Shown here: one piece after another, positions 1-64,000 of the stretch
How the letters are laid out: each line of letters opens with the position of its first letter
How positions within the stretch are numbered: position 1 is the first letter of the stretch
Source of the DNA: a virus
Lineage: Duplodnaviria > Heunggongvirae > Uroviricota > Caudoviricetes
IMG/VR virus record: IMGVR_UViG_3300037512_000782
Span: 32,001-96,000 of that record
Reading direction: 5' to 3' (one strand)
DNA length: 64,000 nucleotides
Notes under the pieces: generated by a model
Seen by the model: only the letters and a program-made list of their open reading frames with translations
What the model was told of the DNA's origin: nothing
Databases searched by the model: none
Made by a program: the position numbers and the translations under genes

Positions 1-429
1 ATCCTCTTTAAGCTCATTATACTTTCCGTACCAGTCAACGACGCTGTCCGGAGAAGGAAGCACATAGTTTCGGTCGCCAACGGCTTCCGTGATGACTCCG
101 CTGAACGGCTCGCTATAGCCCATCCAGTCGTTGTCACCGAGCACGACGGCTTCCTTCGCCTTCTTGAATTCCTCTTCCAGCTCGTAGTCGCTATACCCCT
201 TCAAAATTAGTTCATTACGGATGCTTTCATCGACTGGGCGGATAGTGCCCCTCAAGGCCATCGGATTGCGTATCTGGTTGGCTGCGGCGAACGCCTTGTA
301 CATCGTCGGTGTTCCGTACAGATCGCCGATCACTCGGTCGAGACGGCCATTCTTCACCATAGGCACGTTGAACATGCCAGCATAGGTGAATTTATCGTCC
401 CTTATTCTAGGAAACTGTTCCTTGGCCAT
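1..429 (-). CDS. Baseplate wedge gp53-like / LysM-like protein (3' end runs off the window)
   Basis: Read manually: MAKEQFPRIRDDKFTYAGMFNVPMVKNGRLDRVIGDLYGTPTMYKAFAAANQIRNPM. The RLD..I..LYG.....AAAN.I.NP pattern is LysM/gp53-like, and the gene follows baseplate genes. Confidence 0.55.
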   Translation of the reverse strand, partial: MAKEQFPRIRDDKFTYAGMFNVPMVKNGRLDRVIGDLYGTPTMYKAFAAANQIRNPMALRGTIRPVDESIRNELILKGYSDYELEEEFKKAKEAVVLGDNDWMGYSEPFSGVITEAVGDRNYVLPSPDSVVDWYGKYNELKED

Positions 430-436
430 ATCCTAC

Positions 437-1648
437 CTACCTTTTCTTGTTCTTCGACGGATTGTTGTTCTTGCTGATACCACCGTCGTTCTTGTTCTTA
501 CCAGACTTTCCATTCTTGCTCGGATACTTGATGAACTGGCTGAACACCTCGTTACCAAGAATAGAGATAAAGTCCTTGGTCGGGCCCGGCTGCATCCAGT
601 AGGACACTTGAACCTCGGCGTTGATGAATACTGGCAAGTGAGTTCCATCCGGAGAGATGAACTGTTCGTTGCTGGCTTGAATCCTAACGCTGTTAATCAC
701 CATCGGCTCGAAGTCGAGGTAGTGACCGATGCTCACGCGCACCGGAAGCGGGTTAGCAGTAATCTCGCCGCCGAAGAAAGTATTTAAGTTGTTATAAATG
801 TCGACGCCGCTACCAAGCACCTTGTTGATGACATCCTTGACGCTACCAGTTTCAGCCTTGCCGCTATTGGACGAAGACGAGTTGCCTTCCTTGTATGACG
901 AATCGCCGCTGGAATAATATCCAGACGTTACGTCGTCAATCATCTTCTTTGCGCCGTCCACCAGCTCGCTACCAGCATTTACCAAGCCGTTGATCATTTC
1001 ATTCACGATGGCTTCGCCTTGCATATCCATCGGACGAACGTAGGTCATCATCACGAGTCGCTTCAAAGACTGACGGCACATATCCTCTTGTTCCGGCAAG
1101 TACCAGCGGAACTTCAACGGAAGCGTGGCGTCGATCTGGGCACCAGTGAACTTCTTGATAGTCATGCTACCAGTGCAGTTGTTGTTGACGCCAGACAGTT
1201 CCATACCAACTTGGGCGACACTTTCGATACCGCCGAGAACACTGTTGGTCGTGCGAGAAATCGCCGAACCGATGCCAGGAATAGCACCGAGCAATCCAGC
1301 GTTTCCACCGCCACCAGTAAGAATCGTATTCATTCGAGCGAAGCCGCTCTTATTGCCACCCGGCTCGTTCCAGTTGGCCTTCACGCTGAACGAAGGGCCA
1401 TTTCCAGTATCCGCGTTGAGGATACCGTAAAACGGTTCGTACATGTCGTAACCGCTTTCGAGTGAGATGGCGTCAAGCATGGTCTCGCGGAACGTATCGA
1501 GAGACTTCTGAAAGCCTCCCATGTATGCGCGGCGAGCCTCGCCGTCCAAGACTTCGATACGGCACACGTTCGGCTTAGGAAGACGCTTACTCATCTTCCC
1601 AGTAGTATGACCTATTCGCTGTACATATTTCTCATAACCAGTGGCCAT
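437..1648 (-). CDS. Baseplate tail-tube cap/initiator (gp48/gp54-like)
   Basis: 403 aa. C-terminal PLPVRVSIGHYLDFEPMVINSVRI...PVFINAEVQV resembles tube-initiator folds. Lies between the hub-like and gp53-like genes. Confidence 0.5.
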   Translation of the reverse strand: MATGYEKYVQRIGHTTGKMSKRLPKPNVCRIEVLDGEARRAYMGGFQKSLDTFRETMLDAISLESGYDMYEPFYGILNADTGNGPSFSVKANWNEPGGNKSGFARMNTILTGGGGNAGLLGAIPGIGSAISRTTNSVLGGIESVAQVGMELSGVNNNCTGSMTIKKFTGAQIDATLPLKFRWYLPEQEDMCRQSLKRLVMMTYVRPMDMQGEAIVNEMINGLVNAGSELVDGAKKMIDDVTSGYYSSGDSSYKEGNSSSSNSGKAETGSVKDVINKVLGSGVDIYNNLNTFFGGEITANPLPVRVSIGHYLDFEPMVINSVRIQASNEQFISPDGTHLPVFINAEVQVSYWMQPGPTKDFISILGNEVFSQFIKYPSKNGKSGKNKNDGGISKNNNPSKNKKR

Positions 1649-1651
1649 CTA

Positions 1652-3571
1652 TTAACCCCCAAACAGTTTACCGTTCATAGCCTCGGCAGCTTCCTTGGCG
1701 TTCCTTGCGTTAGCCTCTTGCACTTCCGGACTCAACGTGGCTTCCTTCATGCCTTCCTTTACGCCTTCCTTGATAGCGTTCAAGCGATCGGCTTCGGACA
1801 TCGGCTTGTCGTCCGGAAGGTTCGGAACAACAGTCGCCGTAGGAGACTTGCTATTTTCCATAGATCCAGCGGCCTTCGGAACATAGAGAGCAGCAGCGTG
1901 ACCGAAGCCACCAGCAGCACCGCTGACCGTCTTCACGCCAGCGGCATCGTAACCAAGACCCCTATTATAAGCATCAGCAACGCGGCGAGTAGTCTCGGTC
2001 TCGTTACCGACAAAGTTCTGGACGTTGGCCATCAGACCAGTACCGATACTGATGTCGTTGGCGTCGCGTCCCTTCATAAATCCAGAGCCAGCGCCCTTCA
2101 AGACACCGCCGATTCCCTTACCAGACTGGGCAGCCGCAACGGCTCCACCAACCGAGTTCACGATTTCTGGAATGAGGAGAGTATCGGCGAGCGTATCGAC
2201 AAGGCCAGCACCCACAGTAGACATCACATCAGTAACGCCGCCACCACCCTTAACTACCTTGTACGTATTAACCGCAGTATCGGCAATACCAGCAGCTGCT
2301 TGGATCAATGGGAACTTCTTCGCGAGCTTCGCGCCAGTCTTGGCCGCGCTTACGGCAGCCTTAACTACTCCAGAGTTGGCCACCGCCTTCGCGGCTACCT
2401 TGGCACCAGAAGCGACGGCCTTACCAGCGCTCTTGATAGCAGAACCAGCCGCATTCGCAGCGCCAGAAATCTTGCTACCAATACTCGTGGCCATCGACTT
2501 GAAGAAACCGCCAACCTTGCGAGCAGTATCGGCTACCTTACCAGCAGCCTTACCGACAGCGCTTTCCTTGATACTCTTCATCCAGTTGCTCAACATGCTC
2601 GTAAAAGACGACTTCAATTCACCAATCTTCGACACGCCGTCAGTAAACGTGGACTTCAGCTTCGACCCAAGTTCACTAACCTTCTGAATACCGCCAGAAA
2701 CCGCATTCTTCAACTTTGTACCAAGTTCGCCAACCGTCTTACCGATCTTACTATTACGCAGCTTGTCCCAACCAGCCTTAATGCCGCTGGCGAAGGACTT
2801 GCCGACAGTCTTCCACATTTCGGCGAACTTACTCAAATAACCATAAGCAAAACCAACAGCACCACCAGCGAGGGCGGCAAGGAACTCAGACAAACTTGTA
2901 GCGCTGTCACCGCCGTTATTCGTGGAGCTGTTCTTTCCTTCGAGATACATGTCGAGCGCACGGCTCAACTTAGGCATGACTGGACGAGCCGCCTCCTTGT
3001 AGAGACGGTCTTCTTCTGCAGCTTGCGCCTTCTTGTTAGATTCTTCGTAGTTCTCCTTCTCGACCGGGACTGGAGAAGTCATGGCCTCTTGATAGCCTTG
3101 GCTTGAGTCTACTGGAGACGGCGTAGGAGTTTGTGCGGAAACGGAATTATTCGCAACCGCGAAATTCTTGAACGCGCTACCGACCGTACCAGTGTTCATC
3201 GGAGTCGAAGAAGTCAGCGTCATTTCGTTCGACGAGGCGGTAGCTTGTGAAGCGAGCGAACTGCCCACCATCGGGGAACCTTGCTGCGTACTCATCATCG
3301 ACAGCGACTGGCTCATAGAAGCGAACAGTTCAGTGAGCTTGTCTTGGTTTTGACGCATGGCATCGATATTGTCGGAAACCTTGGACATAGGATCGGTTTC
3401 CTGTCCTTCGCCGACAACCTTGACATGCTGCGCAAGCATTGCCTCGTGTTCGGCCTTCGCCGCCTCGATGGCATCACGTGCGGCCAAGGCGCTCATGACG
3501 CCTTCAGACACCCCTTGCTTCAAGAGGTTTTCAAAGCTCTGCGTCGATACATTTGATAATGTCTTAGCCAT
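1652..3571 (-). CDS. Baseplate hub / tape-measure-like protein (gp29-like)
   Basis: 639 aa with Ala/Gly/Lys-rich amphipathic repeats (VGKSFASGIKAGWDKL, AVSGGIQKVSELGSKL). Lies downstream of the chaperone pair and behind a late-type motif. Confidence 0.55.
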   Translation of the reverse strand: MAKTLSNVSTQSFENLLKQGVSEGVMSALAARDAIEAAKAEHEAMLAQHVKVVGEGQETDPMSKVSDNIDAMRQNQDKLTELFASMSQSLSMMSTQQGSPMVGSSLASQATASSNEMTLTSSTPMNTGTVGSAFKNFAVANNSVSAQTPTPSPVDSSQGYQEAMTSPVPVEKENYEESNKKAQAAEEDRLYKEAARPVMPKLSRALDMYLEGKNSSTNNGGDSATSLSEFLAALAGGAVGFAYGYLSKFAEMWKTVGKSFASGIKAGWDKLRNSKIGKTVGELGTKLKNAVSGGIQKVSELGSKLKSTFTDGVSKIGELKSSFTSMLSNWMKSIKESAVGKAAGKVADTARKVGGFFKSMATSIGSKISGAANAAGSAIKSAGKAVASGAKVAAKAVANSGVVKAAVSAAKTGAKLAKKFPLIQAAAGIADTAVNTYKVVKGGGGVTDVMSTVGAGLVDTLADTLLIPEIVNSVGGAVAAAQSGKGIGGVLKGAGSGFMKGRDANDISIGTGLMANVQNFVGNETETTRRVADAYNRGLGYDAAGVKTVSGAAGGFGHAAALYVPKAAGSMENSKSPTATVVPNLPDDKPMSEADRLNAIKEGVKEGMKEATLSPEVQEANARNAKEAAEAMNGKLFGG

Positions 3572-3598
3572 GGAACCACGATATGATTAACTATTGCT

Positions 3599-3606
3599 AG
3601 TTTATC
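3599..3606 (-). promoter_or_regulatory. Putative late promoter GATAAACT
   Basis: 27 nt upstream of the ATG at 3571. Recurrent motif with constant spacing. Confidence 0.6.
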
Positions 3607-3620
3607 AATTCATAGGCACA

Positions 3621-3647
3621 GAAAAAGCCGGATTTCTCCGGCTTTTC
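3621..3647. terminator. Intrinsic terminator (possibly bidirectional)
   Basis: GAAAAAGCCGGA-TTTC-TCCGGCTTTTC hairpin with A/T tails. Confidence 0.75.
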
Positions 3648-3823
3648 TACATCATGGGCATGGAACTCAGTTCCGTTTCCGTTTCGTCGTCATCCACGTG
3701 GTTCAAGGCGTTGTACTTCTCGATGCAGTAGTTGAGCAGTTCCTTGAATTCCGGGAAGAACATCTGGTCGCAATCGTGACAGCTGTTGTGCGTCATGTCT
3801 GACACGATGCACTTACAGCGCAT
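3647..3823 (-). CDS. gp51-like baseplate/tail assembly chaperone (58 aa; possibly made as a +1 frameshift extension of the upstream gene)
   Basis: Not in the ORF track. MRCKCIVSDMTHNSCHDCDQMFFPEFKELLNYCIEKYNAL... Its frame is open back to about 3910, overlapping the end of the gp26-like gene. Confidence 0.6.
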   Translation of the reverse strand: MRCKCIVSDMTHNSCHDCDQMFFPEFKELLNYCIEKYNALNHVDDDETETELSSMPMM

Positions 3824-3836
3824 AAGGTCACGATAA

Positions 3837-5279
3837 TCATAGACCGGAAATATAGACGTCGAGACGAAAGGGATAAGGAATGGTAACCTCCTTCTTACAG
3901 AACGGACAAATTATCTTTGCGGTAATATCCGTCGTAAGCGAGGCTCCGTCGACTTCGTCTAAGAAGTGCTTGGCGGCTGCGTAGCCGAGGTTTCCGAGAT
4001 AGTTGATCTTGTCCACGATGTTGTCGATACCCTGGATTTCCACGATAACGGCAGAGTGGAGAAGGACTTGCATCTCGAACGGCATTTCCTTTCCAGTATC
4101 CTTCAGATACTGGGCCAGCGTCTCGTTGACGATTTCTTCGTGGTAGCGACGGCGGAGATATACGTCACACTGGCGGCCATCAGCAAGATAGAAGGAGTAG
4201 CATCCGTTTGCATGCTTGGCTACGATCTCGCGCAAGTTTCCACGGATCTTGAAGTCCATGTTGTTGAAGAAGACTTGGATCTTCTTGTAGTCCTCTGCAG
4301 TCTGGGCGACCTTGCCGCAATCTGGACACTTGTACGGTTCCCACTTGTCGGTAGGCGGCACGTAAGGAAGCGGGTCTTCGATAGTGGACGCCCTCAACCA
4401 GTGCATCATGTAAGCCTCGTCGCACTGGAGCACGTTGGAGGCGTTGAAGCCGTCATCCCAACCGCCGTTGATGCGACGGTCGAACAAAGTATTGACCGTC
4501 GTCGTGATGTTCTCATTGTCCATGTGGTTCAACATGAGAATATCCATGAAGGTCAAGGACTGGCCCATGAACGGAAGGTCATAGAGCATACCTTCGGACG
4601 GAAGTCCACGAAGGTCACTGAAGTTCGTGACTTCGTTTCGAGGGAACACATGCTGTTGCCGGGGCGGCTCTGCAATTTGTTGACGCGGCAACTCGGCCAT
4701 CACTGGCTTAACAATCTGCGTCGGCTTTTCAGTCTGCTTGGGAGCGACGGTCGGCTTCGGCTGCTGTTTCGGTAGGACGGCGGCATCATCATAACGAACC
4801 TCACGAGGAGGCTGTCTGAAGTTCGGCGTGAAGTTCTGAACTGGCGCTTGAACGGCCTCGTTCTGCGGAATGTCGCTCAGTTCGACCATTTCGGTTTCTG
4901 GAACTTCGTCTTCCGGAGCTTCCATCAATGACTGCATGTAGCTGTCATAGCCCACTTGGTTCATAGCGGCATCGTTGATCGGAGCAGCTTCCTCGACTGG
5001 TTCCTCGACCTCTTGCTGTCTCAGCACGGTCGGAATCGGCTGTGTTGTCTGGACTGGTTGCACTGGAGGTACAGTCTGGATAGGCTGCTTCTTGACAAGA
5101 CGCTGCTGCTTGACCATTCCTTGCTTGGAGGCCATGGTCTGGGCAGCTTCGTGAAGTCGCTTGTTGTTCTCGCGCATAATTTCTGCGGGGTCACGATCAA
5201 TCGCTAGACCGTGATTGTTCGCGATACTCTGCTTTGCGCTCTGAATAAATGCCCTGGTCTGTTCATCATACTGGGGCAT
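3837..5279 (-). CDS. gp26-like baseplate hub assembly chaperone with long Gln/Pro-rich N-terminus
   Basis: LPSEG..Y motif, CPDC and CPFC zinc-knuckle pairs, C-terminal IPYPFR. Start moved to the ATG at 5279 so that it does not overlap the upstream ORF. Confidence 0.65.
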   Translation of the reverse strand: MPQYDEQTRAFIQSAKQSIANNHGLAIDRDPAEIMRENNKRLHEAAQTMASKQGMVKQQRLVKKQPIQTVPPVQPVQTTQPIPTVLRQQEVEEPVEEAAPINDAAMNQVGYDSYMQSLMEAPEDEVPETEMVELSDIPQNEAVQAPVQNFTPNFRQPPREVRYDDAAVLPKQQPKPTVAPKQTEKPTQIVKPVMAELPRQQIAEPPRQQHVFPRNEVTNFSDLRGLPSEGMLYDLPFMGQSLTFMDILMLNHMDNENITTTVNTLFDRRINGGWDDGFNASNVLQCDEAYMMHWLRASTIEDPLPYVPPTDKWEPYKCPDCGKVAQTAEDYKKIQVFFNNMDFKIRGNLREIVAKHANGCYSFYLADGRQCDVYLRRRYHEEIVNETLAQYLKDTGKEMPFEMQVLLHSAVIVEIQGIDNIVDKINYLGNLGYAAAKHFLDEVDGASLTTDITAKIICPFCKKEVTIPYPFRLDVYISGL

Positions 5280-5283
5280 GGCG

Positions 5284-5574
5284 TTAGCTGTCTGTACGTA
5301 CGGTTTCTTCGGCATTCTCAACCTCGTCTGGTGGACGATCATCTTCGGCCACTCGGTAAATGTAGCGTGGCCCGTGATACGGTTTATCATTTGAAAGGAC
5401 AAGGTCAACAGTCTCGCCGCCGTTGCTCAAGCACATGCCTTCCGCAATCTTCTCGGCGGTTTCGTATTCGGCGTAGCTAGGACGAATAAAAGAAGGAGCC
5501 TCTACGGAGAGGTCTTCGTAGTTGGCTCCCTTTTTGAAACTGGTGACGTCGTATTTTACGACCCAGAAACTCAT
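5284..5574 (-). CDS. Hypothetical protein
   Basis: 96 aa; start overlaps the stop of the upstream gene. Confidence 0.6.
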   Translation of the reverse strand: MSFWVVKYDVTSFKKGANYEDLSVEAPSFIRPSYAEYETAEKIAEGMCLSNGGETVDLVLSNDKPYHGPRYIYRVAEDDRPPDEVENAEETVRTDS

Positions 5575-6965
5575 TGTTTCTTTTCCTTCTTTTCTCGCTT
5601 GGCCTTTTCAGCCTCAGCCTTTTCGGCCTTCTCGCGTTCCTTCTCGGCCTCGACAGCGGCCTTGACCTTGGCAGCGTAGGCGTCGGAGAGCGTGTGGCCA
5701 AGCATTGCGTGGAAGTAGCCGCCGATGATCTGTTCAGAAGATACCGTCTTCTGCTTTAGTAATTCGCGCTGCTTCTTGTAGGCTTCGTCCCAGTTGACGC
5801 AGATTCTCCAGCGTTCGATCAAGCTCTTGATCGCTTCTGGCGTATCCGTGTTGCTGAACTGGAGGTTGGAGGCCACGCAAATGTGGTTGGCAGCCGTGAA
5901 CGGAGAGCCCTTCACACCAGCGATAGTCACCGCACCTTCGGCGACGGCGAGAACGTTGTCCGTATCGGCGTTGCAGAGTTCGTACGGATTGTTTTCGATA
6001 TCATCAGGAATACAAGTGATGACAAAGTCAAAACCCACGTCACGCTCAATAGCCATTGTCGACGCGAAGTTGTTGAAATCCACGACTGGGCTTGCCCAGT
6101 GCTGGATTGTCGTAACTTCTGGTTCAGAACCGTCCGGAAGCTGTTGCATCTTCTTGTAGATTTCCTTGCTCAAGCTGCCGACAGACGACACGGTAATCTT
6201 GTAGTCCTTCGTCACATTGTTCATCATGATGAACTTCTGGACGTTCATAGGAATAGTCGTACCCTTGATGAGGATCTTGGGACGACGGATTGTCGTGGCG
6301 TAATGAGAAGCACGAGCATTGATACGGTGCAACGGATACATCGTATCGTTCACGAAAGTATTGATGACGACAACGTCCTTGTCTTCCGGGATGAGGTTGC
6401 CCTTCTTGAGAACCAGCATCATGTCGGCAGTCGGAACGACGATTTCATCAGCGATGATCATTGCATCTTCGACCATGCGAGCGGTGAACATGTTAACCTG
6501 GCGGCCAGCCGGGGCGTCCCATACGAATTCGTCGAGAGCGTAGATCACACGCAAGCTGAGGTTGCGCATAATGCGGCGCTGCTTGCTTTCAGCTTCGAGG
6601 TCTTCGACTCTTGCATTAGTCGGAACTTCCATAGCACCGCCGCAGATTTCGTTTTCGTAGGCTTCAAGGGTGCCGTTGAGGTTATGGATGAACTTCGGAT
6701 TGGTCACGTTGTCAATCCAGAGTACGTTGTACTTGTGCAAGTCTGGCTGTTCGCGAAGGTATCCGTTACTGGTCATGGTCGTGACGGTAACGTCGGCCAT
6801 GGTACGGTACACGTTCTTGAAAAAGTCCAAAGCGGCGTAGCCACGAAGCGGAGAGAGTCGAGAATTGCCGTCAGAAACCAACAAGATGTGGAAAGCCAAC
6901 TTCTTCTCGGTCTTGTCGTTAAGGATGTCGTTAATGCGCTGATCAATCTGTTTTTGGAAATCCAT
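5571..6965 (-). CDS. Divergent glycosyltransferase-like protein (GT-B-like)
   Basis: HILLVSDG...LRG, RVIYALDEFVW and ADEIVVPT resemble phage GT4-like proteins. Directly downstream of gp47. Confidence 0.45.
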   Translation of the reverse strand: MDFQKQIDQRINDILNDKTEKKLAFHILLVSDGNSRLSPLRGYAALDFFKNVYRTMADVTVTTMTSNGYLREQPDLHKYNVLWIDNVTNPKFIHNLNGTLEAYENEICGGAMEVPTNARVEDLEAESKQRRIMRNLSLRVIYALDEFVWDAPAGRQVNMFTARMVEDAMIIADEIVVPTADMMLVLKKGNLIPEDKDVVVINTFVNDTMYPLHRINARASHYATTIRRPKILIKGTTIPMNVQKFIMMNNVTKDYKITVSSVGSLSKEIYKKMQQLPDGSEPEVTTIQHWASPVVDFNNFASTMAIERDVGFDFVITCIPDDIENNPYELCNADTDNVLAVAEGAVTIAGVKGSPFTAANHICVASNLQFSNTDTPEAIKSLIERWRICVNWDEAYKKQRELLKQKTVSSEQIIGGYFHAMLGHTLSDAYAAKVKAAVEAEKEREKAEKAEAEKAKREKKEKKQ

Positions 6966-6988
6966 ACGAAATTCCTAATGAATGTTCT

Positions 6989-7007
6989 CTTTTGAATTTT
7001 AAATTAC
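6989..7007 (-). promoter_or_regulatory. Conserved 19-nt element GTAATTTAAAATTCAAAAG (copy 1)
   Basis: Identical copy at 22827-22845; both lie just upstream of a start codon. Confidence 0.5.
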
Positions 7008-8119
7008 TTTATTTTCGCGTTGTATTCCTTGAGATATTCAAGGGCAACTTCCTTCGCATCTGCGCCATTAGAGAGTTCTGGCAAGATCTCCGGATGCTTT
7101 TCGAGGTAAAGCTTCGCCATGCCGACTGAATCGGTAGTCATGAGCTGCCTTGCTTCCTCCTCGGTCTGCGGCGTATCGGCTTCGCCTTCCTCGGCTGGGT
7201 CTTCGCCGTAGTACACAGTTTCGATGTAGATAGGCTTCTTGTCCACCAGATAGCCCTTCAAGTTCGCGGCATCGTCATAGGTGCGCGTCTTGTCGGTAGA
7301 ATAGCGGACGATGCAGTTGGACATGTCACGGTCGAAATCTGGGCCCAGTTCCGTATCCACGACGTCGACGAAAGTCGGAGAAATCGTATTCTCGACAAAC
7401 GCCAGTTCGCCAGTCGCGTCGTCATAGATGTGGTATCCAGCCGGGATGCCGACATGGCCAAATGTCTTCTGGAACGGAGTACCGACGTAGCAAATCGTGC
7501 TGTAGTCGTCACCGATGACCGATCGGCAGTGGTAGTGGCCACTGATAGTCAGCTTTGCAGCATTCAAGAAGCGCTTGGGATCGAAGCCAGCAGTCGATAC
7601 CGTCTTGGCTTCCATCTGGGCTCCAATCATGTCGAAGTGGCCTACGATGATGTTGTCGTCAATGTTGCCACGAGACATCTTGACGAGCCACTTGTTCACG
7701 CCGTCAATCTTGTCCTCTTGGATCCACGGAACGAAATACCACTTCTTAGTTCCGATGCTAGCGAAACCAACCTTGTCGATATAGACATTCACGTTCGGCA
7801 AGTTTTCTATAAAGCGAATCTGACACACGTCTGAACTGTTGTCATAAAGCATGTCATGGTTGCCAGCAACCACATAGCAAGTGAACTTGGAAAGACGTTC
7901 CTTGAAAAGGCGGTAAACCTTGTCCATCACGTCGGATGCGATGAACCTACGGTTGTCGAAAATGTCGCCAGTGAACACGACGGTATCTATGCCACGTGAC
8001 TCGAAGTCGGCGATCATCGACTCGACAATCGCATGCTGACCCTTCGTAAGTGCGTTGGTAATCGGTGCCTTTGCAGTCGTAAATCCGTAGTGCAAGTCAC
8101 CTACAATTCCGATTTTCAT
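7004..8119 (-). CDS. gp47: Recombination endonuclease, Mre11/SbcD-like (T4 gp47)
   Basis: Metallophosphoesterase motifs GDLH, GDIFD, GNHD, GHF, SGHYH, YVGTP. Confidence 0.92.
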   Translation of the reverse strand: MKIGIVGDLHYGFTTAKAPITNALTKGQHAIVESMIADFESRGIDTVVFTGDIFDNRRFIASDVMDKVYRLFKERLSKFTCYVVAGNHDMLYDNSSDVCQIRFIENLPNVNVYIDKVGFASIGTKKWYFVPWIQEDKIDGVNKWLVKMSRGNIDDNIIVGHFDMIGAQMEAKTVSTAGFDPKRFLNAAKLTISGHYHCRSVIGDDYSTICYVGTPFQKTFGHVGIPAGYHIYDDATGELAFVENTISPTFVDVVDTELGPDFDRDMSNCIVRYSTDKTRTYDDAANLKGYLVDKKPIYIETVYYGEDPAEEGEADTPQTEEEARQLMTTDSVGMAKLYLEKHPEILPELSNGADAKEVALEYLKEYNAKIK

Positions 8120-8814
8120 TGTTCTTCCTTATTCTCTATCTGCTTGGTTTCTACGCCGATGCGAGCAAGCTCACGCGCCTCGACTTCTTGGCGAACCTTA
8201 TCTTGAATATCGGCCTCATTCTCCTTAGTCCAATGGGCGATAATCTTGTTAGCCTGTTCGGGGCTGAAATCAAACTCTTGTTCAGTGACATCGAGTTCGC
8301 CAGACTGAACCTTCTTTTCGATGTATCGGTCGTTCTCTTCGCGAAATTCCTTGGTCATCTTGTTCAAGTCGGCAAGGGACTTCGTGACGGCGGCGCACAT
8401 GCTTGCGCAAGCGGCCCACTGCTTGTCGCTTGGGTCGATCTGGCCTTTCAGCTGTTCGTACATGTAGTTGAGCAAGTTCTTCTGCATGTCGTACAGCTCG
8501 TGCGCTTCCTTACGGATCTTGGCGCGGTCGGCCTTCAAGACTTCGTCGTCGATGTCCTCGGCATCACGAGTGTCAATACTTTGTTCCTTAAATGTAACCA
8601 TTTCGGCTTGCATTGCCAAGGACTTCGTACGCGCAATAGCGTCCTTCGAAGCGGCAAGAGCTTCCTTCGTAGAGCCTATAGGAAGCTGCAGAGTCTGTTC
8701 CAGCGTAGCAAAAACGTTCTCGTCATTTTGTTTCTTGGACGGCTGGATGGTAGCGTCTATTGAAGCCGATGCGGCTGACAGGTCAAAAAACGATGTAGGA
8801 TTTATTTCACTCAT
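8116..8814 (-). CDS. Hypothetical helical protein, possible terminase small subunit (gp16-like)
   Basis: Helical core DRAKIRKEAHELY...PSDKQWAACASMCAAVTKSLADLNKMTKE loosely resembles TerS; weak. Confidence 0.35.
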   Translation of the reverse strand: MSEINPTSFFDLSAASASIDATIQPSKKQNDENVFATLEQTLQLPIGSTKEALAASKDAIARTKSLAMQAEMVTFKEQSIDTRDAEDIDDEVLKADRAKIRKEAHELYDMQKNLLNYMYEQLKGQIDPSDKQWAACASMCAAVTKSLADLNKMTKEFREENDRYIEKKVQSGELDVTEQEFDFSPEQANKIIAHWTKENEADIQDKVRQEVEARELARIGVETKQIENKEEQ

Positions 8815-8824
8815 AACGATAAAA

Positions 8825-9319
8825 TTACTTCATAGTCTTGATCGGTCTCAATATGCCAGTTTCCATGCCATACTTGGCCGCGTCGACGATATCCTTCACA
8901 TTGCGAGGGAAGTATCTGACGTGTTCTTGGCATTGCTCCAAGAACTCCACATACAGCTTCTGGTTCTCGTATTCCTTGCGTATGTCAGACAGTGCGGCGT
9001 CGCCGTCAACCATAATTTCAATACCCTTTTGGGTTGGCTGCCACTTCATTCGGTTTTCGCATATATCCGTATAAACGGCGCGACGTTTCTGATTGAAAGT
9101 TTCTTCGAATGTACGAAGCTTCATCTTTTCTTGTAACAGCAAACCACAAAGTTCGATACCAGCCTCGCCCATGTTGATTGCGGCATTGTTAATCATCTTA
9201 CCCAAATCATAGTCGCCGTTCTCGTCCGTACAATCCAACGTCTTCATGAAATAATCACGAAGCGTTCTGATATGTTCGTTCTTGTCGGTTTCTTTATACA
9301 GTTCACTTTGCGCGTTCAT
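8825..9319 (-). CDS. uvsY: Recombination mediator UvsY-like
   Basis: 164-aa coiled coil with IEIMVDGDAAL...YVEFLEQ...VKDIVDA pattern. Confidence 0.65.
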   Translation of the reverse strand: MNAQSELYKETDKNEHIRTLRDYFMKTLDCTDENGDYDLGKMINNAAINMGEAGIELCGLLLQEKMKLRTFEETFNQKRRAVYTDICENRMKWQPTQKGIEIMVDGDAALSDIRKEYENQKLYVEFLEQCQEHVRYFPRNVKDIVDAAKYGMETGILRPIKTMK

Positions 9320-9341
9320 ACAATACCTACCATCAGGCGAA

Positions 9342-9370
9342 AATATAGTTTAGGTATGTTTGAATTTCAA
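9342..9370 (-). promoter_or_regulatory. Early/middle sigma70-type promoter TTGAAA-17-TATATT
   Basis: Shares the TTGVAATTCAAA extended -35 element with the other copies. Confidence 0.7.
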
Positions 9371-9376
9371 ATTCAC

Positions 9377-9405
9377 AAAAAACGGCCCCTTTCGAGGCCG
9401 TTTTT
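9377..9405. terminator. Intrinsic terminator after the tail tube gene
   Basis: AAAAAACGGCC-CCTTTCGA-GGCCGTTTTT. Confidence 0.75.
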
Positions 9406-9427
9406 CACATTTTTCCCAGCTTTAAGG

Positions 9428-10144
9428 CTAGATAACCTTGTATCCAGGCGGAATGTAGATGTTGAAGCGGTCGTAACGGAACTTGACCGAGAACGAACCC
9501 AGCTTGGCATCTTGATAGTCAAGACCGAACTGGGAAGCGTCCACGTGCTTCGGCCATGCGTTGACGAGCAACACAGACAGAGTCACGTTACCGTACATCC
9601 AGTCATACAACTCCAGACGGATAGAGGCGTTACGCATCAATCCGGCGTAGACGTTGTTATGGTTCTCTTGCTGACCGAGGCCAAGATAAATCTTGTTGTT
9701 ACCCTCGTTAGCGGTACGGTCGGACTCGTGGATCGCGTCGTTCGTACCAGTATTCGAGAGGATACCTTGGTTGAAGCAAGTCTGGTTCCATGCCATCATC
9801 ATTTCGTATGCTCGCATGTCTTCAAGCAAGAGGCACTTGATGTCCATTTCGCCAGCGAGGCCGTCTTGCTGGACAGCGAAGTACTTCTGGAAGCCCATGT
9901 AGTTAATGGCAGCATCCTTGATCTTCGCAGCCGGAACCTTCGCTCCGCCCTGCACATGCAGAGCGAATTCGTCGGAACCGCCTTCTGTACCGAAGTGGAC
10001 ACCGTTGGTGCAGTTCACGCCGACGAGACGGAAGATGTCCGTCGGAATGACAAGACGCCAACGAGTGCTACGTTGAGGGTCGACAAGGTGGTCAATCGCA
10101 CTGGCGTAGAACACCTTTTTCTTTTGTTCTTCACTAAGAGCCAT
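9428..10144 (-). CDS. gp19: Tail tube protein (gp19-like)
   Basis: DPQR..RW, LVNAWP, LDY......FSVKFRYD motifs; directly after the sheath gene. Confidence 0.85.
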   Translation of the reverse strand: MALSEEQKKKVFYASAIDHLVDPQRSTRWRLVIPTDIFRLVGVNCTNGVHFGTEGGSDEFALHVQGGAKVPAAKIKDAAINYMGFQKYFAVQQDGLAGEMDIKCLLLEDMRAYEMMMAWNQTCFNQGILSNTGTNDAIHESDRTANEGNNKIYLGLGQQENHNNVYAGLMRNASIRLELYDWMYGNVTLSVLLVNAWPKHVDASQFGLDYQDAKLGSFSVKFRYDRFNIYIPPGYKVI

Positions 10145-10160
10145 AGTTATTTACCTCCCT

Positions 10161-13100
10161 TTAAGCTTGCAGAACGTCGGTTGCAATGTTCTTGCCATTC
10201 TTCTGCGACTCAACGGTGGTACGGAGGATAATCCAACGAGTGGACTTCGGCGGCAAGAGCTTCAGATCGACGATCAAGAAGTTCTGGTCGATGATTTCCG
10301 GAGTATTGTTGGTATCGTCGCAAATAACCTTACCATCGATCAATCCCGGCGGATTCTGGCGCTTAATGTTGTTAAGCTTGTCCTGAAGGTCGGAAGTAAT
10401 CTGGGCACGGAGAATCGTAGTGTTCAGCTTGAATACCTTGTGGTCAAGGTACTTGTAGAACGCCTTGTGAATACCAGCAACAAGCATGGTCACGTGGATC
10501 TGGTTGAAGGCCGTATCTTCCATCTGAAGGGTGAAGTCACCCCAAATGCGGATGCCGTCCTTGTTCACGCGGGTCGCGTTGACATGGATGTCGCTCAACT
10601 TGGCATGGTCACAGTTCTTGTCTTCAGCGTTGTAGGAACGAGTGAAGCGTTCCTTGGTGCCCCAAGCAGCTGGCACGAATGCTTCATCACCAGCTGGCGG
10701 AATCCACCAGACACCGCCTTGACGGTTAGCAGTAATAATCGCAGCCAACTGGACGGACTTCATGCAGTCCACTTGACTTTGAGTGTAGAGGGAATCCTGG
10801 AACACGCCACGGCCATCGTAGAGAGCGCCCCAGCGACCGAGGGAGAGACGACCAGCTTCAGTCATCTTCTTCACAGCCTTCTGGATATCCGGTTCGTAAA
10901 CACCGTCGAACACGCAGAAGCAGTCCTTACGGTTTTCGCAAACATTGATCATGGCTTGCATGACTTGCGGATTGAGCGTTTCGTTCTTGCGAGTGAACGG
11001 TGCGTTGATCGCCACACCAGCAGCAACGAGCATGTCGACGTCGGAAGCGTCCTTGTTCACAAAGAGGTTCCAGACAGTAGACAGAGTGCTTCCGCTGTTG
11101 TTGTTCTGCGGATCGTACGTCCACACGGCGTCGTTGAGGATAGCCGGGTCTTCAGGGTTGTAGGCGATAGCGGTGTAGCTACCGTTGAGAGTACCGTTCT
11201 GCACCGTCTGGGACAGATCATAGGAGTTGTTCTCAAGGAAGTAGTCGAGCACACCAGAATCGTTCAACACGAATTCGAGGCCGCTGTTTTCGAGTTCGTA
11301 CTCGGCGGATTCTTGAATACCGAGCTGGCGGTTGTTGTAGTTGTACGGAACGATAGTACCGTCGAACTCGTAGAGCTTACCGTTGAAGCGATAAGAAATC
11401 GCGAGGTACATACGAGCGACCGCGACACCTTCGTCGGTCAACGTAAACACTTGCATCGGGTTGCCGTCGTAGTTGATATCGAGGTACTGGGACTTCGCAA
11501 GGCCGAGGGCCATGAAGTTAGCACCAATATCGGAGTCGGCGAGAACCGTCGGAGACTTTTCGACGTCGTACTTGAACGTGCTGGAAGCAGACACGATGTA
11601 GTCCTTTGCAGCCAATTTCGCAAACGGATTGGTCTTCTGGTCAGCCTTGCTAACATACATCGAGTAGCTAGACACGACATACATGTCGACCACGTCGAAC
11701 GTATAGGCAGCCGTGTAGGAACCCGCTGTAATCTTATCGAAATACAGCTTGTTGCCATCAACAGCCGTGACAAGAACGTCAGTCGTTACATTGCTAGCAG
11801 TAAGCGAGATGGTTCCACCAACAGAAACCGCTGCAGCCAACTGTGCGTTTTCGATAAAGCTACGAGTTGCGACAGCCGGAGCATCCACAGTTTCATCGGC
11901 AACAGTCACGCTCACATCGGCAACAGCAACCGTAGTTGTCGCGTTGTAGATAGTAGCGTTAGTCGTGCTGAAGTTGATCAACTGGTAAGAAACCTTAGCC
12001 GTGTCAAGTCCAGACGGAGCCGCATTCAGTACAATCGAACCGTTAAGAGGATTCAAGTCAACAATCGTGAACACATCACCGCTGAATGCCTTACCAGCAG
12101 AAACAGTCGTGTCCGTCGTCGTGTTGGAGTTACGAACAATACCAACCAAGTCACCGATTGCGTAATCGTACACAGCGCTCGGATCAAGCGTGATCTGCGT
12201 ACCAGACACCTCAACAATGTCGTTGGTCACAGGAACCTTGCTGTAGCCCTTTGCATAACGAATCGTATCGGAAACTGCGTTTGCAACGTAAGTCCAAGTG
12301 TTCTTGGTCGGATCAGAGCCATTTACAGCCGTGATATCAACCACATACACACCGTCGACATCAGCCATAGACAGATAGTCGATTGCAGTCCAAGAACCCG
12401 ATGCAGCCGTCCAGCCATCCGGTGCAGCACCAGACACATTGTATTCACCAGTCGTAGAAGTTTCAACAACCTTATCGACAGTGAACTTGTAGGTCTTTGC
12501 ATCGTTGCCAGTTCCAAGAGTGATGACGAGTTCGTCGCCAACCGTAACTCCATCAACCTTCAAGCTTTCAAGAGTCAACACTTGGTTAGCCACATTGAAG
12601 GACTTGCCAGGGCTTGACTTGAATGCGTTCACACCACCCAAGAAACGAATATCGTATTCTGCACCATCACGGTCAAGAATAGTAATGATTTCGCCTTCGG
12701 TAACCGTCTTGCTCGGAAGAGAACCAGTCGTCGTATCACCCCACTTGAGCGTGGTGAAATTCTTCATGGTGTTTCCAGCAACGGCAGTCTTGATGTTCAA
12801 GTAGTCGAAACCATCAGCAATAGCATTTTCGGCGTCATTGTAGATAATGACGTTCGGAAGGCTAGTACCATAGCTGCCCTTCACATCCAAAAGAACCGTC
12901 TTGTCGTCGATATTAAGAACCGTAGCCGTTACCGCAGCGTACGAAGTACCCTTCGTGCCGTACTGGTCAAGCTTCTGGCTCGTTGCCGGAAGAAGTACAT
13001 CTTCACCAACAACGAAAATCGGCTTACTGTTGAGCAAGCACTCAATCTGAGTCGGAGAACCAGCCACACGAGAGGCGCTGACAACTTCATAACGGTCGAA

Positions 13101-13769
13101 CGCACGGTTAGCATAGGACGGGTCGCGGTTCATAATCGAGAACAGCACCATATCAGTGCAGTGCTTGTTATCGAACAAACGAGATTCCAAGCTATCCGAG
13201 TAGTTCTCGCTAGCGTCTACGCCGAAAGACACGTTGTTGTTGCTTTCGATAGTTTCGGCAATGTTGTTAATCTTACGAGTAACACCGAATTCAGCAGCGC
13301 CGTCGGTCTTGAAACGAGTCGAAGCAAAGTGCTTCACCTTGAAAGAAGTCTCAACAAGCGGTTCGCCAGTCTTGCGGTCTTTTGCCCAGCAGTTTTCAGC
13401 GCCATTACGATACAGAGACGCATTCTTGTCGAACGCAACCACGAAGGCGTCGGTCTTCAGATCACGCTTGTATGCATCGGTGCGGCTGATTTCTTCGCCA
13501 TACGGACGAACGAACTCGACCACGCCACCAGTGGTCAAGACCGCGTTGGCGGCGTACATGCCCTGGTTGTATTTGTAGCTCTGGTATCCGTAACCCAGCT
13601 TCACACCAAGTTCGCCAGTGTTGGCCACCTGGATGATCTTGTTCAGTTCACCCTTGGATGCATAACCAACGATACCAGCGACAGTGAGAGGATTTTGCAC
13701 CACCGTATAGGCGGAATTATCCCTCAGCTGAATTCGCACACCTGGAGCATAACCCATTTTTGTTGCCAT
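10161..13769 (-). CDS. gp18: Contractile tail sheath protein (gp18-like) with large insertions
   Basis: N-terminal APGVRIQLRD..GIVG...KG; C-terminal WWIPPAG, IWGD.TL, CDDTNNTPEIIDQN. Confidence 0.93.
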   Translation of the reverse strand: MATKMGYAPGVRIQLRDNSAYTVVQNPLTVAGIVGYASKGELNKIIQVANTGELGVKLGYGYQSYKYNQGMYAANAVLTTGGVVEFVRPYGEEISRTDAYKRDLKTDAFVVAFDKNASLYRNGAENCWAKDRKTGEPLVETSFKVKHFASTRFKTDGAAEFGVTRKINNIAETIESNNNVSFGVDASENYSDSLESRLFDNKHCTDMVLFSIMNRDPSYANRAFDRYEVVSASRVAGSPTQIECLLNSKPIFVVGEDVLLPATSQKLDQYGTKGTSYAAVTATVLNIDDKTVLLDVKGSYGTSLPNVIIYNDAENAIADGFDYLNIKTAVAGNTMKNFTTLKWGDTTTGSLPSKTVTEGEIITILDRDGAEYDIRFLGGVNAFKSSPGKSFNVANQVLTLESLKVDGVTVGDELVITLGTGNDAKTYKFTVDKVVETSTTGEYNVSGAAPDGWTAASGSWTAIDYLSMADVDGVYVVDITAVNGSDPTKNTWTYVANAVSDTIRYAKGYSKVPVTNDIVEVSGTQITLDPSAVYDYAIGDLVGIVRNSNTTTDTTVSAGKAFSGDVFTIVDLNPLNGSIVLNAAPSGLDTAKVSYQLINFSTTNATIYNATTTVAVADVSVTVADETVDAPAVATRSFIENAQLAAAVSVGGTISLTASNVTTDVLVTAVDGNKLYFDKITAGSYTAAYTFDVVDMYVVSSYSMYVSKADQKTNPFAKLAAKDYIVSASSTFKYDVEKSPTVLADSDIGANFMALGLAKSQYLDINYDGNPMQVFTLTDEGVAVARMYLAISYRFNGKLYEFDGTIVPYNYNNRQLGIQESAEYELENSGLEFVLNDSGVLDYFLENNSYDLSQTVQNGTLNGSYTAIAYNPEDPAILNDAVWTYDPQNNNSGSTLSTVWNLFVNKDASDVDMLVAAGVAINAPFTRKNETLNPQVMQAMINVCENRKDCFCVFDGVYEPDIQKAVKKMTEAGRLSLGRWGALYDGRGVFQDSLYTQSQVDCMKSVQLAAIITANRQGGVWWIPPAGDEAFVPAAWGTKERFTRSYNAEDKNCDHAKLSDIHVNATRVNKDGIRIWGDFTLQMEDTAFNQIHVTMLVAGIHKAFYKYLDHKVFKLNTTILRAQITSDLQDKLNNIKRQNPPGLIDGKVICDDTNNTPEIIDQNFLIVDLKLLPPKSTRWIILRTTVESQKNGKNIATDVLQA

Positions 13770-13803
13770 AGATTAAACCTCATGGTACGTTCATTTTGTT
13801 TCA

Positions 13804-13852
13804 AGTTTATGCTGTGGTCACGATTTTTTCTGGCGCACGGTATTGATAAACT
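13804..13852. promoter_or_regulatory. Back-to-back late-type motifs ATAAACT (-) and GATAAACT (+)
   Basis: 13804-13810 faces the sheath gene; 13845-13852 lies 25 nt before the ATG at 13878. Confidence 0.6.
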
Positions 13853-13877
13853 GCAAACAGCGGAATTTGAGGCGCAA

Positions 13878-14774
13878 ATGGAACATATTTCTGGAATTTT
13901 CAACATCATGCTCAATGAGCTCAAGGCTAGGAAGCCTGAAGACAAGGCTCTAATAGAGGCGATGCAGAACGAAATCGCCAACAAGGTACAGATTATCTCG
14001 CCGGAGACGAGGAAGTCGCTTCTGCAGTTCCCTATCCAGTTTACCCAGAAAATCCGCATAAACGGTCGCGACTGGACTACCCAGCTGCACAAGTGGGCCG
14101 ATTACCAGCTTCACGACTTGCTCATGCTCGACCCTATCTACCTCACGACGACCGATTCCAACAACGACTGCGTCCTCAAGCACCTCGTTATGGCCGCCCT
14201 CGGACTCACGATGACAAGGGTCGTCAACTATGAACTTATCGAAGAACTGTTCCAGAAGGACATGAACTACGCCGCAATGACCGTCGCCGGGGATCCGGAA
14301 TCTACCGAAGCTGGAAACGCTTGGTACGAACCAGACCTCGAAGGCAAGAGCGTAATGGAATTTATGTACGATTTCGCCGTCGGCGAAGGCCAGTTCCAAG
14401 GCAAGCCGCGTGACGAAAAGCTGCTCGGTATGTTCGACACCTACGCCGAACGTGCGCTTACCATGCCGGACGAAGACCTCGAAGCCGATTTTGACGAGAA
14501 CGCAGACCCAGCCGAAGACCAGAAGGCCGTCATGCAAGCAGAGGCCGAGCGCGAAAACTCAAACGCTACCGATCCCAACGACATTCCGCTCGCCACCGAC
14601 GGCACTCAGAACGAAGAAGGCAAGCAGACCGAGACCATGGATTCGGTCAACGGCGAGGCTACGGTAGATGAAAATGGACAAATAGCTCCGCCCAATCAAG
14701 GCGAAGCTAATCAACAAGACAATTTGTCAAAGGTTCTAGGAGTTCTGCTGAAACTCTCCAACAGTCTCGGCTAG
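13878..14774 (+). CDS. Hypothetical protein, possibly ankyrin-repeat-like, with acidic tail
   Basis: Start reassigned to MEHISG. Segments DWTTQLHKWA, DSNNDCVLKHL and DLEGKSVMEF echo ankyrin D..G.T.LH. Confidence 0.55.
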   Translation: MEHISGIFNIMLNELKARKPEDKALIEAMQNEIANKVQIISPETRKSLLQFPIQFTQKIRINGRDWTTQLHKWADYQLHDLLMLDPIYLTTTDSNNDCVLKHLVMAALGLTMTRVVNYELIEELFQKDMNYAAMTVAGDPESTEAGNAWYEPDLEGKSVMEFMYDFAVGEGQFQGKPRDEKLLGMFDTYAERALTMPDEDLEADFDENADPAEDQKAVMQAEAERENSNATDPNDIPLATDGTQNEEGKQTETMDSVNGEATVDENGQIAPPNQGEANQQDNLSKVLGVLLKLSNSLG

Positions 14775-14951
14775 CCGTTCCTTTACCTTTTCAACTTCCT
14801 TTCCCAAGTTAAGCTCTGGTTCGACATACTTGTCGACGCCGTCCCTCAGCATACTCACGTTGATTCCAGCGTTGATGAAGCTGACGGCGGTATCCTCGTC
14901 ACAGCCAAAGCTCTTCATGACGAGGTCGATATCACTTCTTTCGACGGACAT
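14736..14951 (-). CDS. Hypothetical protein
   Basis: 71 aa, overlaps the end of the upstream gene in the clamp-loader operon. Confidence 0.55.
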   Translation of the reverse strand: MSVERSDIDLVMKSFGCDEDTAVSFINAGINVSMLRDGVDKYVEPELNLGKEVEKVKERLAETVGEFQQNS

Positions 14952-15363
14952 TCTTCTTTCCTTCCGGCAGCTTGCCGTTTACCTTGTATTCATACGCTTC
15001 GTTAATCAGCTCTGGGTCGATTTCCTTGTTGCGGATCATCGAGTCCGCTGACGAGGCGGACGTTTCGTAGACGGCCATGACTTGTTCACGGAGCTTGTTC
15101 GTGGCGGCAATCTCGGTAGGGAATGCGCGAAGATACCCGGTGTTGAGCTTGCAGCCGTTGAACGCCTCCATCACCTTTGCGCGAACCTTTGTTGTAAGTC
15201 GGCTGAACTCGACCGTGTTCAGCGCAAGCAGCGACTTGTAGATGGACGGAGTCATGGACAAGGAGTAAATCGCCGCATAGGTGTCATGCGAGGCGATATC
15301 CTCCATCGTCATCTTTCGACCAGCTATGCGGTCTTGAATGAATTTTTCGTGATCAAACGGCAT
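14932..15363 (-). CDS. Probable clamp-loader small subunit (gp62-like)
   Basis: Overlaps the gp44 stop as in T4; plausible size; sequence similarity weak. Confidence 0.5.
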   Translation of the reverse strand: MPFDHEKFIQDRIAGRKMTMEDIASHDTYAAIYSLSMTPSIYKSLLALNTVEFSRLTTKVRAKVMEAFNGCKLNTGYLRAFPTEIAATNKLREQVMAVYETSASSADSMIRNKEIDPELINEAYEYKVNGKLPEGKKNVRRKK

Positions 15364-16396
15364 ACTTCCAATCCGGTGCGTACTTCTTGAGAATCTGCAT
15401 TACGTTGAGCAAGAAGCCCCACAAGGCATACTCTTGGTCAACTTGGTGGTTAGACTGGTACATCGCATTGGAAAGAGCGACGCCGAACGGAATGAGCACT
15501 TCGTCTGGAAGGCGGTCGATTGCGTAATCGCCGAATGAACGGTACACGCCTTGGCAGAACGTGATGTTCTTCGATATAAAGTAGCGGAGTTCGCGCACCT
15601 TGAAGTTGACCGTCATGTCGAAAAGAGTTTCCGTATTGGACGGAGCCATGCTAGGCATCGTACCGATAATGCTGCCGCCATTTTCGAGGAACGAACGGTG
15701 CATAGTGGCGATCATCAAGCGGATGTCTGGGTAGCACTCGTTGATGATGTTGGCGACGAGGAACTTGTCCACCGTGCCGCCCTTGGCATCGCACTCGCCC
15801 TTGGCAATCTTCATCAAGCGCTTGTGGAGACGAGTCTTGTATTCCTTGAGTTCAGCCTCGGCGTCTTCCTCGTGTTCAAACTTTGCGCCGAAGTCGATAG
15901 CCATACAGCGAGACTGGATTGCTGGCGGAATGCGCCAGAGTTCGTTACACGTCAAGATGAATCGTAACGTGCTGGAAGTATCCTCGATTTCGGACTGAAG
16001 AACGCGGTAGAAGTCGGCTGGCTTGTTCGGCTTGTCGGCTTCGTCGATGATAACGAACTTCGGCTGTCCATCCGGAGAGCTGTACTTAGAAAATTCCTCA
16101 ATCTGGTCAATGATTTCGGAGTCACGCTTACCGAATAGGAACATCGACTGTGCGCCGATGATCTTCGGAATGGCCTTTGCTATAGAAGTCTTGCCAGTGC
16201 CCGGTGCGCCAGAGTGAAGGATGTAGTTGCCGAACGAATTCATTTCGATAGCGTTCTTGAACAAGTTCTCCACGTTGCGGTGGAGGATGATGCTATCCAA
16301 GTCAGTACCACGGTACTTCTCTTCCCAAGGAAGGTTGCTGTTGATGGCCGACTGCATATCGGCGGTAGCATTCTGCTGGTCAATTACGTTGAACAT
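15353..16396 (-). CDS. gp44: Clamp loader AAA+ subunit (gp44/RFC-like)
   Basis: PWEEKYR, GAPGTGKTS, IIDEAD, FILTCN, IQSRC. Confidence 0.93.
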   Translation of the reverse strand: MFNVIDQQNATADMQSAINSNLPWEEKYRGTDLDSIILHRNVENLFKNAIEMNSFGNYILHSGAPGTGKTSIAKAIPKIIGAQSMFLFGKRDSEIIDQIEEFSKYSSPDGQPKFVIIDEADKPNKPADFYRVLQSEIEDTSSTLRFILTCNELWRIPPAIQSRCMAIDFGAKFEHEEDAEAELKEYKTRLHKRLMKIAKGECDAKGGTVDKFLVANIINECYPDIRLMIATMHRSFLENGGSIIGTMPSMAPSNTETLFDMTVNFKVRELRYFISKNITFCQGVYRSFGDYAIDRLPDEVLIPFGVALSNAMYQSNHQVDQEYALWGFLLNVMQILKKYAPDWKYAV

Positions 16397-16412
16397 TGAT
16401 AAACTCTCATGT

Positions 16413-16730
16413 ATGAATGTTGAATTTGTTAAATACCTTTCTTCGAAGAACTCCGAGCCAGCACGAGCCGCTTTGGCGCTCTATGAGCAAGTGTGCAGCG
16501 ATGTGAACGCTCCGCTTGTGTCGCCGGGCCAAGCTTGTTGTACTCAGTCACTCGACGAAAACGAGTATTTCGACGAACCGACAATGAGCGACGAAGCGCT
16601 TGAAAAAGTCCATCAGGCGAAGACTGGGTGTCGACGAGTTCTCGCACCATCAGCTGGACGGACGTCACTCGGCATAATGGGAAACGGATTCCCCGAAAAT
16701 GTATGCGCTTCGAGCGGTTCTTCAACTTAA
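16413..16730 (+). CDS. Hypothetical protein (lone + strand gene)
   Basis: MNVEFVKYL...; fills the gap between gp44 and gp43; GATAAACT at 16398-16405. Confidence 0.5.
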   Translation: MNVEFVKYLSSKNSEPARAALALYEQVCSDVNAPLVSPGQACCTQSLDENEYFDEPTMSDEALEKVHQAKTGCRRVLAPSAGRTSLGIMGNGFPENVCASSGSST

Positions 16731-16754
16731 TCTTTCCTACTTTCATAATCTCTC

Positions 16755-19712
16755 CTAGAACATCGACAGCATGAAATCGCTCTCGTCGTATTCGAGGCGT
16801 TCATCCCAGCCGACGGCTTTGAATAGACGGCCAAGCACTTGAGCCACGCAAACCTTCCAGTGTTCTTCCCAGTCTGGGTGGAAGATTTCGAGCAGACGAG
16901 GCGGACATTTATCGCCAGTATAGCAGATGATGCTAACGCCAAACAGACGGTCGGCCTTCTTAATGAATCTGATCTTCGATCCAGCGTACACTGGTTCGTA
17001 AGGGAACTTCGAGAGTTCCGGGTCATTCTGGATAAGGTAATTCCACACAGCACCAGCCTTGACGCGCCAGTCAATCTTCTTCTTTTCTTCTGCTGGCATG
17101 CTGTCAAGAACTTCGAGCGGAGGCGGATCATTCTTGACGCCGCACGGACATGCGATGTAGCTGAAATTCTCCTTCTGCACGGAATCGAAGAATTCCTTCT
17201 TGATTTCGAGCAAGCGGTTACGCACCGTCGCCTTGTCCATGGTATCCATCATCAAGTCCACCATGTCCATCATACGATCCTTACCGAACAAAGCTGTAGA
17301 GCTTCGTACAAGTTCAAGACCAGTGATGGCGTATTCTGGCTTGACCGCAAGAGTACCCTTGACCCACTGCTTGTTATCGTCCTTGTGACCCAAGTCGAGG
17401 TAGACGATGTCTTCCATGCTTTCCACCAAGCAGATGTACTTCTTCTTGGCGGTCACGATAGCCTTGTGGATGCACTTCTCTCGCTTTAAGAACAACTCGT
17501 TCGTCAAGTAGCCCCACTGGTTAGCGTAACTGAGCATGTACTCGTCAAGTTTCTCTTCCAAGATGCAAGCATCAAGGATTCGGCAGAAGTCGGTAAGTCT
17601 GTAGCGGTTGTAGATGATGCGGTAATCGCCCGTCATGAAGATACCGTCGGCGAAGGTAATCTGCGCCTTCGTCCATCCAGTCTTTTCATCTGGTGTACGC
17701 ATTTCCGCGCCAGTCCAATTTTCCTTACCGTACTTCGTGCAGAGGCGGTTGAACGCCTTCTTGGAGTCGAGTTCGTGGTCGTTGTCGAACGAATAGCGTT
17801 CCACGATTTCGTGCTTGTCGAATACGATGACCTCGGTGCCAGTTCCTTGCTTCAGTCGGAACTGTTCATAGATGTCGCCGAACTTCACGAAGAAGGAGTC
17901 AGTATCGCCGTGGCTCATGCGCTTGTAATTCACTTCGCCTTCGGCATCGGTGAACGTACCGACAAGTTCTGGGTCGATATCCGGCTCGTATCCGAAGACC
18001 TTCTTGAATACTGGGTCGCTATGGATATCGTTGTTGATGTATTCAGAAAGACGTGCAATCGTGTACTTGATGAGGCGCTGGCCGTAAGCGGTAATGGAGG
18101 CGGCATTGTCCACGTCGTACAGAGCAAATAGTTCAGAACCCATCAAGCCATACAGAGAGTTTCCAAGCACCTTGTACACTTTCTGCATCATATCATAGAC
18201 GCCAGCCATTTCCTTGTCGCCGTTCTTCTTGGCCTTCTTCATCTGCTTCTTCAAGTTGGAACGACCGTCGAACAGAAGCCTTGTAACTTCTGGCACGACG
18301 CCGACCTTGTCCTTGCGGAAGTAGACTTGGTAGCGACCGTTATGATCCCACGGAGACTTAATAAGATTCTTCTTTTCTTCTTCTGTAAGCACATAGTCGA
18401 TCGGGAACGTGACCTTCATCTCCGGTGACGTGTTGAACGTCATCATGATAGAAGGATACAGCGATCGATAGTCATAAGATACTAGGTATTCCTTGTAGCC
18501 CGGAACAGAGTACACGAAAGCGCCAGGGAACACTTCCTTGTGCTGCTGGCGATACGGCGGGAATGTACGGTTCGTGTGGTGAAGATGATCCAGCATGAAG
18601 CCAGTAAGCATCTTCTTGGACGAGAACACAGACGAGAACGGAACACGAGCAGCGGCTGCAGAAGTAACCGCGAGGCGGAACATCTGAGCCTTAATTTCAA
18701 TCTTTACAAGGAGCTTGACGTCTTGGAAGTTATACAAGACATAGTCTTCCCAGTACTTCTGCCAAGACAGATAGCCGTCTGGAAGCGGAGCCTTGCTCTC
18801 ACCAACAATCTTTTTACCAATATAATCGAGTTTGTATGAAGCCTCTTCAGAGAAGGTGTACTTCTTGTAGAGTTCAAGGAAGTCAATAACTTCAGTACCG
18901 TTAATTACCAACTCGTTCTTGGCATTCAAGTATGCGCGTTTGTTCTTACCGCGCATTCTGGATAGTAAGTCGAGCGAAATACGGTCTTTCGGCGGAAGCT
19001 TTTCGTTAACTTGCTTCAGTCGATTGCAAATGTAAACAGTATCGAATCCGAAGTTCCAGCCAGACAAAATGTCGAGGTCGCTGGCACCAATCTGGAATAG
19101 TAACTTTGTAAGGAGGTCGGCTTCATCCGTACAGAGGATGTACTCGCCATTGTTTTCCTTTAGGAACTGCTTGCCCTTTTCGGAAATGTCCTTGGCGACG
19201 CCGTAGGTATAATACTTGTCTTCTTTGGATACGTAGAACGTAACGACATTGATAGGATACTTCGCTTCGGTCGGTAGAGAGAATCGGCCAGTCGTGGCGT
19301 TTTCAATATCGAGGAAGCCGAGGTTGATATCCTTCATGTCTGGGTGAATGACACCCGTATCGGCATAATGCTTTTGTAAAAATCGGCCACGTGGGTCAAT
19401 GTCGATTTCCGCAAGGTGATTAGTCGGCCCAGCATGGTTCTGCTTGATGGCCTTCTCAACTTCGAATGCGGACACTCCGTTGGCTGGGGGAACTTCTACC
19501 TTGTATACATCCCTATCCCAGATGTCCTTCATGCCGCACGGCTTTGCGCCGTATTCACCTTGCTTGTCGGTATAGAACTCATGCACCGATGGAACGGCAT
19601 CCATCGTGCCGTCCGTGTACCAAACGTACATGCGGTCGTTCTCCGTATCATGGAAGATCGAGCGCCACATAGGACGTTTTGGTTTTGCTTCTTCTGGTGT
19701 AATCTGAGCCAT
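16755..19712 (-). CDS. gp43: Family B DNA polymerase (gp43-like)
   Basis: Exonuclease motifs DIE, GWN..FD, YNFQD; polymerase motifs DYRSLYPS, KVLGNSLYG, GDTDS, KKKY. Confidence 0.96.
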   Translation of the reverse strand: MAQITPEEAKPKRPMWRSIFHDTENDRMYVWYTDGTMDAVPSVHEFYTDKQGEYGAKPCGMKDIWDRDVYKVEVPPANGVSAFEVEKAIKQNHAGPTNHLAEIDIDPRGRFLQKHYADTGVIHPDMKDINLGFLDIENATTGRFSLPTEAKYPINVVTFYVSKEDKYYTYGVAKDISEKGKQFLKENNGEYILCTDEADLLTKLLFQIGASDLDILSGWNFGFDTVYICNRLKQVNEKLPPKDRISLDLLSRMRGKNKRAYLNAKNELVINGTEVIDFLELYKKYTFSEEASYKLDYIGKKIVGESKAPLPDGYLSWQKYWEDYVLYNFQDVKLLVKIEIKAQMFRLAVTSAAAARVPFSSVFSSKKMLTGFMLDHLHHTNRTFPPYRQQHKEVFPGAFVYSVPGYKEYLVSYDYRSLYPSIMMTFNTSPEMKVTFPIDYVLTEEEKKNLIKSPWDHNGRYQVYFRKDKVGVVPEVTRLLFDGRSNLKKQMKKAKKNGDKEMAGVYDMMQKVYKVLGNSLYGLMGSELFALYDVDNAASITAYGQRLIKYTIARLSEYINNDIHSDPVFKKVFGYEPDIDPELVGTFTDAEGEVNYKRMSHGDTDSFFVKFGDIYEQFRLKQGTGTEVIVFDKHEIVERYSFDNDHELDSKKAFNRLCTKYGKENWTGAEMRTPDEKTGWTKAQITFADGIFMTGDYRIIYNRYRLTDFCRILDACILEEKLDEYMLSYANQWGYLTNELFLKREKCIHKAIVTAKKKYICLVESMEDIVYLDLGHKDDNKQWVKGTLAVKPEYAITGLELVRSSTALFGKDRMMDMVDLMMDTMDKATVRNRLLEIKKEFFDSVQKENFSYIACPCGVKNDPPPLEVLDSMPAEEKKKIDWRVKAGAVWNYLIQNDPELSKFPYEPVYAGSKIRFIKKADRLFGVSIICYTGDKCPPRLLEIFHPDWEEHWKVCVAQVLGRLFKAVGWDERLEYDESDFMLSMF

Positions 19713-19735
19713 AGTAAGTCTAGTTTAACAGTGAA

Positions 19736-19764
19736 TATGTAGCAATAAACAATTTGAATTGCAA
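19736..19764 (-). promoter_or_regulatory. Early/middle promoter TTGCAA-17-TACATA
   Basis: TTGCAATTCAAA element upstream of gp43. Confidence 0.65.
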
Positions 19765-19770
19765 ATACAA

Positions 19771-19797
19771 GAAAAACCGCCATTTCTGACGGTTTTC
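19771..19797. terminator. Intrinsic terminator
   Basis: GAAAAACCG(C)CA-TTTC-TG(A)CGGTTTTC imperfect hairpin. Confidence 0.6.
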
Positions 19798-19819
19798 GTA
19801 AGGAACATCAGTGTATGAA

Positions 19820-20428
19820 TTAAGCCTTCGGCTTCAGATAGGACGAGATCTTGTCGAACTTCTTCAAGACCTTTTCGGCGTCGGCAGCAGTCTTGGAGTC
19901 AGTGGCCAAAGCGCGTACGCCCTTCTTGAACAAGTCGATACGCTTCTGGAGCTTTGCGTTCTCCTCGAACTTCTTGTTCTTATCGGCACCGCTCTGGTTG
20001 CTGGAAGCTGCAGACTTGGCGGCGCTATCGAACTTTCCACCCTTACCAGCTTCAGGAGCCTTTTCGGCCTTCACTTCGGTATTGGTCTTGACTTCGGTAG
20101 TCTGGCCCTTGTCCTTCTTTTCCTTGGCATCGACATTCTCGACAACCTTGCCGTCGTCCTTCTTCTCGCCAGTCTTTGCCGGAGCAGCCTTTGCGAGCTT
20201 AGGATCGGAAGCAGTCTTGGCCTTGCCAACCTTCTTCTTGTTTTCATCGACGCCGTCGCCGGAGCACCAGCTACCAGTGTCGATCTTGTGGCCGTTGAAA
20301 TCGAGGATCGATTCTACAACAGGCTTGGGATTGTGAACGAGGCTGTACGGTTCGTCATCGATCGGTTCTGCAGCAATCCTATCGAATTCGGCCATAAGCG
20401 CTTCATTTTCGAATACATTGAATGACAT
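19820..20428 (-). CDS. Hypothetical Lys/Ala-rich protein (late class)
   Basis: Start MSFNVFENE with GAGGTG RBS; ATAAACT at 20460-20466. Confidence 0.7.
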   Translation of the reverse strand: MSFNVFENEALMAEFDRIAAEPIDDEPYSLVHNPKPVVESILDFNGHKIDTGSWCSGDGVDENKKKVGKAKTASDPKLAKAAPAKTGEKKDDGKVVENVDAKEKKDKGQTTEVKTNTEVKAEKAPEAGKGGKFDSAAKSAASSNQSGADKNKKFEENAKLQKRIDLFKKGVRALATDSKTAADAEKVLKKFDKISSYLKPKA

Positions 20429-20459
20429 AAACACCTCATGAGTCGTGTTTTTGCCCAAT

Positions 20460-20513
20460 AGTTTATTATGTGGCCAAAAAATATTTTTTCAAATGCAAGC
20501 ATTTCGATAAACT
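20460..20513. promoter_or_regulatory. Back-to-back late-type motifs
   Basis: ATAAACT (-) at 20460-20466; GATAAACT (+) at 20506-20513, 25 nt before the ATG at 20539. Confidence 0.6.
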
Positions 20514-20538
20514 GCAATTAGCTATCAAGGAATGGCAC

Positions 20539-21489
20539 ATGGACGATACAAAACCATCAATTATTGACAAGTTCTTAGACCAGAAGACGACCGAGTTCGA
20601 CAGCGAACAGCCGCCTAACATCCAGCACCTTGCCAAGATATCCGGCAAGTCTCCCAATGCCGTTAATGTCGAGTACGATCAAGAAGTGCGCAAGCTGGAA
20701 AAAGAGCAGATGCAGAATCCACCAGCCATGACCAACAATACAGACTTGGCGGCGATGGCTCGCGTCAAAGCCGTAGACAATCTGGAAGACCAGTACAAGT
20801 CCGGACAGACCGAAGAATCTGACGAAGTGACCTATGACGAGCTCGTAGGGGACATTAACACCGACTTCGGCCAAGCCCCAGCGGCAAACGAATTCAGCAT
20901 GTTCACGCCCGGTGAGCAAGATACAGCAAACCAGATGTTCGCCGATATCGACAACATCAATGCGACAAACCCATACGAAGAAGACGGATTCGACGACGGA
21001 TTCGAAGAACCAGAAACGGCGCTCGATTCGATGGACGGTCTTGCAGATATCGCAGAAAACGAAGACGGATCCACTACAGAAACTATGCCGAACGACAGCG
21101 CACCAGAGACACCAGCGGATGATTTTGATGCCGAAATTCCGGACACCCCAAAGCTCGAAGGTATTGACGACGTAATCAAGAAATTCGGTAAGTACGCGGC
21201 AATGGGTACGTTAGCATTCAACGTAGCAAACGCGCATGCCGCACCAAGCGACTTCCGACACGAGACGACGTCGCCAGACGGCAAGTCGACTACGGTATTA
21301 GCCAGCAATACACACAAAAATCTTTGGCAAAACCAAGACTACGAAGACCGAGTCATGGAAATATTCAAGCAACTCAAACAGCAGCGCATTGATGCTGGTA
21401 AGACGTTCAACGAACAAATTCTCTACAACAAGGCGCAGATGTACGCGCAAGCGGAGTTGACCACGGGAAAGCCGTGGAATGGCAAATAA
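20539..21489 (+). CDS. Hypothetical acidic protein with internal signal-peptide-like segment
   Basis: Acidic N-terminal two-thirds, then KLEG-IDDVIKKFGKYAAMGTLAFNVANAHA. Confidence 0.7.
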   Translation: MDDTKPSIIDKFLDQKTTEFDSEQPPNIQHLAKISGKSPNAVNVEYDQEVRKLEKEQMQNPPAMTNNTDLAAMARVKAVDNLEDQYKSGQTEESDEVTYDELVGDINTDFGQAPAANEFSMFTPGEQDTANQMFADIDNINATNPYEEDGFDDGFEEPETALDSMDGLADIAENEDGSTTETMPNDSAPETPADDFDAEIPDTPKLEGIDDVIKKFGKYAAMGTLAFNVANAHAAPSDFRHETTSPDGKSTTVLASNTHKNLWQNQDYEDRVMEIFKQLKQQRIDAGKTFNEQILYNKAQMYAQAELTTGKPWNGK

Positions 21490-21490
21490 G

Positions 21491-21516
21491 AAAAGGCGGT
21501 CGATTGACCGCCTTTC
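21491..21516. terminator. Bidirectional terminator between convergent genes
   Basis: AAAAGGCGGTC-GATT-GACCGCCTTTC. Confidence 0.8.
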
Positions 21517-21532
21517 TCATTACGCTGAACGA

Positions 21533-22816
21533 TTAAGCGTTGTAGGTACACTTCCTCAAGAACATACCGTTACCATAAGTCATCATGGTACGGCCATTCT
21601 CAAATCCGTGCTGAAGCACGAGGTCGGGGCAACCAGAATTGCGCACCATCATCGTGAACACGTCAAGCGGAAGGACGATTTCGAAGCCCGGCTTTTCGAC
21701 TTGGCAGTCACCAACGCTGATGTTGACGTGAATGCGTTCGTCTTCCAGACCTTCGATACCGATAAGGCCATCTTCGATACCATAGATGCGAGCCTTTCCA
21801 GTCGGATTGACATGGTTGATTTCGAAGTACATACCGATGGCAGCCGCGATAGATTCAGCCTTGATGTGGAACACACGCTCAAGTCCATCGTTGTTGTATG
21901 TCTTCAAGGTGGCATCACCGATGTCAGTTTCGAGAGTAGCGAACATACCAGAAATACGGAGCTTCTTGTTCTTAGTATCGAGATCGATAATGACATTGAG
22001 CGACAAGTCAAGGTCAAGCGCATTCACGAGAGGAATGGCCTTAAAGATCTTGGCTGGAATGCTGACGCTGAAGTCAGACGTATTGTCATACTGCTTTGCG
22101 CCTTCGCTGTTGTCGTTCACCATCACAGTATTCTGCATGGCGGTCGCAATGGTGCAATGTTCATCACCAGTTCGGTAAGACACACGACCATTCTTGCGGT
22201 GGATTTCGACAGTTTCGAAATTGTACACGCTGTCGAGAATCGTGTTAAAGGACATCTGATCCATTGCGATACGGACGTTGAAGTCGTCATCGCTGGCCAG
22301 CTTCACTTCAAACGGTTCGCACGGATTGAATCCGATTTCGAGTTCGAAACCGCCGATACCATCATTGAAGAAAGCACCTAGATAAAGCTTGCCTTCGCTG
22401 ACCCACAGAGCTGCAGTCTTTTCAGCAGTGCCCATCAAGTGACGCACAGCGTTGCAGAGGTCGTAAATCTTGATGAACACTGGGCCATCAAGTTCTACGG
22501 AAACCGGAAGAGCATCCATCTTCACATGGATACCGCTATCGGTGTCAATATGGAGCCAGATCTTGTTGTCCTTCGGATCCACCTTGGTTTCGAGCCTTGC
22601 GACGGTTTCCGTATCGAGCAGAGACTGTTCGATAAGGGCAAGACCTTGTCCGAAACGGCCTTGCAGCACGAACATGGTCAACGGCAAATCTTCGCCAGTG
22701 GACACTTCCTCGGCAGCATCTTCGGTCGTCGGAGCCAACTTGTTGAAGTCTTCAAGCATGCCGTGAAGCGAGCTTGCGCGAACTTTCTCGTCTTCTGTTA
22801 TTTTGAGTTCACTCAT
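21533..22816 (-). CDS. DnaN (beta-clamp)-like protein
   Basis: 427 aa with a three-fold pattern: LPVSVELDGPVFIKIYDLCNAVRHL, FSVSIPAKIFKAI, FEIVLPLDVFTMMV. Confidence 0.55.
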   Translation of the reverse strand: MSELKITEDEKVRASSLHGMLEDFNKLAPTTEDAAEEVSTGEDLPLTMFVLQGRFGQGLALIEQSLLDTETVARLETKVDPKDNKIWLHIDTDSGIHVKMDALPVSVELDGPVFIKIYDLCNAVRHLMGTAEKTAALWVSEGKLYLGAFFNDGIGGFELEIGFNPCEPFEVKLASDDDFNVRIAMDQMSFNTILDSVYNFETVEIHRKNGRVSYRTGDEHCTIATAMQNTVMVNDNSEGAKQYDNTSDFSVSIPAKIFKAIPLVNALDLDLSLNVIIDLDTKNKKLRISGMFATLETDIGDATLKTYNNDGLERVFHIKAESIAAAIGMYFEINHVNPTGKARIYGIEDGLIGIEGLEDERIHVNISVGDCQVEKPGFEIVLPLDVFTMMVRNSGCPDLVLQHGFENGRTMMTYGNGMFLRKCTYNA

Positions 22817-22826
22817 AGTATGTTTC

Positions 22827-22845
22827 CTTTTGAATTTTAAATTAC
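22827..22845 (-). promoter_or_regulatory. Conserved 19-nt element (copy 2)
   Basis: Identical to 6989-7007. Confidence 0.5.
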
Positions 22846-22848
22846 ATT

Positions 22849-22875
22849 AAAAAGGCCGCATCGCTGCGGCCTCTT
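22849..22875. terminator. Intrinsic terminator
   Basis: AAAAAGGCCGCA-TCGC-TGCGGCCTCTT. Confidence 0.75.
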
Positions 22876-22893
22876 GAAATTGTGTCGTTTCGA

Positions 22894-24438
22894 CTAGATG
22901 TTGGTCAGCGAGGCAGCAGACTCTTGGGTCTTGTCAGCTGGTTGCTGGGAAGGGCCGACATCGGCACCCAGCTCATCTTCTTCAGTGCCGAACGCGAAGT
23001 CTTCGCCTTCTGGCGGAAGGTCGACTTGTTCACCGCCAACTTGATCCATCATCGCGCCGAACGAACCATCGTTCATGAAGTCGTTCGACGCGGTAAGAGC
23101 GCTAGGATCAGCCGGAGCATCCAAGTCAAATCCGTCGGTGGAGGCAGCAGCACCACCACTACCGAATGCGGTTTCACCCGGCAATGACAAGTCAGAAGTG
23201 CTCATGTCAGACGGAGACGCAGTCGGAGCATTCATTGCATCTGGGAAGATTTCAGTGAGCTTGTCGTTAAACTCGGTAAGCGAAACATCGGCAGTCTGCG
23301 GGTCGTCAAGATAATCCAAGAATTCTTGAATCTTTTCTTCAGGAACTTGGTTGCGCTCCAGTTCTTGGAACTCCTTGAAGAACGCATTGAACACATCCTT
23401 CGGATCCTCGTTCTTCATCGGCTTCGTACCGTTATAGATTTCAGACGGACTCAGCGAGAAACCACGTCCAGTCTGGCCGCCTTCCTTGGCATCTTGAGAC
23501 ATCTTCTGAGAAAGAATCTTGCCCAATGTGTCAAGAGCTTGATGGCTGACGCTAGACATGTTGTCGAAGATTGCGCTCTTCATGTCGACAAGAGCATTCT
23601 TGTCATCATCGCCGCCATTGACATCGCCAGCGCCAATGGCGTTGTTTTCCATGCCAGGGATGTTCTCTGGAGGAGCGATGTCTTGTTCTTCGCCGTCCAT
23701 CGCGAACGCTTCTGCGCCCGGTGCTTGTTCGCCATCTTCAAGCAAAGTAACAGCGTTACACATATTCAACAGCTGCGCAAGGCCGCTGTCCACGCATTCG
23801 TGATAAATGGAACTGTCGGTGGCCATCCATGAATTGCTGGCGTCCTCGGTTCCGTTGCTAAGGCCATTCAATGTCTGCATCGTATCGAGATCGTTTCCGA
23901 CGTCGTAAGTGTTGTTGGAGTCGATAAGTTCGTCGCAAGTCTTCAAGATTGTATAGCCGAAGTTGTTGACGAACTGAGGACTCTGCAAGGATACTTCGTA
24001 AAGGTTCGACAGACCAGTGTCCGAAGTCAGCTTCACGGAGATATTTTCGTTTTCGTTCGGATAGAACAGCTCGACAAGCATATCATGGTCACGACGGTTG
24101 ATGATGAACTTGCAGTGAGTTTCCTTCATGTCGATACTTGCAAGGTTCATGCGCATGCCACGGTAGGCGGTATTGGTCACGGCTTCCGTAAAGACCTTCT
24201 TGTAGAGGTCGCGGGTCGTAATCAAGTTCTTGCCATATACCAATGGCTTGTTCTGGTCGTAGGTACGGTGATCCCAGTCGTCGCCATCTTGGGGCTTCTT
24301 TACTGGGTCTGGAATCTGCTTTGTCAGCATCTTAATCACTTTCGTCTTTGAAGGAACTATAGGGCCGCTCTGCGTGGTCACGTAAACATAGTCCTTCATT
24401 GCCTTGAGAAGCGTATTCTTGTCGATCTGGGTTCCCAT
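22894..24438 (-). CDS. Hypothetical acidic protein (late class, likely virion/head associated)
   Basis: Start MGTQIDK chosen because it lies 28 nt after TATAAACT (24467-24474); very acidic C-terminus. Confidence 0.7.
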   Translation of the reverse strand: MGTQIDKNTLLKAMKDYVYVTTQSGPIVPSKTKVIKMLTKQIPDPVKKPQDGDDWDHRTYDQNKPLVYGKNLITTRDLYKKVFTEAVTNTAYRGMRMNLASIDMKETHCKFIINRRDHDMLVELFYPNENENISVKLTSDTGLSNLYEVSLQSPQFVNNFGYTILKTCDELIDSNNTYDVGNDLDTMQTLNGLSNGTEDASNSWMATDSSIYHECVDSGLAQLLNMCNAVTLLEDGEQAPGAEAFAMDGEEQDIAPPENIPGMENNAIGAGDVNGGDDDKNALVDMKSAIFDNMSSVSHQALDTLGKILSQKMSQDAKEGGQTGRGFSLSPSEIYNGTKPMKNEDPKDVFNAFFKEFQELERNQVPEEKIQEFLDYLDDPQTADVSLTEFNDKLTEIFPDAMNAPTASPSDMSTSDLSLPGETAFGSGGAAASTDGFDLDAPADPSALTASNDFMNDGSFGAMMDQVGGEQVDLPPEGEDFAFGTEEDELGADVGPSQQPADKTQESAASLTNI

Positions 24439-24481
24439 GGAAATATCCTGCATGTGCTTGCTTTTCAGTTTATACAAATGC

Positions 24482-24514
24482 AAAAATGCGGCGAGCGCTG
24501 ACTCACCGCATTTT
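24482..24514. terminator. Intrinsic terminator after gp45
   Basis: AAAAATGCGG(C)GAG...CTC(A)CCGCATTTT. Confidence 0.7.
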
Positions 24515-24531
24515 GTACCCATGACATAAAT

Positions 24532-25422
24532 TTACTGAACCAAGTCGAACTGGGAATAAGCGCCAGCGGAGCATTCAGCCGCACCCATCCAGAGAGTCAT
24601 CGGCTTTTCTGGATCGGCACCAGGGATAAGCGAAGTTGCCTTGAGGGACATCTGCTCGACACCCTTGAACGATGCGTAGGTGATGTCGATGTCGTATTCT
24701 CCGCCGATGCCCTTCATGTAGTTGAAGAGCTGGACTGGGAACACGGTGACGGTGCCCGGTCGGAAAATCTTGTGGACAAGCTGCGTATCGATGCCGCGAG
24801 TGCATGTCGACGGTACGCAGTAAGTAATCTGCTGAGACATCTTGCCCTTGATGTAGAGCTTGATGCCGCCGTCGTCGATACGGAGAGTCACGAACTCGCA
24901 CGTCGGAACCGCACGGAGCTTCGTAACAAAGTCCTTGACCATATCCTCGGAGAAGTGCATTTCACCGACCTTCATCATAGGGTCGTTATCCCTAGTGAAC
25001 GGAATGTGAGAATGGCCTTCCTTGAAACAGCTGGGGTCAGCAGTCGGCGTACGGCAAGTGATACCGCCACCAGAAAACTTGATGTACTCGTAACGGCGAC
25101 CAGTAATCGACGTGTCTACGGACAGTTCAGCCGTGCCGCGCTTGGGGAAGTTGGCCAGTTCCGCATACTTCACAAATTCATTCAGCGAGAAGATGTTGAT
25201 GCGGTTGGTATCGAAATCCAAGTCTGCATCCGATGCAGCAAGGTGTGTCATCATCGCCATGTCTGGAACGCTGATGTGGTTTCCCGGAATACGGCCCTTC
25301 ACGTTACCCTTGAACATGATGACGCATCCAGTCTTTGTAATAGAACTGATGTTCTTCAAGATCTTGTAGAACGGTTCGCTAAAACGAATGCCTACCGCTG
25401 GTTTTTCAATTTCTTCAGCCAT
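24532..25422 (-). CDS. gp45: Sliding clamp (gp45-like)
   Basis: FSEPFYKILKNISSI and INIFSLNEFV match the T4 gp45 LS......LKNFA.IN and IYDLN.FL patterns; TADPS. Confidence 0.75.
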   Translation of the reverse strand: MAEEIEKPAVGIRFSEPFYKILKNISSITKTGCVIMFKGNVKGRIPGNHISVPDMAMMTHLAASDADLDFDTNRINIFSLNEFVKYAELANFPKRGTAELSVDTSITGRRYEYIKFSGGGITCRTPTADPSCFKEGHSHIPFTRDNDPMMKVGEMHFSEDMVKDFVTKLRAVPTCEFVTLRIDDGGIKLYIKGKMSQQITYCVPSTCTRGIDTQLVHKIFRPGTVTVFPVQLFNYMKGIGGEYDIDITYASFKGVEQMSLKATSLIPGADPEKPMTLWMGAAECSAGAYSQFDLVQ

Positions 25423-25441
25423 GTTTAAACCTCGGCTATCA

Positions 25442-25470
25442 AATATAGTCTAAATGTATTTTGGATTCAA
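25442..25470 (-). promoter_or_regulatory. Early/middle promoter TTGAAT-17-TATATT
   Basis: Variant of the class, upstream of gp45. Confidence 0.55.
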
Positions 25471-27651
25471 ATCGCCCTTCGTGACCACTTTTTTGCCGAT
25501 TTCGACGAATTTCGGCTCAAGCTGGTTCCACTCAAGCGGCGTAAACGGAGCATTGACATCGACACACCAGCTGCAGTCAACCTCGATCTGCTGCATGCGA
25601 GCCTCCAGACGGTGCATCATCATGGAAACGACGTATGGTACGCAGCCCCTACCGTCACCAAACTTATACAGCTTGCCGAAGTTCTTCAAGATGGGAAGGT
25701 AGCCGCCACGGATAGCGACGAACGGCCCGTCCAGAACGGCAACGTCATGCGAACCAGTGACAGACACGGTTCCAGCAACACGGCGGTTGTACATTCCGTC
25801 CTTTGTCGAATATTCGCTATACATGCCATAGGTATTAGGGCAGCGCATCCAAGTGCCATCCGGCAAGAAATTCTCATAGCCGAACGGAGCGACAGCACCT
25901 ACATCGCTAGGGACGGCTTCGAGCTTTTGTATGAACGACGGATCATATATCAGCGAAGACGCATGGGCAAGTACAATCCAAGAAGGCGGAACCTTCGGAT
26001 TCACCTTGACAATCTTTTCAGCGACACGAGCGATGTTGAGGAATATCGACATCTGCGGATTGCTCTTCTTGCACATCCTTACTGGCTGGTCACTAGCCAA
26101 GTAGACAAGTTCATCACGACTGGAGGCATACTTCTTGTATGGAACCTTGACGTCGGATCCCTTGCGCCTATAAAGAATGGTAATCACGCACGGCGTCTTA
26201 CTGTGCTGCAAGATCGTGTTATTGTCAAGACGGATTGTCTCGACCGGGCGGATACCCAGAGCCTTGCGAAGCTGGTTCTTCTCGCCTTCTTCCTTGGCGC
26301 GTTCCGCATATACGGTACGCCTACGGTCTTCTGCGCGAAGTTCGTTTTCGTACAAGGCAGCCTTGATGGCGACTTCGAATTCGTCCATCACCGGGGTCTC
26401 CCATACAAACTGCTTGGACGTCTTCTTACGAGTCTTCGCAGCAGCCACTCCAGCCTTGTGACGCTTGTAATAGGCAGCACGACGGTTCGTCTTGTTTAGC
26501 TTGTCCAGATGTTTCTTCTGGAATTCGGAGAGTTCCATCTTCGGATCGACATTGACTCCAGAAGCGACAATGGCGTCAACATCCTCTTGAACCCAGCCCC
26601 ACATCGGATACATCGGCCAGCCCTTGGCTTGTACCTCGGCACAATGGGCATTGTACTCGTCAACCGTCATCACGCAATAGTCCTTCGACTTCTGAATGTG
26701 CATCAGCTTGGGAGGAGCAACGACGCGGCACTTACCGGATATCAAGTTGTCAATCCAGTAATTGCTCTTGCCGAACTTTGTACGGATAGCGAAACGGTTG
26801 TAATACGGCTTGCCTTCACAATAGAAATAACGGCGGTTGATCTGGTCGCATAGCTCATCGAGTTCGGACTTCTTGAACAAATTCCTCGTGCGAGCGCCAA
26901 CCTTGACTTGCTCTGGATGCAGAAGCTTCATGAATATGAACTTCGTTAACGTGCGACGAGAAATCTTCATGTATACGCAAGCCATGCCAGTAGTCAGCAC
27001 GTCTGGAAGAGGCTCCTTCTTTATCAAACGGCTACCTTTCTTTACGGTCTCGTTGATAGAGTCGTTGACATACTGGATGATGTTCTCACGAGTCATCCAC
27101 TTGTATCGCTTGCGGCCAGTCGTACTGTGAATCCAGAACGCGATGTTCGCCTTGCCAGCTCGGCAAGCTGCTCGGAGCTTTCCCGGTGTCGTACCGATGA
27201 ACGTAGCGCTGTCCTTGACATTTAGAGTCTTGGGAAGGAACTTGAAATTCTTGGACGGCACGTAGTTCTTGAGGAACCAGTCGTAATCACGGAAGTAGAC
27301 GAACTTGCCGTAATCGTCGGCTGGCTGTTCCTTGATAATGCCCTTTCTGACCAGTCGCAGATACGTCATCGGACTTACATCCAAGTCAGCGACGATTTCA
27401 GCCGGACGGATCTTTGCGTAAGGGTGCGTAGTGCAAGGAGGTTTCAGACCATAGGCTGAAAGCTTCTTCAGACACGCATCGTAACGGTATTTCTTCTGGC
27501 CTTGATAATTGACTATGTAAGGTATCCCATCAAAGAAACCCATTCCCTTCAAGTCAGAAACCGGACGGTCAAGATACTGCGCAATCTTCAACGGCTGCAC
27601 ATATTCATCTATACCCTTCTGTTTCAACGCACCAAGAGCCATTAGAACCAC
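25450..27651 (-). CDS. Multi-HTH (excisionase/MerR-like) basic protein fused to a degenerate GT-A (GT2-like) domain
   Basis: LNVKDSATFIGTTPGKLRAACRAGK; VLTTGMACVYMKISRRTL...LFKKSELD; C-terminal WIVLAHASSLIYD, DVGAVAPFG, VAVLDGPFVAIRG. Confidence 0.55.
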   Translation of the reverse strand: MVLMALGALKQKGIDEYVQPLKIAQYLDRPVSDLKGMGFFDGIPYIVNYQGQKKYRYDACLKKLSAYGLKPPCTTHPYAKIRPAEIVADLDVSPMTYLRLVRKGIIKEQPADDYGKFVYFRDYDWFLKNYVPSKNFKFLPKTLNVKDSATFIGTTPGKLRAACRAGKANIAFWIHSTTGRKRYKWMTRENIIQYVNDSINETVKKGSRLIKKEPLPDVLTTGMACVYMKISRRTLTKFIFMKLLHPEQVKVGARTRNLFKKSELDELCDQINRRYFYCEGKPYYNRFAIRTKFGKSNYWIDNLISGKCRVVAPPKLMHIQKSKDYCVMTVDEYNAHCAEVQAKGWPMYPMWGWVQEDVDAIVASGVNVDPKMELSEFQKKHLDKLNKTNRRAAYYKRHKAGVAAAKTRKKTSKQFVWETPVMDEFEVAIKAALYENELRAEDRRRTVYAERAKEEGEKNQLRKALGIRPVETIRLDNNTILQHSKTPCVITILYRRKGSDVKVPYKKYASSRDELVYLASDQPVRMCKKSNPQMSIFLNIARVAEKIVKVNPKVPPSWIVLAHASSLIYDPSFIQKLEAVPSDVGAVAPFGYENFLPDGTWMRCPNTYGMYSEYSTKDGMYNRRVAGTVSVTGSHDVAVLDGPFVAIRGGYLPILKNFGKLYKFGDGRGCVPYVVSMMMHRLEARMQQIEVDCSWCVDVNAPFTPLEWNQLEPKFVEIGKKVVTKGDLNPKYI

Positions 27652-28790
27652 ACCTCTACTTTCTGTTTTGCTTGCATCTTCTGTACCAGCTGCAGACGAG
27701 TCTCGCGCTGCTTCTGGCGTTCACGTGCGGCCATGTCGCCGCGTTCGAGAGCGAAGATAATAGCCGCGCCTTCTGGCGGCAAGCTACGACCTTCGATAAA
27801 TTCACTGGAAACGTAGCCGTCGTCATCGACTGGCATCTCGCCAGACAGAACGGCTCCGTTGACATCCTTTTCCTTTATTCCAGACCAGTTGAACCACTTG
27901 TACCCCTTCTTGACGGATTCGATACGAGCAAGTTCACCAGCGTTGTCGTTATCCCAGATGACCGTACAGTTTTCCTTGTGCTCTGCAATCTGCGGATTGT
28001 CCGCAATGACTTCGTCAAAGTGCGAGATGCCGCCGATGGCGATAGCATTGCGAATGAACGTAGAGTCAATCGTTCCTTCCAAGATGTAGAACGGCTTGGT
28101 CACATCGAGGAAGTCGATGTTGTACGCTTGACGCTTGACGCCTTCGAAGTTTCGATAGCGCAGCTTGTTATCGGGGTCTAGCGCACGAGCGTCGAACTGC
28201 GTCCACGCACCGCCGTACTTGTAGAACGGAATGATCAGACGGTTCTTGAACTCGTTGCCGATCGGACGTCCTTGCTCGTTCAGCACGAGTCCGCCCAAGT
28301 CGTCGCGCTTCAAGAACTGGTCGCCTTCCTGGCATACGAACCAAAGGTCATACACTTCTGGACGAATGCGGCGTCCTTGACAGAAAGCCACTGCTTGTTC
28401 CGCGAGAGGATGATGGTCTAGTAGAGAAATGAGTTCGCCATCTTCGAACGGCAAGTCGACTTTCTTCTTGGGCAAGACTTCTTCTCGCTTGTCGTCAGAC
28501 CTATCGCCGTCGAAACCGAACAGAAGCATTCGCTTGTATGCGGCGTCGTCATTCTCCTTCAAGTATTTCATGAAGTGCATGCTCTGTCCGCATTTATAAC
28601 AACGGAACAGCCAACGGTCACGATAGACGTAAGCCTTCTTCTTGTTCGGTCTTGCTGGATCACCACAGAACGGACAAATGAAATTATAGTATTGGGACTT
28701 CTTCTCTAATGCGAAAGAGTTGTCGCCGAATTCAGCTTCCACCGCTTCTTCCAGCGCCGCATCAGGAATATTAGCATAGGAAAAGGACAT
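27642..28790 (-). CDS. gp61: DNA primase (gp61-like)
   Basis: CPFCGD...CYKC zinc finger; RLIIPF; TOPRIM EG.IDS and WDND. Confidence 0.93.
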   Translation of the reverse strand: MSFSYANIPDAALEEAVEAEFGDNSFALEKKSQYYNFICPFCGDPARPNKKKAYVYRDRWLFRCYKCGQSMHFMKYLKENDDAAYKRMLLFGFDGDRSDDKREEVLPKKKVDLPFEDGELISLLDHHPLAEQAVAFCQGRRIRPEVYDLWFVCQEGDQFLKRDDLGGLVLNEQGRPIGNEFKNRLIIPFYKYGGAWTQFDARALDPDNKLRYRNFEGVKRQAYNIDFLDVTKPFYILEGTIDSTFIRNAIAIGGISHFDEVIADNPQIAEHKENCTVIWDNDNAGELARIESVKKGYKWFNWSGIKEKDVNGAVLSGEMPVDDDGYVSSEFIEGRSLPPEGAAIIFALERGDMAARERQKQRETRLQLVQKMQAKQKVEVWF

Positions 28791-28808
28791 AGTAAAACCT
28801 TAAATAAA

Positions 28809-28837
28809 GTGGCGCTCAATGGTTAGTCGAGCGCCAC
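28809..28837 (-). terminator. Probable terminator after gp32
   Basis: GTGGCGCTC...GAGCGCCAC followed by TTTATTT on the minus strand. Confidence 0.6.
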
Positions 28838-28875
28838 AGTGCCAAAGCCATTTCTAGCTGAAAAAACGGAAAAGA

Positions 28876-30051
28876 CTAGAATGGCAGTTCGGTATCGTCG
28901 TCATCGCCTTCTGGCAACTGGTTGGCCATCGCAGCGGCGGTAGCGGCCTGAGCGGCAGCGCGACGTGCGGCGAACGCATTGTTAGCAGCCGGAGCTTCTT
29001 GTGCCGGAGCAGCGCTAGCGCCGCTTACGAGCATTTCGTCTTCGTCTGGTTCCTTTGCGGGGGCTGGATCCATGTCGGCGGAGTTGCCGAGGAAGTCAGC
29101 ACCAGCAACCTTGGTAGTTGCACGGTTGGCGTAATTCGGATTCGGAGCCGCGCCGAAGCTAGCGTTGCTGGCCGTGAAGCCACCTTCGCCATCACCAGCG
29201 GACTGAGCGTTGGATGCCTTCTCAAGGAATTCACGCCACTTAGCGGCAGCAGTTGCTTCGTCCGGAATATCGGCCAAGAACTTTGTTAAGTCATGGCAGT
29301 TATTGAGGATTTCGAGCATTTCTTCCTTCGTGTCAGCGAGCGGAGTCGATTCTGCCACGTAGTCAGAGCCGTCGTAAGAAGTCATGTTCTTTGCAGCATC
29401 CCAGCTGACAATAACACCAAAGTCGACACCCTTGGTCGGAGAGTGAGGAATGAACTTGCGGCGTTCCTTCTTCATCTTGGCCAAAGCGCCCTTGGCTGGG
29501 GCACCATTTGCATTCTGGACTTCAGCTTCGACACTGTCATCGAACGGGGCTCGTAACGTGCGTTCCACAGCGTCGCTGTGACGCCACACGAGAACCTTAC
29601 CATTGTTGGCAGACTTGTTATCGTCTTCACGAACGAGGATGTTCGTATGCCATTCCGGACGAGCAGTCATGCCAGTCCATACCTTGAGGTGCTTGTCACC
29701 CTTTTCGTACTTCTTGGCGAGTTCGTTATAGCGATCCCAAATTGCGCGGCAGATGGGGCAGTCCTGGCCCGGTGTGTTACGGCAGCACTTCACTTCCATG
29801 TGAACGCCATTCAACTTGAGGTGGTGATAAAGAACCTTCACGCTCGGATAGGTCTTGTTCTTGACGCCTTCGATACCTTGCGGCAGAAGACGGATGATTG
29901 CGCTGTAGCTAGGATTGCGCTTGCTCACGCTAGGCTTCCAGCGAGTCGGGTCAACTTTGCCACCAATCGAAGTGGCTTCGTCGAGGTTGGACACGGTGTC
30001 GATGTCGAGATCGAGAAAATCGGCATCAGCTTGGGTATTCTTGGTAGTCAT
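28876..30051 (-). CDS. gp32: Single-stranded DNA-binding protein (gp32-like)
   Basis: D.TRWKP, AIIRLLP, CPIC, NILV.ED...NGKV, acidic tail ending DDDDTELPF. Confidence 0.92.
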   Translation of the reverse strand: MTTKNTQADADFLDLDIDTVSNLDEATSIGGKVDPTRWKPSVSKRNPSYSAIIRLLPQGIEGVKNKTYPSVKVLYHHLKLNGVHMEVKCCRNTPGQDCPICRAIWDRYNELAKKYEKGDKHLKVWTGMTARPEWHTNILVREDDNKSANNGKVLVWRHSDAVERTLRAPFDDSVEAEVQNANGAPAKGALAKMKKERRKFIPHSPTKGVDFGVIVSWDAAKNMTSYDGSDYVAESTPLADTKEEMLEILNNCHDLTKFLADIPDEATAAAKWREFLEKASNAQSAGDGEGGFTASNASFGAAPNPNYANRATTKVAGADFLGNSADMDPAPAKEPDEDEMLVSGASAAPAQEAPAANNAFAARRAAAQAATAAAMANQLPEGDDDDTELPF

Positions 30052-30074
30052 GGGGATTACTCCTTGGATATCAT

Positions 30075-30144
30075 TGGTTTAACTTAGGGTTATTTATGGT
30101 TTAACGTGTTTTGGTGATTTTGTTGTAGCTGACCACCAACAGCT
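30075..30144 (-). promoter_or_regulatory. Gene-32-type translational operator: H-type pseudoknot plus unstructured repeat leader
   Basis: mRNA AGCUG-U-UGGUGGU-CAGCU-ACAACAAA-AUCACCA, followed by two GUUAAACCA repeats before the AAGGAG RBS. Confidence 0.8.
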
Positions 30145-30150
30145 GGACAA

Positions 30151-30179
30151 ATAGTAGAAAGAATAAATTTGAATTGCAA
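30151..30179 (-). promoter_or_regulatory. Early/middle promoter TTGCAA-17-TACTAT
   Basis: TTGCAATTCAAA element; predicted start just 5' of the pseudoknot. Confidence 0.75.
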
Positions 30180-30184
30180 ATCGG

Positions 30185-30853
30185 CTATTTTGACGCTTTT
30201 TCGGCGCTTTCTTTGTTGTGAGTCAACAAGAGCATTGCGTCATGACGCTTCAATGCGGCATCAACTTGTTCTTCGAGGTTTTCTGGAAGTTCGAAGTCGA
30301 GATCGTCAAGGTGAGCTTCCTTCAATGAGGCAGTCACTTCGTCCATCAAGGAATCGAAATCCCATGTCAACTGCTTGGAAATTACGTTGTTGATAACGCA
30401 AAGATCGGAGAACTTCGCGGCATCACCAACCAGCTTCTCGTTGTCGACTTCTTCCACATTGTTCGGATCGAAATCGTCCTTGATATGCAGAGAACCGTCT
30501 TCATCGATGTCGAGAACATTTGCAGCATCTTCGTCGGTCATGGCAGTTTCTTGCTTGACTTCCTCGTCGTCGCGAGCGTATTCTTCAGCAATCTGCATGT
30601 AGCTTTTGCCGATGAACGGATTGCGCTTCTGCTGCTCCACGAGCCACTTGTTGTAGGCTTCGGTACGAACCATCACGCCAGTACCAGCGCCGCCGAAACC
30701 TTCTCCGTCCTTACCGGAACCGGAGCCGATGTTCACGATGGCCTTGGTAAGTTCATCACGCTTTTCGAGTGCGGTCTTTTCGTACTCGGCGTTATCCTTT
30801 TCGTGCTGGTCGACAATCTTCTTGTACTTAGATCCAAACTTAAAATGTGACAT
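30185..30853 (-). CDS. Hypothetical acidic protein
   Basis: 222-aa ORF with AGGTTTT RBS. Confidence 0.7.
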   Translation of the reverse strand: MSHFKFGSKYKKIVDQHEKDNAEYEKTALEKRDELTKAIVNIGSGSGKDGEGFGGAGTGVMVRTEAYNKWLVEQQKRNPFIGKSYMQIAEEYARDDEEVKQETAMTDEDAANVLDIDEDGSLHIKDDFDPNNVEEVDNEKLVGDAAKFSDLCVINNVISKQLTWDFDSLMDEVTASLKEAHLDDLDFELPENLEEQVDAALKRHDAMLLLTHNKESAEKASK

Positions 30854-30867
30854 ACAAAACCTAAAAA

Positions 30868-31389
30868 CTAATCGTTCAATCCCGCCATAATAAAGGCTTC
30901 TTCTTCTGGATCTTCTTCAGTAAGTTTATCAAGATACTCTTGCGAGAGCTTGATCGGCTCGCTGATTTCTTGTTCAGATTCATCGGCACGAGTAGCGGCG
31001 TTCTCGATATCCGATTCAGAAGCGTTGATGCCAGCCTCCTTCGCTACCAGCAGCTTGATATCCATATCAAGCATCGCCGCCAGCTTATTCGCGTCCACCA
31101 TCTTCTCGATGGCGACCAACAGCTGCATCATGCCAAAGTCCTTCTTACAAAACTTGTTGTACATCCACCAGAGGCCAGCATTTATCTTCTCGCTGTACTT
31201 CTTCAAGGTAGCTTCGGGCATGGTAAGAACCAAGCAAGCGTCACCCGGAAATCTCGGTGTCTTCAAGTATTCATCAAAGACTTCGCGAATCTTGCCGTGT
31301 CGAGAGTCATCCAGTTCGATGTCCTCCAACTGGACAACTTCTTCATCAGCGTCGTCAGTTAAATATTTCCCCAGTACGTCCATAGACAT
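30868..31389 (-). CDS. Hypothetical protein, possible late-transcription coactivator gp33-like
   Basis: DANKLAAMLDMDIKLLVAKEAGI resembles the gp33 core; lies near gp32 as in T4. Confidence 0.35.
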   Translation of the reverse strand: MSMDVLGKYLTDDADEEVVQLEDIELDDSRHGKIREVFDEYLKTPRFPGDACLVLTMPEATLKKYSEKINAGLWWMYNKFCKKDFGMMQLLVAIEKMVDANKLAAMLDMDIKLLVAKEAGINASESDIENAATRADESEQEISEPIKLSQEYLDKLTEEDPEEEAFIMAGLND

Positions 31390-31418
31390 TTCCTATTGGA
31401 GTTACTGGAGAAATTACT

Positions 31419-32921
31419 TTAAAACTGGCTGTAAATACTCTGCATGCTCGCTACGGCAGCTTGCTGCTTGTCGTTCAACTTCTGGCCTCTAGGGGCACCG
31501 CCACCACGATTTCCGCCGCCAGTACCCACACGGACATTCTGATTCATGCCACCAGTCGCCTCGGCAGCGATCTGGGCTTGGGTAAGGGCATCGGTGTAAG
31601 CGGCGATATCGTCCGTAGTTGCGTCATACCAGCGCATCGTATTGTAGTCGTACTTCGTGTAGAACATGACTTCGTTTTCGCCGAAGCGGTTCTTCTTCAC
31701 GAAGTTGGCGTACATATTCTGCTTCTTCAAGAGGTCGTCACGAGTAATCGTAATCATGATGTCGGCGGTTTCAGCAAAGCCAGCTGAACCAGACACCGAT
31801 TCGAGACCAGCATCGAGCCTAGAGTAGCCAGAACGGTTGAACTGGACTGCGGAAATGCCGACCATGTTGCGGTCGATGCAAAGTTCGCGGATCTGTTCGG
31901 CCTTCTCTTGGCCATCGAGGTACATGCTTTCCATCGTGCGGTGAGTACGGTTCGGCTTCATGATGCCGATGTAGTCCACCACGAGGACATCCGGATTCTT
32001 CTTGTAGATGGAGTAGAACTGGTCGACACGAGCTTCGATTTCTGCCGGAGTCGTAGTCGTCTTCATACGGATAACCTTCAAGCGGCCAAGGCGCTCGACA
32101 CCAGGTATCTTCGTATTCTCGATAAGCTTACGACATTCGTCGACAGAGAGGTCGGCCACTTCGTACTGCGGCACACCAGTAAGGTTGGCGGCAAGACGAC
32201 GCCATACGTATTCTTCGGAAAGTTCCAGAGAAATGTAAAGCACGTCGTAGCCGTAACGTATAAAGTTACAAGCATCGGAACCCATCACAAGCGACTTACC
32301 GACGTTGGGCTGGCCAACGAACAAGGTCATCGTCTTGCGAGGATATCCACCAGAGTTGGGGTCTGTCTTGACTTGAGCCGTGTACTGATTGATAGGGCCG
32401 ATTGCGGAACGAATCGGATGTGACATTTCCTTCAATCTGCGCTGTGCTTCCTCGATGTCTTCGACGAGGTCGAGACCCAATCCCATGTGGAGACTGAAGT
32501 TCAGCCTATCACGGAGAACTGGAAGCAAGTCACGGATTTTCTCGGTATCATTGTCGTACAATGCAGTCGCGGCATCGCGCAACGCATTTTCCGTCGCCTT
32601 CTCTTGATAGAAGTTTTCAAGCAAAGTAATGACGTAGTCCTGTTTCATGTACGGAACTTCGGCATTACAGATAGCAAGCAGCTTCTGTCGAGCAGTTTCG
32701 CTCAATCCGCTGTTGGCGAGACCGACGATAAGCTCTTGCGCTTGCGGCCTACGGTTATACTTGCGGATGAACTTTCGGATGATACCAATAAGGGTTTTGT
32801 TCGTAGCATCGGAATAGAGCTTGTCATCAAGGAACGACACCATCTTAGGAGCTATGTCGAAGTCCATAAGATAAGTGCGGAGAACAAGGTCTTCCCTAGT
32901 CAAATCATATACAGCAGCCAT
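31419..32921 (-). CDS. gp41: Replicative helicase (gp41/DnaB-like)
   Basis: GQPNVGKS, YISLEL, VVDYIGIM, SAVQFNRSG, KNRFG. Confidence 0.94.
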   Translation of the reverse strand: MAAVYDLTREDLVLRTYLMDFDIAPKMVSFLDDKLYSDATNKTLIGIIRKFIRKYNRRPQAQELIVGLANSGLSETARQKLLAICNAEVPYMKQDYVITLLENFYQEKATENALRDAATALYDNDTEKIRDLLPVLRDRLNFSLHMGLGLDLVEDIEEAQRRLKEMSHPIRSAIGPINQYTAQVKTDPNSGGYPRKTMTLFVGQPNVGKSLVMGSDACNFIRYGYDVLYISLELSEEYVWRRLAANLTGVPQYEVADLSVDECRKLIENTKIPGVERLGRLKVIRMKTTTTPAEIEARVDQFYSIYKKNPDVLVVDYIGIMKPNRTHRTMESMYLDGQEKAEQIRELCIDRNMVGISAVQFNRSGYSRLDAGLESVSGSAGFAETADIMITITRDDLLKKQNMYANFVKKNRFGENEVMFYTKYDYNTMRWYDATTDDIAAYTDALTQAQIAAEATGGMNQNVRVGTGGGNRGGGAPRGQKLNDKQQAAVASMQSIYSQF

Positions 32922-32938
32922 AAGTACTCACAAGATAA

Positions 32939-32956
32939 CGCACCCTTTCGGGTGCG
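32939..32956. terminator. Hairpin between uvsX and gp41
   Basis: CGCACCC-TTTC-GGGTGCG. Confidence 0.55.
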
Positions 32957-32972
32957 ATTGAAACAGCAAAGA

Positions 32973-34238
32973 TTAGTCTTCGCCGTTGACTCCCTTGCGC
33001 AAGCTTTCAGCCTTCGCAGCATCGGCGAGATTCAAGTCTTCGATTGCTTCGTCGATTTCGGAATCTTCGACTTCTGGAGCATCGTTGTCTTCGGCAGAAC
33101 CGAGTGAAGGCGGACGGAACTTGTATTCCTTCTTCACGTACTCGTTGATTTCTTCGAGGATAGTGCCGATGTATTCCTTGCGGTCAACCTTGCTGGCAAG
33201 GCAGACGATCCAGTCCTTCGGATCCTTCTTCTTGTCCATGATGACGTAGCAAGTCTTGCGAGTCTTCTGGCCGTTACCGTCCTTCGGCATCTTCTCAACG
33301 AGTTCTGGATACTTGGAAGCAGAGAACTCTTCGATGAGGCCAGCGTCGAGAGCGACGTTGTGCAAGCCGTAGAACTTGTTCAGACCAGTGTTGTAGTCAA
33401 GATAGAGCATGGCGGTCTTCCTGGGCTTCACCATACGGCTCTTGAACACGGTGGCTTCAAGGATGATACCCTTGACTTCCTTGGTGTTGCGGTCAGGCAC
33501 GTCGAGAGTCTTGCGCATCGTCAAGATGACGGAAGCGAAGTACTTGGCACCTTCACCGTTAGCGATGCGCTTCGGATCACCGTAGCCATCGGTAGCCATG
33601 TAAATGTGGTTGGTAATGAACATCGGAATGCCGAGGTTTCCGCAGCGGTTCGTGATGTTCGTGAACATGGCCTTGACCACCTTGGCCTTGGTCATGTCTT
33701 GCTTGAGTTCGCCCTTCGTGGCGTCGTTCGTAGTCTTCTTGGTAGACATACCGCCGAGAGAGTCGAGAACGAACGCAACCTTACGTTCATTCTTCATCTT
33801 CTTGCCCTTATCGGCTTCGAGAGTGTCAAGAAGTTCAGCAATAGACACAAACACGTCCTCGGCAGTCGTATGCTCTTGGACGAGCTTGAACTGGTTCGGA
33901 TTGAAGCCGTTTTCTTCTATTAACTGGTCTTCATTGGTTTCGTGTTCGGTGTCGTAGTAGAAAATGTAGTAGCCCAAGTCCATCAAAGGCTTGATGAAGT
34001 TGTTCTTCATCATGTAGGACTTACCGGAGCCTTGTTCACCAGCGGCCATGAAGAATCTGTTGAGATGGAAGCCGCCGAAGATGTCGCCACATAGTAAGGC
34101 GTTCAGCATGTAGGAACCGGAATCGGCGTAGCCGTATTCTGGATGTTTGACGTTTGCGTCCGCATAACGGTCGCCCGTCTTGATTTTCTGGAAGAAGGAG
34201 AAATCGGGTTCAGCTGGGTTAGTTTTCTTTGTTGCCAT
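32973..34238 (-). CDS. uvsX: RecA-like recombinase UvsX
   Basis: DSGSYMLNALL, GEQGSGKS, YDTE, LDSLG, TNH.Y, KSR. Confidence 0.93.
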   Translation of the reverse strand: MATKKTNPAEPDFSFFQKIKTGDRYADANVKHPEYGYADSGSYMLNALLCGDIFGGFHLNRFFMAAGEQGSGKSYMMKNNFIKPLMDLGYYIFYYDTEHETNEDQLIEENGFNPNQFKLVQEHTTAEDVFVSIAELLDTLEADKGKKMKNERKVAFVLDSLGGMSTKKTTNDATKGELKQDMTKAKVVKAMFTNITNRCGNLGIPMFITNHIYMATDGYGDPKRIANGEGAKYFASVILTMRKTLDVPDRNTKEVKGIILEATVFKSRMVKPRKTAMLYLDYNTGLNKFYGLHNVALDAGLIEEFSASKYPELVEKMPKDGNGQKTRKTCYVIMDKKKDPKDWIVCLASKVDRKEYIGTILEEINEYVKKEYKFRPPSLGSAEDNDAPEVEDSEIDEAIEDLNLADAAKAESLRKGVNGED

Positions 34239-34306
34239 ATAGCTATTCCTTATGAATAAGTGTTATTACAGTATGCCTAGAAGCGGCTTATTGGATAACA
34301 GGTGAA

Positions 34307-34335
34307 AATTTAGTTCAAATCAATTTGAATTCCAA
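34307..34335 (-). promoter_or_regulatory. Early/middle promoter TTGGAA-17-TAAATT
   Basis: TTGGAATTCAAA element upstream of uvsX. Confidence 0.65.
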
Positions 34336-34341
34336 ACTGGC

Positions 34342-35274
34342 TCAAAACCGTAAATTTTGGGCATTTCCGGTTGGGAGCGCCAGTAAGTTTATACCTCCTT
34401 CCAGAGACTCCCACGCATCGGATAGGCTCATAATGGGTGTCATGAACACATCCACCTTGTCGAACTTGACCTTCGTCCAAGGGAACTTCATGGTCTTGAT
34501 TACCAGCGGTCGGCGTGTGAGTATAACGTACGGATTGAAGTCGTTCAACTTCTTCGCGTCGTACGTGCCCTCGATATTCTGCAAAGTCAGCATCGCGACG
34601 TTGTTCACTACCCCGGTTAGCTTAACAATGGGGGCAGACTCCTTGAGTTCCACGAACGCCAGCGTCTTGTTCTTGCCAAGCGTCATGAACAATTCCTCGT
34701 ACCGATGATCCTTTATTACGGACAAATACTGGCCGAGGTCGAAATAGCCCACCAGCTGGCGATGCTTAGGCATCTGGTAGCTGGTATAGACATACCTAGC
34801 GATAACTGGCTCATAGAGCTTACCGTTGTTATCACCTAGATGCACCATCATATTGTAGATGCCCTTCAAGTCCTTTCGGCCATACTGGCGCAGCGAAAAC
34901 GTACGTTTGGCAGAATCGAGTATGCGCAGATTATGCTCCGCGCCCAGATAAAACCGAGACACAAACGGAAATCCGCTTATATTGATACGAGAACTAGCCG
35001 GAAACGTATTCAATGCGGTAACCAAGCCACTCGGCGTACAGTCGACAGCCTTCACATAGTTATTGACGACGTGGATATCGACAGTACGGCCATCCAGTCG
35101 TACCGACGGACGGCTGATACCGAACTCATTTACATAGGGTGTATCGCTCTTGACAACGTAAGGCGCGAGCTGACCATTTTCAACCATGCCGAACTCGTCG
35201 GCTACTTCCATGTAGTCGGACAAGTAATTGTCAACATACACCACTTGTTTGGATCCGATCGTCTGTATGAACAT
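34342..35274 (-). CDS. Hypothetical protein
   Basis: 310 aa, coupled to the stop of the gp25-like gene. Confidence 0.7.
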   Translation of the reverse strand: MFIQTIGSKQVVYVDNYLSDYMEVADEFGMVENGQLAPYVVKSDTPYVNEFGISRPSVRLDGRTVDIHVVNNYVKAVDCTPSGLVTALNTFPASSRINISGFPFVSRFYLGAEHNLRILDSAKRTFSLRQYGRKDLKGIYNMMVHLGDNNGKLYEPVIARYVYTSYQMPKHRQLVGYFDLGQYLSVIKDHRYEELFMTLGKNKTLAFVELKESAPIVKLTGVVNNVAMLTLQNIEGTYDAKKLNDFNPYVILTRRPLVIKTMKFPWTKVKFDKVDVFMTPIMSLSDAWESLEGGINLLALPTGNAQNLRF

Positions 35275-37559
35275 TAGATCTTCCTACCACGGTTCTTGAA
35301 TGGGAGCCGTATCATCTCGGTACGAGCCGACGGCAGTACGACCGCTAGCAGCAAGTAGTACAAGTTCTCGCTATCGTCGAACTCGCAAGAACTCTGGTCG
35401 CCGTCGATAAAGACGCGAGGCTCGTACTCATGAACCTTCTGGATACATTCTTGGATAAGAGTCAATCCATCATCTTGAGAGCCAAGCTTGAACAAGCGCT
35501 GTTCGATGCCAGTGCCGAAGTTCTGACTGAACAAACGTTCACCTGGGTTCGTCAGCAAGATAGAGTAGACGTTCTGAATAAGGCTGGTCTCGTCAGTGAC
35601 TTCGGTCATGTTGACGAAGCCCATGTCGCGGTTATACAAGGCAGTACGGCCAACCAAGTCTGGGTCAACAATTCCCGGCTTCAACTTCTTCGCCAGCGGA
35701 ACGCTGCGCTGTACAGATGAATTGTCCACATAGACATAGGCATTTTCATTGGTCAACGGAATATGCTCAACATCGCTGCGCTTACGGTAAACCATAACGC
35801 TCAATGAACCGCCTACATCGTCTGGAACGACAACATCGAGATAAGTCGAATTGCCAGAAATAATCGGAACAAGCTTCGTACCGATCTCGACTTCATTAGC
35901 AAAGATCGACGTACCGAAATTATCGCTATCAGCGTATTTAGGAGTAATTCTCAATACTTGACCCGGTTCGGCAACTGACGAAGATAGCGTAATGTCAAAC
36001 GGTTCTGGGTTCTCACTCGATTCGCCAGCCGTGAAGATGATATACGGCCTATTCTCGGTAACGGCGTTGTTAGTCGATGCGAATGTCACCGACGGTTCAC
36101 CTTCGCCAATTATTCTCAACGCAATCGACGGCGTATAGGATGCGGTTCCAGACAACCACTCACGAACAATCACCGAATCCAGCGTAATGCCAACCGTCTT
36201 GTTGTAGCAATCTTCGGAAAGGTCTTCGCTGCTTGACAAAATGGCGGTATTATCCGGTCTCTTCAACGGATTCAGAATCTTGACACTACCAATCGGAATC
36301 TGCGTCACATGCTTGACCATTTCGTCATAAGACATGTTGGAGTTCCATCCAGCAGTGTCCATCTGGTACACCATCACGATAGCCTCGCTGTAATTCATGT
36401 CTTCGACATACAGCTTCAATTCTGCAGTAGCATCGTCCGCGCCGACAACCGAGTTCGGAGCAAACTGCATACAAACGATAGACTCGTGCTCACCACCAGC
36501 GCATACCAAGGTAGTCTGGTTTGTATGGTTCACATCATCAGCATCATTCACGACATAGGTATCGACCGACGGATTAACCATTTCAGTCATTCGCAAATGG
36601 TCGCCCAGCAAGGCATTAGTAACCATAACGCCAGCGCTAGGAGCCTTACGCTTACGAGACGATACAAATATCGGCCAGTTCACCGGGATGCTCTTTGACG
36701 GAATTCTAGGACAATAGACCAAACGCGCCGTCGCCATAGAGTCTTCAAGAATCGCATCGACCTTCACGATAACACCATGAATGTCAAGTACACGACACAT
36801 CACATTACCAATGCACAGCTGGTCATTAACTTGCAAAGAGGAGCTTAGTGCAATACATGAAAAGGCAGCAGTGCTATCACTTACTTTATTCAAAGTAACG
36901 TTACCGAAGTCGTAATAGCAGACTTCCCAAACGGATGCCGTGTATCCGTCAGCAGATATCTCTTTAGAACCCTCGACGGTCGTATAATGTCCAATATCGT
37001 ACTTGTATACCGTTCCAGACACCTTCGACACGCAGTATGTTCCGCAAATCCTCAAATCGTCTGGGCCAAGGACATGCTTCGATGCAAGTTCGGCATTGCC
37101 GATAGTAACCGCCGTACCGTCCGCGATTTCGTCGGTATCCAGCTCAACAAATACCTCGTGGCTCTGAACTAGGATTCGTCTGACCGCGATTTCATACATC
37201 TTGCGTTCGACCAAGATGTTCATCGGATTAACCGCGCTCATAATTGCGGATTCTGACGTTTCCGCAAAATTGCCGGAGAACCACCACATGTTTTCTCCGT
37301 TAGCTAGCGGTACAAGCAATTCCGTATTGAACTTGTGAATATCAATACGAGGCGGCCTAAACTCGCACATCCAGTCGTCATACGCAGTACAAGGAGCATC
37401 GACGGTAAGGCCATAACCTTCCTCACCATTATACTTCTGGCCGCTATTATACATCATGAAAAGTCGAGCACGATATTCAGACAGCTCATCGTCAGCGGTA
37501 AAGTTGACGGAGTATCCGACACGCTCATTCTGTGTTATTCTGCGTACATCCAACTGCAT
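35274..37559 (-). CDS. Baseplate wedge gp25-like domain with about 640 aa of N-terminal beta-rich domains
   Basis: C-terminal SLIQNVYSILLTNPGERLFSQNFGTGI..RLF...YEPRV is the canonical gp25/GPW motif. Confidence 0.8.
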   Translation of the reverse strand: MQLDVRRITQNERVGYSVNFTADDELSEYRARLFMMYNSGQKYNGEEGYGLTVDAPCTAYDDWMCEFRPPRIDIHKFNTELLVPLANGENMWWFSGNFAETSESAIMSAVNPMNILVERKMYEIAVRRILVQSHEVFVELDTDEIADGTAVTIGNAELASKHVLGPDDLRICGTYCVSKVSGTVYKYDIGHYTTVEGSKEISADGYTASVWEVCYYDFGNVTLNKVSDSTAAFSCIALSSSLQVNDQLCIGNVMCRVLDIHGVIVKVDAILEDSMATARLVYCPRIPSKSIPVNWPIFVSSRKRKAPSAGVMVTNALLGDHLRMTEMVNPSVDTYVVNDADDVNHTNQTTLVCAGGEHESIVCMQFAPNSVVGADDATAELKLYVEDMNYSEAIVMVYQMDTAGWNSNMSYDEMVKHVTQIPIGSVKILNPLKRPDNTAILSSSEDLSEDCYNKTVGITLDSVIVREWLSGTASYTPSIALRIIGEGEPSVTFASTNNAVTENRPYIIFTAGESSENPEPFDITLSSSVAEPGQVLRITPKYADSDNFGTSIFANEVEIGTKLVPIISGNSTYLDVVVPDDVGGSLSVMVYRKRSDVEHIPLTNENAYVYVDNSSVQRSVPLAKKLKPGIVDPDLVGRTALYNRDMGFVNMTEVTDETSLIQNVYSILLTNPGERLFSQNFGTGIEQRLFKLGSQDDGLTLIQECIQKVHEYEPRVFIDGDQSSCEFDDSENLYYLLLAVVLPSARTEMIRLPFKNRGRKI

Positions 37560-37572
37560 AGTACAACCTTCT

Positions 37573-39099
37573 CTATTCGCGAGCCATCATCGCGGCCATC
37601 TGTTCTTCGTCGAACTCATCGCCAGATCCACCGCCCATACTATAGGTCTCGACATTATCATTGGAGGACAAGTCAGCCACTTCTGGTGCCGACGGCTTTG
37701 CGCGTAATACCGACTTGTCGACGTCGACAGTCTCCGCCGTGGTTTCACCCATGCGGAGCGTACCGTAAGCTTTGTCAAGGATGCCCGGCAGCTGGCTATA
37801 GAATGCTTGCAAGGCGTTGGCCATCTGCGCAATCTTCTTTCCTTCGCTGGCGTTTGCATAGAATACCGTCTGAATCTTGTGTTCCAGCATAACTCTGGTT
37901 GTCATCGGAATCACGGCGATCTTGAACTGGCGAACGTTCTGACTACCGACATGGCACACGCGAATCTTAATATTCGTGTCAAACAACGCGCCAAGAACTT
38001 GCGTTACTTTCGTAATAGCGTTAAGTCGTTTCAGCCAGCCGTATTCGTCAGAATCATCAGTTGGTGCCGCATCCAGCGACAACCCCAAATTCGTATTGGA
38101 CACAAAGCGAGCAAGAGAATTATACATAGATAGCGTCGTCTTATTTAACGAAGCCATCGCAGCAATCTGGTTCTCGTCGCCACTCGTTTCACGCATCATG
38201 TCGGAAGCGTCATTCAACTGTTGCGCAAACGCCTTTTCAACCGTAGTCGTACCAGTAGACTTCGAAGAACTGCCACCGACAGATTTTTCGGTCGATACTA
38301 ATTTGGTCTTAACGGCTGAAGTCAAAGTAATATCGTTATAGAAATGCTGACTTTCTTCCGATCCAGTCTGGGTAAACAACTTATCCAGAATTTCGGTCTG
38401 GATGTTATCCAAACGGAGTGCATACGGAGTATTAGTCACCCCAGCCACAATCGTCGTCTTACGAATACCATACGCTGGCAGCAACGTTTTCTGAAGATAC
38501 TGCAAGCCTTTCAATCGGCCAGAAATGTACGATACGCCATCTGGACGTTTCTGTCCAAGCTTGTAGCTGCACAAATAGCCATCTTTATCCAATTTGTTTG
38601 CAGCCTCTGATTCGTCCATGCCGCCACGCATATAGTCATGGATTAGCGCAGTCGGGAGGAACCAAGCAGCTTGATCATGTATCTTACCACCAAGAGACAA
38701 CGTACGTTCAACATTCGTATTAACCCGCTTGTCATTAGTGATTACTGCATACGCACTGCCACTTCTGTTGTAGAACGAGTCATCACCATTACACGACTGT
38801 ATGATATACTTGATAAGCTGATCCCACGATTGTTCGGAGTCATATCGCTGCATGTCGCTGTCATGCTTATTTTGCGTCAACTCAGAAGACGGATTCATCG
38901 CAAGCTTGTGTTCTATCTGGGAAAGAACCAGCGGCTTCAATACGGCTTTCAATTCAGATTCGAAAGCTTCCGCGTCACTCTTTATACGACGGCGAACTTC
39001 TGGATTCACGCGAGCGTATTCAGTAAGAGCCAGCAAGTCAAGGTTGATAGCCCATAGAATCGGATTATCTTGTTTTTCTTCGGTGTGCTTCATAGCCAT
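37573..39099 (-). CDS. Hypothetical protein
   Basis: 508 aa with GGAG RBS; no recognised motif. Confidence 0.75.
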   Translation of the reverse strand: MAMKHTEEKQDNPILWAINLDLLALTEYARVNPEVRRRIKSDAEAFESELKAVLKPLVLSQIEHKLAMNPSSELTQNKHDSDMQRYDSEQSWDQLIKYIIQSCNGDDSFYNRSGSAYAVITNDKRVNTNVERTLSLGGKIHDQAAWFLPTALIHDYMRGGMDESEAANKLDKDGYLCSYKLGQKRPDGVSYISGRLKGLQYLQKTLLPAYGIRKTTIVAGVTNTPYALRLDNIQTEILDKLFTQTGSEESQHFYNDITLTSAVKTKLVSTEKSVGGSSSKSTGTTTVEKAFAQQLNDASDMMRETSGDENQIAAMASLNKTTLSMYNSLARFVSNTNLGLSLDAAPTDDSDEYGWLKRLNAITKVTQVLGALFDTNIKIRVCHVGSQNVRQFKIAVIPMTTRVMLEHKIQTVFYANASEGKKIAQMANALQAFYSQLPGILDKAYGTLRMGETTAETVDVDKSVLRAKPSAPEVADLSSNDNVETYSMGGGSGDEFDEEQMAAMMARE

Positions 39100-39111
39100 A
39101 ACACTACTCCC

Positions 39112-40053
39112 TTACTGTGCTTGCGCCTTGGCCTTCATCATTTCGGCCATCTTCTTCTTTTCGTCGTTGATGACATTCTGAACCGCGTTAAACTGTCCCA
39201 AAGGAATACCGCCGACGAGTGCGACAACACCCGGCTCACCAGTTTCGAAGTTCTGCGGTTTCAGTATGGAGCCGACCAGACCTTGATAGTACAAGAAACC
39301 CATCGTTGCACGTTTCTCATAAATTTCTGCGGGGTCATTCGACTCACGGCGCATCGTACCGACATGTCGAGTATGAGTCTTAGTGATTACGTCGTTTCCA
39401 AATTCCTTCGCAAGGTCTTGTACGGAAACCACTTCGGCCACATCTTGTGTATCTGTCGGGCAATAATACACCATCGTCGCATTCGGCGACTTGTTCGTAA
39501 ATTTCAACTTCAATGCGGTAGAAAAATCCGACAACGAGAAACTAAGCTGATAGCCATCACCGAGTACAATCGGCTTAGGATCGAGCATCTTCAGCTGCTC
39601 AATCACGCTGGCTGGATATTCCCACTTATGCGTAAAGATGTTGGCGAAGTTGATCGTATGGTCATCATCTTGTGCGATAAGGTGCTTATGGATAACGTTG
39701 AAGAACTCTGGCTCGATATTCTTTACATAGTCGAGTTCGTTACAAGTCAGTGGGCTCTGCTTGATGATTTCGACGACACTGGTGTTGGCAGTAATGCTTG
39801 CAGTAATTTCATTCACTTGGTTAAATAGCGAAACAGGTACATAGTGTGTAAACAGCATGCACCTAGTAGACCAGTCTGGTAAATTGAAATTTTGATGCTT
39901 GTCAGCAGTACGCTCGCTCAGTTTCTTATAGGCGATGTCATAGGACGCTTGAAACTGAGTGTCGTCACTAATAGCTTCACCGTACTTAGTGATTCCGAAT
40001 ACTTTCAGCAGCTTCGCCCATGTTTCGCCGATGCCAGAAATTTCACCCTTCAT
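39112..40053 (-). CDS. Hypothetical protein (first gene of a late operon)
   Basis: ATG at 40053 lies 26 nt after GATAAACT (40080-40087). Confidence 0.7.
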   Translation of the reverse strand: MKGEISGIGETWAKLLKVFGITKYGEAISDDTQFQASYDIAYKKLSERTADKHQNFNLPDWSTRCMLFTHYVPVSLFNQVNEITASITANTSVVEIIKQSPLTCNELDYVKNIEPEFFNVIHKHLIAQDDDHTINFANIFTHKWEYPASVIEQLKMLDPKPIVLGDGYQLSFSLSDFSTALKLKFTNKSPNATMVYYCPTDTQDVAEVVSVQDLAKEFGNDVITKTHTRHVGTMRRESNDPAEIYEKRATMGFLYYQGLVGSILKPQNFETGEPGVVALVGGIPLGQFNAVQNVINDEKKKMAEMMKAKAQAQ

Positions 40054-40092
40054 AAAAACCCGCGCAATTAGATACACGCAGTTTATCGGTTT

Positions 40093-41217
40093 TTATAGTA
40101 GATATTCTGGCAAATCGATCAAAACTGGTACTTCGTCGGTGTCGGTATCTTCATCTGGATTGACAATGATACCTGGGGATGTGTTGTCGTCGGCGGGGCC
40201 GTTAGCTTCCTCGTCAAGCTCATGAAGCATCTTCATCAGCATGGCGTAGCTTTCCAGATACTCGTCATCATCGACAACCAAAGAACCTAGCGGCAGCCTT
40301 CCAGCGGCGACATTGTCTTTCGCCCTCGTGTAGTAGCGAGCGTCATTAGGCACCCAAACGTCATACAAGAATCCGTCCGGAGCAGCTTGAGTACCTACAA
40401 ACACGATGTCTGGGTCTCCGCCGACAAGGATAACCTCGCGACCAGCTGGGACTTCCTCTTGCTTCGTAAAGTCACGGTAGGTACGGAACGTACGGCTCAA
40501 CAGCGGTTCGACCGCATATATGTCGTACAGATAACCGCCAGGTAAGTACAAACTACCGATCGTCATGATAGTGCCGCTTTGAATGGCAATCTTCACCAAG
40601 TTCGGATCCAGATCGGCTGAATCGAACATAGGCGACTTCTTCGCCCAGTCAAGAACATACTCGTTCACGTTGACATTGTTATCGACGTAACCAAGCGACA
40701 CAACATGGTTAAAGTCGGAACCACTCAAACCAGATACCAGACGGTTGATGCCACTATTGAACGCGGCGTCATTCTCGTCAATACCTTCAAGCGACAGATG
40801 AACTGGCATGATGTAAGGAATTCCGCCATAGACCATCAGATAGGTCAACTCTGTTCTGGCGTACATTCCCATAACGCCGCTTGCGGTAAATACCTTGACC
40901 GCTGGCGACATATCCGGGAACTTTTCCTTTAATTCGGTAACGTAGGTCTTGAAGTCAGCAATCATATCCGTGCCGTCGATATCGGACATGTAGGCTACGA
41001 GCTCTCGGCCATCGACACGAACAAGGCCAGTGTCGATATATCCAGCATGCGTGGCCATTCCGAAAGTATCTGCGGCGGTCTTGAAGATGTTCTTGGCCTT
41101 CGTACAAATGTATCCACGGCCAAACCAGCCAGCCATTCGAATGGCCGACTGTTTAACCTTGGACGGAAGCCGCTTTACGTACCCAGCGGCAGATTTGATC
41201 TTAGAGGTCAGCCACAT
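40093..41217 (-). CDS. Hypothetical protein
   Basis: Long ORF; start uncertain (41217 or 41253). Confidence 0.65.
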   Translation of the reverse strand: MWLTSKIKSAAGYVKRLPSKVKQSAIRMAGWFGRGYICTKAKNIFKTAADTFGMATHAGYIDTGLVRVDGRELVAYMSDIDGTDMIADFKTYVTELKEKFPDMSPAVKVFTASGVMGMYARTELTYLMVYGGIPYIMPVHLSLEGIDENDAAFNSGINRLVSGLSGSDFNHVVSLGYVDNNVNVNEYVLDWAKKSPMFDSADLDPNLVKIAIQSGTIMTIGSLYLPGGYLYDIYAVEPLLSRTFRTYRDFTKQEEVPAGREVILVGGDPDIVFVGTQAAPDGFLYDVWVPNDARYYTRAKDNVAAGRLPLGSLVVDDDEYLESYAMLMKMLHELDEEANGPADDNTSPGIIVNPDEDTDTDEVPVLIDLPEYLL

Positions 41218-41563
41218 CGACAATGAGACCCAAGCTGCCCTTGACTTCCTCATACATCGGCTTCATGCTGGGGACGCGGATGGACGTTTCTTCAAGATTG
41301 ATGATCGTGTCGGCGATAGCCTTGGCGATTACGTCCGGCACGTTAGCCGTATCGTATTCCATTTCGAAGTCATTCTTCACGACAATCTTGCCCTTTTCGT
41401 CACGACCGACGCCAGCCTTCTCGTAGTCTTCGTCAGACACGGTGATGGAGTCGATGAAGTCATCAAACTTGCAACGGATAGCCCATGTGCAGCCAAGCTT
41501 CTGGGCGTTGTTGATGATGTTGATGCGGTCAGAAACCTTCAGCTTTACTTTCTTGTTAGCCAT
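41201..41563 (-). CDS. Hypothetical protein
   Basis: 120 aa, GAGGTTTTT RBS. Confidence 0.7.
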   Translation of the reverse strand: MANKKVKLKVSDRINIINNAQKLGCTWAIRCKFDDFIDSITVSDEDYEKAGVGRDEKGKIVVKNDFEMEYDTANVPDVIAKAIADTIINLEETSIRVPSMKPMYEEVKGSLGLIVDVADL

Positions 41564-41582
41564 ATAAAAACCTCTCGATGTA

Positions 41583-42539
41583 TCAAATTACATCATTTAT
41601 TCTTGAATTTCGCCATTCTTGCGCTCTACGCACATCGTCCGGAGAACGGTCAACCGTGACGGAAACGGACAAATCCACCTTACCGATAGTCTTCCTCACC
41701 GGAAGATGGTCAAAGTCCTTCGGTTCCAGCGTCAAGTAGGACGACCAGTTACCAATCGTCACCACCTTCGTCACGCCAAGTACGATATCTTCTGGATAGA
41801 CATTGACGGTGACTGGAACGGCCTTGATTGCGGGATCATAGTTTATACCGTTCACTGGGGTAACGCTGAACGAAATCATCAAGTGACCGTTCGTGCCGCC
41901 GTGAAGTCCACTGTTTCCAGCATAAGGGACTCGCATCTTTAGGGCACCCGATACATAGCGGATGATCTTGGATACGGACTTCTTAACGACACCAGTTCCG
42001 TTACAGACTTCGCACTTGTTAGCCTTGAGCTTCTTTTCGCCGTTGCACTTGTCGCACTTGATTTTCTGACCAGCGATAACGACGTAGCCATATCCGCCGC
42101 ACTTGCCGCAAAGGTGTTCGACACCGCCGCCAGTTCCGTCGCACTCAAGACATTCGGCCATGCGATTGAACTTGATCGGCATGGCATCTACGCCGCCGAG
42201 GAACACATCGACCGGAATCTTTACACGGAGCTTCACATCGGTTCCGTTCTTCATCTTCGGATCAACAGTAGGCGCTTTGTGGAAATTCTCGGCTACGGTA
42301 GGACGGCCAAACACTGAAGACAACATATTGAAGTCGGCAACAAACGCATTCTTGGAATCATATTCCTTGCGTTTCTCCGGAGTATCAATAAGATGGTAAG
42401 CCTCGTTAAGCTCGACCATCTTCGAGTCGTCACCGTTGTTCTTGTCTGGGTGATACTGGCGAGCAAGCTCCTTGTACTTATGCTTGATTTCATCGTCAGT
42501 AGCGTCTGGCTTCACTTGCAATATGTCATATACACTCAT
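41583..42539 (-). CDS. dnaJ: DnaJ-family co-chaperone
   Basis: J domain YDILQV...YHPDKN...LNEAY; four CxxCxG zinc repeats; start reassigned to MSVYDIL. Confidence 0.9.
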   Translation of the reverse strand: MSVYDILQVKPDATDDEIKHKYKELARQYHPDKNNGDDSKMVELNEAYHLIDTPEKRKEYDSKNAFVADFNMLSSVFGRPTVAENFHKAPTVDPKMKNGTDVKLRVKIPVDVFLGGVDAMPIKFNRMAECLECDGTGGGVEHLCGKCGGYGYVVIAGQKIKCDKCNGEKKLKANKCEVCNGTGVVKKSVSKIIRYVSGALKMRVPYAGNSGLHGGTNGHLMISFSVTPVNGINYDPAIKAVPVTVNVYPEDIVLGVTKVVTIGNWSSYLTLEPKDFDHLPVRKTIGKVDLSVSVTVDRSPDDVRRAQEWRNSRINDVI

Positions 42540-42599
42540 TTTCGACCTAAATGCGCTAATCAACTGATAAACTACTTTAAAATTGCATCGAGACCACAA

Positions 42600-43187
42600 A
42601 TGGACGGATTCAGAATTCTTATGGAAGCCGCCACCAAGAAAAGGCGGAAATCTATCGACACTACCAAGGCCAAGCATCCGAAAGTTGGCTTTCCCGGCTA
42701 CGCATTCGGAAGCAACCCAGGTGACCGTCCGAACGAAACCGCGTCATTCCAGCCGACACTAGGCGACGGCCCAGCCTTGCCAGCGACGACTACTACGCAT
42801 AGCGGTGGTTACTGCGGCGTTGTCGCTATGGGCGGTGGCGGCGGATCGGTCGCCCCAGTAGTCGCATTGACTGGCGGAGACGGCGGAGATGGCGGAGCTG
42901 GGGGAGCCACTGAATCGGTGGAAGCGACACAGATCAACGCAATCATCGAATCTTACAAACAAGCCAATCCGTCGAACGACACCATCGGCGAAATCCAGAA
43001 GATGTTCGAAAGCGCAAAGAACGGATTCGGTATGCTCTACCATTCATGCGACGGCACATCCGCACTTGACATGGTTCCAGCGACCGACGAACAGATTTCG
43101 GCACTGGCGGCAACTTGCGAGGCATCACTAACCGCGTTCCGAAATTATACTGGGCATGACTACATAAATTGGCGCAAAACCCATTAA
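42600..43187 (+). CDS. Hypothetical Gly-rich protein (late class)
   Basis: ATG 26 nt after GATAAACT (42566-42573); several hydrophobic-x-E-S/A motifs. Confidence 0.65.
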   Translation: MDGFRILMEAATKKRRKSIDTTKAKHPKVGFPGYAFGSNPGDRPNETASFQPTLGDGPALPATTTTHSGGYCGVVAMGGGGGSVAPVVALTGGDGGDGGAGGATESVEATQINAIIESYKQANPSNDTIGEIQKMFESAKNGFGMLYHSCDGTSALDMVPATDEQISALAATCEASLTAFRNYTGHDYINWRKTH

Positions 43188-43190
43188 CAG

Positions 43191-43215
43191 AAAAGGCGGC
43201 TTAAAGCCGCCTTTC
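43191..43215. terminator. Bidirectional terminator
   Basis: AAAAGGCGGC-TTAAA-GCCGCCTTTC between convergent genes. Confidence 0.8.
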
Positions 43216-43218
43216 TTA

Positions 43219-46200
43219 TTACATGTCCATGAAGTCCAGATCAGCCGCATCATACTCTTGAGCTTGCTGGACGACTGGAGCCGCCGCGCTAGCTTTCCGC
43301 TTCTTCGGACGCTTCTGCTTCATCGGCATAGAATCAATCATTTCATCGCCAGTCAATTCTGGTTCTGGATTTGCCTTCGGTTTCGGAGTCGGCTTTGGCT
43401 TAGGTTCCTTGACCTTTGCTGGCTTAGCTGGAACATTCGCATGTGGTTTTGGCTTTGGTGTTCCATTGGATTTGCCACCAAATGTACGTTCGGTTCCATC
43501 CGCACCAACTACGGTACTGGTAGGTTCCTCATTATCGCCATCGACGTCGTCGATATTTTCCTCGTCAACATCAACAGTTTCTGCACCATTAGACGAATGA
43601 CCCTTACGGCTAACATCACGAATGTCATACGAAACGCGATTACCAGTAGCCATGTTAGTGTAGAGCTGCTTGAACTTAGCCAACACGGTTTCGGCAAACT
43701 TCGGATCATTAACATCGATGTCACGAGGCACTGACGAATAGCACAGCGCGTCAAACATACGGTCAGTCATCGAGCCAAGACGGCACTTAACAAGTCCGTC
43801 GTCACGGCTGACATTATATGCCTTGCTGATAATGCCGACGGCGGCATCCAACAAATCACTCTTAACCGCACGAGACTCATCGGCCCTTTCTTTATCGACG
43901 GCAGAAATCATAGCGTCATATTCTTCACTAGAGATACCGCCAGTCAACGCATCAACAGAAATCTTGAAGCCGTGAACTGGGCCACGCTTATCCATAGCAG
44001 CCGACAAGCACAGAGCATCGTAGGCTGGAATTGTAAACCAACCCAAATTGGTGCGAACCATGTCGCCATACGGCTTCACGTCAAACGACTTTGCGATAGC
44101 ATTGGTTGCATTAGATACAGCCACGGAATCAATGTTATCCAACTGCGAAGTACGTTCAAGAAGCTCAATGAAGGCATCGAATCGTACGCCAGTAGAATAG
44201 AACATCAAGGCGGTGTTAAACGCATCGCATTCGTCATACGCCTTGATCTTGTGGTTGATCTCAATCGACATCATGACGATATAGCGGAACGTATTCTTGT
44301 CAAGCGACATTCCCGGATACTTCAAGTGTACCATAGCGCCGTTGTACTCGACAATGCCGTCATCGCGAAGCGCTTTAATAACGCTGTTCACGTCGGAAGC
44401 ATTTGTCGGCATCGTTACGGCATAGTAAGGATTCATGCGCAAGTGGCCAACACGCTTCCTTGCCGCCTCGCTAGGCATTACACCAGCGAACGACAAGATG
44501 TTGCCACCCTTCTTGAGGGTTTCCATGAACTGCTGCTTCAGTTCAACCGCACGTTGCGCCCAAGTCTTGTCATCGTCCATACCATTGACGACGGCATTGA
44601 ACAAGCGATTGATAGTATCCTTTCTCGCCGTACTGGTATCGCCCCACAAGCCAGTCGGCACACCAGTACTCGTTTCGATTCTCAACGTATCGTTGATAAT
44701 CCGAACGACTTCGGCATATTTCGGATTGGCCATCATCTGCTGCTGGGCCTTTTCATTCTGGCAATACGCTTCGACACATGACAGCAATTCATTCGGCGTA
44801 AGTTCTTCCGGAATCTTAGAAATGATATCAGCAAACTGGTCAACCCAGTCATAGTCGACACGAGACTGTTCGCCAGATACACGCTGCGGATATGCATTGG
44901 TTTCACCGGATACCATACTCATCGTATCGAAATCCATATCGACTTCATTTTTCAACGAGTCGCTTACGTAGCTCATGACATTAGCACGACCAGCACGTTG
45001 ACCAAGGGACGTGCTTACCGTGATGACGGCAGAAATCGGAGTTTCCATGTCATCGCAGATTCGGTACAAAGACTTGATGGCTTCTGCAAGGAGTTCGGTA
45101 GCAGAATTCTTGTAATCACTGTTGAAGTTGACTTCGCCCAATTCGTCCACCGCACCATACGTATTCACGAGCTTGTTAAATACGTTCATGCGAAGGTCAT
45201 GCGCCAGCGATGCCATGTCGTCGTCCTTATACACATGCTGCGCGTCGCCGAACACAAGTTCAGAAATCGTCACCGCATCTATACCAGAGCCAGTACCTGG
45301 GGCAACCTTAGATCCCTTATCATTAAATGCCAAGGCAACGCTACGTTGGTCATTGACAATTTTATCTGCAGTACCGACCGAGCCACCATGCATCAACGAA
45401 TAGGATCCGATATCCGTACCATTCTTGGCGGCAGCATACACACTGGCCAATGTCGGATAATTCTTATCACCCTTGCGCTCATCATCCATCAAGGCACTGA
45501 GCAATTCACGCTGCAGATCATTACTGCACAAGCCCTTCGCAAAGAGCAAGGAGCCCTTCAACGAAGACAAGGTAGAATGGAATACACGCTTTTCAAGTTC
45601 GTTAGCGGACACTCGCTCGTCACGCATGATTCGATCATACGTATTGAACGCCTTACCAAGCATATAGGCATACTTGGACAGTTCCATGTTTTCCGCCAAG
45701 TCAGCCTTGACATACGGCAAGTACGCCATACGAGCCTTGGCTTCCTTGGTATCGGTCTTACCAGTAGCGGTACTTTCCTTGGCAGTGTCCTTGTCGCCAG
45801 CACGAAGTAAGGAACGAGCGAACGAATCGGTAGCCTTTCCATACTTATCAGACGGCGACGCCGGAGAATCAACCTTGTTCATTCCACGAAGAATCGGCAG
45901 CTCGGCATTTCCTTCAAGACGATCCAAGAACTTATCGCCGATGTCGGTAATAACTTTCACGATATTCGTAAATAGCTGTTCTGGATCGGAATCCGCCTTG
46001 ACGCTGTTGTAGGCATAATCGACCAGTCGAAGAGACAGCGGGTTCTTACTGAACTTCTCGACAGTATTACGCACGTTAGCCAACACATCAAGCAACTCAT
46101 TGTATTGCGTTTCAGCTGGCTTTGTCAAGTAGTTCGTCAAAACATACACAAGCTGAGCCATTACACTTTCATCGCTGCTCGTATAAGCGAACATACGCTT

Positions 46201-49200
46201 CACGGCAACTCCGTTATTACGGGCGGCTGCGGCATCGTCGTTAGACGCATAGTGTACAAGTTCATTGAGCGCGTTGACGGCGATCGAATAATCCTTCAAT
46301 ACGGTCTTCATCTGGTCAAGCGTAACTTCATCGTTCACCATAGCATACAGCAATCCTTGATATTCTGGATGCTGTGAAATCAAGTTGTTGATTTCATCTT
46401 CCGATGCATCAAGCTGCTTCTGCGACTGTTCCATTCGCGTCAAGCACTTCGCCGCATGCTTACGATAACCCAGCTTTACATTCGGATGGCCGATATAGAA
46501 CTTGACCCAATCAGCAGTATCCCAGTTGTCAGACTCTTGCGGAGCATCCGGAAGATTCATAGCATCAGTCATGTAATCGCCAAGTTCAGACGAAGATTCA
46601 GAATGAGTCGTCGCGGCACCTTGGTACTTACTGAAAACTTGAATCACAGACTTGAGGCCATCGACAGATTCTTCGGCAACATCGCTAGACGGAACGATAT
46701 CAGTCTGCGCATTGTCTGCGTCGAGCTCGGCTGTTTGAAGCTTGGCATTCAACTCGTTCTGCGGTGCCATTGCATTTAGTTCAGCAAGACTCTTCTCGCC
46801 GCCTTCTGGAATATCATAAGTCGGCGGAATTGCAGATGCACTTTCCGGTTCTTCGACATTGAGCTGCTGACCAGCATCCAGCAAGGTTTTCATCACTCGG
46901 ACATATTGGTCAAATTGGTTGATACGCAGCTTTTTCAAAGCAGTCATGTTAGCGATCGAATTACCCGGCATCGTATTCGCAATGGCGTTCACCACGGCAA
47001 GGATATCGCGAGTAGACAAGTCGCTAGTATTCACGGCGTCATTCAGTCGTGAACGCAATGTTTTCAAGGATGCCAGCTCCGGATTGTCCGTTAGCGAATT
47101 AGTCATCGAGTCGGCAAGCTTACTCAAATCGTCGACCGCATTCTCGCGATCAGCAATCAAGATTTTGCATGCATTGATAATCTTGACAGAGTTCTCCGGC
47201 TTCTTCGCTTCGGCGGTCTTGTTTGCCGCATTCGAAATGCTATCGAATAGCGCATTCACTTCGGCGCTAACTTCGCGATAATTAGCTGGATAGAGCTGCT
47301 GCACAATCGGAGCAACTGGCGAGTCCTTATGCGAATATGCATAGCGCACAAGACGGTCGGACATCCTTACGTAATCATGCAAAACGGTAAGAAGGAGCCA
47401 CGGCATATTACCAGCGCTATACAAGCGAGCATCCTTATAGGTGCTAACCACATCGCAAAGCACGGTGATAAGTGCAGAGTCTGCACTTTCAACCATTGCA
47501 CCACTCATTTTAGAAACGAAACCATTGATCGCTTCGGACTTACCCGATACCAAGGTCATTAGCTTCGGCGCATAGTTGTAAACGGTTTCAACCGAAGCCG
47601 AATAGCGTCCGCCGACGCTGTTCGCAAATTCACTGACAGCCTTAGTCACGTTACTACAAAGCACACGAGTCTTTGTCAGAAGTTCAGACAAGTTAGTTCC
47701 TTGAGAACGCTTGTACACACTATCGGCCAACAACGTACGCTCCTTCAGCGAAGCGCCTTGCGGAATCAAGTGCGTATACACGAGCTTGTCTACAAATTTC
47801 GAATTGCTCAATGCCATCGTAGCTTTCGCATGCTGGCTAGTCTTGGTATCCTTAACGACATTGGAAGTCGCGTCGATATCAAGCAACTTGTTTACCAACG
47901 GCGACACTCTCTCGGAGTCGTCCATATTGCCATTCTTCAAGTACGAGTATGACTTGAGACCTTGAAGCATAACCCAAGATGGGTTTTCAGAAATTCGGAC
48001 TGGAACCAACCCAGAGCTGATGTAGTCCTTGTAGTGGTTACGAATTTCCATTCGAGGAATCGTATCGACTACACCAGAGGTGCCAGTAATACTATCGTCA
48101 TAACCGACAACGAGTTCTTCGTTCTCTGGATCATACCTAAACAATTTCGTAGTCGCAAGACCAGCCGCAGTCAAACCTTCCTTCTTCTTACGGTCATTTG
48201 TGCTTTCCGTACTAAAGATAGCGACGGCGCTAGGCATCTTGACGGCGTTAATCGAAGTGCCGTCAACAGTCTTACCGGATACAGAGTTACCGCCAACAAA
48301 AATGATATTCTTGGCCACAGAGTCAAGCGCATCGCGGATCGCCTCGACGGTTTCTCCATCGACTTCATGCAATCCAAGACGAGAGCAGAACTTCGCGAAA
48401 TCTTGGTCATACACATCGTTCTGTTTCGGACGGCTATCAAGCGCATCGTAGTATTCTCGCAGCATACCAGCAAGTTGAGTATGCAATCCGATTGCCGTAT
48501 CAGTGCTAGTCGCGATGGAAGCAATTCGATCACAGAACTCATCAGCAAAGTCAGCTGCAGACGCAGCGTCGACTGGATCCGTAGACATCGGCATGCCGAC
48601 ATCCTCGAACATCATTTGTAACACGCGATACACCAGCTTCGAAGTCAGTCCGTTGTACTTCAAATGACGCAAGAACTCAACAGAGAATACCTTGATATAA
48701 GTCTCGCAAGTACAACCAGTCTTATCGTTGAGCACATTAGATTGAGACGTCTCGTCACCGATAGTGCTCATATCTTTTTCGATATAATCGCCAGAATTAA
48801 TTTCATCGCGGTCATTGACTTTAGCATTATCGTCAATTTCATCCAGCGAATCCGTCATTGACGACAAGTCATATTGAGGCGCATCATCCTTTGTTCTCCA
48901 AGCGTTCGCGATCAGATTGTACAACTGGCGCACCATGGAATCGTCTGGGTTATACCAATGAGACGGATTTTGCGCATTCGGACTTGAAGGTTTTCCAGCG
49001 AAATCCTTACCGTACAAATCACGAGGGATTGCATAACAAGCAAATAGCAACCAAGCGGCATTTTTGGCATCTTCTTCGCTAACGCTCTTCGAAATTCCAG
49101 TAACTTTCAAGATTGACTGGACGGTTTCATAAATCTTATTGATCTTTCCAGCAACGACACCAAGCATACTGTCAACCGTATTGCTGGCAGCATAATCTTG

Positions 49201-49665
49201 TGACAACGGCGTATGACGGCGAGTCGGGGTCAGATTGTAAATAGTATCCTTGATGACTTTCGCAAACTTAGTGCCAATCTTCTTGAACGGGTTAGTCTGG
49301 CCAACTTCGTTCTGGCGATCGATCAATCTCTTCATAACGGCAGAGGCATGCTTGAACATACTTTCGTCCGCCAAGTTCTTCAAGTACACAGCCAACGGAT
49401 GCACTACAGACGCCATCTCGTAAATATAACGACGGCGAGAATCTGGCCTCGTATTGTCACGAAGACCGCTGTTCCAACCGCCATCCTTCTCGACCATGTC
49501 GGCAACCACATCAAGAACAGCGCCGACTTCCTTATCGAGCTTGTAATTAGCCCACGACAATTCGTATTTAGTATTATCGTCGCCTTGAAGCTCCTGAACT
49601 AGACCATAGAGTTCAGACAGTTCTGATGAAGTACTAACCACGTTTTCAAGCAATGCTTCGGCCAT
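43219..49665 (-). CDS. Very large (about 2150 aa) hypothetical, mostly helical protein, probably virion-associated
   Basis: Uninterrupted ORF; ATG 28 nt after GATAAACT (49694-49701); N-terminal ALLEN; C-terminal PKPK tract. Confidence 0.8.
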   Translation of the reverse strand: MAEALLENVVSTSSELSELYGLVQELQGDDNTKYELSWANYKLDKEVGAVLDVVADMVEKDGGWNSGLRDNTRPDSRRRYIYEMASVVHPLAVYLKNLADESMFKHASAVMKRLIDRQNEVGQTNPFKKIGTKFAKVIKDTIYNLTPTRRHTPLSQDYAASNTVDSMLGVVAGKINKIYETVQSILKVTGISKSVSEEDAKNAAWLLFACYAIPRDLYGKDFAGKPSSPNAQNPSHWYNPDDSMVRQLYNLIANAWRTKDDAPQYDLSSMTDSLDEIDDNAKVNDRDEINSGDYIEKDMSTIGDETSQSNVLNDKTGCTCETYIKVFSVEFLRHLKYNGLTSKLVYRVLQMMFEDVGMPMSTDPVDAASAADFADEFCDRIASIATSTDTAIGLHTQLAGMLREYYDALDSRPKQNDVYDQDFAKFCSRLGLHEVDGETVEAIRDALDSVAKNIIFVGGNSVSGKTVDGTSINAVKMPSAVAIFSTESTNDRKKKEGLTAAGLATTKLFRYDPENEELVVGYDDSITGTSGVVDTIPRMEIRNHYKDYISSGLVPVRISENPSWVMLQGLKSYSYLKNGNMDDSERVSPLVNKLLDIDATSNVVKDTKTSQHAKATMALSNSKFVDKLVYTHLIPQGASLKERTLLADSVYKRSQGTNLSELLTKTRVLCSNVTKAVSEFANSVGGRYSASVETVYNYAPKLMTLVSGKSEAINGFVSKMSGAMVESADSALITVLCDVVSTYKDARLYSAGNMPWLLLTVLHDYVRMSDRLVRYAYSHKDSPVAPIVQQLYPANYREVSAEVNALFDSISNAANKTAEAKKPENSVKIINACKILIADRENAVDDLSKLADSMTNSLTDNPELASLKTLRSRLNDAVNTSDLSTRDILAVVNAIANTMPGNSIANMTALKKLRINQFDQYVRVMKTLLDAGQQLNVEEPESASAIPPTYDIPEGGEKSLAELNAMAPQNELNAKLQTAELDADNAQTDIVPSSDVAEESVDGLKSVIQVFSKYQGAATTHSESSSELGDYMTDAMNLPDAPQESDNWDTADWVKFYIGHPNVKLGYRKHAAKCLTRMEQSQKQLDASEDEINNLISQHPEYQGLLYAMVNDEVTLDQMKTVLKDYSIAVNALNELVHYASNDDAAAARNNGVAVKRMFAYTSSDESVMAQLVYVLTNYLTKPAETQYNELLDVLANVRNTVEKFSKNPLSLRLVDYAYNSVKADSDPEQLFTNIVKVITDIGDKFLDRLEGNAELPILRGMNKVDSPASPSDKYGKATDSFARSLLRAGDKDTAKESTATGKTDTKEAKARMAYLPYVKADLAENMELSKYAYMLGKAFNTYDRIMRDERVSANELEKRVFHSTLSSLKGSLLFAKGLCSNDLQRELLSALMDDERKGDKNYPTLASVYAAAKNGTDIGSYSLMHGGSVGTADKIVNDQRSVALAFNDKGSKVAPGTGSGIDAVTISELVFGDAQHVYKDDDMASLAHDLRMNVFNKLVNTYGAVDELGEVNFNSDYKNSATELLAEAIKSLYRICDDMETPISAVITVSTSLGQRAGRANVMSYVSDSLKNEVDMDFDTMSMVSGETNAYPQRVSGEQSRVDYDWVDQFADIISKIPEELTPNELLSCVEAYCQNEKAQQQMMANPKYAEVVRIINDTLRIETSTGVPTGLWGDTSTARKDTINRLFNAVVNGMDDDKTWAQRAVELKQQFMETLKKGGNILSFAGVMPSEAARKRVGHLRMNPYYAVTMPTNASDVNSVIKALRDDGIVEYNGAMVHLKYPGMSLDKNTFRYIVMMSIEINHKIKAYDECDAFNTALMFYSTGVRFDAFIELLERTSQLDNIDSVAVSNATNAIAKSFDVKPYGDMVRTNLGWFTIPAYDALCLSAAMDKRGPVHGFKISVDALTGGISSEEYDAMISAVDKERADESRAVKSDLLDAAVGIISKAYNVSRDDGLVKCRLGSMTDRMFDALCYSSVPRDIDVNDPKFAETVLAKFKQLYTNMATGNRVSYDIRDVSRKGHSSNGAETVDVDEENIDDVDGDNEEPTSTVVGADGTERTFGGKSNGTPKPKPHANVPAKPAKVKEPKPKPTPKPKANPEPELTGDEMIDSMPMKQKRPKKRKASAAAPVVQQAQEYDAADLDFMDM

Positions 49666-49693
49666 TGGAATCACCCATATTTAATCGGCAAAT

Positions 49694-49747
49694 AGTTTAT
49701 CAATTTTCGCGAATAAACTACGATATTTTCAGCAAAACTGATAAACA
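49694..49747. promoter_or_regulatory. Divergent late-type motifs
   Basis: GATAAACT (-) at 49694-49701; AATAAACT (+) at 49712-49719; GATAAACA (+) at 49740-49747. Confidence 0.6.
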
Positions 49748-49772
49748 TTAGCTAACGAAGCGAGTCTATGCC

Positions 49773-51746
49773 ATGACATTCGATGAATACATAAATCCCA
49801 AGCTAGCCGACATTGAGAAGCAGTCGATCAAGGACACGATCGCTGGGCTCAAGAGTTTGGTCGCAAATCCAGACAACGTTTCCAAGGACGAAACAAAGTT
49901 ATCGGCTGCCATCAATATCGCAAAAATTTTGATGGGCGGAAAAGGCATTAAGCGCAATGACACCGTCATACCGCCAGAGCAAATATGGACGGCGGTCAAT
50001 AATGCGCCACCAGCACAGCTAAATTTCTTGTCTAAGCCCAGAACCGAGAAAGACGCCGTAGCGGCAATGGTTAAGAAACTTCAAAAGGCCGCACCGAAGA
50101 CTGACGTACTGGCAGCAGATTCGTTGCTTGACGACAACCCGGCAGCAGTCGCCGACAATGATGCTCAGAAGGCTGAAGAAGTACAGAAAGCCGAAGAAGT
50201 ACAGAAAGCCGAGGAAGCACCGAAAGTCGAGAAAGTACAGAAAGCCGAGGAAGTACAGAAAGCCGAAGAAACACCGAAAGTCGAGAAAGTGCAGAACGCT
50301 GAGGAAGCACCGAAAGCCGAGGAAGCACCGAAAGTCGAGAAAGTGCAGAAAGCCGACTTCGATCCGTTAGGCGTGTGGGGTGCATTTGATGATCCAGACT
50401 TAAATATTGACGATGCTGCACCTTTGAGCATAAATGCAGACAATACTCCAGCAGTAAAGTCCGGGCAATTAAACGACAATTCTCAAGATAATACGCTTGT
50501 GGTTAACCAGTCGTTGCCAGCAGCAAATCAAGCGGCAGCAACTCAAACAGCAGCTCCAGCAGTGAAAACTCCAGCAGCGAAAACTCAAGCAGCGGCAATT
50601 CCAGCGGTGAAAACTCCAGCGGTGAAAACCCCAGCAGCGGCTCCAGCGGCAGCACTGCCGACCGAAGATATTCACCAGCAAAACGACGATCCGGATATCC
50701 CAGACACGGCAGACCCAAGGGACGAATTCAGCGACCTCTACGACGAAATCGACAATCTTTCGATCTCGGCAGAGCAAGCCGAAGAAGCCAAGAAGTATGC
50801 CGACCTGGTATTGACCGAGCCTAACGACTATCCTCGCGAATACGCCATATTGTCTGGCGGTGCTTCCGCAAACCGTACCAAATGTGTTAAGGCGATGCTA
50901 ATAACCGCCAACAAGCGTATAGGATATAAGGCCCCGGTGTCCAAGCGTGGAGACGACAAGCTCGACTTCCAATCTGGTGTGGTATCCCAGTCCAAGGGTC
51001 GCCCTCGTGTTGGAGCGTCCCTTGTCATGCCGTCTGGTTTCGGTTTGAAGAAAAATGCAGCCATTTGGAATACTCCGGTCATTACCGACTTCGGCTATCC
51101 ATTCCTCAACTTCAGTAGCGAAGCCATGCTCAGCGTCATAAAGTCCAAGAAAGATGACGAAGCACTCAAGAATAGCAACTTGAAGAAGATGTTTAAGGAA
51201 GCGGCCAAGCGCTATGGCGGCATCTGGAAGGCGATCTATTCATCGCCGCTGACCCTCATTCGCCAGATTGCATCCGACGTCGGCATCAAGTGTACACCTA
51301 AGTACTTGAAGGTCGATGGTTCAGACTTATTGAACTCCGACTCTGGCGAAAACGTGACGGTCATTCCGATCAAGTATTACAGTATCGACCCAGAGTTCGA
51401 AGGATTCATCAACGTACCGCGTGACTTCCTCACGACATTCTACGATGTCATCGACTACAGCAGCACATCGAAGCGCATGTACTTGAAGTACGCACAAGGA
51501 ATGTCGGAAGAAGAGTTCGCTGAAGAGATTTCGGAAAATCGTGGTGTGCCACCGTTCTACATTCTCGTGCCCAAGCAAGCGAAGTTCAGCAAGTGTCACA
51601 TTCGCGGCGGTAGCCTATTAGGTTCCCTAATGAATGTCATTTTGGGACGCAAGAAGTGTACGATGGTCAAGACAGTATTCCAAGGCAAGCGCGGATGCCT
51701 CGCCATGGAGACCGATACAGCTAACACACTATACGCCGATATCTAG
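49773..51746 (+). CDS. Hypothetical protein with internal repeats; paralog of the next gene
   Basis: KAEEVQ/KAEEAP/KVEKVQ and PAVKT repeats; C-domain DFGYP, DPEFEG, GVPPFYILVP. Confidence 0.8.
   Translation: MTFDEYINPKLADIEKQSIKDTIAGLKSLVANPDNVSKDETKLSAAINIAKILMGGKGIKRNDTVIPPEQIWTAVNNAPPAQLNFLSKPRTEKDAVAAMVKKLQKAAPKTDVLAADSLLDDNPAAVADNDAQKAEEVQKAEEVQKAEEAPKVEKVQKAEEVQKAEETPKVEKVQNAEEAPKAEEAPKVEKVQKADFDPLGVWGAFDDPDLNIDDAAPLSINADNTPAVKSGQLNDNSQDNTLVVNQSLPAANQAAATQTAAPAVKTPAAKTQAAAIPAVKTPAVKTPAAAPAAALPTEDIHQQNDDPDIPDTADPRDEFSDLYDEIDNLSISAEQAEEAKKYADLVLTEPNDYPREYAILSGGASANRTKCVKAMLITANKRIGYKAPVSKRGDDKLDFQSGVVSQSKGRPRVGASLVMPSGFGLKKNAAIWNTPVITDFGYPFLNFSSEAMLSVIKSKKDDEALKNSNLKKMFKEAAKRYGGIWKAIYSSPLTLIRQIASDVGIKCTPKYLKVDGSDLLNSDSGENVTVIPIKYYSIDPEFEGFINVPRDFLTTFYDVIDYSSTSKRMYLKYAQGMSEEEFAEEISENRGVPPFYILVPKQAKFSKCHIRGGSLLGSLMNVILGRKKCTMVKTVFQGKRGCLAMETDTANTLYADI
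50167..50356 (+). repeat. Coding tandem repeat, 18-bp unit, about 10 copies
   Basis: Variants of CAGAAAGCCGAGGAAGTA / CCGAAAGTCGAGAAAGTG. Confidence 0.85.
50556..50652 (+). repeat. Degenerate coding repeat (CCAGCRGTGAAAACT; PAVKT)
   Basis: Several 15-bp units. Confidence 0.65.
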
Positions 51747-51750
51747 CCAT

Positions 51751-51766
51751 TGTTTCACGTGAAACA
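51751..51766. promoter_or_regulatory. parS: parS centromere-like site (ParB/Spo0J binding)
   Basis: Perfect 16-bp palindrome TGTTTCACGTGAAACA, identical to the canonical bacterial chromosomal parS consensus; intergenic. Confidence 0.85.
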
Positions 51767-51767
51767 T

Positions 51768-51796
51768 CAAAAATCCGTCTTTAGAGGCGGATTTTT
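51768..51796 (+). terminator. Intrinsic terminator
   Basis: AAAAATCCGTCT-TTAG-AGGCGGATTTTT. Confidence 0.75.
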
Positions 51797-51807
51797 CGTA
51801 TTTAATT

Positions 51808-51815
51808 GATAAACT
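51808..51815 (+). promoter_or_regulatory. Putative late promoter GATAAACT
   Basis: 26 nt before the ATG at 51842. Confidence 0.6.
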
Positions 51816-51841
51816 AACCATAGATTAAATTCGAGTTTCTG

Positions 51842-53416
51842 ATGGCCACCAACGAAAAGAATCTTCTTGAAAGTGAAAACGATGATAAGGCAATCGCCGC
51901 AATCGACCACACCTTGGATATGTGGGTCAAAGATGACGCGCAAAAAGCCAAAATAAAAGAAGCAATCATGTCTTCGTTCAAAGCTGACGCCAGCAACTAC
52001 GATAAGTTCACCGAGGATCCAGTTAACTATACTCGCGCATACATCGAAAAAGCTACAGAAGCTCCAGCGGAACCAGTACCGACCGATGTAATTTCGCCGA
52101 AAGAATCCGACGAAACACCAGCCGATGATGATAATGGCGAACCAGAAACACCAGAGGAAGAAGATGAAATCAAGGAGACAGCGCTTGATAATCTCGCCAA
52201 GATCTATCCGGTAATTGCCAAGGAATACAAGCTCCGCTTCCGTAACAACGGCGAGGATGCTGAAAAGCTCGCCGAATACACTCTCAAGATTGTCGAAGGC
52301 AGGGGCACTAACGCCGCCAAGTGGAAGCAGTACCTCGACGAAAAGTGCAACAAGGGCACCAACAAGGCGATGATCCAGAATAAGGTCATTCCAACGCTCG
52401 TGAAGGCTTACAATGCCAAGGGTAAGGACGAGATCGAACTTACACGCCAAGTCAACGACGAGCAAACCGCTGGTCTCAAAGACCGCAACGGAAATGACGC
52501 TGGCCATATAATCGTACCGGAAGGTTTCAACCAGCCGCCTATCGAACTTGGTGACCAAGTGGTCACTATGGACTTCGGCTATCCGGCGATCAACTTCAAC
52601 AGCACCTTGATCAAGGAAATCGTTGGCGAGACCGACAAGCCGCGCCTCAAGAAGCTCCTCATAGCTCTCATGAACCGTATCGACGGTTCGCCAGCTGGCA
52701 AGGCATTGATCAAGAACTTCATCTTCAGCTTCTCACTCACCAAGACCACCAATGGCGTTAAGCGTTCCGAAATGTACAAGCTCATCAAGGAAGCCGCATC
52801 AGCACAGGGTATTCCGATGCTCCGTCGTCCGTTGAAGGTAGAAAGCGAACAGCTCGTTGGAAAATCCGAAGCCGACACGATTAAAGTTCAGCCGTTGAAC
52901 GCAGTCGCCAATCCGAAGAACGAATCTCTCGACTTCCTCGAATACGATCCGTTGTTCGAAGGCTGGTTCTCAGAAAAGGTTCTCGGTCGGAGCAAGGACG
53001 AGAATGAACAGCATGTATACGGCAAGCCAGTCGAACTACCATCGGCCTACGTCAAGCAGTTCTACACCGTCTTGGTTCCGAGTGGCCCGACTGGTCTGCA
53101 CTACTACGCTCGCTACATGACAGATAGTGAACGAAACGCCATCTACAAAAAGCTCGGCGACAATTCCGAAGACGAAATCAAGACCGGAAACCGCAACGTG
53201 AACGACATGATTCTCAAGCGCTACCTCGATGAAACGAATGGCGTTCCGCCGTTCTATCTCCTCATGCCGCGCACCAAGCCAACCAAGGAACGTCTCCGCG
53301 TCTGCGACGACACTGTCGTAAACGGAAAGGTATGTATCAAGTCGATCGAAGGCAAGAACAAGGATGCATACTTCATGGACAAGGACAAGATCGACTCCGT
53401 ATTCGAAGCTGGTTAA
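51842..53416 (+). CDS. Hypothetical protein, paralog of 49773..51746
   Basis: DFGYPAINF, YDPLFEG, FYTVL, GVPPFYLLMP; N-terminal NLLES. Confidence 0.8.
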   Translation: MATNEKNLLESENDDKAIAAIDHTLDMWVKDDAQKAKIKEAIMSSFKADASNYDKFTEDPVNYTRAYIEKATEAPAEPVPTDVISPKESDETPADDDNGEPETPEEEDEIKETALDNLAKIYPVIAKEYKLRFRNNGEDAEKLAEYTLKIVEGRGTNAAKWKQYLDEKCNKGTNKAMIQNKVIPTLVKAYNAKGKDEIELTRQVNDEQTAGLKDRNGNDAGHIIVPEGFNQPPIELGDQVVTMDFGYPAINFNSTLIKEIVGETDKPRLKKLLIALMNRIDGSPAGKALIKNFIFSFSLTKTTNGVKRSEMYKLIKEAASAQGIPMLRRPLKVESEQLVGKSEADTIKVQPLNAVANPKNESLDFLEYDPLFEGWFSEKVLGRSKDENEQHVYGKPVELPSAYVKQFYTVLVPSGPTGLHYYARYMTDSERNAIYKKLGDNSEDEIKTGNRNVNDMILKRYLDETNGVPPFYLLMPRTKPTKERLRVCDDTVVNGKVCIKSIEGKNKDAYFMDKDKIDSVFEAG

Positions 53417-53419
53417 TTT

Positions 53420-54397
53420 ATGGATAAGAATGTACTCTTGAACTGCCTTTCAACTGGAAAGGCCCTAATCGAATCGAACGCAGCCTTCTTTGCGAAGAAG
53501 ACGGACAAGAAGCGATTCGAACAAGGTAAGAAGCTGACAAGACAGTTCGTCGGTGTATCACGCGCACCAGATGGCAATGCCGTTATCGAATTCCAGGTTC
53601 CTTCTCGTAGCGAACCCGGTGTCATGCGTCATTGCTTTATCGACGTGATACCCAAAGATACAAACTTGTTCACACTAGCCCAGACTACGAAGAGGCTCGC
53701 TGACCGCGTGAATGTCTTGAAGAACGCTGACGTGCGTTGCTTCTGTTCGTGTCCAGACTTCAACTGGAACGGCATGAAGTACATGATGAAGCACAAGTAC
53801 GACAGCATGTCTTCAGACCACCACGCCGACAACGATCACGACGACCACGGTGAAGATATTGCACCTAAAGTAAGAAAGCCAGCACTTTGTTCGCACTTGG
53901 TCGCTGCACTCGGCGGTATCTTGACCAACGCCTCCGTAATCATGAAGCAAGTTCGTACGGCTCCGCCAATCGAAGAGCAGCCGCAAGAAGAACCGCAGCC
54001 TACCGAAGAACATCCGATCGTAGGTAAGGCCGACTCCGAAGAACAATCGAACAACGTAGCCGAAGAACACGAACAAGCTCGTAACGAAGCTAACGAAATG
54101 TTCACTACTGACGGCGGCACCATCAAGACCGAGGAAACACAGAAGGCGCTCGACGCGCTTGCAGACAACATCGAGCCGACCGCCGAAGGCGAGACTGACG
54201 ATGAAGTTCCAGAAGTTCTCGACGACCCAGGACTAGGTCTTGTAGGAAAAGCCGACTCCGAAGAAAAAGCAAACAAACTCGTCGACTATGACGAGCTTGC
54301 AGCAAATCCTATGTTCGATGTCCCAGTAGATGACGAGGAAGAAGAAATCAGTGTCGATGACGAAGATGTCATCACCGAACCAATGAAACTCCCTTAA
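53420..54397 (+). CDS. SWIM-type zinc-finger protein with acidic tail
   Basis: VRCFCSCPDF...LCSHLVAAL (CxC...CxH). Confidence 0.7.
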   Translation: MDKNVLLNCLSTGKALIESNAAFFAKKTDKKRFEQGKKLTRQFVGVSRAPDGNAVIEFQVPSRSEPGVMRHCFIDVIPKDTNLFTLAQTTKRLADRVNVLKNADVRCFCSCPDFNWNGMKYMMKHKYDSMSSDHHADNDHDDHGEDIAPKVRKPALCSHLVAALGGILTNASVIMKQVRTAPPIEEQPQEEPQPTEEHPIVGKADSEEQSNNVAEEHEQARNEANEMFTTDGGTIKTEETQKALDALADNIEPTAEGETDDEVPEVLDDPGLGLVGKADSEEKANKLVDYDELAANPMFDVPVDDEEEEISVDDEDVITEPMKLP

Positions 54398-54894
54398 TTA
54401 GACCAGATAGGTTCAAGCGTCGCGACAGAAATCTGATCGGACGTGTTATTCCATTTGTAGTTGTTGCCGACAACGATCATCAGTATATCGTGCAACACGG
54501 ATCTCACCAGACCGTTCTTGACCGTCTGTAAAACAGTGTTGATGTACATCTTGTCACACTCTTCACGACTGTAGTCATTGAACCCGGTCTCCTCGTACAA
54601 CGCGGCAAGCGCAAGAGTTACGCACGGATCCAACTTTATTCCGATCAGTCCCAGCAGATAGATAACAAACTTCGGCAGAGGATGCTTCGCGGCAAAGCCT
54701 TTCTTGATGGTAAGGCGACTGCGCACACTGGTAAAATCCATGCTCGTCATTTCCTCAATGTCATCATCGACGTCGCCGTTCAAGATAACAATGTCGGCTA
54801 CAAGTTTGTCCTTCAACTTGCACACGCCATCTTTTTCGACGGCGGCATGCTTGTACTTGTCTGGAATAATAATGGTACGGATATACTGTGACAT
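54394..54894 (-). CDS. Hypothetical protein (weak DUF1353-like pattern)
   Basis: LTIKKGF...ALYE...SREECDKMY. Confidence 0.55.
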   Translation of the reverse strand: MSQYIRTIIIPDKYKHAAVEKDGVCKLKDKLVADIVILNGDVDDDIEEMTSMDFTSVRSRLTIKKGFAAKHPLPKFVIYLLGLIGIKLDPCVTLALAALYEETGFNDYSREECDKMYINTVLQTVKNGLVRSVLHDILMIVVGNNYKWNNTSDQISVATLEPIWSN

Positions 54895-54938
54895 AAGCGT
54901 TACACCTAGTTACTGATGAAATTAGTTCATTTCATAGT

Positions 54939-56573
54939 TTAGGCGGCGTTGAAGTCAACTGGCTGGCACTGACGGCTTTCCATTTCGTCGATGAACAACT
55001 GATCCGGACGTTCCGGCAAGGTAGCCTCGTACTCGTATTCGTACTCGATATCGGTGTGTGTAGGAATGTCTTGGTTGAGAAGTTCCTCATCCATGATGCA
55101 GCGAACATGATCGGCATACTGCTCCGGCACGATAATGGAGTCATGCACCGTGCAGAAATGGCAACCGACTTCCTCGATGATACGAGGGCAGACTTGATCG
55201 AACACGAAGCTGCTCTCGATTTTCTGCATTTCATAAGCCAACGCGGCATGGCAATGTTCCTTCAGCGACCACATGCAGTTGTAGAGGTTGGGGAAGTGTT
55301 CACGCCAGCAACGCTGAACCGCACCACGGATCGGCTCACGCTTGGTATCGAAGTACAGCGGAGAGAACAAGAAGGAAAGCAATCCCTTCTTTGCTTCGTC
55401 ACGAGTCAGCTGCCTACCGATATCTTCGTCGGCACTGCATTCGCTCTGGAAGAATTCGTATATCTTGCCTTCCGCCACCAAGTTACGGTAACGGTCGAGC
55501 TCGGCTTCCATGCGGCCAAGGACGAGATCCTTGCGGCCAGCATTCCAGATCGGCTTGAAACGGAGGAACGTATCGCGGTTCTCGGTGAGGTCATTGCGAT
55601 AGAAGTCGATATAACGACGGAACACGGCAATGATGAAGGCCGCTTGAGAAGACTTGATATCGACTTCGGCAACCTTGTCTCCATCGCAGCGCAATGCGGC
55701 ATGACGGATTTCCTTCTTCATGTTCGTCACGTTCGTATGGATACGGCCATACTTGTCGTGCTTCACATAAAGGTCTCCGTCTTCGTCAAGGAGGCCGTTG
55801 AAGCGCTCGATCTTGCAACGTTCAAGGTCGGCATTGTACGGAGCCATCTTGCCGTTCTCGACCATTTCATTCAAGGTAGCATCAGCCACATTCGCATCAA
55901 TGGAGAAGTGGCTCAGCTCGTCATAGCAAATCGCCACTACTGGATCTTCCATAGATACGCGCTTGCGTTCCTCGAAGGACTTCTGGATACGCTTCAAGAC
56001 TACCGGAGAAGTGATCGTGTACTTGGACATCGTGCCGCGCACAACGACTTCGGTATTCTTGAGCTTCTTGTCGAGTCTGGTCTGCAGATAGGTAGCGTAG
56101 CTGTTCTGGTACGGAGCGCAAAGCCAGAAAGCCTTGCACTTTCCCTTACGGCTGGAGTCACCCTTGATGTAGCTCTGAGAACGGCCAATGAAGCCATTCT
56201 CGACCAAGGTGTTGATGGCAGTGATGTAGCCGTCACCGAGGAACTTGTGGAGCAAGGCAGCAGAAAGGTGGGTCTTCCAATACTTACGAGGAATCTTGGG
56301 CTGCACAACCATATTGGTCATGAGGTCACTACGGAGATGGCTCGTAACCATGTAAAGGACGAGTGCCATCGTATCAAGTAAAGTCTTGTTTACAGGAGAA
56401 TGTCCGTTCTTTGTCGTAAAATCGTGACAAAATGACACAAAACCCTTGTAGAGCATAGACGGCAGTTCAATCTTGAACTCAGTCTTAGGCTTACGACGCT
56501 TGGTCTTCTTGGTTCGGTTAAGGGTTTCGTCAATCACGTCCATAAAGTTAACAAAACTTCCCAAGTCCGGCAA
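54939..56573 (-). CDS. PolA / T7-RNAP superfamily polymerase-domain protein (TV-Pol-like), putative replication protein
   Basis: DKYGRIHT, motif A EVDIKSSQ, motif B RDEAKKGLLSFLF, YEMQKIES, motif C TVHDSII; no exonuclease domain; start either TTG 56573 or ATG 56543. Confidence 0.75.
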   Translation of the reverse strand: MPDLGSFVNFMDVIDETLNRTKKTKRRKPKTEFKIELPSMLYKGFVSFCHDFTTKNGHSPVNKTLLDTMALVLYMVTSHLRSDLMTNMVVQPKIPRKYWKTHLSAALLHKFLGDGYITAINTLVENGFIGRSQSYIKGDSSRKGKCKAFWLCAPYQNSYATYLQTRLDKKLKNTEVVVRGTMSKYTITSPVVLKRIQKSFEERKRVSMEDPVVAICYDELSHFSIDANVADATLNEMVENGKMAPYNADLERCKIERFNGLLDEDGDLYVKHDKYGRIHTNVTNMKKEIRHAALRCDGDKVAEVDIKSSQAAFIIAVFRRYIDFYRNDLTENRDTFLRFKPIWNAGRKDLVLGRMEAELDRYRNLVAEGKIYEFFQSECSADEDIGRQLTRDEAKKGLLSFLFSPLYFDTKREPIRGAVQRCWREHFPNLYNCMWSLKEHCHAALAYEMQKIESSFVFDQVCPRIIEEVGCHFCTVHDSIIVPEQYADHVRCIMDEELLNQDIPTHTDIEYEYEYEATLPERPDQLFIDEMESRQCQPVDFNAA

Positions 56574-56633
56574 GTCTCCATTGCAGGATATTGGAGTAAA
56601 TCAGACCAGCGGTGCTAGTCCGGTTTACTGCCG
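56568..56633 (-). promoter_or_regulatory. Structured RNA leader (three-way junction) upstream of the TV-Pol-like gene
   Basis: CGGCAG/UUGCCG closing stem enclosing the GUAAACCGGACUAGC/GCUGGUCUGAUUUAC and CUCCA/UGGAG hairpins. Confidence 0.55.
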
Positions 56634-56661
56634 AGTTTATCGTTCAGTTATACGGAGTACA

Positions 56662-56690
56662 AAGGTAGACTAAACGAGTTTGAATTTCAA
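56662..56690 (-). promoter_or_regulatory. Early/middle promoter TTGAAA-17-TACCTT
   Basis: TTGAAATTCAAA element. Confidence 0.65.
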
Positions 56691-56736
56691 GTTCGACCAT
56701 CAGTCCTTGTCTCACCCGGCACCACCGACCATGTTA

Positions 56737-56883
56737 ATGTTTCGAAATCAATAAGTCTGAGTATATGGTTTAGTTTACATAATATACTCAGAAAAGGGGT
56801 CGAAAGTAAGGTATAAAAGTTCAACGAAGCAGCCAGAGTGCTGCAGTCTTGCCCTACGGACGCCCCATATAGATGTTTCGAAA
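56737..56883. other. Candidate replication origin / operator region
   Basis: 11-bp perfect inverted repeat TCTGAGTATAT (56756-56766) / ATATACTCAGA (56782-56792); direct repeat ATGTTTCGAAA (56737-56747, 56873-56883); lies between divergent promoters. Confidence 0.4.
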
Positions 56884-56902
56884 AATGACTATTTAGGCTA
56901 AT

Positions 56903-56931
56903 TTGCAATTCAAATTGATAATGGCTATCTT
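56903..56931 (+). promoter_or_regulatory. Early/middle promoter TTGCAA-17-TATCTT
   Basis: TTGCAATTCAAA element; ATG 8 nt after the -10 box (nearly leaderless). Confidence 0.7.
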
Positions 56932-56939
56932 GTTCCATT

Positions 56940-57443
56940 ATGGCTTACACATCTTGTATAACAATCGAGTTACTATCAATGTTCCGCTGGAAGGAGACTG
57001 GGTGGAAGGCACCCGTGTCCTTGGTATCGCCGGATGTGACCATCCGTCTTGCAGCGCACGAGTCTTGCTCCAATAACAACTGGAAGCTTGACTTGGACGT
57101 GGAAAGTGTCGAGAACCATAATGAATGGGCCGACCCGTCCTTGCAAGACAAGATTGTTGCCGCCGTCATGAAGCGTTGCCAGCACGACGTCAAGGTCGTC
57201 CGCATCTTTGGCGCTTCGCTTCGCAATACCTACATCAACGGTATGAAGCGTTCGAACATGTTCTTTCCGACCGACTTCCGTGTGAATTTCAACTACAAGT
57301 ACAGATTCATCGTCGCGTTGGAAGGCGAGACCTACGAAAAGCTTGACGGTATTTACTTGGTTCCGTCCTACATCCCGGCACCGCGAGATGGCTTTGACGC
57401 CGAGCAGTTCTACAAGTTGTGCTGTTACGAGAGATTTGAATAA
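56940..57443 (+). CDS. Hypothetical protein
   Basis: 167 aa, TAATG-coupled to uvsW. Confidence 0.7.
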   Translation: MAYTSCITIELLSMFRWKETGWKAPVSLVSPDVTIRLAAHESCSNNNWKLDLDVESVENHNEWADPSLQDKIVAAVMKRCQHDVKVVRIFGASLRNTYINGMKRSNMFFPTDFRVNFNYKYRFIVALEGETYEKLDGIYLVPSYIPAPRDGFDAEQFYKLCCYERFE

Positions 57444-59218
57444 TGGCCCAGCAACAGACAAATTTCGCACCGTCCGTCGTGCGCTTCGAGTACAATGACG
57501 CTATCCAGTGTCATGTAGCCATCGAATCCGAGGACAAGCGACTTGCCTACATGATTAACAGCTTCATATCGGCTGCCATGACGTTCTATGACAAGACGAA
57601 GTCGAAGACGTGGCAAGTGTCCGAAGGATTCAAGAGCGCATTCGTTACATTTTACGACCGTAAGTTCCAGTTACTACCGATCGGCTTAATACCGAGAGTC
57701 AGCCGTCTTGTCCATGGCCGTTTCGGTTCGAAGATCGAACTGACCAAGGATATCAACGACTTGTTCATTCCGCCTCGCGGAAAGCTGACTAGGAACGACG
57801 TCGTCGGTTTCGCCAATACGCTGAACTTGCACAATCGTCTAACTGGCGAACCGATCATTCCGTACGAACATCAGTACAAGCTGGCCGAGCGAGCCATCAA
57901 CGGACGCCGCATTTCGTTACTAGCTTGCACGAGCGCTGGCAAGTCTCTTGCCATGTGCATTATCGCGAGGTACTTAATATCTCGCGAGAACAAGAAGCTC
58001 TTGATCGTCGTGCCGTCCACCAACTTGGTCGAGCAGCTGTTCTCCGACTTCTACAACGACTATGGCTGGGAAGACGCTCGCCGTTATTGCACGTTGATTT
58101 ACGCGGACTCCGATGACAAGTTGTCGAAATCACAGAAGGAGAACTTGAAGAAGAACAACATTGGCGAAGAAGTCATGCTGAAGCAGATTACCATTTCGAC
58201 GTGGCAGTCGCTCCAGAACAAGCCAGATTCCTTCTTCGAGTGCTTCACTGCGGTCATGGTCGACGAAGCCCACTCGACTCGCGGCGTCAAGTTACGAGAT
58301 ATCTTGGCCAAGTGCGTGAATGCCATCGACTTCAAGATTGGCGTGTCCGGTACTTTGCCGAGTGACGGTATCGACGCTGGCTACATCGAAAGTCAGCTTG
58401 GCCGCAAGGAAGACATCATCAGATTGAAGGAACTCGTCGCACAAGGTATCCTTACCCCAGTGACTGTCCGTTCTATCTTGATTCCGTATCCTCCGCAGTT
58501 ACGAAAGATGATCTGCCGCCAGACCTACGATGACGAAGTCGCATTCTGCAGCTCCAACACGTCGCGCCAGGATATTGTCAAGCTGTTGATCGACGCTGGC
58601 AAGATTACGACCGAGCAGAACACGGTTATCTTGTTCAAGAATATCGATCCGCTTGAAATGATGCACGAGTTTCTTGCAGCGAACTATCCGCAGTTCACTT
58701 ACCATATCATCAAGGGTGACGTGTCCGTGGATGAACGCGAGGATATTCGTAAGTCGATCGAGTATTCGACTGGCCACATCATCTTGGCAACTTACGGCTG
58801 CATGAAGCAAGGCGTCAACATCAAGCTTCTGCACAACTTAATATTTGCCAACCCGGCGAAGTCTGTGTACATGGTCGTCCAGTCGATCGGTCGTATTGTG
58901 CGTCCGCACAAGGACAAGAAGATGGCCTATGTGTATGACTTGGTCGACGATGCGTCGTACGAGTATATCGGACGTTCCGGATATCCTATCGTGAAGACGA
59001 ACTACATGGTCAAGCACTACGATATCCGTCGTTCCTACTATGACGACGACGAAATTCCGGTCGAGGAGATCAACTTCACTGGAATTTACGAAGCCAAGAT
59101 TGACGAAAATGTTATAGCCGAGCGCAAGAAGAAGGCTGCCGACAAGGCGAAGGCCAAGGCCGAGAAGGCCGTCAGCAAGAGCAAGGCTAAAGTATTCAAG
59201 AACAAATTTTTCTTATAA
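57443..59218 (+). CDS. uvsW: SF2 DNA helicase UvsW
   Basis: PYEHQ, CTSAGKS, IVVPST.LV.Q, STWQSL, VDEAH, SGT, GVNI..LHN, QSIGR. Confidence 0.94.
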   Translation: MAQQQTNFAPSVVRFEYNDAIQCHVAIESEDKRLAYMINSFISAAMTFYDKTKSKTWQVSEGFKSAFVTFYDRKFQLLPIGLIPRVSRLVHGRFGSKIELTKDINDLFIPPRGKLTRNDVVGFANTLNLHNRLTGEPIIPYEHQYKLAERAINGRRISLLACTSAGKSLAMCIIARYLISRENKKLLIVVPSTNLVEQLFSDFYNDYGWEDARRYCTLIYADSDDKLSKSQKENLKKNNIGEEVMLKQITISTWQSLQNKPDSFFECFTAVMVDEAHSTRGVKLRDILAKCVNAIDFKIGVSGTLPSDGIDAGYIESQLGRKEDIIRLKELVAQGILTPVTVRSILIPYPPQLRKMICRQTYDDEVAFCSSNTSRQDIVKLLIDAGKITTEQNTVILFKNIDPLEMMHEFLAANYPQFTYHIIKGDVSVDEREDIRKSIEYSTGHIILATYGCMKQGVNIKLLHNLIFANPAKSVYMVVQSIGRIVRPHKDKKMAYVYDLVDDASYEYIGRSGYPIVKTNYMVKHYDIRRSYYDDDEIPVEEINFTGIYEAKIDENVIAERKKKAADKAKAKAEKAVSKSKAKVFKNKFFL

Positions 59219-59227
59219 GGTTAATTT

Positions 59228-59689
59228 ATGCGAGGTACAATAACTTATTGGGATGGCATTCGTCGGTTCTTCGCCGAGCGCGGGTTTGACCGGGCCAAGT
59301 TGGACAGAAACTGCTTTGACGGTTTCAAGATTGTCTCTGCCGATATTCACGAGCCGCTTGAAGGCTATGCGGTTTTCCGTGAATCTGCACCGGATATCTT
59401 TGCGCAGTTCGACCGTCTCGACTGTTCTGTAGACCGTCCGACGGATTACTACCGCGACTTCTTTATCGGTGAATGCAAGCGTCCGCGTGAGGCGCAGCAG
59501 TTGGTCGATGCTCTTTATGAAGTTGCCGCGATGGATCCTCCAGAACCAGTATATGAATCCGCTGATGTCGTTCATACGGTTAGTTTGGAAGTCTTGAACG
59601 ATATTGCTGCCATGAGTGGCAGTACACCAGCAATTAAAGGCGAACCGTTTGTCAATACCGATGGTGAGCTCGTTGTAGAACTGGCTTAG
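59228..59689 (+). CDS. Hypothetical protein
   Basis: 153 aa in operon, AAGG RBS. Confidence 0.7.
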   Translation: MRGTITYWDGIRRFFAERGFDRAKLDRNCFDGFKIVSADIHEPLEGYAVFRESAPDIFAQFDRLDCSVDRPTDYYRDFFIGECKRPREAQQLVDALYEVAAMDPPEPVYESADVVHTVSLEVLNDIAAMSGSTPAIKGEPFVNTDGELVVELA

Positions 59690-59697
59690 GAGTTATT

Positions 59698-61053
59698 ATG
59701 GAATTCAAGTCAAAGCCTCTCAAGAGTTATCCGTTCAAGAACAATCGCCTTCTCGTTATCGACTGGGCATCGCTTTCCTATCATCAGCTTTGGTCAATGA
59801 AGACGAAGTCCAGCAAGAAGCAGCTGGGCAGTGTGTTGCCGGAAGACGACGAAATGATCGTCTGGCGAGCAAAGATGTTCAACCGCATGCTGGACTACAT
59901 CAGACTTTTCAATCCGATGGACATTATTCTCTGCCTTGAAGGCAAGAAGGCATGGCGCAAGCAAGTCGTCAAGGACTATTACACAAAGTATGCCGAAGTC
60001 TATTACGATAGCATCGGCTACTATGTCTGCAGCGACAATTATGCCTACCGTGTGACGAAATGCGGCGATACTTACGGCGTGGCCAAGATTTCTCCGAAGG
60101 AACGCCCGGTGTTCGAATCGTTGAAGCATCGTCCGCTCGGAAAGTTGCCTCAGCAGACCCAAGACATGCTTTGGGGAATCAAGACGCTCTCTGGAACTCC
60201 GGTGCTTCCGTCGTACAAGGGAAAGCGTGGCGCGTCTCCTTGGGAATTCTCGGTCGACAAGAAGTATTGGCAAGCCTACAAGGATGAATACGCAATGGAA
60301 CTTGCTCCGTTCTTCCGCGCAAAGGCTGTCAAGTGCGACATTGCCGAAGGCGACGACATGATCTATGCCGCCGTCAAGAAGTACAGCGGCGACTACGACG
60401 ATGTCATCGTCATCACGCGAGACTCCGATATGTCCCAGATCGACGTGAAGAACTTGAAGATTTTCAACCACACGTCCGAGAATTTCGTCGAATGTCTCTA
60501 TCCGCAGAAGTACCTTGACGCCAAGGTTCTATCTGGAGATACCTCTGACAATATCCGTGGCATGGCCTATGTCGATGCGAAGACTGGCGAGTACAAGCCG
60601 ACCAAGGCTAACGCCGTCTCCGAAAAGGAAGCCGTGACCTTGCTTGAAAACTGCCCGAACATCTATGCTGTAGCCCAGGCTAATGGCTGGGGCGAACAGT
60701 ACATGAGGAACCGTACATTGATCGACTTGTCGATGGTTCCTCGTAACGTGTCCGAGGCTATCGACGTCGTGATGGATAAGCCAGCCCCAGAACTGGCTAT
60801 CGACTGGAACAAGACCAATGAATGGGGCATCCCAGAAAGCAAGGTGGACTACTATCGCACTCTGCAGCAGTTCGGTTTCTTCGCCGTACTCAAGCGCGAA
60901 AACGCCAACCCAGAATCGTTCAAGGGCGAACAGCTCGTCCAGAAGGAAGCCGACATGAACCAGAAGCTGCTGGATGATATGTCTACTGGTCTGGATTTCG
61001 AGTCGGTTGAAGGAATCTTCGACGGCCCGGCGTTTGACATCGGAATGCTTTAA
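59698..61053 (+). CDS. rnh: T4-type RNase H / 5'-3' flap exonuclease
   Basis: LLVID, WRK, YKGKR, AEGDD, TRDSDMSQ, GDTSDNI, RNRTLIDL. Confidence 0.9.
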   Translation: MEFKSKPLKSYPFKNNRLLVIDWASLSYHQLWSMKTKSSKKQLGSVLPEDDEMIVWRAKMFNRMLDYIRLFNPMDIILCLEGKKAWRKQVVKDYYTKYAEVYYDSIGYYVCSDNYAYRVTKCGDTYGVAKISPKERPVFESLKHRPLGKLPQQTQDMLWGIKTLSGTPVLPSYKGKRGASPWEFSVDKKYWQAYKDEYAMELAPFFRAKAVKCDIAEGDDMIYAAVKKYSGDYDDVIVITRDSDMSQIDVKNLKIFNHTSENFVECLYPQKYLDAKVLSGDTSDNIRGMAYVDAKTGEYKPTKANAVSEKEAVTLLENCPNIYAVAQANGWGEQYMRNRTLIDLSMVPRNVSEAIDVVMDKPAPELAIDWNKTNEWGIPESKVDYYRTLQQFGFFAVLKRENANPESFKGEQLVQKEADMNQKLLDDMSTGLDFESVEGIFDGPAFDIGML

Positions 61054-61085
61054 AGTTATATTTATTGGCGTATATTGAGGAAATT

Positions 61086-62756
61086 ATGGCAGAAACACCA
61101 GTAAACGCATTGGTTCGTGTGTCCACGAACAATGAACTTGATTTTAACGAATGGCTCGATTACCATATCGCGCTGGGATTTAACCGTATATTTGTCTATG
61201 ACTCTGGGAACCACGGCTGGCTTCCGGATGCTTGCCGCAAGCGTGAAGAACATGTCACGCTTGTTCCGCTTGCTGGTAATGACTGGCGCAAGAAGAGCAA
61301 CATCATCAAGGCTTATGTCGCACAGACTACGGAACCGTCTTGGGCAGTGTGCCTCGAAGACGACGAATTCATCTGGCTTGACTTGAACGTAAGTCGCTCT
61401 ATCAGCAGCTTCATCAACAAGTATTTCGGCACTGCAGCTTTGGCTATGTCGGTGTACGTGAAGTATCTGTCGTCCGAAAAGCCGATGAAGAACCGTGTCG
61501 GCACACTGATCGACTGCTTCCAGCATGCTCGTCCGAATCCGCAAGGTCTCGTGCATCCGTGCTCGCATACGCCGAACTTCACCTTTACTTTCTTCTACGT
61601 TCCAGACAATCGTTGCGTCCCTATGCGCGGCCCTCTTACTCCGAACACGCAGTATTGGCGTGACTTCAAGGGCACTGTTCTTACGGAAGCTGGCCTTGGC
61701 AAGTATCTCACTTCCCAGCAGTACAATCCGGACGCCTATCCAGTGCGCGGCTACAAGTATGGCTTGAAGTCTGGTATGGAAATGGGCATGCAGCCTGGAA
61801 CCAAGCCAGTCGGCTATACCGTCCGTGACAACACCATGATCAACGAACGCGCCGCCTTGCTGCAAATTCCGGTCAACGAGGCTACCGAAGAACTGTTCGC
61901 CAAGGACGAACTTCTCGTGGAACAGCCGACGTTGCCGAAGCGCGAAATTTCTCCAGAAGAAGCTGCGGAACTCGAATTGCCGATTCCTCTTGGTAAGATC
62001 GACACCTTCATCCTTTATGGCTATCCGCTTGAACATGTCATCGACTTCGCTGTCAAGAACGGCTACGAAGATACTCCGGAACACCGCACGGTGGTCGAGC
62101 GCGTGTATCGTCGCGAATGTTCAATGATTATCGAGTCGACTCCGGTCTACAAGCGTCTCGCCGAACTTGAAGCCGAAGGTGGCCGCACCGACGACATGAT
62201 CTGTGCCGAACTCAAGATCAGCTACCCGGCCCTCTTGAAGATGCGCAAGTGCATGTCAGTGCTGAACATCAATGAACACGAAGCCAAAAAGGCAGATGCT
62301 GAAGCTGCTGCAGTCGAAACTGACAATGCGCAAGCGAAGGCTGTCGTCGAAAGTTCCGACATGGCCGAACTCACCAAGCAGTTTGACGAGACCGTCAATG
62401 CCCATCCGATTTCCAAGGAAGACGAGAAGCGCTTTGACGACAAGGTCGAGGAACAGAAGGCCAAGCGCCGCGAACGCGCAAAGAAGGCTCGTGAAAAGAA
62501 GAAGGCCAACCAAGAAGCCAAGAAGGCTGCCGAGGCTACCGAGGATGAAACTCTGCTGAGTGGCGATATCAAGATTTATAAAGATATCTATGCTGATGCG
62601 AGCTACGCATTGATTGGTAAGGCATCCGACAAGGCATCCGACAAGGAACCGCCTAAAGAGTCCGAAAAGAAGGAAGACGATGTCGAACTCGACCTTGGTG
62701 ATACTAACCTTCTGAACAATACCGACCTTTCCGCATTTGGTAATATAGATGCATAA
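61086..62756 (+). CDS. GT-A (GT2/GT92-like) domain protein with HTH-like segment and charged tail
   Basis: EWLDYHIALGFNRIFVYDSG, WAVCLEDDEFIW; GRTDDMICAELKISYPALLKMRK; overlaps the gp46 start. Confidence 0.65.
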   Translation: MAETPVNALVRVSTNNELDFNEWLDYHIALGFNRIFVYDSGNHGWLPDACRKREEHVTLVPLAGNDWRKKSNIIKAYVAQTTEPSWAVCLEDDEFIWLDLNVSRSISSFINKYFGTAALAMSVYVKYLSSEKPMKNRVGTLIDCFQHARPNPQGLVHPCSHTPNFTFTFFYVPDNRCVPMRGPLTPNTQYWRDFKGTVLTEAGLGKYLTSQQYNPDAYPVRGYKYGLKSGMEMGMQPGTKPVGYTVRDNTMINERAALLQIPVNEATEELFAKDELLVEQPTLPKREISPEEAAELELPIPLGKIDTFILYGYPLEHVIDFAVKNGYEDTPEHRTVVERVYRRECSMIIESTPVYKRLAELEAEGGRTDDMICAELKISYPALLKMRKCMSVLNINEHEAKKADAEAAAVETDNAQAKAVVESSDMAELTKQFDETVNAHPISKEDEKRFDDKVEEQKAKRRERAKKAREKKKANQEAKKAAEATEDETLLSGDIKIYKDIYADASYALIGKASDKASDKEPPKESEKKEDDVELDLGDTNLLNNTDLSAFGNIDA

Positions 62757-64000
62757 GATTATTTTCAAGGAACTTGAGTTCCGCAATTTCATGTCGTACG
62801 GAAACACGAAGAATGTCTTCGAGTTCCGTGACGGCTTGACTTGGCTCAGTGGCGACAACGGCTTCGGCAAGTCCGCCATTGTTGAGGCGATGACTTTCGC
62901 CTTACTAGGTGTCTCTTACCGTGGCGGTAAGAAGGAAGAATTACGAAACACGAAGAATGCCAACGACGGCGCGGTCACGATGGTTCAGTTGACCTTCGAT
63001 ACGGAAAATCCGCAAGACGGTCACGAGTCATGGCGCGTACTTCGTACGATTTCTGGAAAGTCATCGACGGTGAAGTTCACCATCGAGAAGCTTGAAGGCG
63101 AGGACTGGGTCGTCCAGAACAAACGAGCTGGTTTCAGCCAGCAAGACTTCGAAGAAAAGATCCTTCAGTTCAATGAAGTGCTTTTCAAGAACGTCATAGC
63201 AATGAACACCCAAGAGACGCTTCCGTTCTTCATGCTCCCGGCAGCGAAGAAGCGCGAATTACTAGAGTCGATTATTTCTCTGTCCCTCGACGCTTGGAAG
63301 AAGGCTAACCACAAGCGATTGTCTGATGCCACGATTTCTTTCAACGTGGCTCAGTCCGATATGCAGCAGCTCAACAACGAAGTTGTCGAACTGAAGCAGA
63401 TTCACGCTCGCATGGTTGCAGAACGCGCCGAGAACCTTGACCAGATGAAAGCTGATTACGCGGCTCTGGACTCGCAGTACACGACTCTCTACGCGGACTA
63501 CAGAGGCCATGAAGACACCAAGTTCGATCTCAATGAGCAGTTGAACCAGATCCGTAACGATCTCGCCGCCGAAACCGATATTGACAACGAAATCGATCGA
63601 ATCAATCGCCAGTCTGCAAAGCTTCCGCAGCTCACCGATGCCAAGGAACGCTATGCTACTGCCGAGGCGGCTTATAACAAGTTACTAGCCGACCACGAGG
63701 TCTATGAGCAGACCATGCAAGGTGTCGTTGAATCGTATAATGACATCCAAGAAAAGCTTTCCGATATTCCGTCGGCTCGTGCCAAGGTCGACCGTCAGTA
63801 CGGCATCAAGGAAAACGAAATCCGCTTACGAACTGAACAGCGTGACCAGTTGACCGAGACGGCAAAGTCGTTCAAGGTCGGTACTCCGTGTCCGACTTGC
63901 GGCCACATTTCCGACGAGTCCGACGTCGAGCGTCACAAGGCCGAACTGCGTGTCAAGTGGACTGCGCTCAATGACCAAGTCAAGGCTTTGAAGACTGAGC
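62749..64000 (+). CDS. gp46: Recombination ATPase Rad50/SbcC-like (T4 gp46), 3' truncated by the window
   Basis: Read manually: MHKIIFKELEFRNFMSYGN...GDNGFGKSAIVEA; coiled coil; CPTC zinc hook at 63889-63900. Confidence 0.93.
   Translation, partial: MHKIIFKELEFRNFMSYGNTKNVFEFRDGLTWLSGDNGFGKSAIVEAMTFALLGVSYRGGKKEELRNTKNANDGAVTMVQLTFDTENPQDGHESWRVLRTISGKSSTVKFTIEKLEGEDWVVQNKRAGFSQQDFEEKILQFNEVLFKNVIAMNTQETLPFFMLPAAKKRELLESIISLSLDAWKKANHKRLSDATISFNVAQSDMQQLNNEVVELKQIHARMVAERAENLDQMKADYAALDSQYTTLYADYRGHEDTKFDLNEQLNQIRNDLAAETDIDNEIDRINRQSAKLPQLTDAKERYATAEAAYNKLLADHEVYEQTMQGVVESYNDIQEKLSDIPSARAKVDRQYGIKENEIRLRTEQRDQLTETAKSFKVGTPCPTCGHISDESDVERHKAELRVKWTALNDQVKALKTE

Follow-up and report, generated by a model that had tools for sequence, protein, structure and literature searches.

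Three unrelated glycosyltransferase-fold genes occupy fixed positions among the replication and recombination genes of a giant T4-like phage

Three genes placed among the replication and recombination genes of a T4-like phage, here termed P1, P2 and P3, encode glycosyltransferase (GT) folds that belong to mutually unrelated families (hhalign probability 2–4%). In our tentative reading, these are three unrelated core GT folds, of which P1 and P3 would be active transferases on a non-base acceptor and P2 a replisome accessory. All three open reading frames proposed by the original prediction, made from the sequence alone, were present in the window, the whole 64,000-nucleotide stretch analyzed (positions 32,001 to 96,000 of IMG/VR record IMGVR_UViG_3300037512_000782), and the proposed GT folds were recovered for P1 and P2 with AlphaFold and Foldseek and for P3 with the Pfam profile Glyco_tranf_2_4. 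The source is an uncultured giant T4-like phage of the rumen. Its genome of 348 kb is 91% complete, with the majority of open reading frames lacking annotation, and its GT complement comprises at least five genes, including P1–P3. BLASTP yielded no similarity between P2 and P3. None of the three matched by tblastn within 50,697 GenBank phages, belonged to a PHROGs family, or gave anything meaningful with NCBIfam profiles, and single-sequence as well as profile searches of PDB sequences returned nothing.

P1 (5571–6965, minus strand) encodes a 464-residue GT-B (GT4-like) protein with a Lys/Glu-rich carboxy-terminal helix. As predicted, it lies directly after the gene for the gp47/SbcD-Mre11-like nuclease (7004–8119, minus strand; Pfam Metallophos, phrog_100 and tblastn to T4-like gp47), with 38 nt separating the gp47 stop from the P1 start and with its own Shine-Dalgarno sequence. 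The gene next after P1 is always that of a 523-residue protein with two CxxC pairs (3837–5408, minus strand), probably a gp26-like baseplate hub component based on phrog_150, synteny and alignment; phrog_150 was found in 4 of the 16 members of this family with a best E-value of 2e-5. The AlphaFold model of P1 (pLDDT 87) exhibits two Rossmann-like domains with an inter-domain cleft and matched solved GT-B enzymes over most of its length in Foldseek and VIA comparisons. The best structural matches were PimA, BshA, TarM and GlgM, which use glycolipid, teichoic acid, small-molecule and polysaccharide acceptors. At the sequence level, P1 is only 9–12% identical to GT4 GT-B enzymes (BshA, PimA/PimB', MshA and the methylmannose polysaccharide mannosyltransferase 7qsg), and no match above the cut-off was obtained with Pfam Glycos_transf_1 or Glyco_transf_4, the latter appearing in one of 28 family members at E 0.089. 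The residues K234-G235, E307-R308-D309 and D334-x-D336 are invariant in the family. In place of the EX7E motif of the GT4 enzymes, P1 carries Y-[E/N/H]-x4-D-x-D, which contains D334-x-D336. An assignment of P1 as a clamp-loader subunit, based on a weak Rep_fac_C match, was ruled out by the GT-B fold and by the true gp44-like loader at 15353–16396.

P3 (61086–62756, plus strand) is an acidic protein of 556 residues whose GT-A domain (Glyco_tranf_2_4, approximately residues 1–275) is followed by a helical region, a linker rich in Lys and a conserved tail. It follows the gene for a FEN/RNase H-type 5'-3' exonuclease (59698–61053, plus strand; Pfam 5_3_exonuc_N, phrog_107), and the expected overlap with the start of gp46 was confirmed: the P3 stop and the ATG of the gp46/Rad50-SbcC-like ATPase (62749–64000, plus strand, running beyond the window end; Pfam AAA_23 and SMC_N, phrog_77) overlap by 8 nt. 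Just 5' of P3, a consensus scan marked a putative sigma-70-like promoter (61034–61062, plus strand; TTGACA-17-TATATT, 11/12). The T4 late-promoter motif TATAAATA was not found within the window, and expression timing is thus not assignable from it. The Glyco_tranf_2_4 profile scored 39.2 bits on P3 against a gathering threshold of 27.5 bits and matched 23 of 23 family members. D39, taken as the nucleotide-binding aspartate, is invariant, positions 92 and 94 of the DXD-type motif D92-x-[D/E]94, assigned to the segment following the fourth strand, are acidic in 23/23 sequences, and D143, H147 and R149 are also kept. A helix-turn-helix (HTH) region had been proposed for P3 as well; no Pfam HTH match was obtained in the 23 members and an ESM Atlas search with residues 276–420 gave no usable match; the region is not confirmed.

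Within the P3 linker, a stretch of 23 residues (62550–62618, plus strand) is a near-copy of residues 362–384 of the gp23-like major capsid protein (17/23 identical, pairwise E 8e-8), present only in the closest P3 relatives. The variable linker is followed by the conserved acidic-hydrophobic motif NLLxNxDLSAF... at the carboxy terminus (62706–62753, plus strand), a candidate docking peptide. Like the gp45-binding tails of T4 gp43 and gp55 (SLDFLF and SLDFLY), it is acidic-hydrophobic and placed after a disordered linker, but the residues are not identical, and motif resemblance is what points to possible clamp docking. The polymerase of this phage ends in DESDFMLSMF and the P3 tail in DLSAFGNIDA, and no co-variation was seen between the two. 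The gp55-like protein of the phage ends in a Lys-rich tail lacking a SLDFLY-type peptide, and for this reason it was dropped as a calibrator of the clamp-binding motif.

P2 (25450–27642, minus strand) is a basic protein of 730 residues (pI 9.6) in which a winged-HTH array is followed by a long helix and then by a GT-A domain. It is located between the genes for a DnaG-type primase (27642–28790, minus strand; phrog_47) and a gp45-like sliding clamp (24532–25422, minus strand; phrog_223 and synteny). The predicted overlap with the primase stop is present (TAATG), but the GTG at 27651 proposed as the start probably lies three codons too early, the likely start being the ATG at 27642, where the homologues begin. 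The amino-terminal array (26563–27603, minus strand) comprises about five winged-HTH (Xis/MerR-like) units, modelled by AlphaFold as repeated helix-helix-hairpin units and accompanied by a BFVD match to an HTH protein. Each unit shares the secondary-structure pattern of HTH_17 (PF12728, excisionase/MerR), from which P2 differs by its tandem arrangement, its GT-A fusion and scores below the cut-off (best 19.8 bits against 27 bits, with sub-threshold matches in 7 of 18 members). The HTH proposed for P2 is upheld at the level of the model, and at the level of sequence it amounts to these sub-threshold matches.

The carboxy-terminal domain of P2 (25492–26199, minus strand) adopts an α/β/α Rossmann-like GT-A architecture in a predicted model of moderate confidence (pLDDT 70.6). 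After the WIVL strand, the DXD position is occupied by a non-conserved H-A-S, and the family has no invariant DXD; across the long and short forms, D567 (730-residue numbering) is the only invariant aspartate, together with an invariant R645. Altered canonical motifs had been predicted for all three proteins. The description fits P2, but neither P3, with its acidic motif in every member, nor P1, as GT-B enzymes are not known to have a DXD motif that could be altered. The P2 fold resembles small viral GT-A proteins, with the structural envelope protein vaccinia H3 (5ej0), which has a GT fold, as the top Foldseek match, along with Glyco_tranf_2_5-like clusters, PBCV-1 A64R (2p72), STIV A197 (2c0n) and majastridin (2qgi). 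Unlike these proteins, P2 lacks a DXD and a Pfam match even in its short forms, and in this lineage it is fused to a winged-HTH array between primase and clamp. An Atlas suggestion of Glyco_tranf_2_5 (PF13712) was rejected, as sequence matches were absent in the genome and in the short forms. With just 42 relatives in a set of 1.84 billion representative proteins, the GT-A domain of P2 forms an orphan family. Distant relatives carry short forms of about 345–397 residues as mapped by blastp (open frames of 347–403 residues), to which nothing of the HTH array aligns; judged from these alignments, the array is specific to one lineage and not ancestral. The ancestor would have been a protein of about 350 residues encoded directly after the primase. 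The missing invariant DXD, the orphan family and the lineage-specific array together suggest that P2 is an eroded GT.

The coupling of the three genes to replication and recombination genes is tight and stable across related loci, as the original prediction had stated. In each related locus that covers the gp47 side, P1 immediately follows gp47 (38 loci fetched). Of the 21 loci fetched for P2, all that cover the primase side have P2 next to the primase gene, and 19 of the 20 that cover the clamp side have it next to the clamp gene. The order FEN-P3-gp46 was found in 15/16 loci covering both sides, and two sibling loci each carry one extra open reading frame between P3 and gp46. The order of primase, GT-A and clamp persists at about 38% primase identity, with the clamp mapped in three of four such loci. 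Of 16 related records, 15 contain P2 and 8 contain P3, the latter being 8 of the 10 closer ones; the two closer records lacking P3 are 41% and 26% complete. As these fixed slots are kept down to about 30% identity, we consider P1, P2 and P3 core genes of the clade.

Looking beyond the window for hydroxymethylase, TET or sugar-pathway genes had been suggested as a check. None was found in the genome. A thymidylate-synthase homologue (PF00303) had no candidates in the 91%-complete genome, with control genomes responding; among the 16 relatives just three carry one, scoring a ThyA-like 289–419 bits. Profile searches of the genome did not find ThyX, a ParB amino-terminal domain, NTP_transferase or sugar-nucleotide enzymes. 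For TET/JBP (PF12851), nothing appeared in the genome or the 16 relatives, a search in which the control genomes also lacked a genuine positive. Regarding 7-deazaguanine modification, DpdA/TGT was not found in the genome and, for the preQ0 pathway, QueC reached 17.6 bits, below the cut-off. By tblastn against the genome, T4 gp42, α-gt, β-gt and gp1 had no match (gp42 E 0.068, T4 GTs E ≥ 0.5). The known acceptor-generating enzymes were not found in a 93%-complete relative either. A ParB-dependent thymine dioxygenase had been considered on account of parS and was dropped, as no ParB amino-terminal domain was detected. The genome encodes two C5 methyltransferases, far from the GT genes. Since most open reading frames are unannotated, a novel base hydroxylase may lie among them.

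The genome itself is depleted of six-base-pair palindromes: 14 of 64 are absent, each with 15–96 copies expected, and 17 occur at most twice, compared with 4 of 3,824 non-palindromic 6-mers. The median observed/expected ratio of the palindromes was 0.73 (Mann-Whitney p = 8e-21), a much stronger effect than in the T4 control (0.90). As indirect evidence, this purge of restriction-site palindromes suggests that the phage DNA is exposed to restriction. Combined with the lack of a detected known acceptor-base route, it makes a T4-style blanket of sugar-modified DNA unlikely, and DNA glycosylation as originally proposed is not borne out in that form. The purge may be compatible with sparse or site-specific modification.

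The original prediction was correct that T4 α-glucosyltransferase lies among replication genes, as T4 α-gt adjoins gene 47. Since this enzyme binds the gp45 clamp (PMC13216743; Sommer 2004), the coupling of DNA glucosylation to the replisome is already a known idea, whereas the original prediction had inferred an undescribed system. P1 shows no sequence or profile similarity to T4 AGT (GT72, PF11440; PDB 1y6g, 1xv5): hhalign gave a probability of 0.2% for each of T4 AGT and T4 BGT, with no Pfam match to PF11440 or PF09198. The T4 system also relies on gp42/gp1-type hmC enzymes, not found in this restriction-site-purged phage. Other phage DNA GTs cluster with a C5 methyltransferase and 5mYOX (TET), or with a thymidylate-synthase homologue (ThyS) (bioRxiv 10.1101/2023.12.21.572611; PMC8256090; PMC13326640). 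P1–P3 share with these systems phage-encoded GT-A and GT-B enzymes, which are sometimes near replication genes, but neither partner enzyme was found here and the two methyltransferases are remote from P1–P3.

In the reading that we tentatively favor, P1, P2 and P3 would be vertically inherited core genes, shared by a clade of uncultured jumbo T4-like phages, and would be co-expressed with their neighbors (gp47 to P1; primase to P2 to clamp; FEN to P3 to gp46). P1, as a GT4-like GT-B, and P3, as a GT2_4 GT-A, are most likely active transferases drawing on host nucleotide sugars as donors, and both would act early in infection. Bulk phage DNA is most likely not what they modify; a protein, either a virion component or DNA-bound, or another non-base acceptor is the more probable target. 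P3 would probably be recruited to its partner via the conserved carboxy-terminal peptide. P2 would be a DNA-tethered GT-A-like module without DXD, for which a role as a nucleotide- or nucleotide-sugar-binding replisome accessory is likelier than that of a classical metal-dependent transferase. At least two further GT2 genes have structural and packaging genes as neighbors, being placed between giant open reading frames and beside the terminase. Together with the hub gene after P1 and the capsid peptide in P3, this gene context makes a protein or virion acceptor more likely.

We regard it as unlikely that the three proteins form a replisome-coupled DNA glycosylation system of sparse, site-specific or new acceptor chemistry, independent of a TS- or TET-derived hydroxymethyl base. 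P3 would then ride the clamp, P2 would use its HTH array to bind DNA, and P1 would act like T4 α-GT. Known phage DNA GTs usually adjoin a ThyS or 5mYOX gene (bioRxiv 10.1101/2023.12.21.572611), and the undetected acceptor-generating enzymes in both genomes, the strong palindrome purge, the dissimilarity of P1 to T4 AGT and BGT, the P3 tail that does not follow the polymerase tail and the non-ancestral P2 array all argue against it. A broader form of replisome-docked glycosylation, again independent of a TS- or TET-derived base, likewise has a low probability. Here a clamp-type tail would deliver P3 and the HTH array would deliver P2, either to place sugars at sparse, specific DNA sites by a new acceptor chemistry or to O-glycosylate replication and recombination proteins (gp32, the clamp or Mre11/Rad50).

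It is rather improbable that the acceptor is a glycan, glycolipid or small molecule of the host, remodelled during takeover, for example at the envelope for superinfection exclusion, with the location of the GT genes reflecting early co-expression only. The acceptors used by the closest structural matches of P1, the resemblance of P2 and P3 to GT2-type enzymes and the early-type putative promoter 5' of P3 would suit such a role, as would reliance on host donor pools, given that no phage sugar-nucleotide genes were found. However, it accounts for neither the HTH array nor the docking-type tail, and accessory envelope-modifying genes rarely stay in one slot across such divergence. Very unlikely is a scenario, also raised originally, in which all three are non-catalytic GT folds that the replication and recombination machinery employs as scaffolds or as sensors of nucleotide sugars. 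Such a role is plausible only for P2, in view of its missing DXD, its single invariant aspartate, its top match to the structural protein H3 and the donor-synthesis genes not found in the genome. In P1 and P3, in contrast, many polar residues are invariant where catalytic residues typically lie, and the conserved sets described above for both correspond to an active-enzyme pattern.

More generally, the result calls for caution in inferring sugar-modified DNA when GT genes near replication genes are the sole indication. The P2-type orphan GT-A, kept between primase and clamp over deep divergence, represents an unexplained conserved gene of the T4-type replication cluster. If virion proteins are glycosylated, giant rumen phages throughout this clade would decorate their particles using genes co-expressed with the replication genes. 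If the enzymes instead act at the replication fork on an acceptor other than a hydroxymethylated base, the modification of phage DNA or of the replisome would be of a new kind.

The IMG/VR record of the phage spans 348,092 bp at a CheckV-estimated completeness of 91%, and the window covers its bases 32001–96000. Its T4-type gene set is very divergent, with about 25–28% identity to the T4 homologues, and comprises the B-family DNA polymerase, gp44-like clamp loader, gp45-like clamp, gp41-like helicase, DnaG-type primase, gp32, UvsX and UvsY, further gp46 and gp47, and the sheath and tube of the tail with a baseplate wedge. All three predicted glycosyltransferase (GT)-like open reading frames, termed P1, P2 and P3, were present; their families are mutually unrelated and none matched any GenBank phage. 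Whereas T4 keeps the genes for gp46 and gp47 side by side, here the pair is split: gp47 (Mre11-like; 7004–8119, minus strand) and gp46 (Rad50-like; from 62749, plus strand) are separated by about 55 kb, lie on opposite strands and each have a GT gene as neighbour.

P1, a GT-B (GT4-like) fold protein (5571–6965, minus strand), starts 38 nt past the gp47 stop, with tail sheath and tube a few genes upstream. A sequence-level search placed it in no Pfam GT family and it showed no profile similarity to the T4 α- and β-glucosyltransferases. Invariant residues in the family alignment include K234-G235, where the C-terminal domain begins, as well as E307-R308-D309 and D334-x-D336, the last preceding a helix at the place of EX7E in GT4 enzymes; judged from sequence, such a pattern is that of an enzyme with activity. 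The gene always found 3′ of P1 (523 aa; 3837–5408, minus strand) probably encodes a gp26-like baseplate hub. Its N-terminal half is rich in Pro and varies among relatives; conservation is confined to the C-terminal half, where the motif GLPSxGLFY occurs together with two CxxC pairs.

P2 combines a winged-HTH array with a GT-A domain and most likely starts at the ATG at 27642, overlapping the primase stop as TAATG, which yields 730 aa as in its homologues. The protein is basic (pI 9.6) with DNA-binding-type units. Across long and short family members P553, W555, D567, L574, four glycines, P640 and R645 are invariant, with no DXD motif; from this alignment we read P2 as an eroded GT. Where the primase is about 38% identical, in the most divergent group, the place directly 3′ of the primase and 5′ of the clamp is still taken by a GT-A protein, of about 345–397 aa, the clamp being mapped in three of the four loci. 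As no part of these short forms aligns to the HTH array, the GT-A domain is the ancient element and the array a later gain in one lineage. Between gp32 and the primase–P2–clamp genes we observed a strong terminator-like hairpin (28809–28837, minus strand; 11 pairs, 7 of them G-C, then a T-run).

P3 (61086–62756) is preceded by a Shine–Dalgarno sequence and a sigma-70-like promoter (11/12 matches), and it runs 8 nt into gp46, from the ATG of that gene to its own stop. All 23 tested members of the P3 family carry an N-terminal Pfam Glyco_tranf_2_4 GT-A domain, with D39 invariant and the acidic pair D92-x-[D/E]94 kept throughout; the HTH originally ascribed to P3 was not confirmed. After a variable charged linker follows a conserved C-terminal peptide (NLLxNxDLSAF...) of the same general kind as the T4 gp43 (SLDFLFG) and gp55 (SLDFLYEAND) tails and the polymerase tail of the same phage (DESDFMLSMF). 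The disordered linker also carries, at 62550–62618, a near-copy of a 23-residue peptide of the gp23-like major capsid protein (G000, the whole record: 110266–111759; 17/23 identical), restricted to the closest P3 relatives; this copy may serve as pseudo-substrate or targeting peptide, or may have been inserted recently. A 2151-aa ORF devoid of a Pfam family (43219–49674, minus strand) ends in an acidic-hydrophobic tail (..AADLDFMDM) closely resembling that of the polymerase. In contrast to T4 gp55, the gp55-like late sigma factor (G000 ~118.1–118.9 kb, plus strand; tblastn E 4e-7 against the T4 protein) has a Lys/Ala/Glu-rich tail lacking the SLDFLY clamp-binding peptide; similar Lys-rich tails end P1 and the 591-aa helicase.

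Counted where contigs reach far enough, the order sheath–tube–UvsY–232aa–gp47–P1–523aa (unnamed proteins by length) held throughout 38 related IMG/VR loci with P1 identity down to 31%, although in the most divergent loci UvsY is inverted or escapes detection; P1 diverges about as fast as gp47. Likewise, the order helicase–...–gp32–primase–P2–clamp–542aa–427aa held in 21 loci, the clamp match being undetectable in one. FEN (a 5′–3′ exonuclease)–P3–gp46 was found in 15 of the 16 loci covering both sides (18 fetched), with one extra ORF between P3 and gp46 in two sibling loci. Profile searches detected P2 in 15/16 related records and P3 in 8/10 closer ones, the two exceptions being 41% and 26% complete. 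Together, order and occurrence mark the three as core genes of the clade rather than sporadic accessories. The GT folds are real, and so is the close and ancient coupling of these genes to those for replication and recombination.

At least two further GT2-family genes lie beyond the window, one with TPR flanked by ORFs of 1672 aa and 1247 aa (G000:140935–142065) and one with Glyco_transf_7C between nrdD and the large terminase (G000:7507–8565), plus a third, weak Glyco_tranf_2_3 match (G000:316755–317672). With the gp26-like neighbour and the capsid-peptide copy, these loci indicate that GT genes are scattered genome-wide, several touching structural genes. The large terminase subunit itself (G000:8629–11619, plus strand; 996 aa) has a LAGLIDADG domain mid-protein and may thus contain an intein or inserted homing endonuclease.

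A sparse DNA glycosylation, or one of novel chemistry, seems to us improbable. The slot after gene 47 is also held by T4 a-gt, whose product co-purifies with the gp45 clamp according to PMC13216743 citing Sommer et al. 2004, and both points favor DNA as acceptor, as do the basic pI and DNA-binding-type units of P2 and the C-terminal peptide of P3; yet the P3 tail takes the DLSAF form in the closer subgroup only and shows no co-variation with that of the polymerase. Against DNA also stands that all known routes to a sugar-accepting base were undetected in the genome: a thymidylate-synthase homologue, required for hmC, hmU and 5-hydroxycytosine (PMC13326640), ThyX, TET/JBP, a ParB-type activator (PMC13229309) and DpdA, with sugar nucleotidyltransferase and epimerase likewise undetected. 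Known phage DNA GTs moreover usually adjoin a ThyS or 5mYOX gene (bioRxiv 10.1101/2023.12.21.572611). The ThyA-like enzyme is also missing from a 93%-complete relative; three of 16 relatives encode a thymidylate-synthase homologue with ThyA-like scores (289 bits in one, about 418 in the other two), while TET/JBP was detected in none of the 16, so that GT conservation is independent of these enzymes. In the related record G003 the ThyA-like gene (34356–35162) directly adjoins that of the DNA polymerase. Two C5 DNA methyltransferases (G000:182735–183613 and 258882–259745) lie distant from the GT genes.

Restriction-site purging likewise argues against DNA as acceptor. In the whole genome 14 of the 64 six-bp palindromes have zero copies (15–96 expected each), including CTCGAG (0/96), CGGCCG (0/85), ACGCGT (0/51) and CATATG (0/43), and 17/64 occur at most twice, compared with 4 of the 3,824 non-palindromic 6-mers expected 20 times or more. 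The median observed/expected ratio was 0.73 for palindromes versus 1.005 for non-palindromic 6-mers (p = 8e-21), the purge being much weaker in a 72-kb T4 control (median 0.90). Since GC-only and T-containing sites are both purged, neither cytosine nor thymine seems blanket-protected, although sparse or site-specific modification may be compatible with this pattern. With acceptor-base enzymes undetected and restriction sites purged, the originally proposed glycosylation system is unlikely in its T4-style, genome-wide form. We tentatively favor P1 and P3 as active transferases, which would act during the replication phase, with protein or something else other than a DNA base as acceptor, and P2, with its GT-A-derived domain lacking DXD, as what may be a DNA-tethered accessory of the replisome.

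Follow-up and report, generated by a model that had tools for sequence, protein, structure and literature searches.

The phages P1 and N15 and the cluster-A mycobacteriophages carry partition modules with their own ParA/ParB (or SopA/B) and element-specific centromeres. Phage phi29 uses five parS sites with the host protein Spo0J, and in this way its genome is segregated into the prespore (PMC2731898). For family-A polymerases encoded by mobile elements, a primase role is predicted or shown (PMC2579912), and CcPol-MP of SCCmec is one of the minimal family-A enzymes of this kind (PMC7581432). About 30% of huge phages have a GC skew indicating bidirectional replication (PMC7162821).

Here, we analysed a window (the whole stretch of DNA, 64,000 nt) that is part of the 348-kb genome (G000) of an uncultured cattle-gut phage with replication genes of the T4 type. 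Taking all parts of our best explanation jointly, we consider it fairly probable that, in a clade of cattle-gut phages with genomes of ~350-420 kb, this stretch carries the main origin together with the genes for the replisome.

The origin-like gap and the adjoining polymerase-like gene

Three features meet at the point where gene orientation diverges:

54939-56573, minus strand: winged-helix and exonuclease-less family-A/T7-RNAP-like polymerase (TV-Pol-like), 544 aa, TTG start (AlphaFold2, VIA, conserved residues)
56574-56939, no strand: origin-like non-coding region at the gene-strand divergence point (block conservation, repeats, skew)
57443-59218, plus strand: UvsW-like SF2 helicase, first rightward replication gene (Pfam DEAD 8.5e-14, phrog_16 1e-66)

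Across the entire G000 genome, cumulative GC skew reaches its minimum at window position 54837 (genome position 86,837), which adjoins the polymerase-like gene; a parS site described below is 3 kb away. The minima of three relatives lie at 154,213 (G004), 211,043 (G017), and 204,130 (G019). In these four genomes of 348-422 kb, the polymerase-like gene is 0.1-3.1 kb from the minimum, and parS is 2.6-3.8 kb from it in G000, G017, and G019; because the four genomes are syntenic, they do not count as four independent observations. In 16/16 arm-by-strand classes from the same four genomes, the sign of the skew is that of the arm, independent of gene strand, with the right-arm minus-strand genes of G004 at merely +0.002; because gene orientation also switches at the minimum, transcription contributes to the skew. 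The initial annotation had placed an auxiliary, second replicon here. Because the single whole-genome minimum coincides with the locus and the sign of the skew is set by the arm, the locus rather appears to be the primary origin, and from the skew together with a repeat pair we infer that the main bidirectional origin of the phage lies in or near the gap.

The gap spans 366 nt and is regarded as non-coding because conservation is limited to motif blocks and indel lengths do not keep to multiples of three. It contains two direct copies of TCGAAACATnnAnATGG (56729-56747 and 56865-56883), which are absent elsewhere in the 348-kb genome. The pair is kept in L002-L004, in which the intervening spacer has diverged, and L006 and L008 have a related repeat pair with the core GAAACATATAT upstream of the polymerase-like gene. 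An 11-bp inverted repeat flanking an AT-rich spacer is also present in the gap (56756-56792), and no DnaA boxes were found within 2.5 kb of the origin.

The 544-aa enzyme, whose gene neighbours are the UvsW-like helicase gene and small unknown genes, has no Pfam match. In its AlphaFold2 model (pLDDT 82.0), residues ~203-503 resemble family-A DNA polymerases and single-subunit RNA polymerases, with VIA Z scores of 12.7 for mitochondrial RNAP (6ymv), 12.4 for Klenow (1d9d), and 12.2 for T7 DNAP (2ajq) over ~250 residues within 203-520. Foldseek matched apicoplast PolA (E 3.8e-4), and BFVD gave a phage "DNA polymerase I" of compact size (E 3.9e-18); compact "DNA polymerase I"-like proteins of uncultured and jumbo phages are its nearest viral models. 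Because residues 36-199 match winged-helix domains only (Z 5-6) and the polymerase matches begin near residue 203, the enzyme is considered to have no 3'-5' exonuclease domain. D305, R391, K395, H477, and D478 are invariant in 40 homologues down to 22% identity, and by inspection D305 would belong to motif A, R391/K395 to motif B (R-x3-K), and H477/D478 to motif C.

As a working hypothesis, bidirectional replication would start at a single origin within or close to the gap 56574-56939. The winged-helix/family-A enzyme would make the first primer or transcript there, after which the T4-type replisome, with PolB, loader, clamps, helicase-primase, and gp32, would take over. We advance this role in starting synthesis at the origin tentatively, judging it somewhat short of an even chance. 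It is rather unlikely, in our view, that the enzyme is instead a repair or translesion DNA polymerase, or an RNA polymerase for a class of genes, with its position next to the origin being inherited synteny. This reading draws on the tie between RNA-polymerase and DNA-polymerase structural matches, on the DnaG-type primase that the phage already encodes, and on motif C, which is HDS in the 544-aa enzyme, the form found in T7 RNAP. It also draws on three distant huge phages with a homologue, in which the gene lies 82-418 kb away from the skew minimum; origin adjacency is therefore not a property of the family. Weak homologues (22-25% identity) occur in six records of uncultured phages, 595-735 kb in size. 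What speaks for a function at the origin are the N-terminal winged-helix domains, the first ~70-260 residues falling outside the matches of most distant homologues, and the direct adjacency of the gene to the unique, conserved repeat pair; the TCGAAACATnnAnATGG motif is confined to the origin gap and so does not serve a class of genes as promoter.

A chromosomal-type parS site close to the putative origin

The parS site lies between two paralogous genes to the left of the gap:

49773-51746, plus strand: 657-aa low-complexity protein, paralogue of the 524-aa gene (shared motifs DFGYP..NF and GVPPFY)
51751-51766, no strand: parS, perfect chromosomal consensus, single copy (16/16 match; syntenic copies in relatives)
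51769-51799, plus strand: terminator-like hairpin and T-run directly 3' of parS (read from the sequence)
51842-53416, plus strand: 524-aa paralogue of the 657-aa gene (shared motifs; flanks parS in relatives)

The site, TGTTTCACGTGAAACA, has 0 mismatches and is the sole copy in 348 kb, compared with a chance expectation of ~8e-5 per genome for the exact 16-mer, and it is identical in a contig from an independent sample. The stop codon of the 657-aa gene is 4 nt upstream; homologues of the 657-aa and 524-aa genes flank parS in L002 and L003, and the layout of parS plus terminator is repeated in L002 and L036. Syntenic sites with 0-1 mismatch occur in G001 (3 copies), G002, G013 (2), G015, G016, G017, and G019 (2) and likewise in L020 and L026-L029. 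The site thus recurs at an equivalent location in two subclades in 1-3 copies, always intergenic and adjoining a terminator, and it is retained in subclades whose polymerase-like proteins are 33-35% identical to that of G000. The variants seen (a CATG core; T/C at position 5) are inside known parS variation. The close relatives L004, L006, and L008 are without parS, indicating that it is dispensable.

ParB_N was not found above the cut-off in G000 or in 29 relatives, nor in any parS-bearing relative, including two complete terminal-repeat genomes, and no AAA_31-type ParA was found in G000. Thus, element-encoded ParA and ParB beside the centromere, as in a self-contained ParABS system, were not detected in G000. 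Because phage ParB and ParA were not detected, positioning would rely on host machinery, and the phage parS most likely recruits host ParB. In this scheme, host ParB would load at the phage parS to form a partition complex on the phage origin, and the host ParA/SMC machinery would act on the phage chromosome as it does on a host origin. In cells that divide (or sporulate), the site may serve to keep an infecting or slowly replicating genome from being lost and to have it segregated, as for phi29. We regard this purpose as possible while giving it clearly less than an even chance; the next most likely purpose, organising and separating replicating copies, is an unlikely one in our estimate.

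Two other readings of the site were weighed. Multiplying phage copies could act as a decoy, drawing host ParB (and SMC loading) off the host origin and disturbing host segregation or division in favour of the phage. A host-consensus site in a phage in which ParA and ParB were not detected, a copy number of up to three in G001, and the dispensability of parS in close relatives, as for an accessory take-over device, are all consistent with a decoy. Yet a decoy needs no origin location, whereas in three genomes, from two subclades, parS lies near the origin, and 1-3 sites per genome are few; we therefore consider a decoy improbable. We regard it as slightly more improbable still that the likeness to parS is incidental, the palindrome being the target of a phage-encoded dimeric regulator, such as a cryptic ParB-like protein, or being part of a transcription stop. 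The palindrome always adjoins a terminator, and metatranscriptome contigs that stop just beyond parS point weakly in the same direction. Sequence often fails to identify the proteins of this clade, and because its clamp and polymerase are recognisable by fold only, a cryptic phage ParB is conceivable. This reading is at odds with the exact 16/16 match to the bacterial consensus, with its being kept across subclades at 33-35% polymerase identity, and with variants that stay inside known parS variation; furthermore, terminators need no such palindrome, and L004 retains the terminator without it. Recruitment of host ParB remains our preferred reading of parS.

The replisome block, DnaJ, and distribution of the parts

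The initial annotation had joined the polymerase, the origin-like gap, parS, a DnaN-fold clamp, and a DnaJ into an auxiliary, chromosome-mimicking replicon, and each of the five elements was found at its proposed position. The remaining two lie among or beyond the T4-type replication genes:

15353-16396, minus strand: gp44-like AAA+ clamp-loader subunit (Pfam AAA 1.1e-11, DNA_pol3_delta2 9.4e-8)
16755-19712, minus strand: family-B (gp43-like) replicative DNA polymerase (Pfam DNA_pol_B 3.4e-31, exo domain 1.4e-10)
21533-22816, minus strand: three-domain DnaN-fold sliding-clamp-like protein, 427 aa (AlphaFold2 model, Foldseek, Atlas)
24532-25422, minus strand: probable gp45/PCNA-type clamp (phrog_223 processivity factor E 1.4e-4; Atlas feature neighbours)
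27642-28790, minus strand: DnaG/gp61-type primase (phrog_47 8.5e-37)
28876-30051, minus strand: gp32-type single-strand DNA-binding protein (Pfam gp32 9.4e-15)
31419-32921, minus strand: DnaB/gp41-type replicative helicase (phrog_19 6.5e-64)
32973-34238, minus strand: UvsX-type recombinase (phrog_97 3.3e-45)
41583-42677, minus strand: DnaJ co-chaperone (Pfam DnaJ, J domain, 5.7e-19; central domain 1.2e-4)

PolB terminates in DFMLSMF, a tail that looks like a clamp-binding peptide. The product of 24532-25422, whose Atlas feature neighbours include PCNA_N and gp45-slide_C at 0.92-0.93, is a probable, weakly supported gp45/PCNA-type clamp.

For the DnaN-fold protein, the AlphaFold2 model has a pLDDT of 82.6, and its best 50 Foldseek matches in the PDB are all bacterial DnaN (E down to 2.8e-16, TM 0.6-0.73). 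Among its 30 nearest ESM-Atlas models the sole listed family set is "Beta sliding clamp" (best TM 0.68/0.77, 344 residues aligned). The N-terminus (residues 1-42) is disordered and acidic. At the sequence level, it has no Pfam, PHROG, or NCBIfam match, with Pfam DNA_pol3_beta, _2, and _3 absent; the family profile found no match among PDB sequences, the most distant family members have no Pfam DnaN domain, and only 22 cluster representatives of the family turned up among 1.84 billion proteins. Bacterial DnaN shares the three-domain clamp fold across 344-420 aligned positions; the phage protein differs in being only 9-14% identical, in its extra acidic N-terminal tail, and in being encoded beside a gp45/PCNA-like clamp gene. 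Thus, where a host-type processivity clamp had been proposed, the protein is a member of an orphan family confined to phages and not a host-type DnaN. Its gene lies within the T4-type replisome block (PolB, gp44-like loader, gp45-like clamp, and primase), 33 kb from the origin, and we suggest that it provides a clade-specific additional ring of the phage's own replisome with no tie to parS or the origin. DnaJ is intact, with the HPD motif in the J domain and four CxxCxGxG zinc-finger repeats; the J domain starts at a Met, residue 47, and the true start is probably later than annotated. A search of G000 gave no Hsp70. We take DnaJ to be a general co-chaperone that acts with host DnaK and has no tie to parS or the origin.

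Among 29 polymerase-bearing records, DnaJ was present in 24, the clamp in 17, and parS (≤1 mismatch) in 6, and all nine near-complete polymerase-bearing genomes have DnaJ. Two near-complete genomes (G004 and G007) carry clamp, DnaJ, and polymerase without parS, and G024, G026, G027, G028, and G031 carry polymerase and DnaJ with neither clamp nor parS. Among the relatives, therefore, the polymerase is found widely and DnaJ almost everywhere, the clamp is restricted to a clade, and parS occurs patchily. Co-occurrence across related genomes was the check that the initial annotation had itself proposed, with independent distribution as the outcome that would count against it, and the parts are independently distributed.

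We consider an auxiliary, low-copy replicon that runs on host machinery beside the lytic T4-type replisome to be very improbable. In its favour, all five parts are real; no more than 5 kb separates the origin, the polymerase-like gene, and parS from each other; and because no integrase was found in G000, the phage could be carried in the long term only in the manner of a plasmid. Against this stand the lone genome-wide skew minimum, which marks the main origin here, and the phage-only orphan clamp, whose gene belongs to the replisome block; Pol III alpha, ParA, and ParB were searched for and not found, nor was a DnaA box within 2.5 kb of the origin. Rather than one unit, the parts extend across 35 kb in which baseplate and other genes are interspersed, and they do not form a compact, contiguous rep, ori, and par replicon separate from main replication. 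Of the proposed mimicry of a chromosome, an origin with an adjacent chromosome-type parS holds up, and the five-part replicon unit does not.

Relation to described phage and bacterial systems

Like the TV-Pols and other minimal family-A enzymes (Iyer, Abhiman & Aravind 2008, PMC2579912), the 544-aa enzyme would have a palm-and-fingers core within a 400-600-aa protein and no exonuclease. TV-Pol-type enzymes, predicted or shown to prime replication, sometimes have an extra N-terminal domain, as here. The likeness is by fold, and unlike the TV-Pol genes the phage gene has no adjacent D5-like helicase but a UvsW-like SF2 helicase. The V-shaped cumulative skew is shared with the huge phages of Al-Shayeb et al. 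2020 (PMC7162821), the text of which does not mention ParB; the 595-735-kb records with weak polymerase homologues are in the size range of those phages.

With the P1, N15, and cluster-A modules the locus has in common a centromere on a phage genome, and it differs in that ParA and ParB were not found in G000. The identical 16-bp palindrome a few kb from the skew divergence point recalls bacterial chromosomal ParABS, from which the phage departs in having no detected parAB operon, no DnaA boxes near the origin, and 1-3 sites only. The closest likeness is to the virulent Bacillus phages phi29 and Nf, which are also non-integrating, with host-consensus parS bound by host Spo0J/ParB and no phage ParA/ParB detected. 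The host of phi29 is a Bacillus; that of the phage here would be a cattle-gut bacterium, and in the phage genome Spo0A boxes (TGTCGAA) are not enriched beyond composition (138 observed versus 125 expected under a 5th-order Markov model, with sister words as frequent and one box only within 51-58 kb). The genomes are ~350-420 kb compared with 19 kb, with 1-3 parS sites compared with five, and parS here lies at the GC-skew minimum, the putative origin. Exploitation of host-type parS is thus already known from phi29/Nf; what stands here is an origin-proximal, host-consensus parS on a ~350-kb genome, probably working via host ParB.

Replication origin and polymerase-like enzyme

The cumulative GC skew of the whole source record (G000; an IMG/VR virus of 348,092 bp, 91% complete by CheckV estimate) falls to its minimum at position 86,837 of the genome, corresponding to window position 54,837. 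The source phage was seen again in metagenomes of the cattle gut in at least ten studies, and a comparison with 50,697 phage records gave no relative at the DNA level. For comparison, we used genomes of related phages put together from pieces, i.e. G019 and G017 (both full genomes carrying terminal repeats) and G004 (completeness 93%), in which the minima lie at 204,130, 211,043, and 154,213, respectively. Each minimum is 0.1–3.1 kb from the gene for a polymerase-like protein and, in the genomes with a parS site, 2.6–3.8 kb from parS; because the compared genomes share synteny, these are not independent observations. Gene orientation switches at the skew minimum. In all four genomes, genes of either orientation show negative top-strand skew when they lie on the left arm and positive skew when they lie on the right, documenting that the skew is not only transcriptional. 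Judged from these sequence features, the locus is the main replication origin of the phage. Most genes in the window have no recognizable sequence family; nonetheless, a T4-type set is clear and is given here together with the other elements considered.

Features of the window
15353-16396, gp44-like clamp loader, T4-type set
16755-19712, family-B polymerase, T4-type set
21533-22816 (-), DnaN-fold clamp, 427 aa
24532-25422, weakly supported gp45/PCNA-type second clamp
41583-42677 (-), DnaJ
49773-51746 (+), 657-aa protein
51751-51766, parS, TGTTTCACGTGAAACA
51842-53416 (+), 524-aa paralogue of the 657-aa protein
54939-56573 (-), polymerase-like protein, 544 aa
56574-56939, non-coding gap with two copies of TCGAAACATnnAnATGG
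In the window, T4-type set: Mre11-like nuclease and tail sheath
In the window, T4-type set: DnaG-type primase, gp32, DnaB/gp41-type helicase, and UvsX
In the window, T4-type set: gp25-like baseplate domain
In the window, T4-type set: UvsW-like helicase

The repeat TCGAAACATnnAnATGG occurs nowhere else in the 348 kb. Both copies are retained in relatives with a polymerase-like protein of 72–77% identity, while the intervening DNA has diverged in sequence and length, and a subclade at 45–48% identity has a related repeat pair (core GAAACATATAT) upstream of the same gene. No DnaA box was found within 2.5 kb of the origin. In the leader of the polymerase-like gene (56574-56640), ATAAACTC and the GC-rich segment ACCGGACTAGCACCGCTGGTC are kept in four relatives, suggesting that a conserved promoter element and a structured RNA precede the TTG start codon.

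Residues ~203–503 of the polymerase-like protein fit single-subunit RNA polymerases as well as they fit family-A DNA polymerases (structural Z of 12.7 for mitochondrial RNAP, 12.4 for Klenow, and 12.2 for T7 DNAP), residues 36–199 match winged-helix domains, and no exonuclease domain was found. D305, R391, K395, H477, and D478 are invariant across 40 homologues; motifs were assigned by inspection. The family is wide, with weak matches of 22–25% identity in six uncultured phage records of 595–735 kb, and it is further matched by compact "DNA polymerase I"-like proteins of phages. The homologous gene of three distant huge phages (G024, G028, and G031) lies 82–418 kb from the skew minimum, and we therefore rejected origin adjacency as a trait of the whole family. 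One of these, the 640-kb G024 (26% GC; loci L305-L336), has two separate cumulative-skew minima at about 163 kb and 480 kb, which hints at a different replication layout.

A host-type parS site near the origin

The parS site is an exact match present in a single copy in the genome; its consensus is that of bacterial chromosomes. Sites with 0–1 mismatch lie 3–6 kb past the 3' end of the polymerase-like gene in six genomes (G001, G002, G013, G015, G017, and G019), as well as in several shorter contigs, and 15 kb past it in G016. G001 has three copies in tandem, and G013 and G019 have two each. Three close relatives (L004, L006, and L008) are without parS, and no variant palindrome takes its place in the syntenic gap of L004 and L006 or in a scan of L008. 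In the subclade of the window, the site sits between two paralogous low-complexity genes immediately ahead of a terminator and in G019 after a terminator between convergent genes. In a contig from an independent sample parS is identical. We conclude that parS is under selection. RNA-library contigs from one study end just past parS, which only weakly suggests a transcript end at this point.

The proteins encoded on either side of parS share the motifs DFGYP..NF and GVPPFY; their N-terminal parts are long, of low complexity, and acidic or rich in Ala/Pro/Lys, with KAEEVQ and PAVKT repeats. The downstream gene differs in one independent contig, where 374 nt at its start give way to 786 other letters. 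The 657-aa gene identified no relatives among viral contigs. A scan of IMG/VR (loci L148-L227) detected the exact 16-mer in at least 119 contigs, several with 3–5 copies on 6–12 kb; many of these contigs are short and multi-copy and may be chromosomal fragments or plasmid-like sequences classed as viral, and we set this census aside as information on phages.

No ParB_N domain was detected above threshold in G000 or 29 relatives, including two complete parS-bearing genomes, and no ParA-type ATPase was found in G000. A phage-encoded ParB may be too diverged for detection. The simplest reading is that host ParB would be recruited at the phage parS. An SMC_N match (E 1.5e-13) at 62749-63999, in a 754-aa frame running beyond the window end, is probably a Rad50/gp46-type nuclease ATPase rather than a condensin.

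Clamps, DnaJ, and the distribution of the elements

The clamp has a confident fold (pLDDT 82.6), and its best 50 matches among PDB structures are all bacterial DnaN (E to 2.8e-16, TM 0.6–0.73); a shape search of the ESM-Atlas gave the same answer (TM 0.68/0.77). For both the clamp and the polymerase-like protein, Pfam, PHROG, and NCBIfam returned nothing, as did single-sequence and profile searches of PDB sequences, and fold comparison was the only route that reached known families. The clamp family is tiny, with 22 cluster representatives among 1.84 billion proteins, none of which contains a DnaN domain, and tblastn for cultured relatives gave zero matches. Its gene lies within the replisome block, 33 kb from the origin, and the protein probably adds a second, clade-specific ring to the phage replisome. 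A complex prediction of clamp residues 43–427 with the polymerase-like protein scored 0.00, which has no bearing on binding either way. The DnaJ protein contains an HPD motif plus four CxxCxGxG repeats; because no Hsp70 was found in the phage, its probable role is to assist host DnaK with protein folding in general.

Three neighboring features are also of note. The family-B polymerase ends (16755-16904) in an acidic stretch followed by DFMLSMF; this tail is similar to the bacterial QLxLF motif and to the tails by which gp43 of T4/RB69 binds its clamp, and it might dock on clamps of either type. A basic protein of 733 aa (25450-27651), which has a weak match to HTH_17, lies inside the replisome block, overlaps the end of the primase gene, and may be a DNA-binding factor. 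A 2151-aa ORF (43219-49674; 26–30% identity in relatives) with zero Pfam or PHROG matches separates DnaJ from the genes flanking parS.

The initial annotation had joined clamp, polymerase-like gene, origin-like gap, parS, and DnaJ into an auxiliary, chromosome-mimicking replicon. All five elements exist, as documented by fold, domain, motif, exact-site, and non-coding-gap evidence. However, they are spread over 35 kb and interleaved with baseplate and unknown genes. Among 29 polymerase-bearing records, the clamp is present in 17, DnaJ in 24 (and in 9/9 near-complete records), and parS with 0–1 mismatch in 6; thus, the elements are distributed independently, the outcome that the initial annotation had itself named as contradicting a joint unit. 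Moreover, the whole-genome skew minimum sits at this very locus and, with one minimum per genome, there is no room for an "auxiliary" origin here. The initial interpretation is partly supported: the origin resembles that of a chromosome and borrows its centromere, but an auxiliary replicon of five parts is not upheld.

Proposed origin function and comparison with phi29

We suggest that a single origin near 54.8–56.9 kb would fire bidirectionally, that the winged-helix/polymerase enzyme would bind the repeat pair and make the first primer or transcript, and that the T4-type replisome would then take over. Priming by this neighboring enzyme is a serious possibility that falls somewhat short of probable. 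Host ParB loading at parS would create a partition complex on the phage origin. By analogy with phi29, its purpose may be to retain the phage genome in dividing or sporulating cells and to segregate it there, an option we regard as possible if somewhat doubtful. Organization of replicating genomes via SMC appears unlikely, and titration of ParB very unlikely. Spo0A boxes are threefold over uniform expectation, an excess accounted for by composition, and were not taken as a sign of a phi29-like sporulation link. Jointly, phages of the 350–420-kb clade would follow a bacterial-style chromosome cycle, in which one bidirectional origin is primed by the winged-helix/family-A polymerase, host ParB at the origin-proximal parS engages host ParA/SMC for segregation, the genome is stably maintained as cells divide, with neither integration nor phage partition genes, and the DnaN-fold ring serves the origin-linked polymerase; taken as a whole, we consider this highly improbable. 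No integrase was found in G000.

Huge phages, with genomes of 0.35–0.4 Mb, are abundant in gut ecosystems. Our analysis locates the main origin of such a phage to a few kb by sequence alone, removes the unsupported idea of a hidden second replicon, and brings out two clear biochemical targets missed by sequence annotation, i.e. a DnaN-fold ring and a family-A polymerase that lacks an exonuclease and has domains for DNA binding. Bacterial-style skew like that of G000, G004, G017, and G019 has been reported in about 30% of huge phages (PMC7162821). A host-type parS by the origin, in a phage for which no ParB was detected, suggests a means of recruiting host segregation and condensin machinery. 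A topic search of the literature on host ParB on phage DNA gave no direct finding; the precedent is phi29. Phi29 has five parS sites and exploits host Spo0J for genome segregation into the prespore (PMC2731898). While phi29 is a 19-kb Bacillus phage, the clade described here comprises uncultured gut phages of 350–420 kb, and the precedent would thus be widened to uncultured giant phages.

Follow-up and report, generated by a model that had tools for sequence, protein, structure and literature searches.

The locus described here lies in a window of 64,000 nucleotides, bases 32001-96000 of the IMG/VR record IMGVR_UViG_3300037512_000782, a viral genome of 348,092 bp with 50.4% G+C that was estimated by CheckV to be 91% complete. 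Among the proteins encoded there are a major capsid protein of the T4 type (Pfam Gp23, E = 3.5e-64), gp32 and a DNA polymerase of family B, and these three justify the label T4-like jumbo phage; an earlier note on the window had already called the phage T4-like. DNA of this phage is present in bovine gut and rumen metagenomes from 12 studies, and no match to the locus at the DNA level was found among deposited phage genomes. Phages of the T4-like type are expected to be strictly lytic.

Two genes on the plus strand, ORFA (49773-51746, 657 aa) and ORFB (51842-53416, 524 aa), are separated by a short intergenic region in which the palindrome TGTTTCACGTGAAACA occupies positions 51751-51766, being assigned to neither strand. 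This 16-bp sequence, a parS of the chromosomal type, is an exact match to the ParB/Spo0J consensus TGTTNCACGTGAAACA, the parS consensus of Bacillus subtilis (PMC7022226). A gap of 4 nt separates it from the TAG stop codon of ORFA, and a gap of 2 nt from the intrinsic terminator of that gene (51769-51796, plus strand), which consists of a 12-bp stem, a 4-nt loop and a T-run (RNA fold -13.6 kcal/mol, z -4.5). Both the perfect site and its intergenic placement between a stop codon and a terminator, as first claimed, were found again. The number of exact 16-mers expected by chance is 64000/4^16 = 1.5e-5 per window, the value given in the earlier note and correct for an exact match, and 8e-5 per genome. 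A scan of the whole record returned this single copy in 348,092 bp, with no further parS at up to three mismatches in either the window or the record. Near matches at that threshold are not significant, since 0.44 are expected per window from shuffled sequences, and the weight thus rests on the exactness of the site and on its conservation.

Neither ORFA nor ORFB was assigned to a Pfam or PHROG family. Cross-matches in tblastn indicate that they are weak paralogues, both with a variable N-terminal part of low complexity and a conserved C-terminal domain; in ORFA the variable part makes up the N-terminal half, and the conserved domain spans approximately residues 310-657. A total of 96 ORFA homologues was found, none of them named, on contigs of up to 475 kb. 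The closest ones (97-82% identity) are carried by long ENA/Logan contigs that reach this length, and homologues of both proteins are confined to contigs of giant-phage size. The AlphaFold model of ORFA (pLDDT 77) gave nothing at E <= 1e-3 when compared by Foldseek with PDB and BFVD, a wide VIA-align search gave a best Z of 6.0 for one 81-residue helical stretch only, and a protein atlas search yielded no usable match.

The motif GATAAACT is located on the plus strand at 51808-51815, 26 nt before the start codon of ORFB. It has 38 copies in the genome, where about 10.6 are expected, and further positions in the window include 49693-49700 (minus strand) and 49741-49748. For 45 of 52 occurrences of KATAAACT an ORF of 80 aa or more begins downstream, its ATG mostly 23-29 nt away, and GATAAACT precedes ORFB in the relatives too. 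The motif probably represents a late-type promoter specific to the phage, an analogue of the T4 late promoter motif TATAAATA. The spacing between parS and the ORFB motif is 42 nt in this phage and 10 nt in L144, a relative with two sites.

The minimum of the genome-wide cumulative GC skew falls at window position 54837 (genome position 86837), between ORFD and a stand-alone polymerase gene and 3.1 kb from parS; the maximum is at genome position 219968. The earlier placement of the site about 5 kb from an origin-like region was therefore roughly right as to distance, but the origin itself is not proven, as skew in phages also tracks gene orientation and the minimum only hints at an origin.

Relatives of the phage were retrieved via the neighbouring polymerase gene and by alignment of ORFA homologues, single-protein searches of IMG/VR with ORFA and ORFB having given none. 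Gene order around parS is kept in these relatives, the ORFA-ORFB synteny included, and the ORFA stop codon anchors the position of the site in all of them, the first parS always lying 3-6 nt past it (8/8 lineages). In all, 13 sites were recorded in the 8 distinct lineages, with one to three per genome and zero or one mismatch in every site. One exact site is found in the window lineage, in L137/L139/L140/L172 and in L141/L142. L129 (= L121) also has one site, with C at an outer position, and the single site of L143 reads TGTTCCACGTGAAACA. Arrays have grown to two or three copies in three lineages: L136/L138 has two sites, each with a central CATG, L144 combines TGTTTCACGTGGAACA with an exact copy, and L127 (= L120) carries three in tandem, an exact site between two with one mismatch each. 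On a 175-kb contig of one relative there are three tandem sites and no others, and the loci of about 10 kb available for the relatives contain no additional site at two or fewer mismatches.

Across the eight lineages the mean pairwise identity is 95% for the site, as opposed to 59% for the last 16 coding nucleotides, 40% for the first 16-nt block downstream and 34% for the second. The lineages differ in stop codon (TAG, TAA or TGA), in spacer and in terminator stem, a terminator being present at the equivalent place with a different stem sequence. This is the pattern expected under selection, a site that is conserved (95%) among flanks that are not (34-40%). The earlier note had staked its proposal on conservation in relatives, where the site is indeed kept at a fixed position, with expansions in copy number.

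At the level of strains, the 16-mer is unchanged in three variant contigs, in which positions 51746, 51747 and 51784 vary; with a divergence of about 3%, approximately 0.5 changes are expected per 16 nt, so that this adds little. In strain variants from two other cattle-gut runs (X4 and X10), some 375-393 bp located 3' of parS have been swapped for about 785 other letters. The swapped part corresponds to window positions 51777-52171, which hold the terminator, the promoter and the initial 330 nt of the ORFB gene, and parS is retained.

An IS605-type TnpB element, with an end of the form GAACTAC-hairpin-CTTCGCG, is present in the ORFA-ORFB spacer of three relatives (TnpB ORF at L120:14860-16068; IS end at approximately 4760-4830 in L141 and 6048-6120 in L148). 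In L148 the IS end abuts ORFA in place of parS and the terminator and provides the ORFA stop codon. The possibility that parS is a component of this element was rejected, as parS occurs in lineages that lack the IS; no parS at up to three mismatches accompanies the IS copies of bacterial MAGs, which also speaks against an IS origin.

A maximum likelihood tree of the ORFA C-terminal domain comprises two clades, each with 100/100 support. Each of the three main branches of clade I includes lineages with parS, and clade II has none; two near-complete clade II genomes (355 kb, 93%; 308 kb, 81%) have no site at one or fewer mismatches. Within clade I, parS has been lost from the L130 type, in which synteny is intact, and from the L128/L149/L153 type, in which ORFB is no longer downstream. 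The simplest history would be that parS was gained once, in the ancestor of clade I, and was later amplified locally in some lineages and lost from others. Loss in clade I lineages and absence from the two clade II genomes indicate that the site is dispensable, and the near-complete genomes of the sister clade without parS mark it as an accessory feature, not a core one. Judged from these comparisons, the site is selectively maintained yet dispensable.

Partition genes were searched for in the whole 348-kb record with six-frame HMM searches, for which control genomes gave matches. No ParB_N (PF02195), HTH_ParB (PF17762) or ParA-type AAA_31 (PF13614) domain was detected at E <= 1, and tblastn of five candidate-host ParB proteins against the phage genome gave a best E of 0.67. 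Contigs of three relatives (175, 58 and 32 kb), searched for ParB_N, had none. The observation in the earlier note that the window lacks parA and parB thus holds and is also true of the entire record. On these data the parS described here is an orphan site, with the caveat that the record is 91% complete and a ParB gene could sit in the missing 9%.

In bacterial chromosomes, origin-proximal parS clusters load ParB-CTP clamps, engage ParA and recruit SMC, as described for B. subtilis, Caulobacter, Pseudomonas and others (PMC7022226). The phage site is like these systems in its identical 16-bp sequence, in the variants that are tolerated and, as a hint from GC skew, in its proximity to an origin. 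It differs in that the DNA is viral, that all proteins would be supplied by the host, and that one site is present instead of a cluster of 3-10.

The presence of a host-type parS on phage DNA has a precedent. The virulent phage phi29 is described as having five parS sites, with Spo0J implicated in the movement of its genome into the prespore (PMC2731898). The same source summarises the work of Meijer et al. (2005), according to which the host-type parS of phi29 and Nf allow Spo0J-dependent entrapment in the prespore (PMC2731898). In a rescan of the phi29 sequence EU771092 (L224), four copies of TGTTTCACGTGGAACA and one degenerate site were found. The site at 17243-17258 lies between the stop codon of gene 16 (17242) and a bidirectional terminator (17262), 1 nt after the former and 4 nt before the latter, and this stop-parS-terminator layout is the same as that of the present locus. 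The two phages also have in common that they are of lytic type, lack parA and parB, and carry the ParB site of the host chromosome, that is, a host-consensus parS in a phage without partition genes. On the other hand, phi29 is a podovirus with a protein-primed genome of 19 kb, over which five sites are dispersed; its host forms spores, and spore entrapment is the known pay-off, whereas the phage described here is a 348-kb T4-like, myovirus-type phage with one site (one to three in relatives) near the GC-skew minimum. Its candidate hosts, for which Fibrobacter and Prevotella are leads (see below), are probably non-sporulating, so the pay-off probably differs from that of phi29. The novelty implied by the earlier note is thus reduced, since phi29 makes use of Spo0J and carries five parS sites of the host type (PMC2731898). 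The principle is already known from phi29, from which the present case differs in the T4-like, 348-kb phage type, the single site near the skew minimum and the probably non-sporulating hosts. Literature searches on natural parS in jumbo or lytic phages returned the phi29/Nf work only.

Plasmid-prophages and extrachromosomal prophages have self-contained partition cassettes, such as the parABS of P1, the sopABC of N15 and the parABS of mycobacteriophages; these phages are temperate, and each cassette supplies a ParA and a ParB together with private site sequences. These cassettes resemble the present locus in placing a centromere-like site on a phage genome, with inheritance that needs no integration; here, however, no partition gene was found, neither parA nor parB stands beside the site as in a self-contained ParABS cassette, and the site is the host's own. 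Systems of the KorB/OB type, or orphan ParB proteins of phages, are comparable in that a ParB-family clamp loads on mobile DNA with no ParA to partner it. They need an element-encoded ParB and tens of dispersed sites, and the present phage has neither: its 348 kb contain one site, and no ParB gene was detected.

Orphan parS sites may extend well beyond this clade. The exact 16-mer was found in at least 119 IMG/VR contigs (L001-L119), compared with 2 for the reversed palindrome (L222-L223), counts that possibly include host or plasmid contamination. Of the 119 listed loci, 34 have two or more sites, and up to five exact sites occur within 800 bp among the matches listed (for example, L021 and L060). 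A ParB-like gene was detected by tblastn in the fetched flanks of 1 of the 119 listed loci, the flanks being short and the sensitivity limited. Orphan parS looks common in viral contigs, and the excess of at least 60-fold, with nearly all loci devoid of a nearby ParB gene, suggests that phi29 was the first example of a common habit and not an oddity.

Leads to the host come from the TnpB protein encoded beside the parS array of L120, whose sole close relatives (85% amino-acid identity) are found in two rumen MAGs, one labelled Prevotella (one 3-kb contig) and the other labelled Fibrobacter (three contigs). A single IS element, 85% identical, underlies the two leads, and phage or IS contigs can be misassigned when MAGs are binned. 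ParB_N proteins are encoded in both MAGs, which also contain the exact 16-mer, and the Fibrobacter MAG has four variant parS sites 2-7 kb from parB. Sites with one or fewer mismatches occur in 38 of 41 Fibrobacter genomes, usually 3-6 and clustered, and in 32 of 41 Prevotella genomes, usually 1-3; the reversed control gave 0 in both genera. The variants seen in the phages, namely C at position 1, C5/G12 and the central CATG, are all found among the chromosomal sites of Fibrobacter and Prevotella. The proposal of the earlier note would have been undermined by a host ParB that recognises a different sequence; this is not so for the candidate genera, whose chromosomes bear the exact site along with its variants. 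Of 251 long phage ORFs, 49% have a Shine-Dalgarno-like motif ahead of them (background 12%), and G peaks at -11 to -7. A signal of this kind is unusual in phages of Bacteroidota, which is relevant if the host is Prevotella, and it mildly disfavours a Bacteroidota host without being decisive. If ParB does load there, parS itself would narrow host prediction to bacteria with a canonical ParB.

The site is a genuine and conserved feature, and the 16-mer is most likely a functional orphan parS at which the ParB of the host would load. Its retention across the clade in the absence of partition genes suggests that the phage most likely loads host ParB onto its own DNA. The earlier note had left it open whether the phage hijacks the ParABS of the host or its own. 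The former version is favoured over the latter, no ParA or ParB gene of the phage having been detected. We infer that ParB binding is what selection acts on.

It is improbable that the palindrome is instead the operator of a phage DNA-binding protein unrelated to ParB, acting on the ORFB promoter or on ORFA termination, with its identity to parS due to convergence or mimicry. An operator would suit a site that always lies between the stop and terminator region of ORFA and the GATAAACT motif of ORFB, with the L144 pair only 10 nt from the motif, and most phage proteins in this region have no known family. However, the site is unique in a genome in which the promoter motif has 38 copies, and host ParB sites match it exactly, in its natural variants as well. 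Moreover, host ParB is predicted to bind the site anyway, and the ORFA domain had no match to a DNA-binding fold.

That the site is a neutral passenger, whether a palindrome arisen by chance or a piece of host DNA that the IS may have carried in, is very unlikely. The IS605-type TnpB element does occupy the same spacer in three lineages, and the site is lost in some lineages and absent from clade II. Against this, a passenger would hardly be 95% conserved next to non-coding DNA at 34-40%, nor would it be found in IS-free lineages and in no case beside the IS copies of bacterial MAGs. The arrays of two or three copies, which arose independently, and the chance expectation of 8e-5 per genome also argue against it. 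Equally slight is the chance that the site belongs to a private partition system, served by a diverged ParB-like protein of the phage or of a helper element that is encoded in the missing 9% or lies past the reach of HMM detection. The 91% completeness of the record leaves room for such a gene, but the domain searches at E <= 1, tblastn and the contigs of three relatives gave nothing, and private systems normally have private sites, which avoids cross-talk with the host chromosome.

The least probable reading is that the site acts as RNA, a 3'-UTR hairpin stabilising the ORFA transcript or aiding its termination: the site does belong to the 3' end of that transcript, a 6-bp stem with a 4-nt loop is possible just before the terminator, and the order of stop, hairpin and terminator is conserved, but the hairpin is weak (-4.7 kcal/mol, z -2.1), no pair is kept by compensatory change, the stem letters are nearly invariant where true terminator stems vary freely, the T5>C change of L143 breaks a pair, and the identity to the host ParB site and the tandem arrays would be left unexplained. 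A known RNA family was also rejected, the best Rfam match (RNAI) reaching 25.3 bits where the gathering score is 47.

If the site is indeed a loading site for host ParB, the chromosomal ParB of the host, a CTP-dependent clamp of the Spo0J type, would recognise the phage parS, load there and slide along the adjoining phage DNA. Loading would mark the 348-kb phage genome in the way that bacterial origins are marked. Several consequences of such marking may be envisaged. The one given the most weight, about two fifths of the whole, is that the phage genome would be coupled to the ParA/ParB-dependent segregation of host origins, so as to be positioned and passed on during a carrier or pseudolysogenic state in which lysis is postponed, a non-sporulating counterpart of the entrapment of phi29. 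With about half that weight, loaded ParB could recruit host SMC, which would organise a very large genome marked near its origin. A similar weight is given to a role in which ParB is soaked up as phage copies rise, host chromosome segregation being disturbed as a result. Somewhat less weight, about three twentieths, is given to a local action of bound ParB as a roadblock or repressor between the terminator of ORFA and the promoter of ORFB, where it might insulate transcription.

The single site present here, where chromosomes typically have 4-10, counts against a centromere-like reading, and no maintenance genes that would support a carrier state were found in the phage. A more far-reaching proposal is that an origin-proximal centromere lets the ParB, ParA and SMC of the host treat the 348-kb genome as a small chromosome, that orphan parS is a widespread and largely undescribed strategy, and that it permits a heritable, non-integrated carrier state in slow-growing rumen hosts. 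This proposal is tentative, and rather doubtful as a whole.

The 16-mer is a cheap and testable marker, and its natural variants and the lineages that have lost it can serve as controls. If host ParB does load at the site, a phage type supposed to be strictly lytic would have a handle on the segregation and SMC machinery of its host. A carrier state, if true, would be a lifestyle unexpected for T4-like phages, and the finding would bear on how giant phage genomes are organised in cells and on how uncultured rumen phages persist between bursts.

Follow-up and report, generated by a model that had tools for sequence, protein, structure and literature searches.

The minus-strand gene at 54939-56573 encodes, judging from its structural model, a stand-alone polymerase fold of superfamily A with a predicted DNA-binding head. 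The explanation that we prefer, and to which we give about an even chance, is that its product is an active exonuclease-less polymerase similar to the Transposon-Virus polymerases (TV-Pols), that a winged helix would provide site specificity, and that the enzyme most likely serves as an origin-specific initiator; we thereby infer catalysis, de novo initiation, binding of the winged helix to its sites, and a function at the origin. As the gene adjoins a genome-unique pair of sites where strand composition flips, the polymerase probably starts replication at this locus.

Positions refer to the window, the whole 64,000-nucleotide stretch of DNA that was analysed, and are collected in Table 1. The source is a giant (jumbo), rumen-type phage with a 348-kb genome and a complete T4-style replisome. 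The polymerase gene is present in a single copy in the 348 kb searched. Its true start is uncertain because two homologues (P0003 and P0004) begin at an in-frame ATG at 56543, which corresponds to residue M11 of the polymerase ORF. It had been noted from the sequence that the polymerase stands alongside a T4 replisome including gp43 and gp61, and homologues of these proteins are indeed annotated in the same window. The divergent layout of the polymerase, the UvsW-like helicase, and the RNase H is kept in 37 loci with polymerase identities of 26-99%, and the polymerase gene is syntenically fixed in phages down to 26% identity, with integrases absent near the phage loci.

Table 1 Features of the polymerase locus and of the replication genes in the window
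Feature	Position	Strand	Basis or remark
gp47	7004-8119
Clamp loader	15353-16396
gp43-like PolB	16755-19712
gp61-like primase	27642-28790
gp32	28876-30051
gp41	31419-32921
UvsX	32973-34238
Co-directional downstream ORF, 166 aa	54394-54894	-	11 loci
Minimal superfamily-A polymerase gene, 544 aa	54939-56573	-	Real ORF from TTG start
Thumb-palm-fingers core, residues ~200-503	55065-55976	-	VIA structural matches
Motif C, T475-V-H-D478-S479, beta-turn-beta	55137-55151	-	T, H, D 120/120; S479 107/120
Motif B/O-helix, R391-x3-K395-x7-F403	55365-55403	-	K395 120/120, R391 104/120
Motif A, D305-I-K-S-S-Q310 (DIKSSQ)	55644-55661	-	D305 and Q310 each 120/120
DxxGR motif, D273-K-Y-G-R277, beta-hairpin	55743-55757	-	R277 120/120, D273 111/120
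N-terminal domain with predicted winged-helix core, residues ~30-200	55974-56486	-	VIA, DSSP
GATAAACT motif upstream of polymerase gene	56634-56641	-	ATAAACTC in relatives, alignment A3
Promoter-like region of polymerase gene: CTTGAAATTCAAACTC (replication-class variant), then TACCTTTG	56660-56691	-	Conserved block, alignment A3
Paired site, proximal copy, TTTCGAAACATTAACATGG read toward gene	56729-56747	-	Direct repeat D1
Very AT-rich stretch between paired sites (25% GC over 60 nt)	56731-56795	.	0.08% of 60-nt windows
11-bp perfect inverted repeat I3	56756-56766/56782-56792		Within AT-rich stretch
Paired site, distal copy, TTTCGAAACATCTATATGG	56865-56883	-	136 bp from proximal copy, same orientation
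Exact TTTGCAATTCAAATTG before divergent small-ORF/helicase/RNase H operon	56902-56917	+	Invariant in four phages
Divergent operon: 167-aa ORF, UvsW-like SF2 helicase, 153-aa ORF, FEN/RNase H	56940-61053	+	Pfam, PHROG
UvsW-like SF2 helicase	57443-59218	+	Pfam, PHROG
FEN/RNase H	59698-61053	+	Pfam, PHROG
gp46	62749-end of window

The AF2 model of the 544-aa polymerase (pLDDT 82, pTM 0.68) has the right-hand thumb-palm-fingers fold of superfamily A. In the Foldseek comparison suggested by the preliminary description, the best 50 PDB matches all belonged to the Pol I/T7-RNAP superfamily, as did VIA ranks 1-21, in agreement with the earlier view of a stand-alone enzyme of this superfamily. Yeast mitochondrial RNAP had the highest VIA row (Z 11.9), and Klenow reached 11.8 (rmsd 3.8, 248 residues), T7 DNAP 11.3, Pol theta 11.2, Pol nu 9.8, T7 RNAP 9.3, and N4 RNAPII 8.0. 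The same description had seen no proofreading domain and a winged-helix-like segment at the N-terminus, and both points were upheld by the model: an exonuclease domain is absent, the polymerase fold starts at about residue 200, and residues ~36-200 match winged-helix DNA-binding domains only (ORC/Cdc6 WHD, TFIIE, LexA, MarR, Fur, and ScoMcrA SBD), with modest Z values of 4.5-5.3. By DSSP, the segment in question corresponds to helix 116-125, the predicted recognition helix, and to strands 129-131 and 148-151, the predicted wing; Y116 and L123 of this domain are conserved in 93/120 and 99/120 sequences, respectively. In the DSSP assignment, the fingers of the model (348-469) consist of helices only, with no specificity-loop-like hairpin seen.

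Pfam gave no match for the polymerase protein at E values up to 10, DNA_pol_A (PF00476) and RNA_pol (PF00940) included, and a PF00476 search of the whole genome was empty while its controls were positive. PHROGs gave nothing better than E 0.15-0.2, and neither phmmer nor the A1 profile found a polymerase in the PDB. The only PDB sequence-profile match, obtained with the A2 profile, was N4 RNAPII at a weak E of 0.079, with motifs B and C collinear. When the family profile was aligned by hhalign with E. coli Pol I, T7 RNAP, and N4 RNAPII, each as a single sequence, the probability was ~1%; because such targets were too weak, we turned to the fold and to the register of the motifs. An apparent “DIKSS” match of hhalign in E. 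coli Pol I was discarded as spurious, as it lies elsewhere in Pol I. The family itself, which is unannotated, comprises 2,385 representative clusters at 50% identity and is hosted by jumbo phages with PolB, small phages, islands of Bacteroidota and Planctomycetota, and a plasmid of Hymenobacter. The neighbors of the mobile-element members are integrases, ParB-methylase fusions, and an SF2 helicase; short members occur in integrase-bearing elements, one of them directly followed by an SF2 helicase.

Intact GR, A (DIKSSQ), B (R..AK), and C (HDS) motifs had been read from the sequence, and we found them conserved over 120 diverse family members with ~12% mean column identity and placed on the expected secondary-structure elements. 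Nine residues are invariant across these sequences: R277, D305, Q310, K395, Q450, E453, T475, H477, and D478. In the AF2 model, strand 299-305 ends at D305, the catalytic Asp, and is followed by a helix from 307 onward; R391-F403 form one helix, and H477/D478 occupy the turn of the 474-476/479-483 hairpin. The protein therefore carries the two catalytic Asp, the RxxxK of the O-helix, and the T/DxxGR of superfamily A, with D305, D478, K395, and R277 each present in 120/120. Catalytic residues that remain invariant in 120 sequences at such a low mean column identity point to selection on catalysis.

The kind of nucleotide used is less readily predicted from these motifs. The first position of DxxGR is Asp in the target, T7 RNAP, and N4 RNAPII but Thr in Pol I, and motif C is HDS in the target and in T7 RNAP but HDE in DNA polymerases; both T7-like traits, the Asp of DxxGR and an HD[S/C] motif C, are common in the family (D273 in 111/120, HDS in 107/120). 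At D+5 of motif A, the steric-gate position, the target has Gln (Q310), whereas T7 RNAP and N4 RNAPII have Gly and Pol I and T7 DNAP have Glu. Position 403 is Phe in 87/120 members, including the target, and Tyr in 30/120. Thus, the scaffold motifs (DxxGR, DxxSS, and HDS) are of the RNAP type, but the sugar-selecting Q310 and F403 match neither class. The Pol I-type hallmarks, a steric-gate Glu at D+5 (E710/E480 in E. coli Pol I and T7 DNAP) and HDE, are replaced by Q310 in 120/120 and HDS in 107/120, and the ribose-selecting residues of T7-like enzymes, Gly at D+5 and the Tyr639 equivalent, are replaced by the invariant Gln310 and by Phe403.

The preliminary description also proposed that a replication-class promoter drives the polymerase gene, and this was substantially right. 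The motif class is real, as TTTGCAATTCAAATTG is found upstream of gp43, gp32, uvsX, and the helicase operon in 5 copies versus 0.86 expected, a number that 0/100 shuffles reached. The copy of the polymerase gene itself is a variant with 4 mismatches (56676-56691, minus strand), the TTG of which lies 20 nt before a TAnnTTTG box (56660-56667, minus strand), and this box is at -94 from the TTG start. In the relative L048, the orthologous motif has 1 mismatch. The GATAAACT-type motif occurs in 10 copies versus ~2 expected in the window and is also found ahead of ORFs without a replication role. A sigma-70 promoter scan, which suits the wrong host type, remained at shuffle level, and we based our promoter assessment on motif enrichment and conservation instead.

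The region upstream of the polymerase gene contains two direct copies of a ~19-bp site, TTTCGAAACAT..A.ATGG, with a layout of a conserved AAACAT block, 5-6 A/T, and then GG. The exact 17-mer pattern is found only at these two places in the 348-kb genome. Both copies are kept in L048-L050 (72-77% polymerase identity), where the spacer varies, and a pattern-free repeat search with controls detected related pairs with a shared core ahead of the gene in lineages with polymerase identities of 35-48%. Analogous pairs are present in G002 and G003, in which they are genome-unique, and also in L051, L053, L056, L058, L062, L064, and L076, and 13% of upstream regions versus 2.7% of controls reached a repeat score of at least 13. 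The repeat search detected no pair in G001 and in many other loci. A general promoter class was considered for these sites and rejected, as exact copies occur at the polymerase locus alone and matches with 2 mismatches equal the reversed-pattern control. The 60 nt with the highest AT content in the intergenic region fall within the stretch at 56731-56795, and only 6 places in the 64-kb window are as AT-rich; inverted repeat I3 is not conserved in relatives in alignment A3.

The global cumulative GC-skew minimum lies 0.57 kb from the polymerase 5′ end in G000, 3.2 kb in G001 (a complete 422-kb genome), 0.55 kb in G002, and 0.15 kb in G003. It is thus near the gene in 4/4 genomes, which are syntenic relatives rather than independent samples, at polymerase identities down to 33%, and genes diverge from there. 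The minimum is confounded with gene orientation and coincides with the main strand switch; as the GC skew of phages follows the direction of transcription, it may only restate this switch. Taken with the unique conserved site pair and the AT-rich stretch, it nevertheless carries the suggested tie to the adjacent intergenic region beyond the original claim.

TV-Pols were described by Iyer, Abhiman and Aravind in 2008 as predicted primase-polymerases (PMC2579912), and the protein had been placed in this type. Its architecture fits, with a minimal thumb, an Arg-bearing beta-hairpin, a two-Asp palm, RxxxK fingers, and no nuclease domain (PMC2579912), and a subset of TV-Pols has an extra N-terminal domain. 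The taxonomic spread and mobile-element context fit as well, TV-Pols being found in viruses and in integrase-linked elements of Bacteroidetes, Planctomycetes, and Proteobacteria, with a normal replicative polymerase kept. However, no published TV-Pol could be linked to the target directly by sequence, and the A1 and A2 profiles gave no match in Microcystis phage Ma-LMM01 in a comparison that had no positive control. There are also differences. The partner here is a divergent UvsW-like SF2 helicase and not a fused or adjacent D5-like helicase, and the N-terminal domain of TV-PolN was called “all-helical” (PMC2579912), whereas that of the target is helical with a beta wing. Finally, a fixed core gene at the skew minimum of a T4-like jumbo phage and paired cis sites are not described for TV-Pols.

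CcPol-MP of SCCmec, the sole biochemically characterised enzyme of the TV-Pol group (PMC7581432), is a DNA primase that works de novo and favors a site close to its own gene or operon (Bebel et al. 2020, PMC7581432; Rice 2023, PMC10061031). Similar to the target, it has an A-family polymerase domain without working exonucleases and belongs to a mobile replicon. However, CcPol has the sugar-discriminating Glu and Phe of Pol I (E710/F762 equivalents) and a residual exonuclease domain (PMC7581432), lacks the TV-Pol N-terminal domain, and needs MP, a separate OB-fold subunit, for priming; the target has Gln310, Leu399, Phe403, an HDS motif C, and a fused winged helix. We looked for an OB-fold (MP/SSB) partner in the sole co-directional small neighbor, the 166-aa downstream ORF, which is kept only in relatives with at least 45% polymerase identity. 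Its model is good (pLDDT 80, pTM 0.79), but the best PDB Z was 3.9 with no OB-fold match, and a role as an MP-like partner is unsupported.

Yutin et al. (2024, PMC11348598) described divPolA2, with AUR84708 of Vibrio phage 1.063.O as its representative, and proposed it to be a repair DNA polymerase or an RNA polymerase. It is likewise a diverged PolA (~430 aa) without an exonuclease domain, with an N-terminal globular domain, encoded beside a regular PolB, and with mitochondrial RNAP (6ymv, Z about 12) among its best structural matches. We rejected identity with the target, as comparison with AUR84708 gave an hhalign probability of 5.5% and a BLASTP E of 0.11. Moreover, the divPolA2 motifs are of the DNAP type (A, DFKAFE with Glu at D+5; C, FDE) where the target has DIKSSQ and HDS, and divPolA2 lies in variable neighborhoods, unlike the syntenically fixed target gene. 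N4 RNAPII (gp15/gp16) and T7 RNAP share with the target a DxxGR with Asp, a D-x-x-S-S motif A, and an HD[S/C] motif C, and the primary origin of T7, where two tandem cognate promoters lie beside the polymerase gene, resembles the layout of the paired sites. The target differs from these RNAPs by having no Pfam RNA_pol match, Gln for Gly at D+5, and Phe for Tyr639, and from T7 RNAP by the specificity loop and the T7-type N-terminal domain, which were not seen in the model, and by having only two candidate sites per genome.

A distant homologue, ORF100, is encoded by cholera phage ICP1 (HQ641347, 53113-54780). The hhalign match (95%, E 2.6e-8) spans motifs A, B, and C as well as the Arg hairpin, and the 555-aa protein has DFKSIH as motif A and HDA as motif C. 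Its gene immediately follows a strand switch and a local skew minimum, the global minimum being elsewhere, at 88 kb. The theta origin of ICP1 was mapped experimentally, with a coverage peak “near 60 kb” (PMC7145576). ORF100 is ~5-10 kb from this peak, which is given in the coordinates of another isolate, and its co-location with the origin is therefore only approximate; we did not retain a position “at the origin” in any stricter sense. Because ICP1 is genetically tractable and its origin has been mapped by sequencing, the initiator hypothesis is directly testable in this phage.

On the preferred reading, an origin-specific initiator, the polymerase would be expressed with the replication regulon, and its winged helix would bind the pair of ~19-bp sites, unique in the genome, that immediately precedes its gene. 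The AT-rich DNA between these sites would act as a melting zone, the polymerase would make the first strand de novo, as RNA or DNA, and the gp43 holoenzyme with gp41/gp61 would then take over, leading to bidirectional replication. We counted in its favor the fold, the invariant active site, the winged-helix matches, the paired sites, the AT-rich stretch, the skew minimum, the divergent helicase layout at 37 loci, the promoter motif common to gp43, gp32, and uvsX, and the mobile-element members, together with the TV-Pol prediction, CcPol-MP priming near its own gene, and the position of ICP1 ORF100 from the literature. Against it stand the modest winged-helix Z of ~5, the missing link between domain and sites, the lack of an evident MP-like OB partner, the undetected pairs in G001 and other loci, the kinship of the four genomes, the confounding of the skew, and the approximate fit of ICP1. 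T4-type origins work with host RNAP R-loops and, as a gp61-type primase is also present, an initiator polymerase is not strictly required.

It is also conceivable, although unlikely in our estimate, that the protein is a minimal single-subunit RNA polymerase for which the paired sites are two cognate promoters, and that it makes mRNA or regulatory RNA and not primers, for instance to boost its own gene and those downstream. This would agree with the RNAP-type Asp of DxxGR, a motif A similar to DATSSG of N4 RNAPII, the T7 RNAP-like HDS, N4 RNAPII as the sole PDB profile match, and yeast mitochondrial RNAP at the head of the VIA list. The sites are also direct and oriented toward the gene, with a specific block, 5-6 A/T, and GG, as in T7-class promoters, and the same possibility was raised by Yutin et al. 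for the analogous divPolA2 (PMC11348598). However, the ribose-selecting residues are not RNAP-like, as the invariant Gln at D+5 has the size of the DNAP gate Glu and Phe takes the place of Tyr639 in the target as in 87/120 members. Pfam RNA_pol is unmatched even at E 10, and in the DSSP assignment the fingers contain nothing like the hairpin of a specificity loop. A regulon of two promoters in 348 kb would be odd, and the gene is already preceded by host-type promoter elements.

The residues Gln310 and Phe403 would allow the use of dNTPs, which suits another candidate role, that of an accessory DNA polymerase in repair, gap filling, or lesion bypass (Pol I/Pol theta-like) working with FEN/RNase H, UvsW, gp46/47, and UvsX, in which case the place at the strand switch would reflect operon organisation. 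We also hold this to be improbable: a fused winged helix and a genome-unique conserved site pair are unexpected in such an enzyme, clamp-binding and exonuclease modules are absent, the gene is divergent from the helicase/RNase H operon and not inside it, and members on small integrase-bearing elements fit replication initiation better. Its neighbors are nonetheless recombination and repair genes, it is without proofreading like Pol theta (Z 11.2) and Pol nu (Z 9.8), both of which are structural matches, and repair is one of the two roles suggested for divPolA2 (PMC11348598). Finally, the gene could have been captured from a TV-Pol element and now act mainly at the divergent promoters, where its product would bind DNA as a regulator or partition-like factor, or it could serve only its own propagation, its chemistry being irrelevant to phage replication. 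Distant members in integrative elements and on a plasmid, and paired sites in an operator-like position just upstream of each divergent promoter, are in line with this idea. We nevertheless consider it very unlikely, as the catalytic residues are invariant in 120 sequences with ~12% mean column identity and the syntenic position is the same down to 26% identity, with integrases absent near the phage loci.

To our knowledge, origin firing in large T4-like phages is known for T4 alone, via host-RNAP R-loops. If the origin-specific initiator reading is true, a phage-encoded site-specific initiator with its own site pair would be a different and compact solution, consisting of one gene and ~200 bp of DNA. 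We can only speculate, and think it rather unlikely, that the protein represents a new minimal class of sequence-specific de novo single-subunit polymerase, in which the winged helix would replace the N-terminal domain and specificity loop of T7 RNAP and the ~19-bp sites would be cognate promoters that jointly form the origin, a proposed parallel to the tandem phi1.1A/B promoters next to gene 1 of T7. In a T4-like jumbo phage, origin priming would then rely on a phage-encoded RNAP-like primase and not on host RNAP R-loops. Finally, in the active site a unique Gln, invariant at the sugar gate, stands beside scaffold motifs of the RNAP type, and this mixture bears on the origin of DNA versus RNA synthesis and of priming in the Pol I/T7 RNAP superfamily.

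The polymerase gene is intact, and its close homologues start at an in-frame ATG, so that the start assigned here is uncertain by 10 codons. Searches with the 544-aa product gave 0 Pfam matches at E up to 10, no significant match in PHROGs and no phmmer match in the PDB. The AlphaFold2 model, built on an alignment of 34 sequences, was good (pLDDT 82, pTM 0.68). The best 50 Foldseek matches in the PDB were all family-A DNA polymerases or mitochondrial RNA polymerases, and VIA-align ranks 1-21 belonged to superfamily A throughout, with Z scores of 11.9 for yeast mitochondrial RNAP, 11.8 for Klenow (rmsd 3.8, 248 residues), 11.3 for T7 DNAP, 11.2 for Pol theta, 10.7 for apPol, 9.3 for T7 RNAP and 8.0 for N4 RNAPII. 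Two independent structure searches of the model thus agree that the predicted fold is that of a superfamily-A polymerase. It occupies about residues 200-503. Residues 36-200 matched only winged-helix DNA-binding domains (Z 4.5-5.3), namely those of ORC/Cdc6, TFIIE, LexA, MarR, Fur, IclR, MCM-C and ScoMcrA SBD, and the model and fold searches found no exonuclease domain. The preliminary description, made from sequence alone, had named a PolA/T7-RNAP-superfamily enzyme with no proofreading domain and with a winged-helix-like N-terminal segment, and had proposed structure searching as a check; all three features are upheld, the segment that it quoted being the recognition helix (116-125) and wing (129-131, 148-151) of the model.

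Conservation was measured on a 120-sequence family alignment with 12% mean column identity. Invariant in all sequences are R277, D305, Q310, Y372, K395, P428, Q450, E453, T475, H477 and D478; the GR, A, B and C motifs, previously read as intact, are so, with R277, D305, K395, H477 and D478 among these residues. Invariance at such divergence indicates selection on catalysis. Diagnostic motif variants were compared with reference sequences from annotated records (T7 RNAP, N4 RNAPII, E. coli Pol I and T7 DNAP). The first position of T/DxxGR is Asp in the target, as in T7 RNAP and N4 RNAPII, and Thr in Pol I. Motif A reads DIKSSQ in the target, DGSCSG and DATSSG in T7 RNAP and N4 RNAPII, and DYSQIE and DASGLE in E. 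coli Pol I and T7 DNAP; motif C is HDS in the target, HDS and HDC in the two RNA polymerases, and HDE in both DNA polymerases. By the Asp of DxxGR, motif A and HDS, the scaffold motifs are of the RNAP type, and the sole match of the broad family profile to PDB sequences was N4 RNAPII (E 0.079), in an alignment that kept motifs B and C collinear. At motif A D+5, all 120 members carry Gln, where RNA polymerases have Gly and DNA polymerases the steric-gate Glu; Glu and Gln side chains are the same size. At the Tyr639/Tyr766 position the target has Phe, as do 87 of the 120 members, and 30 members have Tyr. By sequence, the two sugar-selecting positions match neither class, so NTP versus dNTP use is not predictable from them. 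We infer the placement of Q310 at the gate from the register of the model, in which the Asp closes the strand and D+2 opens the helix.

Compact A-family polymerases of phages and mobile elements have already been described: TV-Pol in 2008, CcPol-MP in 2020 and divPolA2 in 2024. TV-Pols have a minimal core, with an extra N-terminal domain in a subset; they belong to integrase- or helicase-linked elements, their host genomes keep their own replicative polymerase, and a primase-polymerase role is predicted for them (PMC2579912). Our family shares the core, the N-terminal domain in a subset, the element linkage, the phyla and the retained replicative polymerase, a likeness to the published description (PMC2579912), and on that footing the TV-Pol-type label proposed earlier fits. 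Membership in divPolA2 was rejected, as its representative AUR84708 (PMC11348598) has no significant similarity and DNAP-type motifs; the two groups are analogous in lacking an exonuclease domain, in an unassigned N-terminal domain and in a PolB in the same genome. CcPol-MP, the only biochemically tested enzyme of this general kind, differs from the target: its sugar gate is still Glu/Phe, the N-terminal domain is absent and it requires an OB-fold partner (PMC7581432, PMC10061031).

An exhaustive search (E up to 0.001) returned 2,385 representative clusters, and a word-indexed search 92 clusters without any annotation. One type of carrier is jumbo phages (contigs of 150-640 kb), where the gene keeps its syntenic position in 37 loci (polymerase identity 26-99%) and is transcribed divergently from an operon of small ORF, UvsW-like helicase and RNase H. 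The other type carries short members (about 400 aa): chromosomal islands of Bacteroidota and Planctomycetota, and a Hymenobacter plasmid, with tyrosine integrases and ParB-methylase fusions as neighbours of the gene; one such gene is immediately followed by an SF2 helicase. In another group of huge phages, a ~400-aa member precedes a same-strand conserved protein of about 1,200-1,300 aa that has no Pfam match. Rumen MAG contigs L006 and L007, binned as Fibrobacter sp. and Prevotella sp., hold 99%-identical copies of the target locus; almost certainly these are phage contigs placed in the wrong bins, and the host does not follow from the bin names. A 406-aa homologue from a 1.9-kb contig (P0068; 55% identity over 30% of the target) also has Peptidase_C10 domains (PF01640, PF13734); either a fusion or a chimeric assembly may account for this.

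The source IMG/VR record (348,092 bp, estimated 91% complete), of which the window is positions 32001-96000, has a single copy of the gene. The full T4 replisome noted beside it is indeed present, together with recombination genes: the same window encodes a gp43-like PolB, clamp loader, gp61-like primase, gp32, gp41, UvsX, gp46/gp47, a UvsW-like helicase and RNase H/FEN. Searches of the 348-kb genome, with working controls, found neither a PolA recognised by Pfam nor a beta subunit of a multisubunit RNAP. Just downstream of the polymerase and co-directional with it, a 166-aa ORF is kept in 11 related phages; its confident model (pLDDT 80) has four helices and a six-strand sheet and matched no solved fold (best Z 3.9), and the ORF shares 4 nt at its stop end with the end of a convergent SWIM-zinc-finger-like gene.

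Positions of features (window coordinates unless a genome or locus is named)
Feature	Position	Detail
Polymerase ORF	54939-56573(-)	544 codons, TTG start
In-frame ATG of close homologues	56543	
166-aa ORF	54394-54894(-)	
SWIM-zinc-finger-like gene	53420-54397	
Upstream intergenic region	56574-56939	366 bp
Paired sites, read toward gene	56729-56747, 56865-56883	TTTCGAAACAT..A.ATGG; 136 bp apart
Leader	56574-56633(-)	GATAAACT to polymerase start
TTTGCAATTCAAATTG	9359-9374(+), 19750-19765(-), 30165-30180(-), 34321-34336(-), 56902-56917(+)	16 nt; TTTG + near-palindrome CAATT-CA-AATTG
GATAAACT	3599, 13845, 16398, 20506, 30923, 40080, 42566, 49694, 51808, 56634	
Global GC-skew minimum	genome 88,000	
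Plus-strand gene run	from genome 88,940	26 genes
Protein of about 1,200-1,300 aa	L095:8990-12868, L011:9233-13147, L096:9844-13422	and 8 other loci
Endonuclease V-like gene	L001:4974-5714	
ICP1 ORF100	53.1-54.8 kb of HQ641347	
ICP1 local skew minimum	48.5-51.5 kb	

A ~19-bp site occurs twice, in direct orientation, in the intergenic region upstream of the gene. Both copies are conserved in phages with 72-77% polymerase identity, and the spacer is free in length and sequence. The exact pattern has no further copy in the 348-kb genome and its 2-mismatch matches equal a reversed-pattern control; a promoter class was rejected on these grounds. Lineages with 35-48% polymerase identity have their own pair, in the gene's orientation and 96-186 bp apart, with a common core of [G/T][A/T]AAACAT, 5-6 A/T and (G/A)G, and in relatives G002 (355 kb) and G003 (260 kb) these are the sole two copies per genome. 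No pair was found upstream in G001 or at many short-member loci. A repeat score of at least 13 was reached by 13% of 120 upstream regions versus 2.7% of 331 control segments. Between the target's sites lies a 60-nt stretch of 25% GC, among the six most AT-rich in the 64-kb window, with an 11-bp perfect inverted repeat that is not conserved. Phages with 45-48% polymerase identity have an Endonuclease V-like gene between the 5' side of the polymerase gene and the divergent helicase operon (L001 is the locus tabulated), and the sites of the related G002 are 822 bp apart. At some short-member loci, long perfect direct repeats precede the gene: L102 and L103 have copies of 37-38 nt including GAACATGAC or GAGCATGAC, spaced 66 nt, about 380-400 nt upstream, and L016 has a 96-nt tandem. 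From these loci, a repeat-bearing upstream region may be a wider family trait.

The replication-class promoter claimed earlier exists as a motif: TTTGCAATTCAAATTG has 5 copies in the window (0.86 expected), upstream of gp43, gp32, uvsX and the helicase operon. A 4-mismatch variant lies upstream of the polymerase gene, with its TTG 20 nt ahead of a TACCTTTG box, a spacing in agreement with the -33/-7 promoter consensus of Bacteroidota; L048 has 1 mismatch at the orthologous site. The placement of TTTGCAATTCAAATTG suggests a promoter or operator of a replication regulon, with a function like that of T4 middle promoters. A second motif, GATAAACT, is enriched (10 copies, about 2 expected). For 6 of the 10 copies a same-strand ORF, in one case a 2151-aa ORF, starts 3-60 nt further on, and one copy lies upstream of the polymerase gene. 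The motif is common to genes without a replication role and probably marks a further class of phage promoters, which may be late. In the polymerase leader, blocks ACCGGACTAGCACCGCTGGTC and CCTGCAATGGAGA are conserved over four phages. The leader also has the start of a short upstream ORF, whose ATG is out of frame and whose end lies 6 nt beyond the in-frame ATG; relatives do not keep its length.

The global cumulative GC-skew minimum falls inside the polymerase gene, about 0.6 kb from its 5' end, with gene runs to its left on the minus strand. It lies 3.2 kb from the 5' end in G001 (422 kb, complete, with terminal repeats), 0.55 kb in G002 and 0.15 kb in G003, where gene strands diverge likewise. 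Phage GC skew follows transcription direction, a caveat on this minimum, and since the four genomes are syntenic relatives the position is one conserved arrangement and not four independent events.

Our leading reading, to which we give an even chance, is that the enzyme is a site-specific initiating polymerase at a replication origin. It draws on a minimal polymerase, predicted to be active, that has a DNA-binding head fused to it, motif-based expression together with replication genes, a gene fixed beside a genome-unique conserved site pair around easily melted DNA, a location where composition and gene strands diverge, and relatives on small self-replicating elements. For de novo initiation, a polymerase needs a module to hold and orient its template, the N-terminal domain in T7 RNAP or MP in CcPol-MP (Rice, PMC10061031); this gives the winged helix a plausible mechanistic role. 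In the annotated T7 record, the primary origin is two tandem cognate promoters directly after the RNAP gene, a close formal analogue and the basis for a further, less probable reading, in which the paired sites would be cognate promoters forming an origin.

The paired sites would be promoters as well if the target were a dedicated RNA polymerase; its scaffold motifs resemble that class and its Gln gate does not, and we hold this to be unlikely. A repair or gap-filling polymerase, with which the residues at the sugar gate are compatible and for which the site pair would not be expected, seems just as improbable. Still more doubtful is that the gene was captured from a mobile element and its product now serves chiefly to regulate by binding DNA: the element-borne relatives and the place of the site pair beside the divergent promoters accord with this, and the invariant catalytic residues point the other way.

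The literature searched contained no description of a winged-helix-fused, Gln-gated variant fixed at the skew minimum of T4-like jumbo phages, none of its genome-unique paired sites and no activity assay for it. For the origin-initiator reading, phage ICP1 offers a test system. The family profile detects its ORF100 (hhalign 95%, E 2.6e-8), and sequencing mapped the phage's early bidirectional origin to 'near 60 kb' (PMC7145576). ORF100 lies 1.3 kb past a strand switch and a local skew minimum, and the global skew minimum is at 88 kb, so co-location is approximate only. ICP1 permits a direct genetic test of an origin role for this family member.
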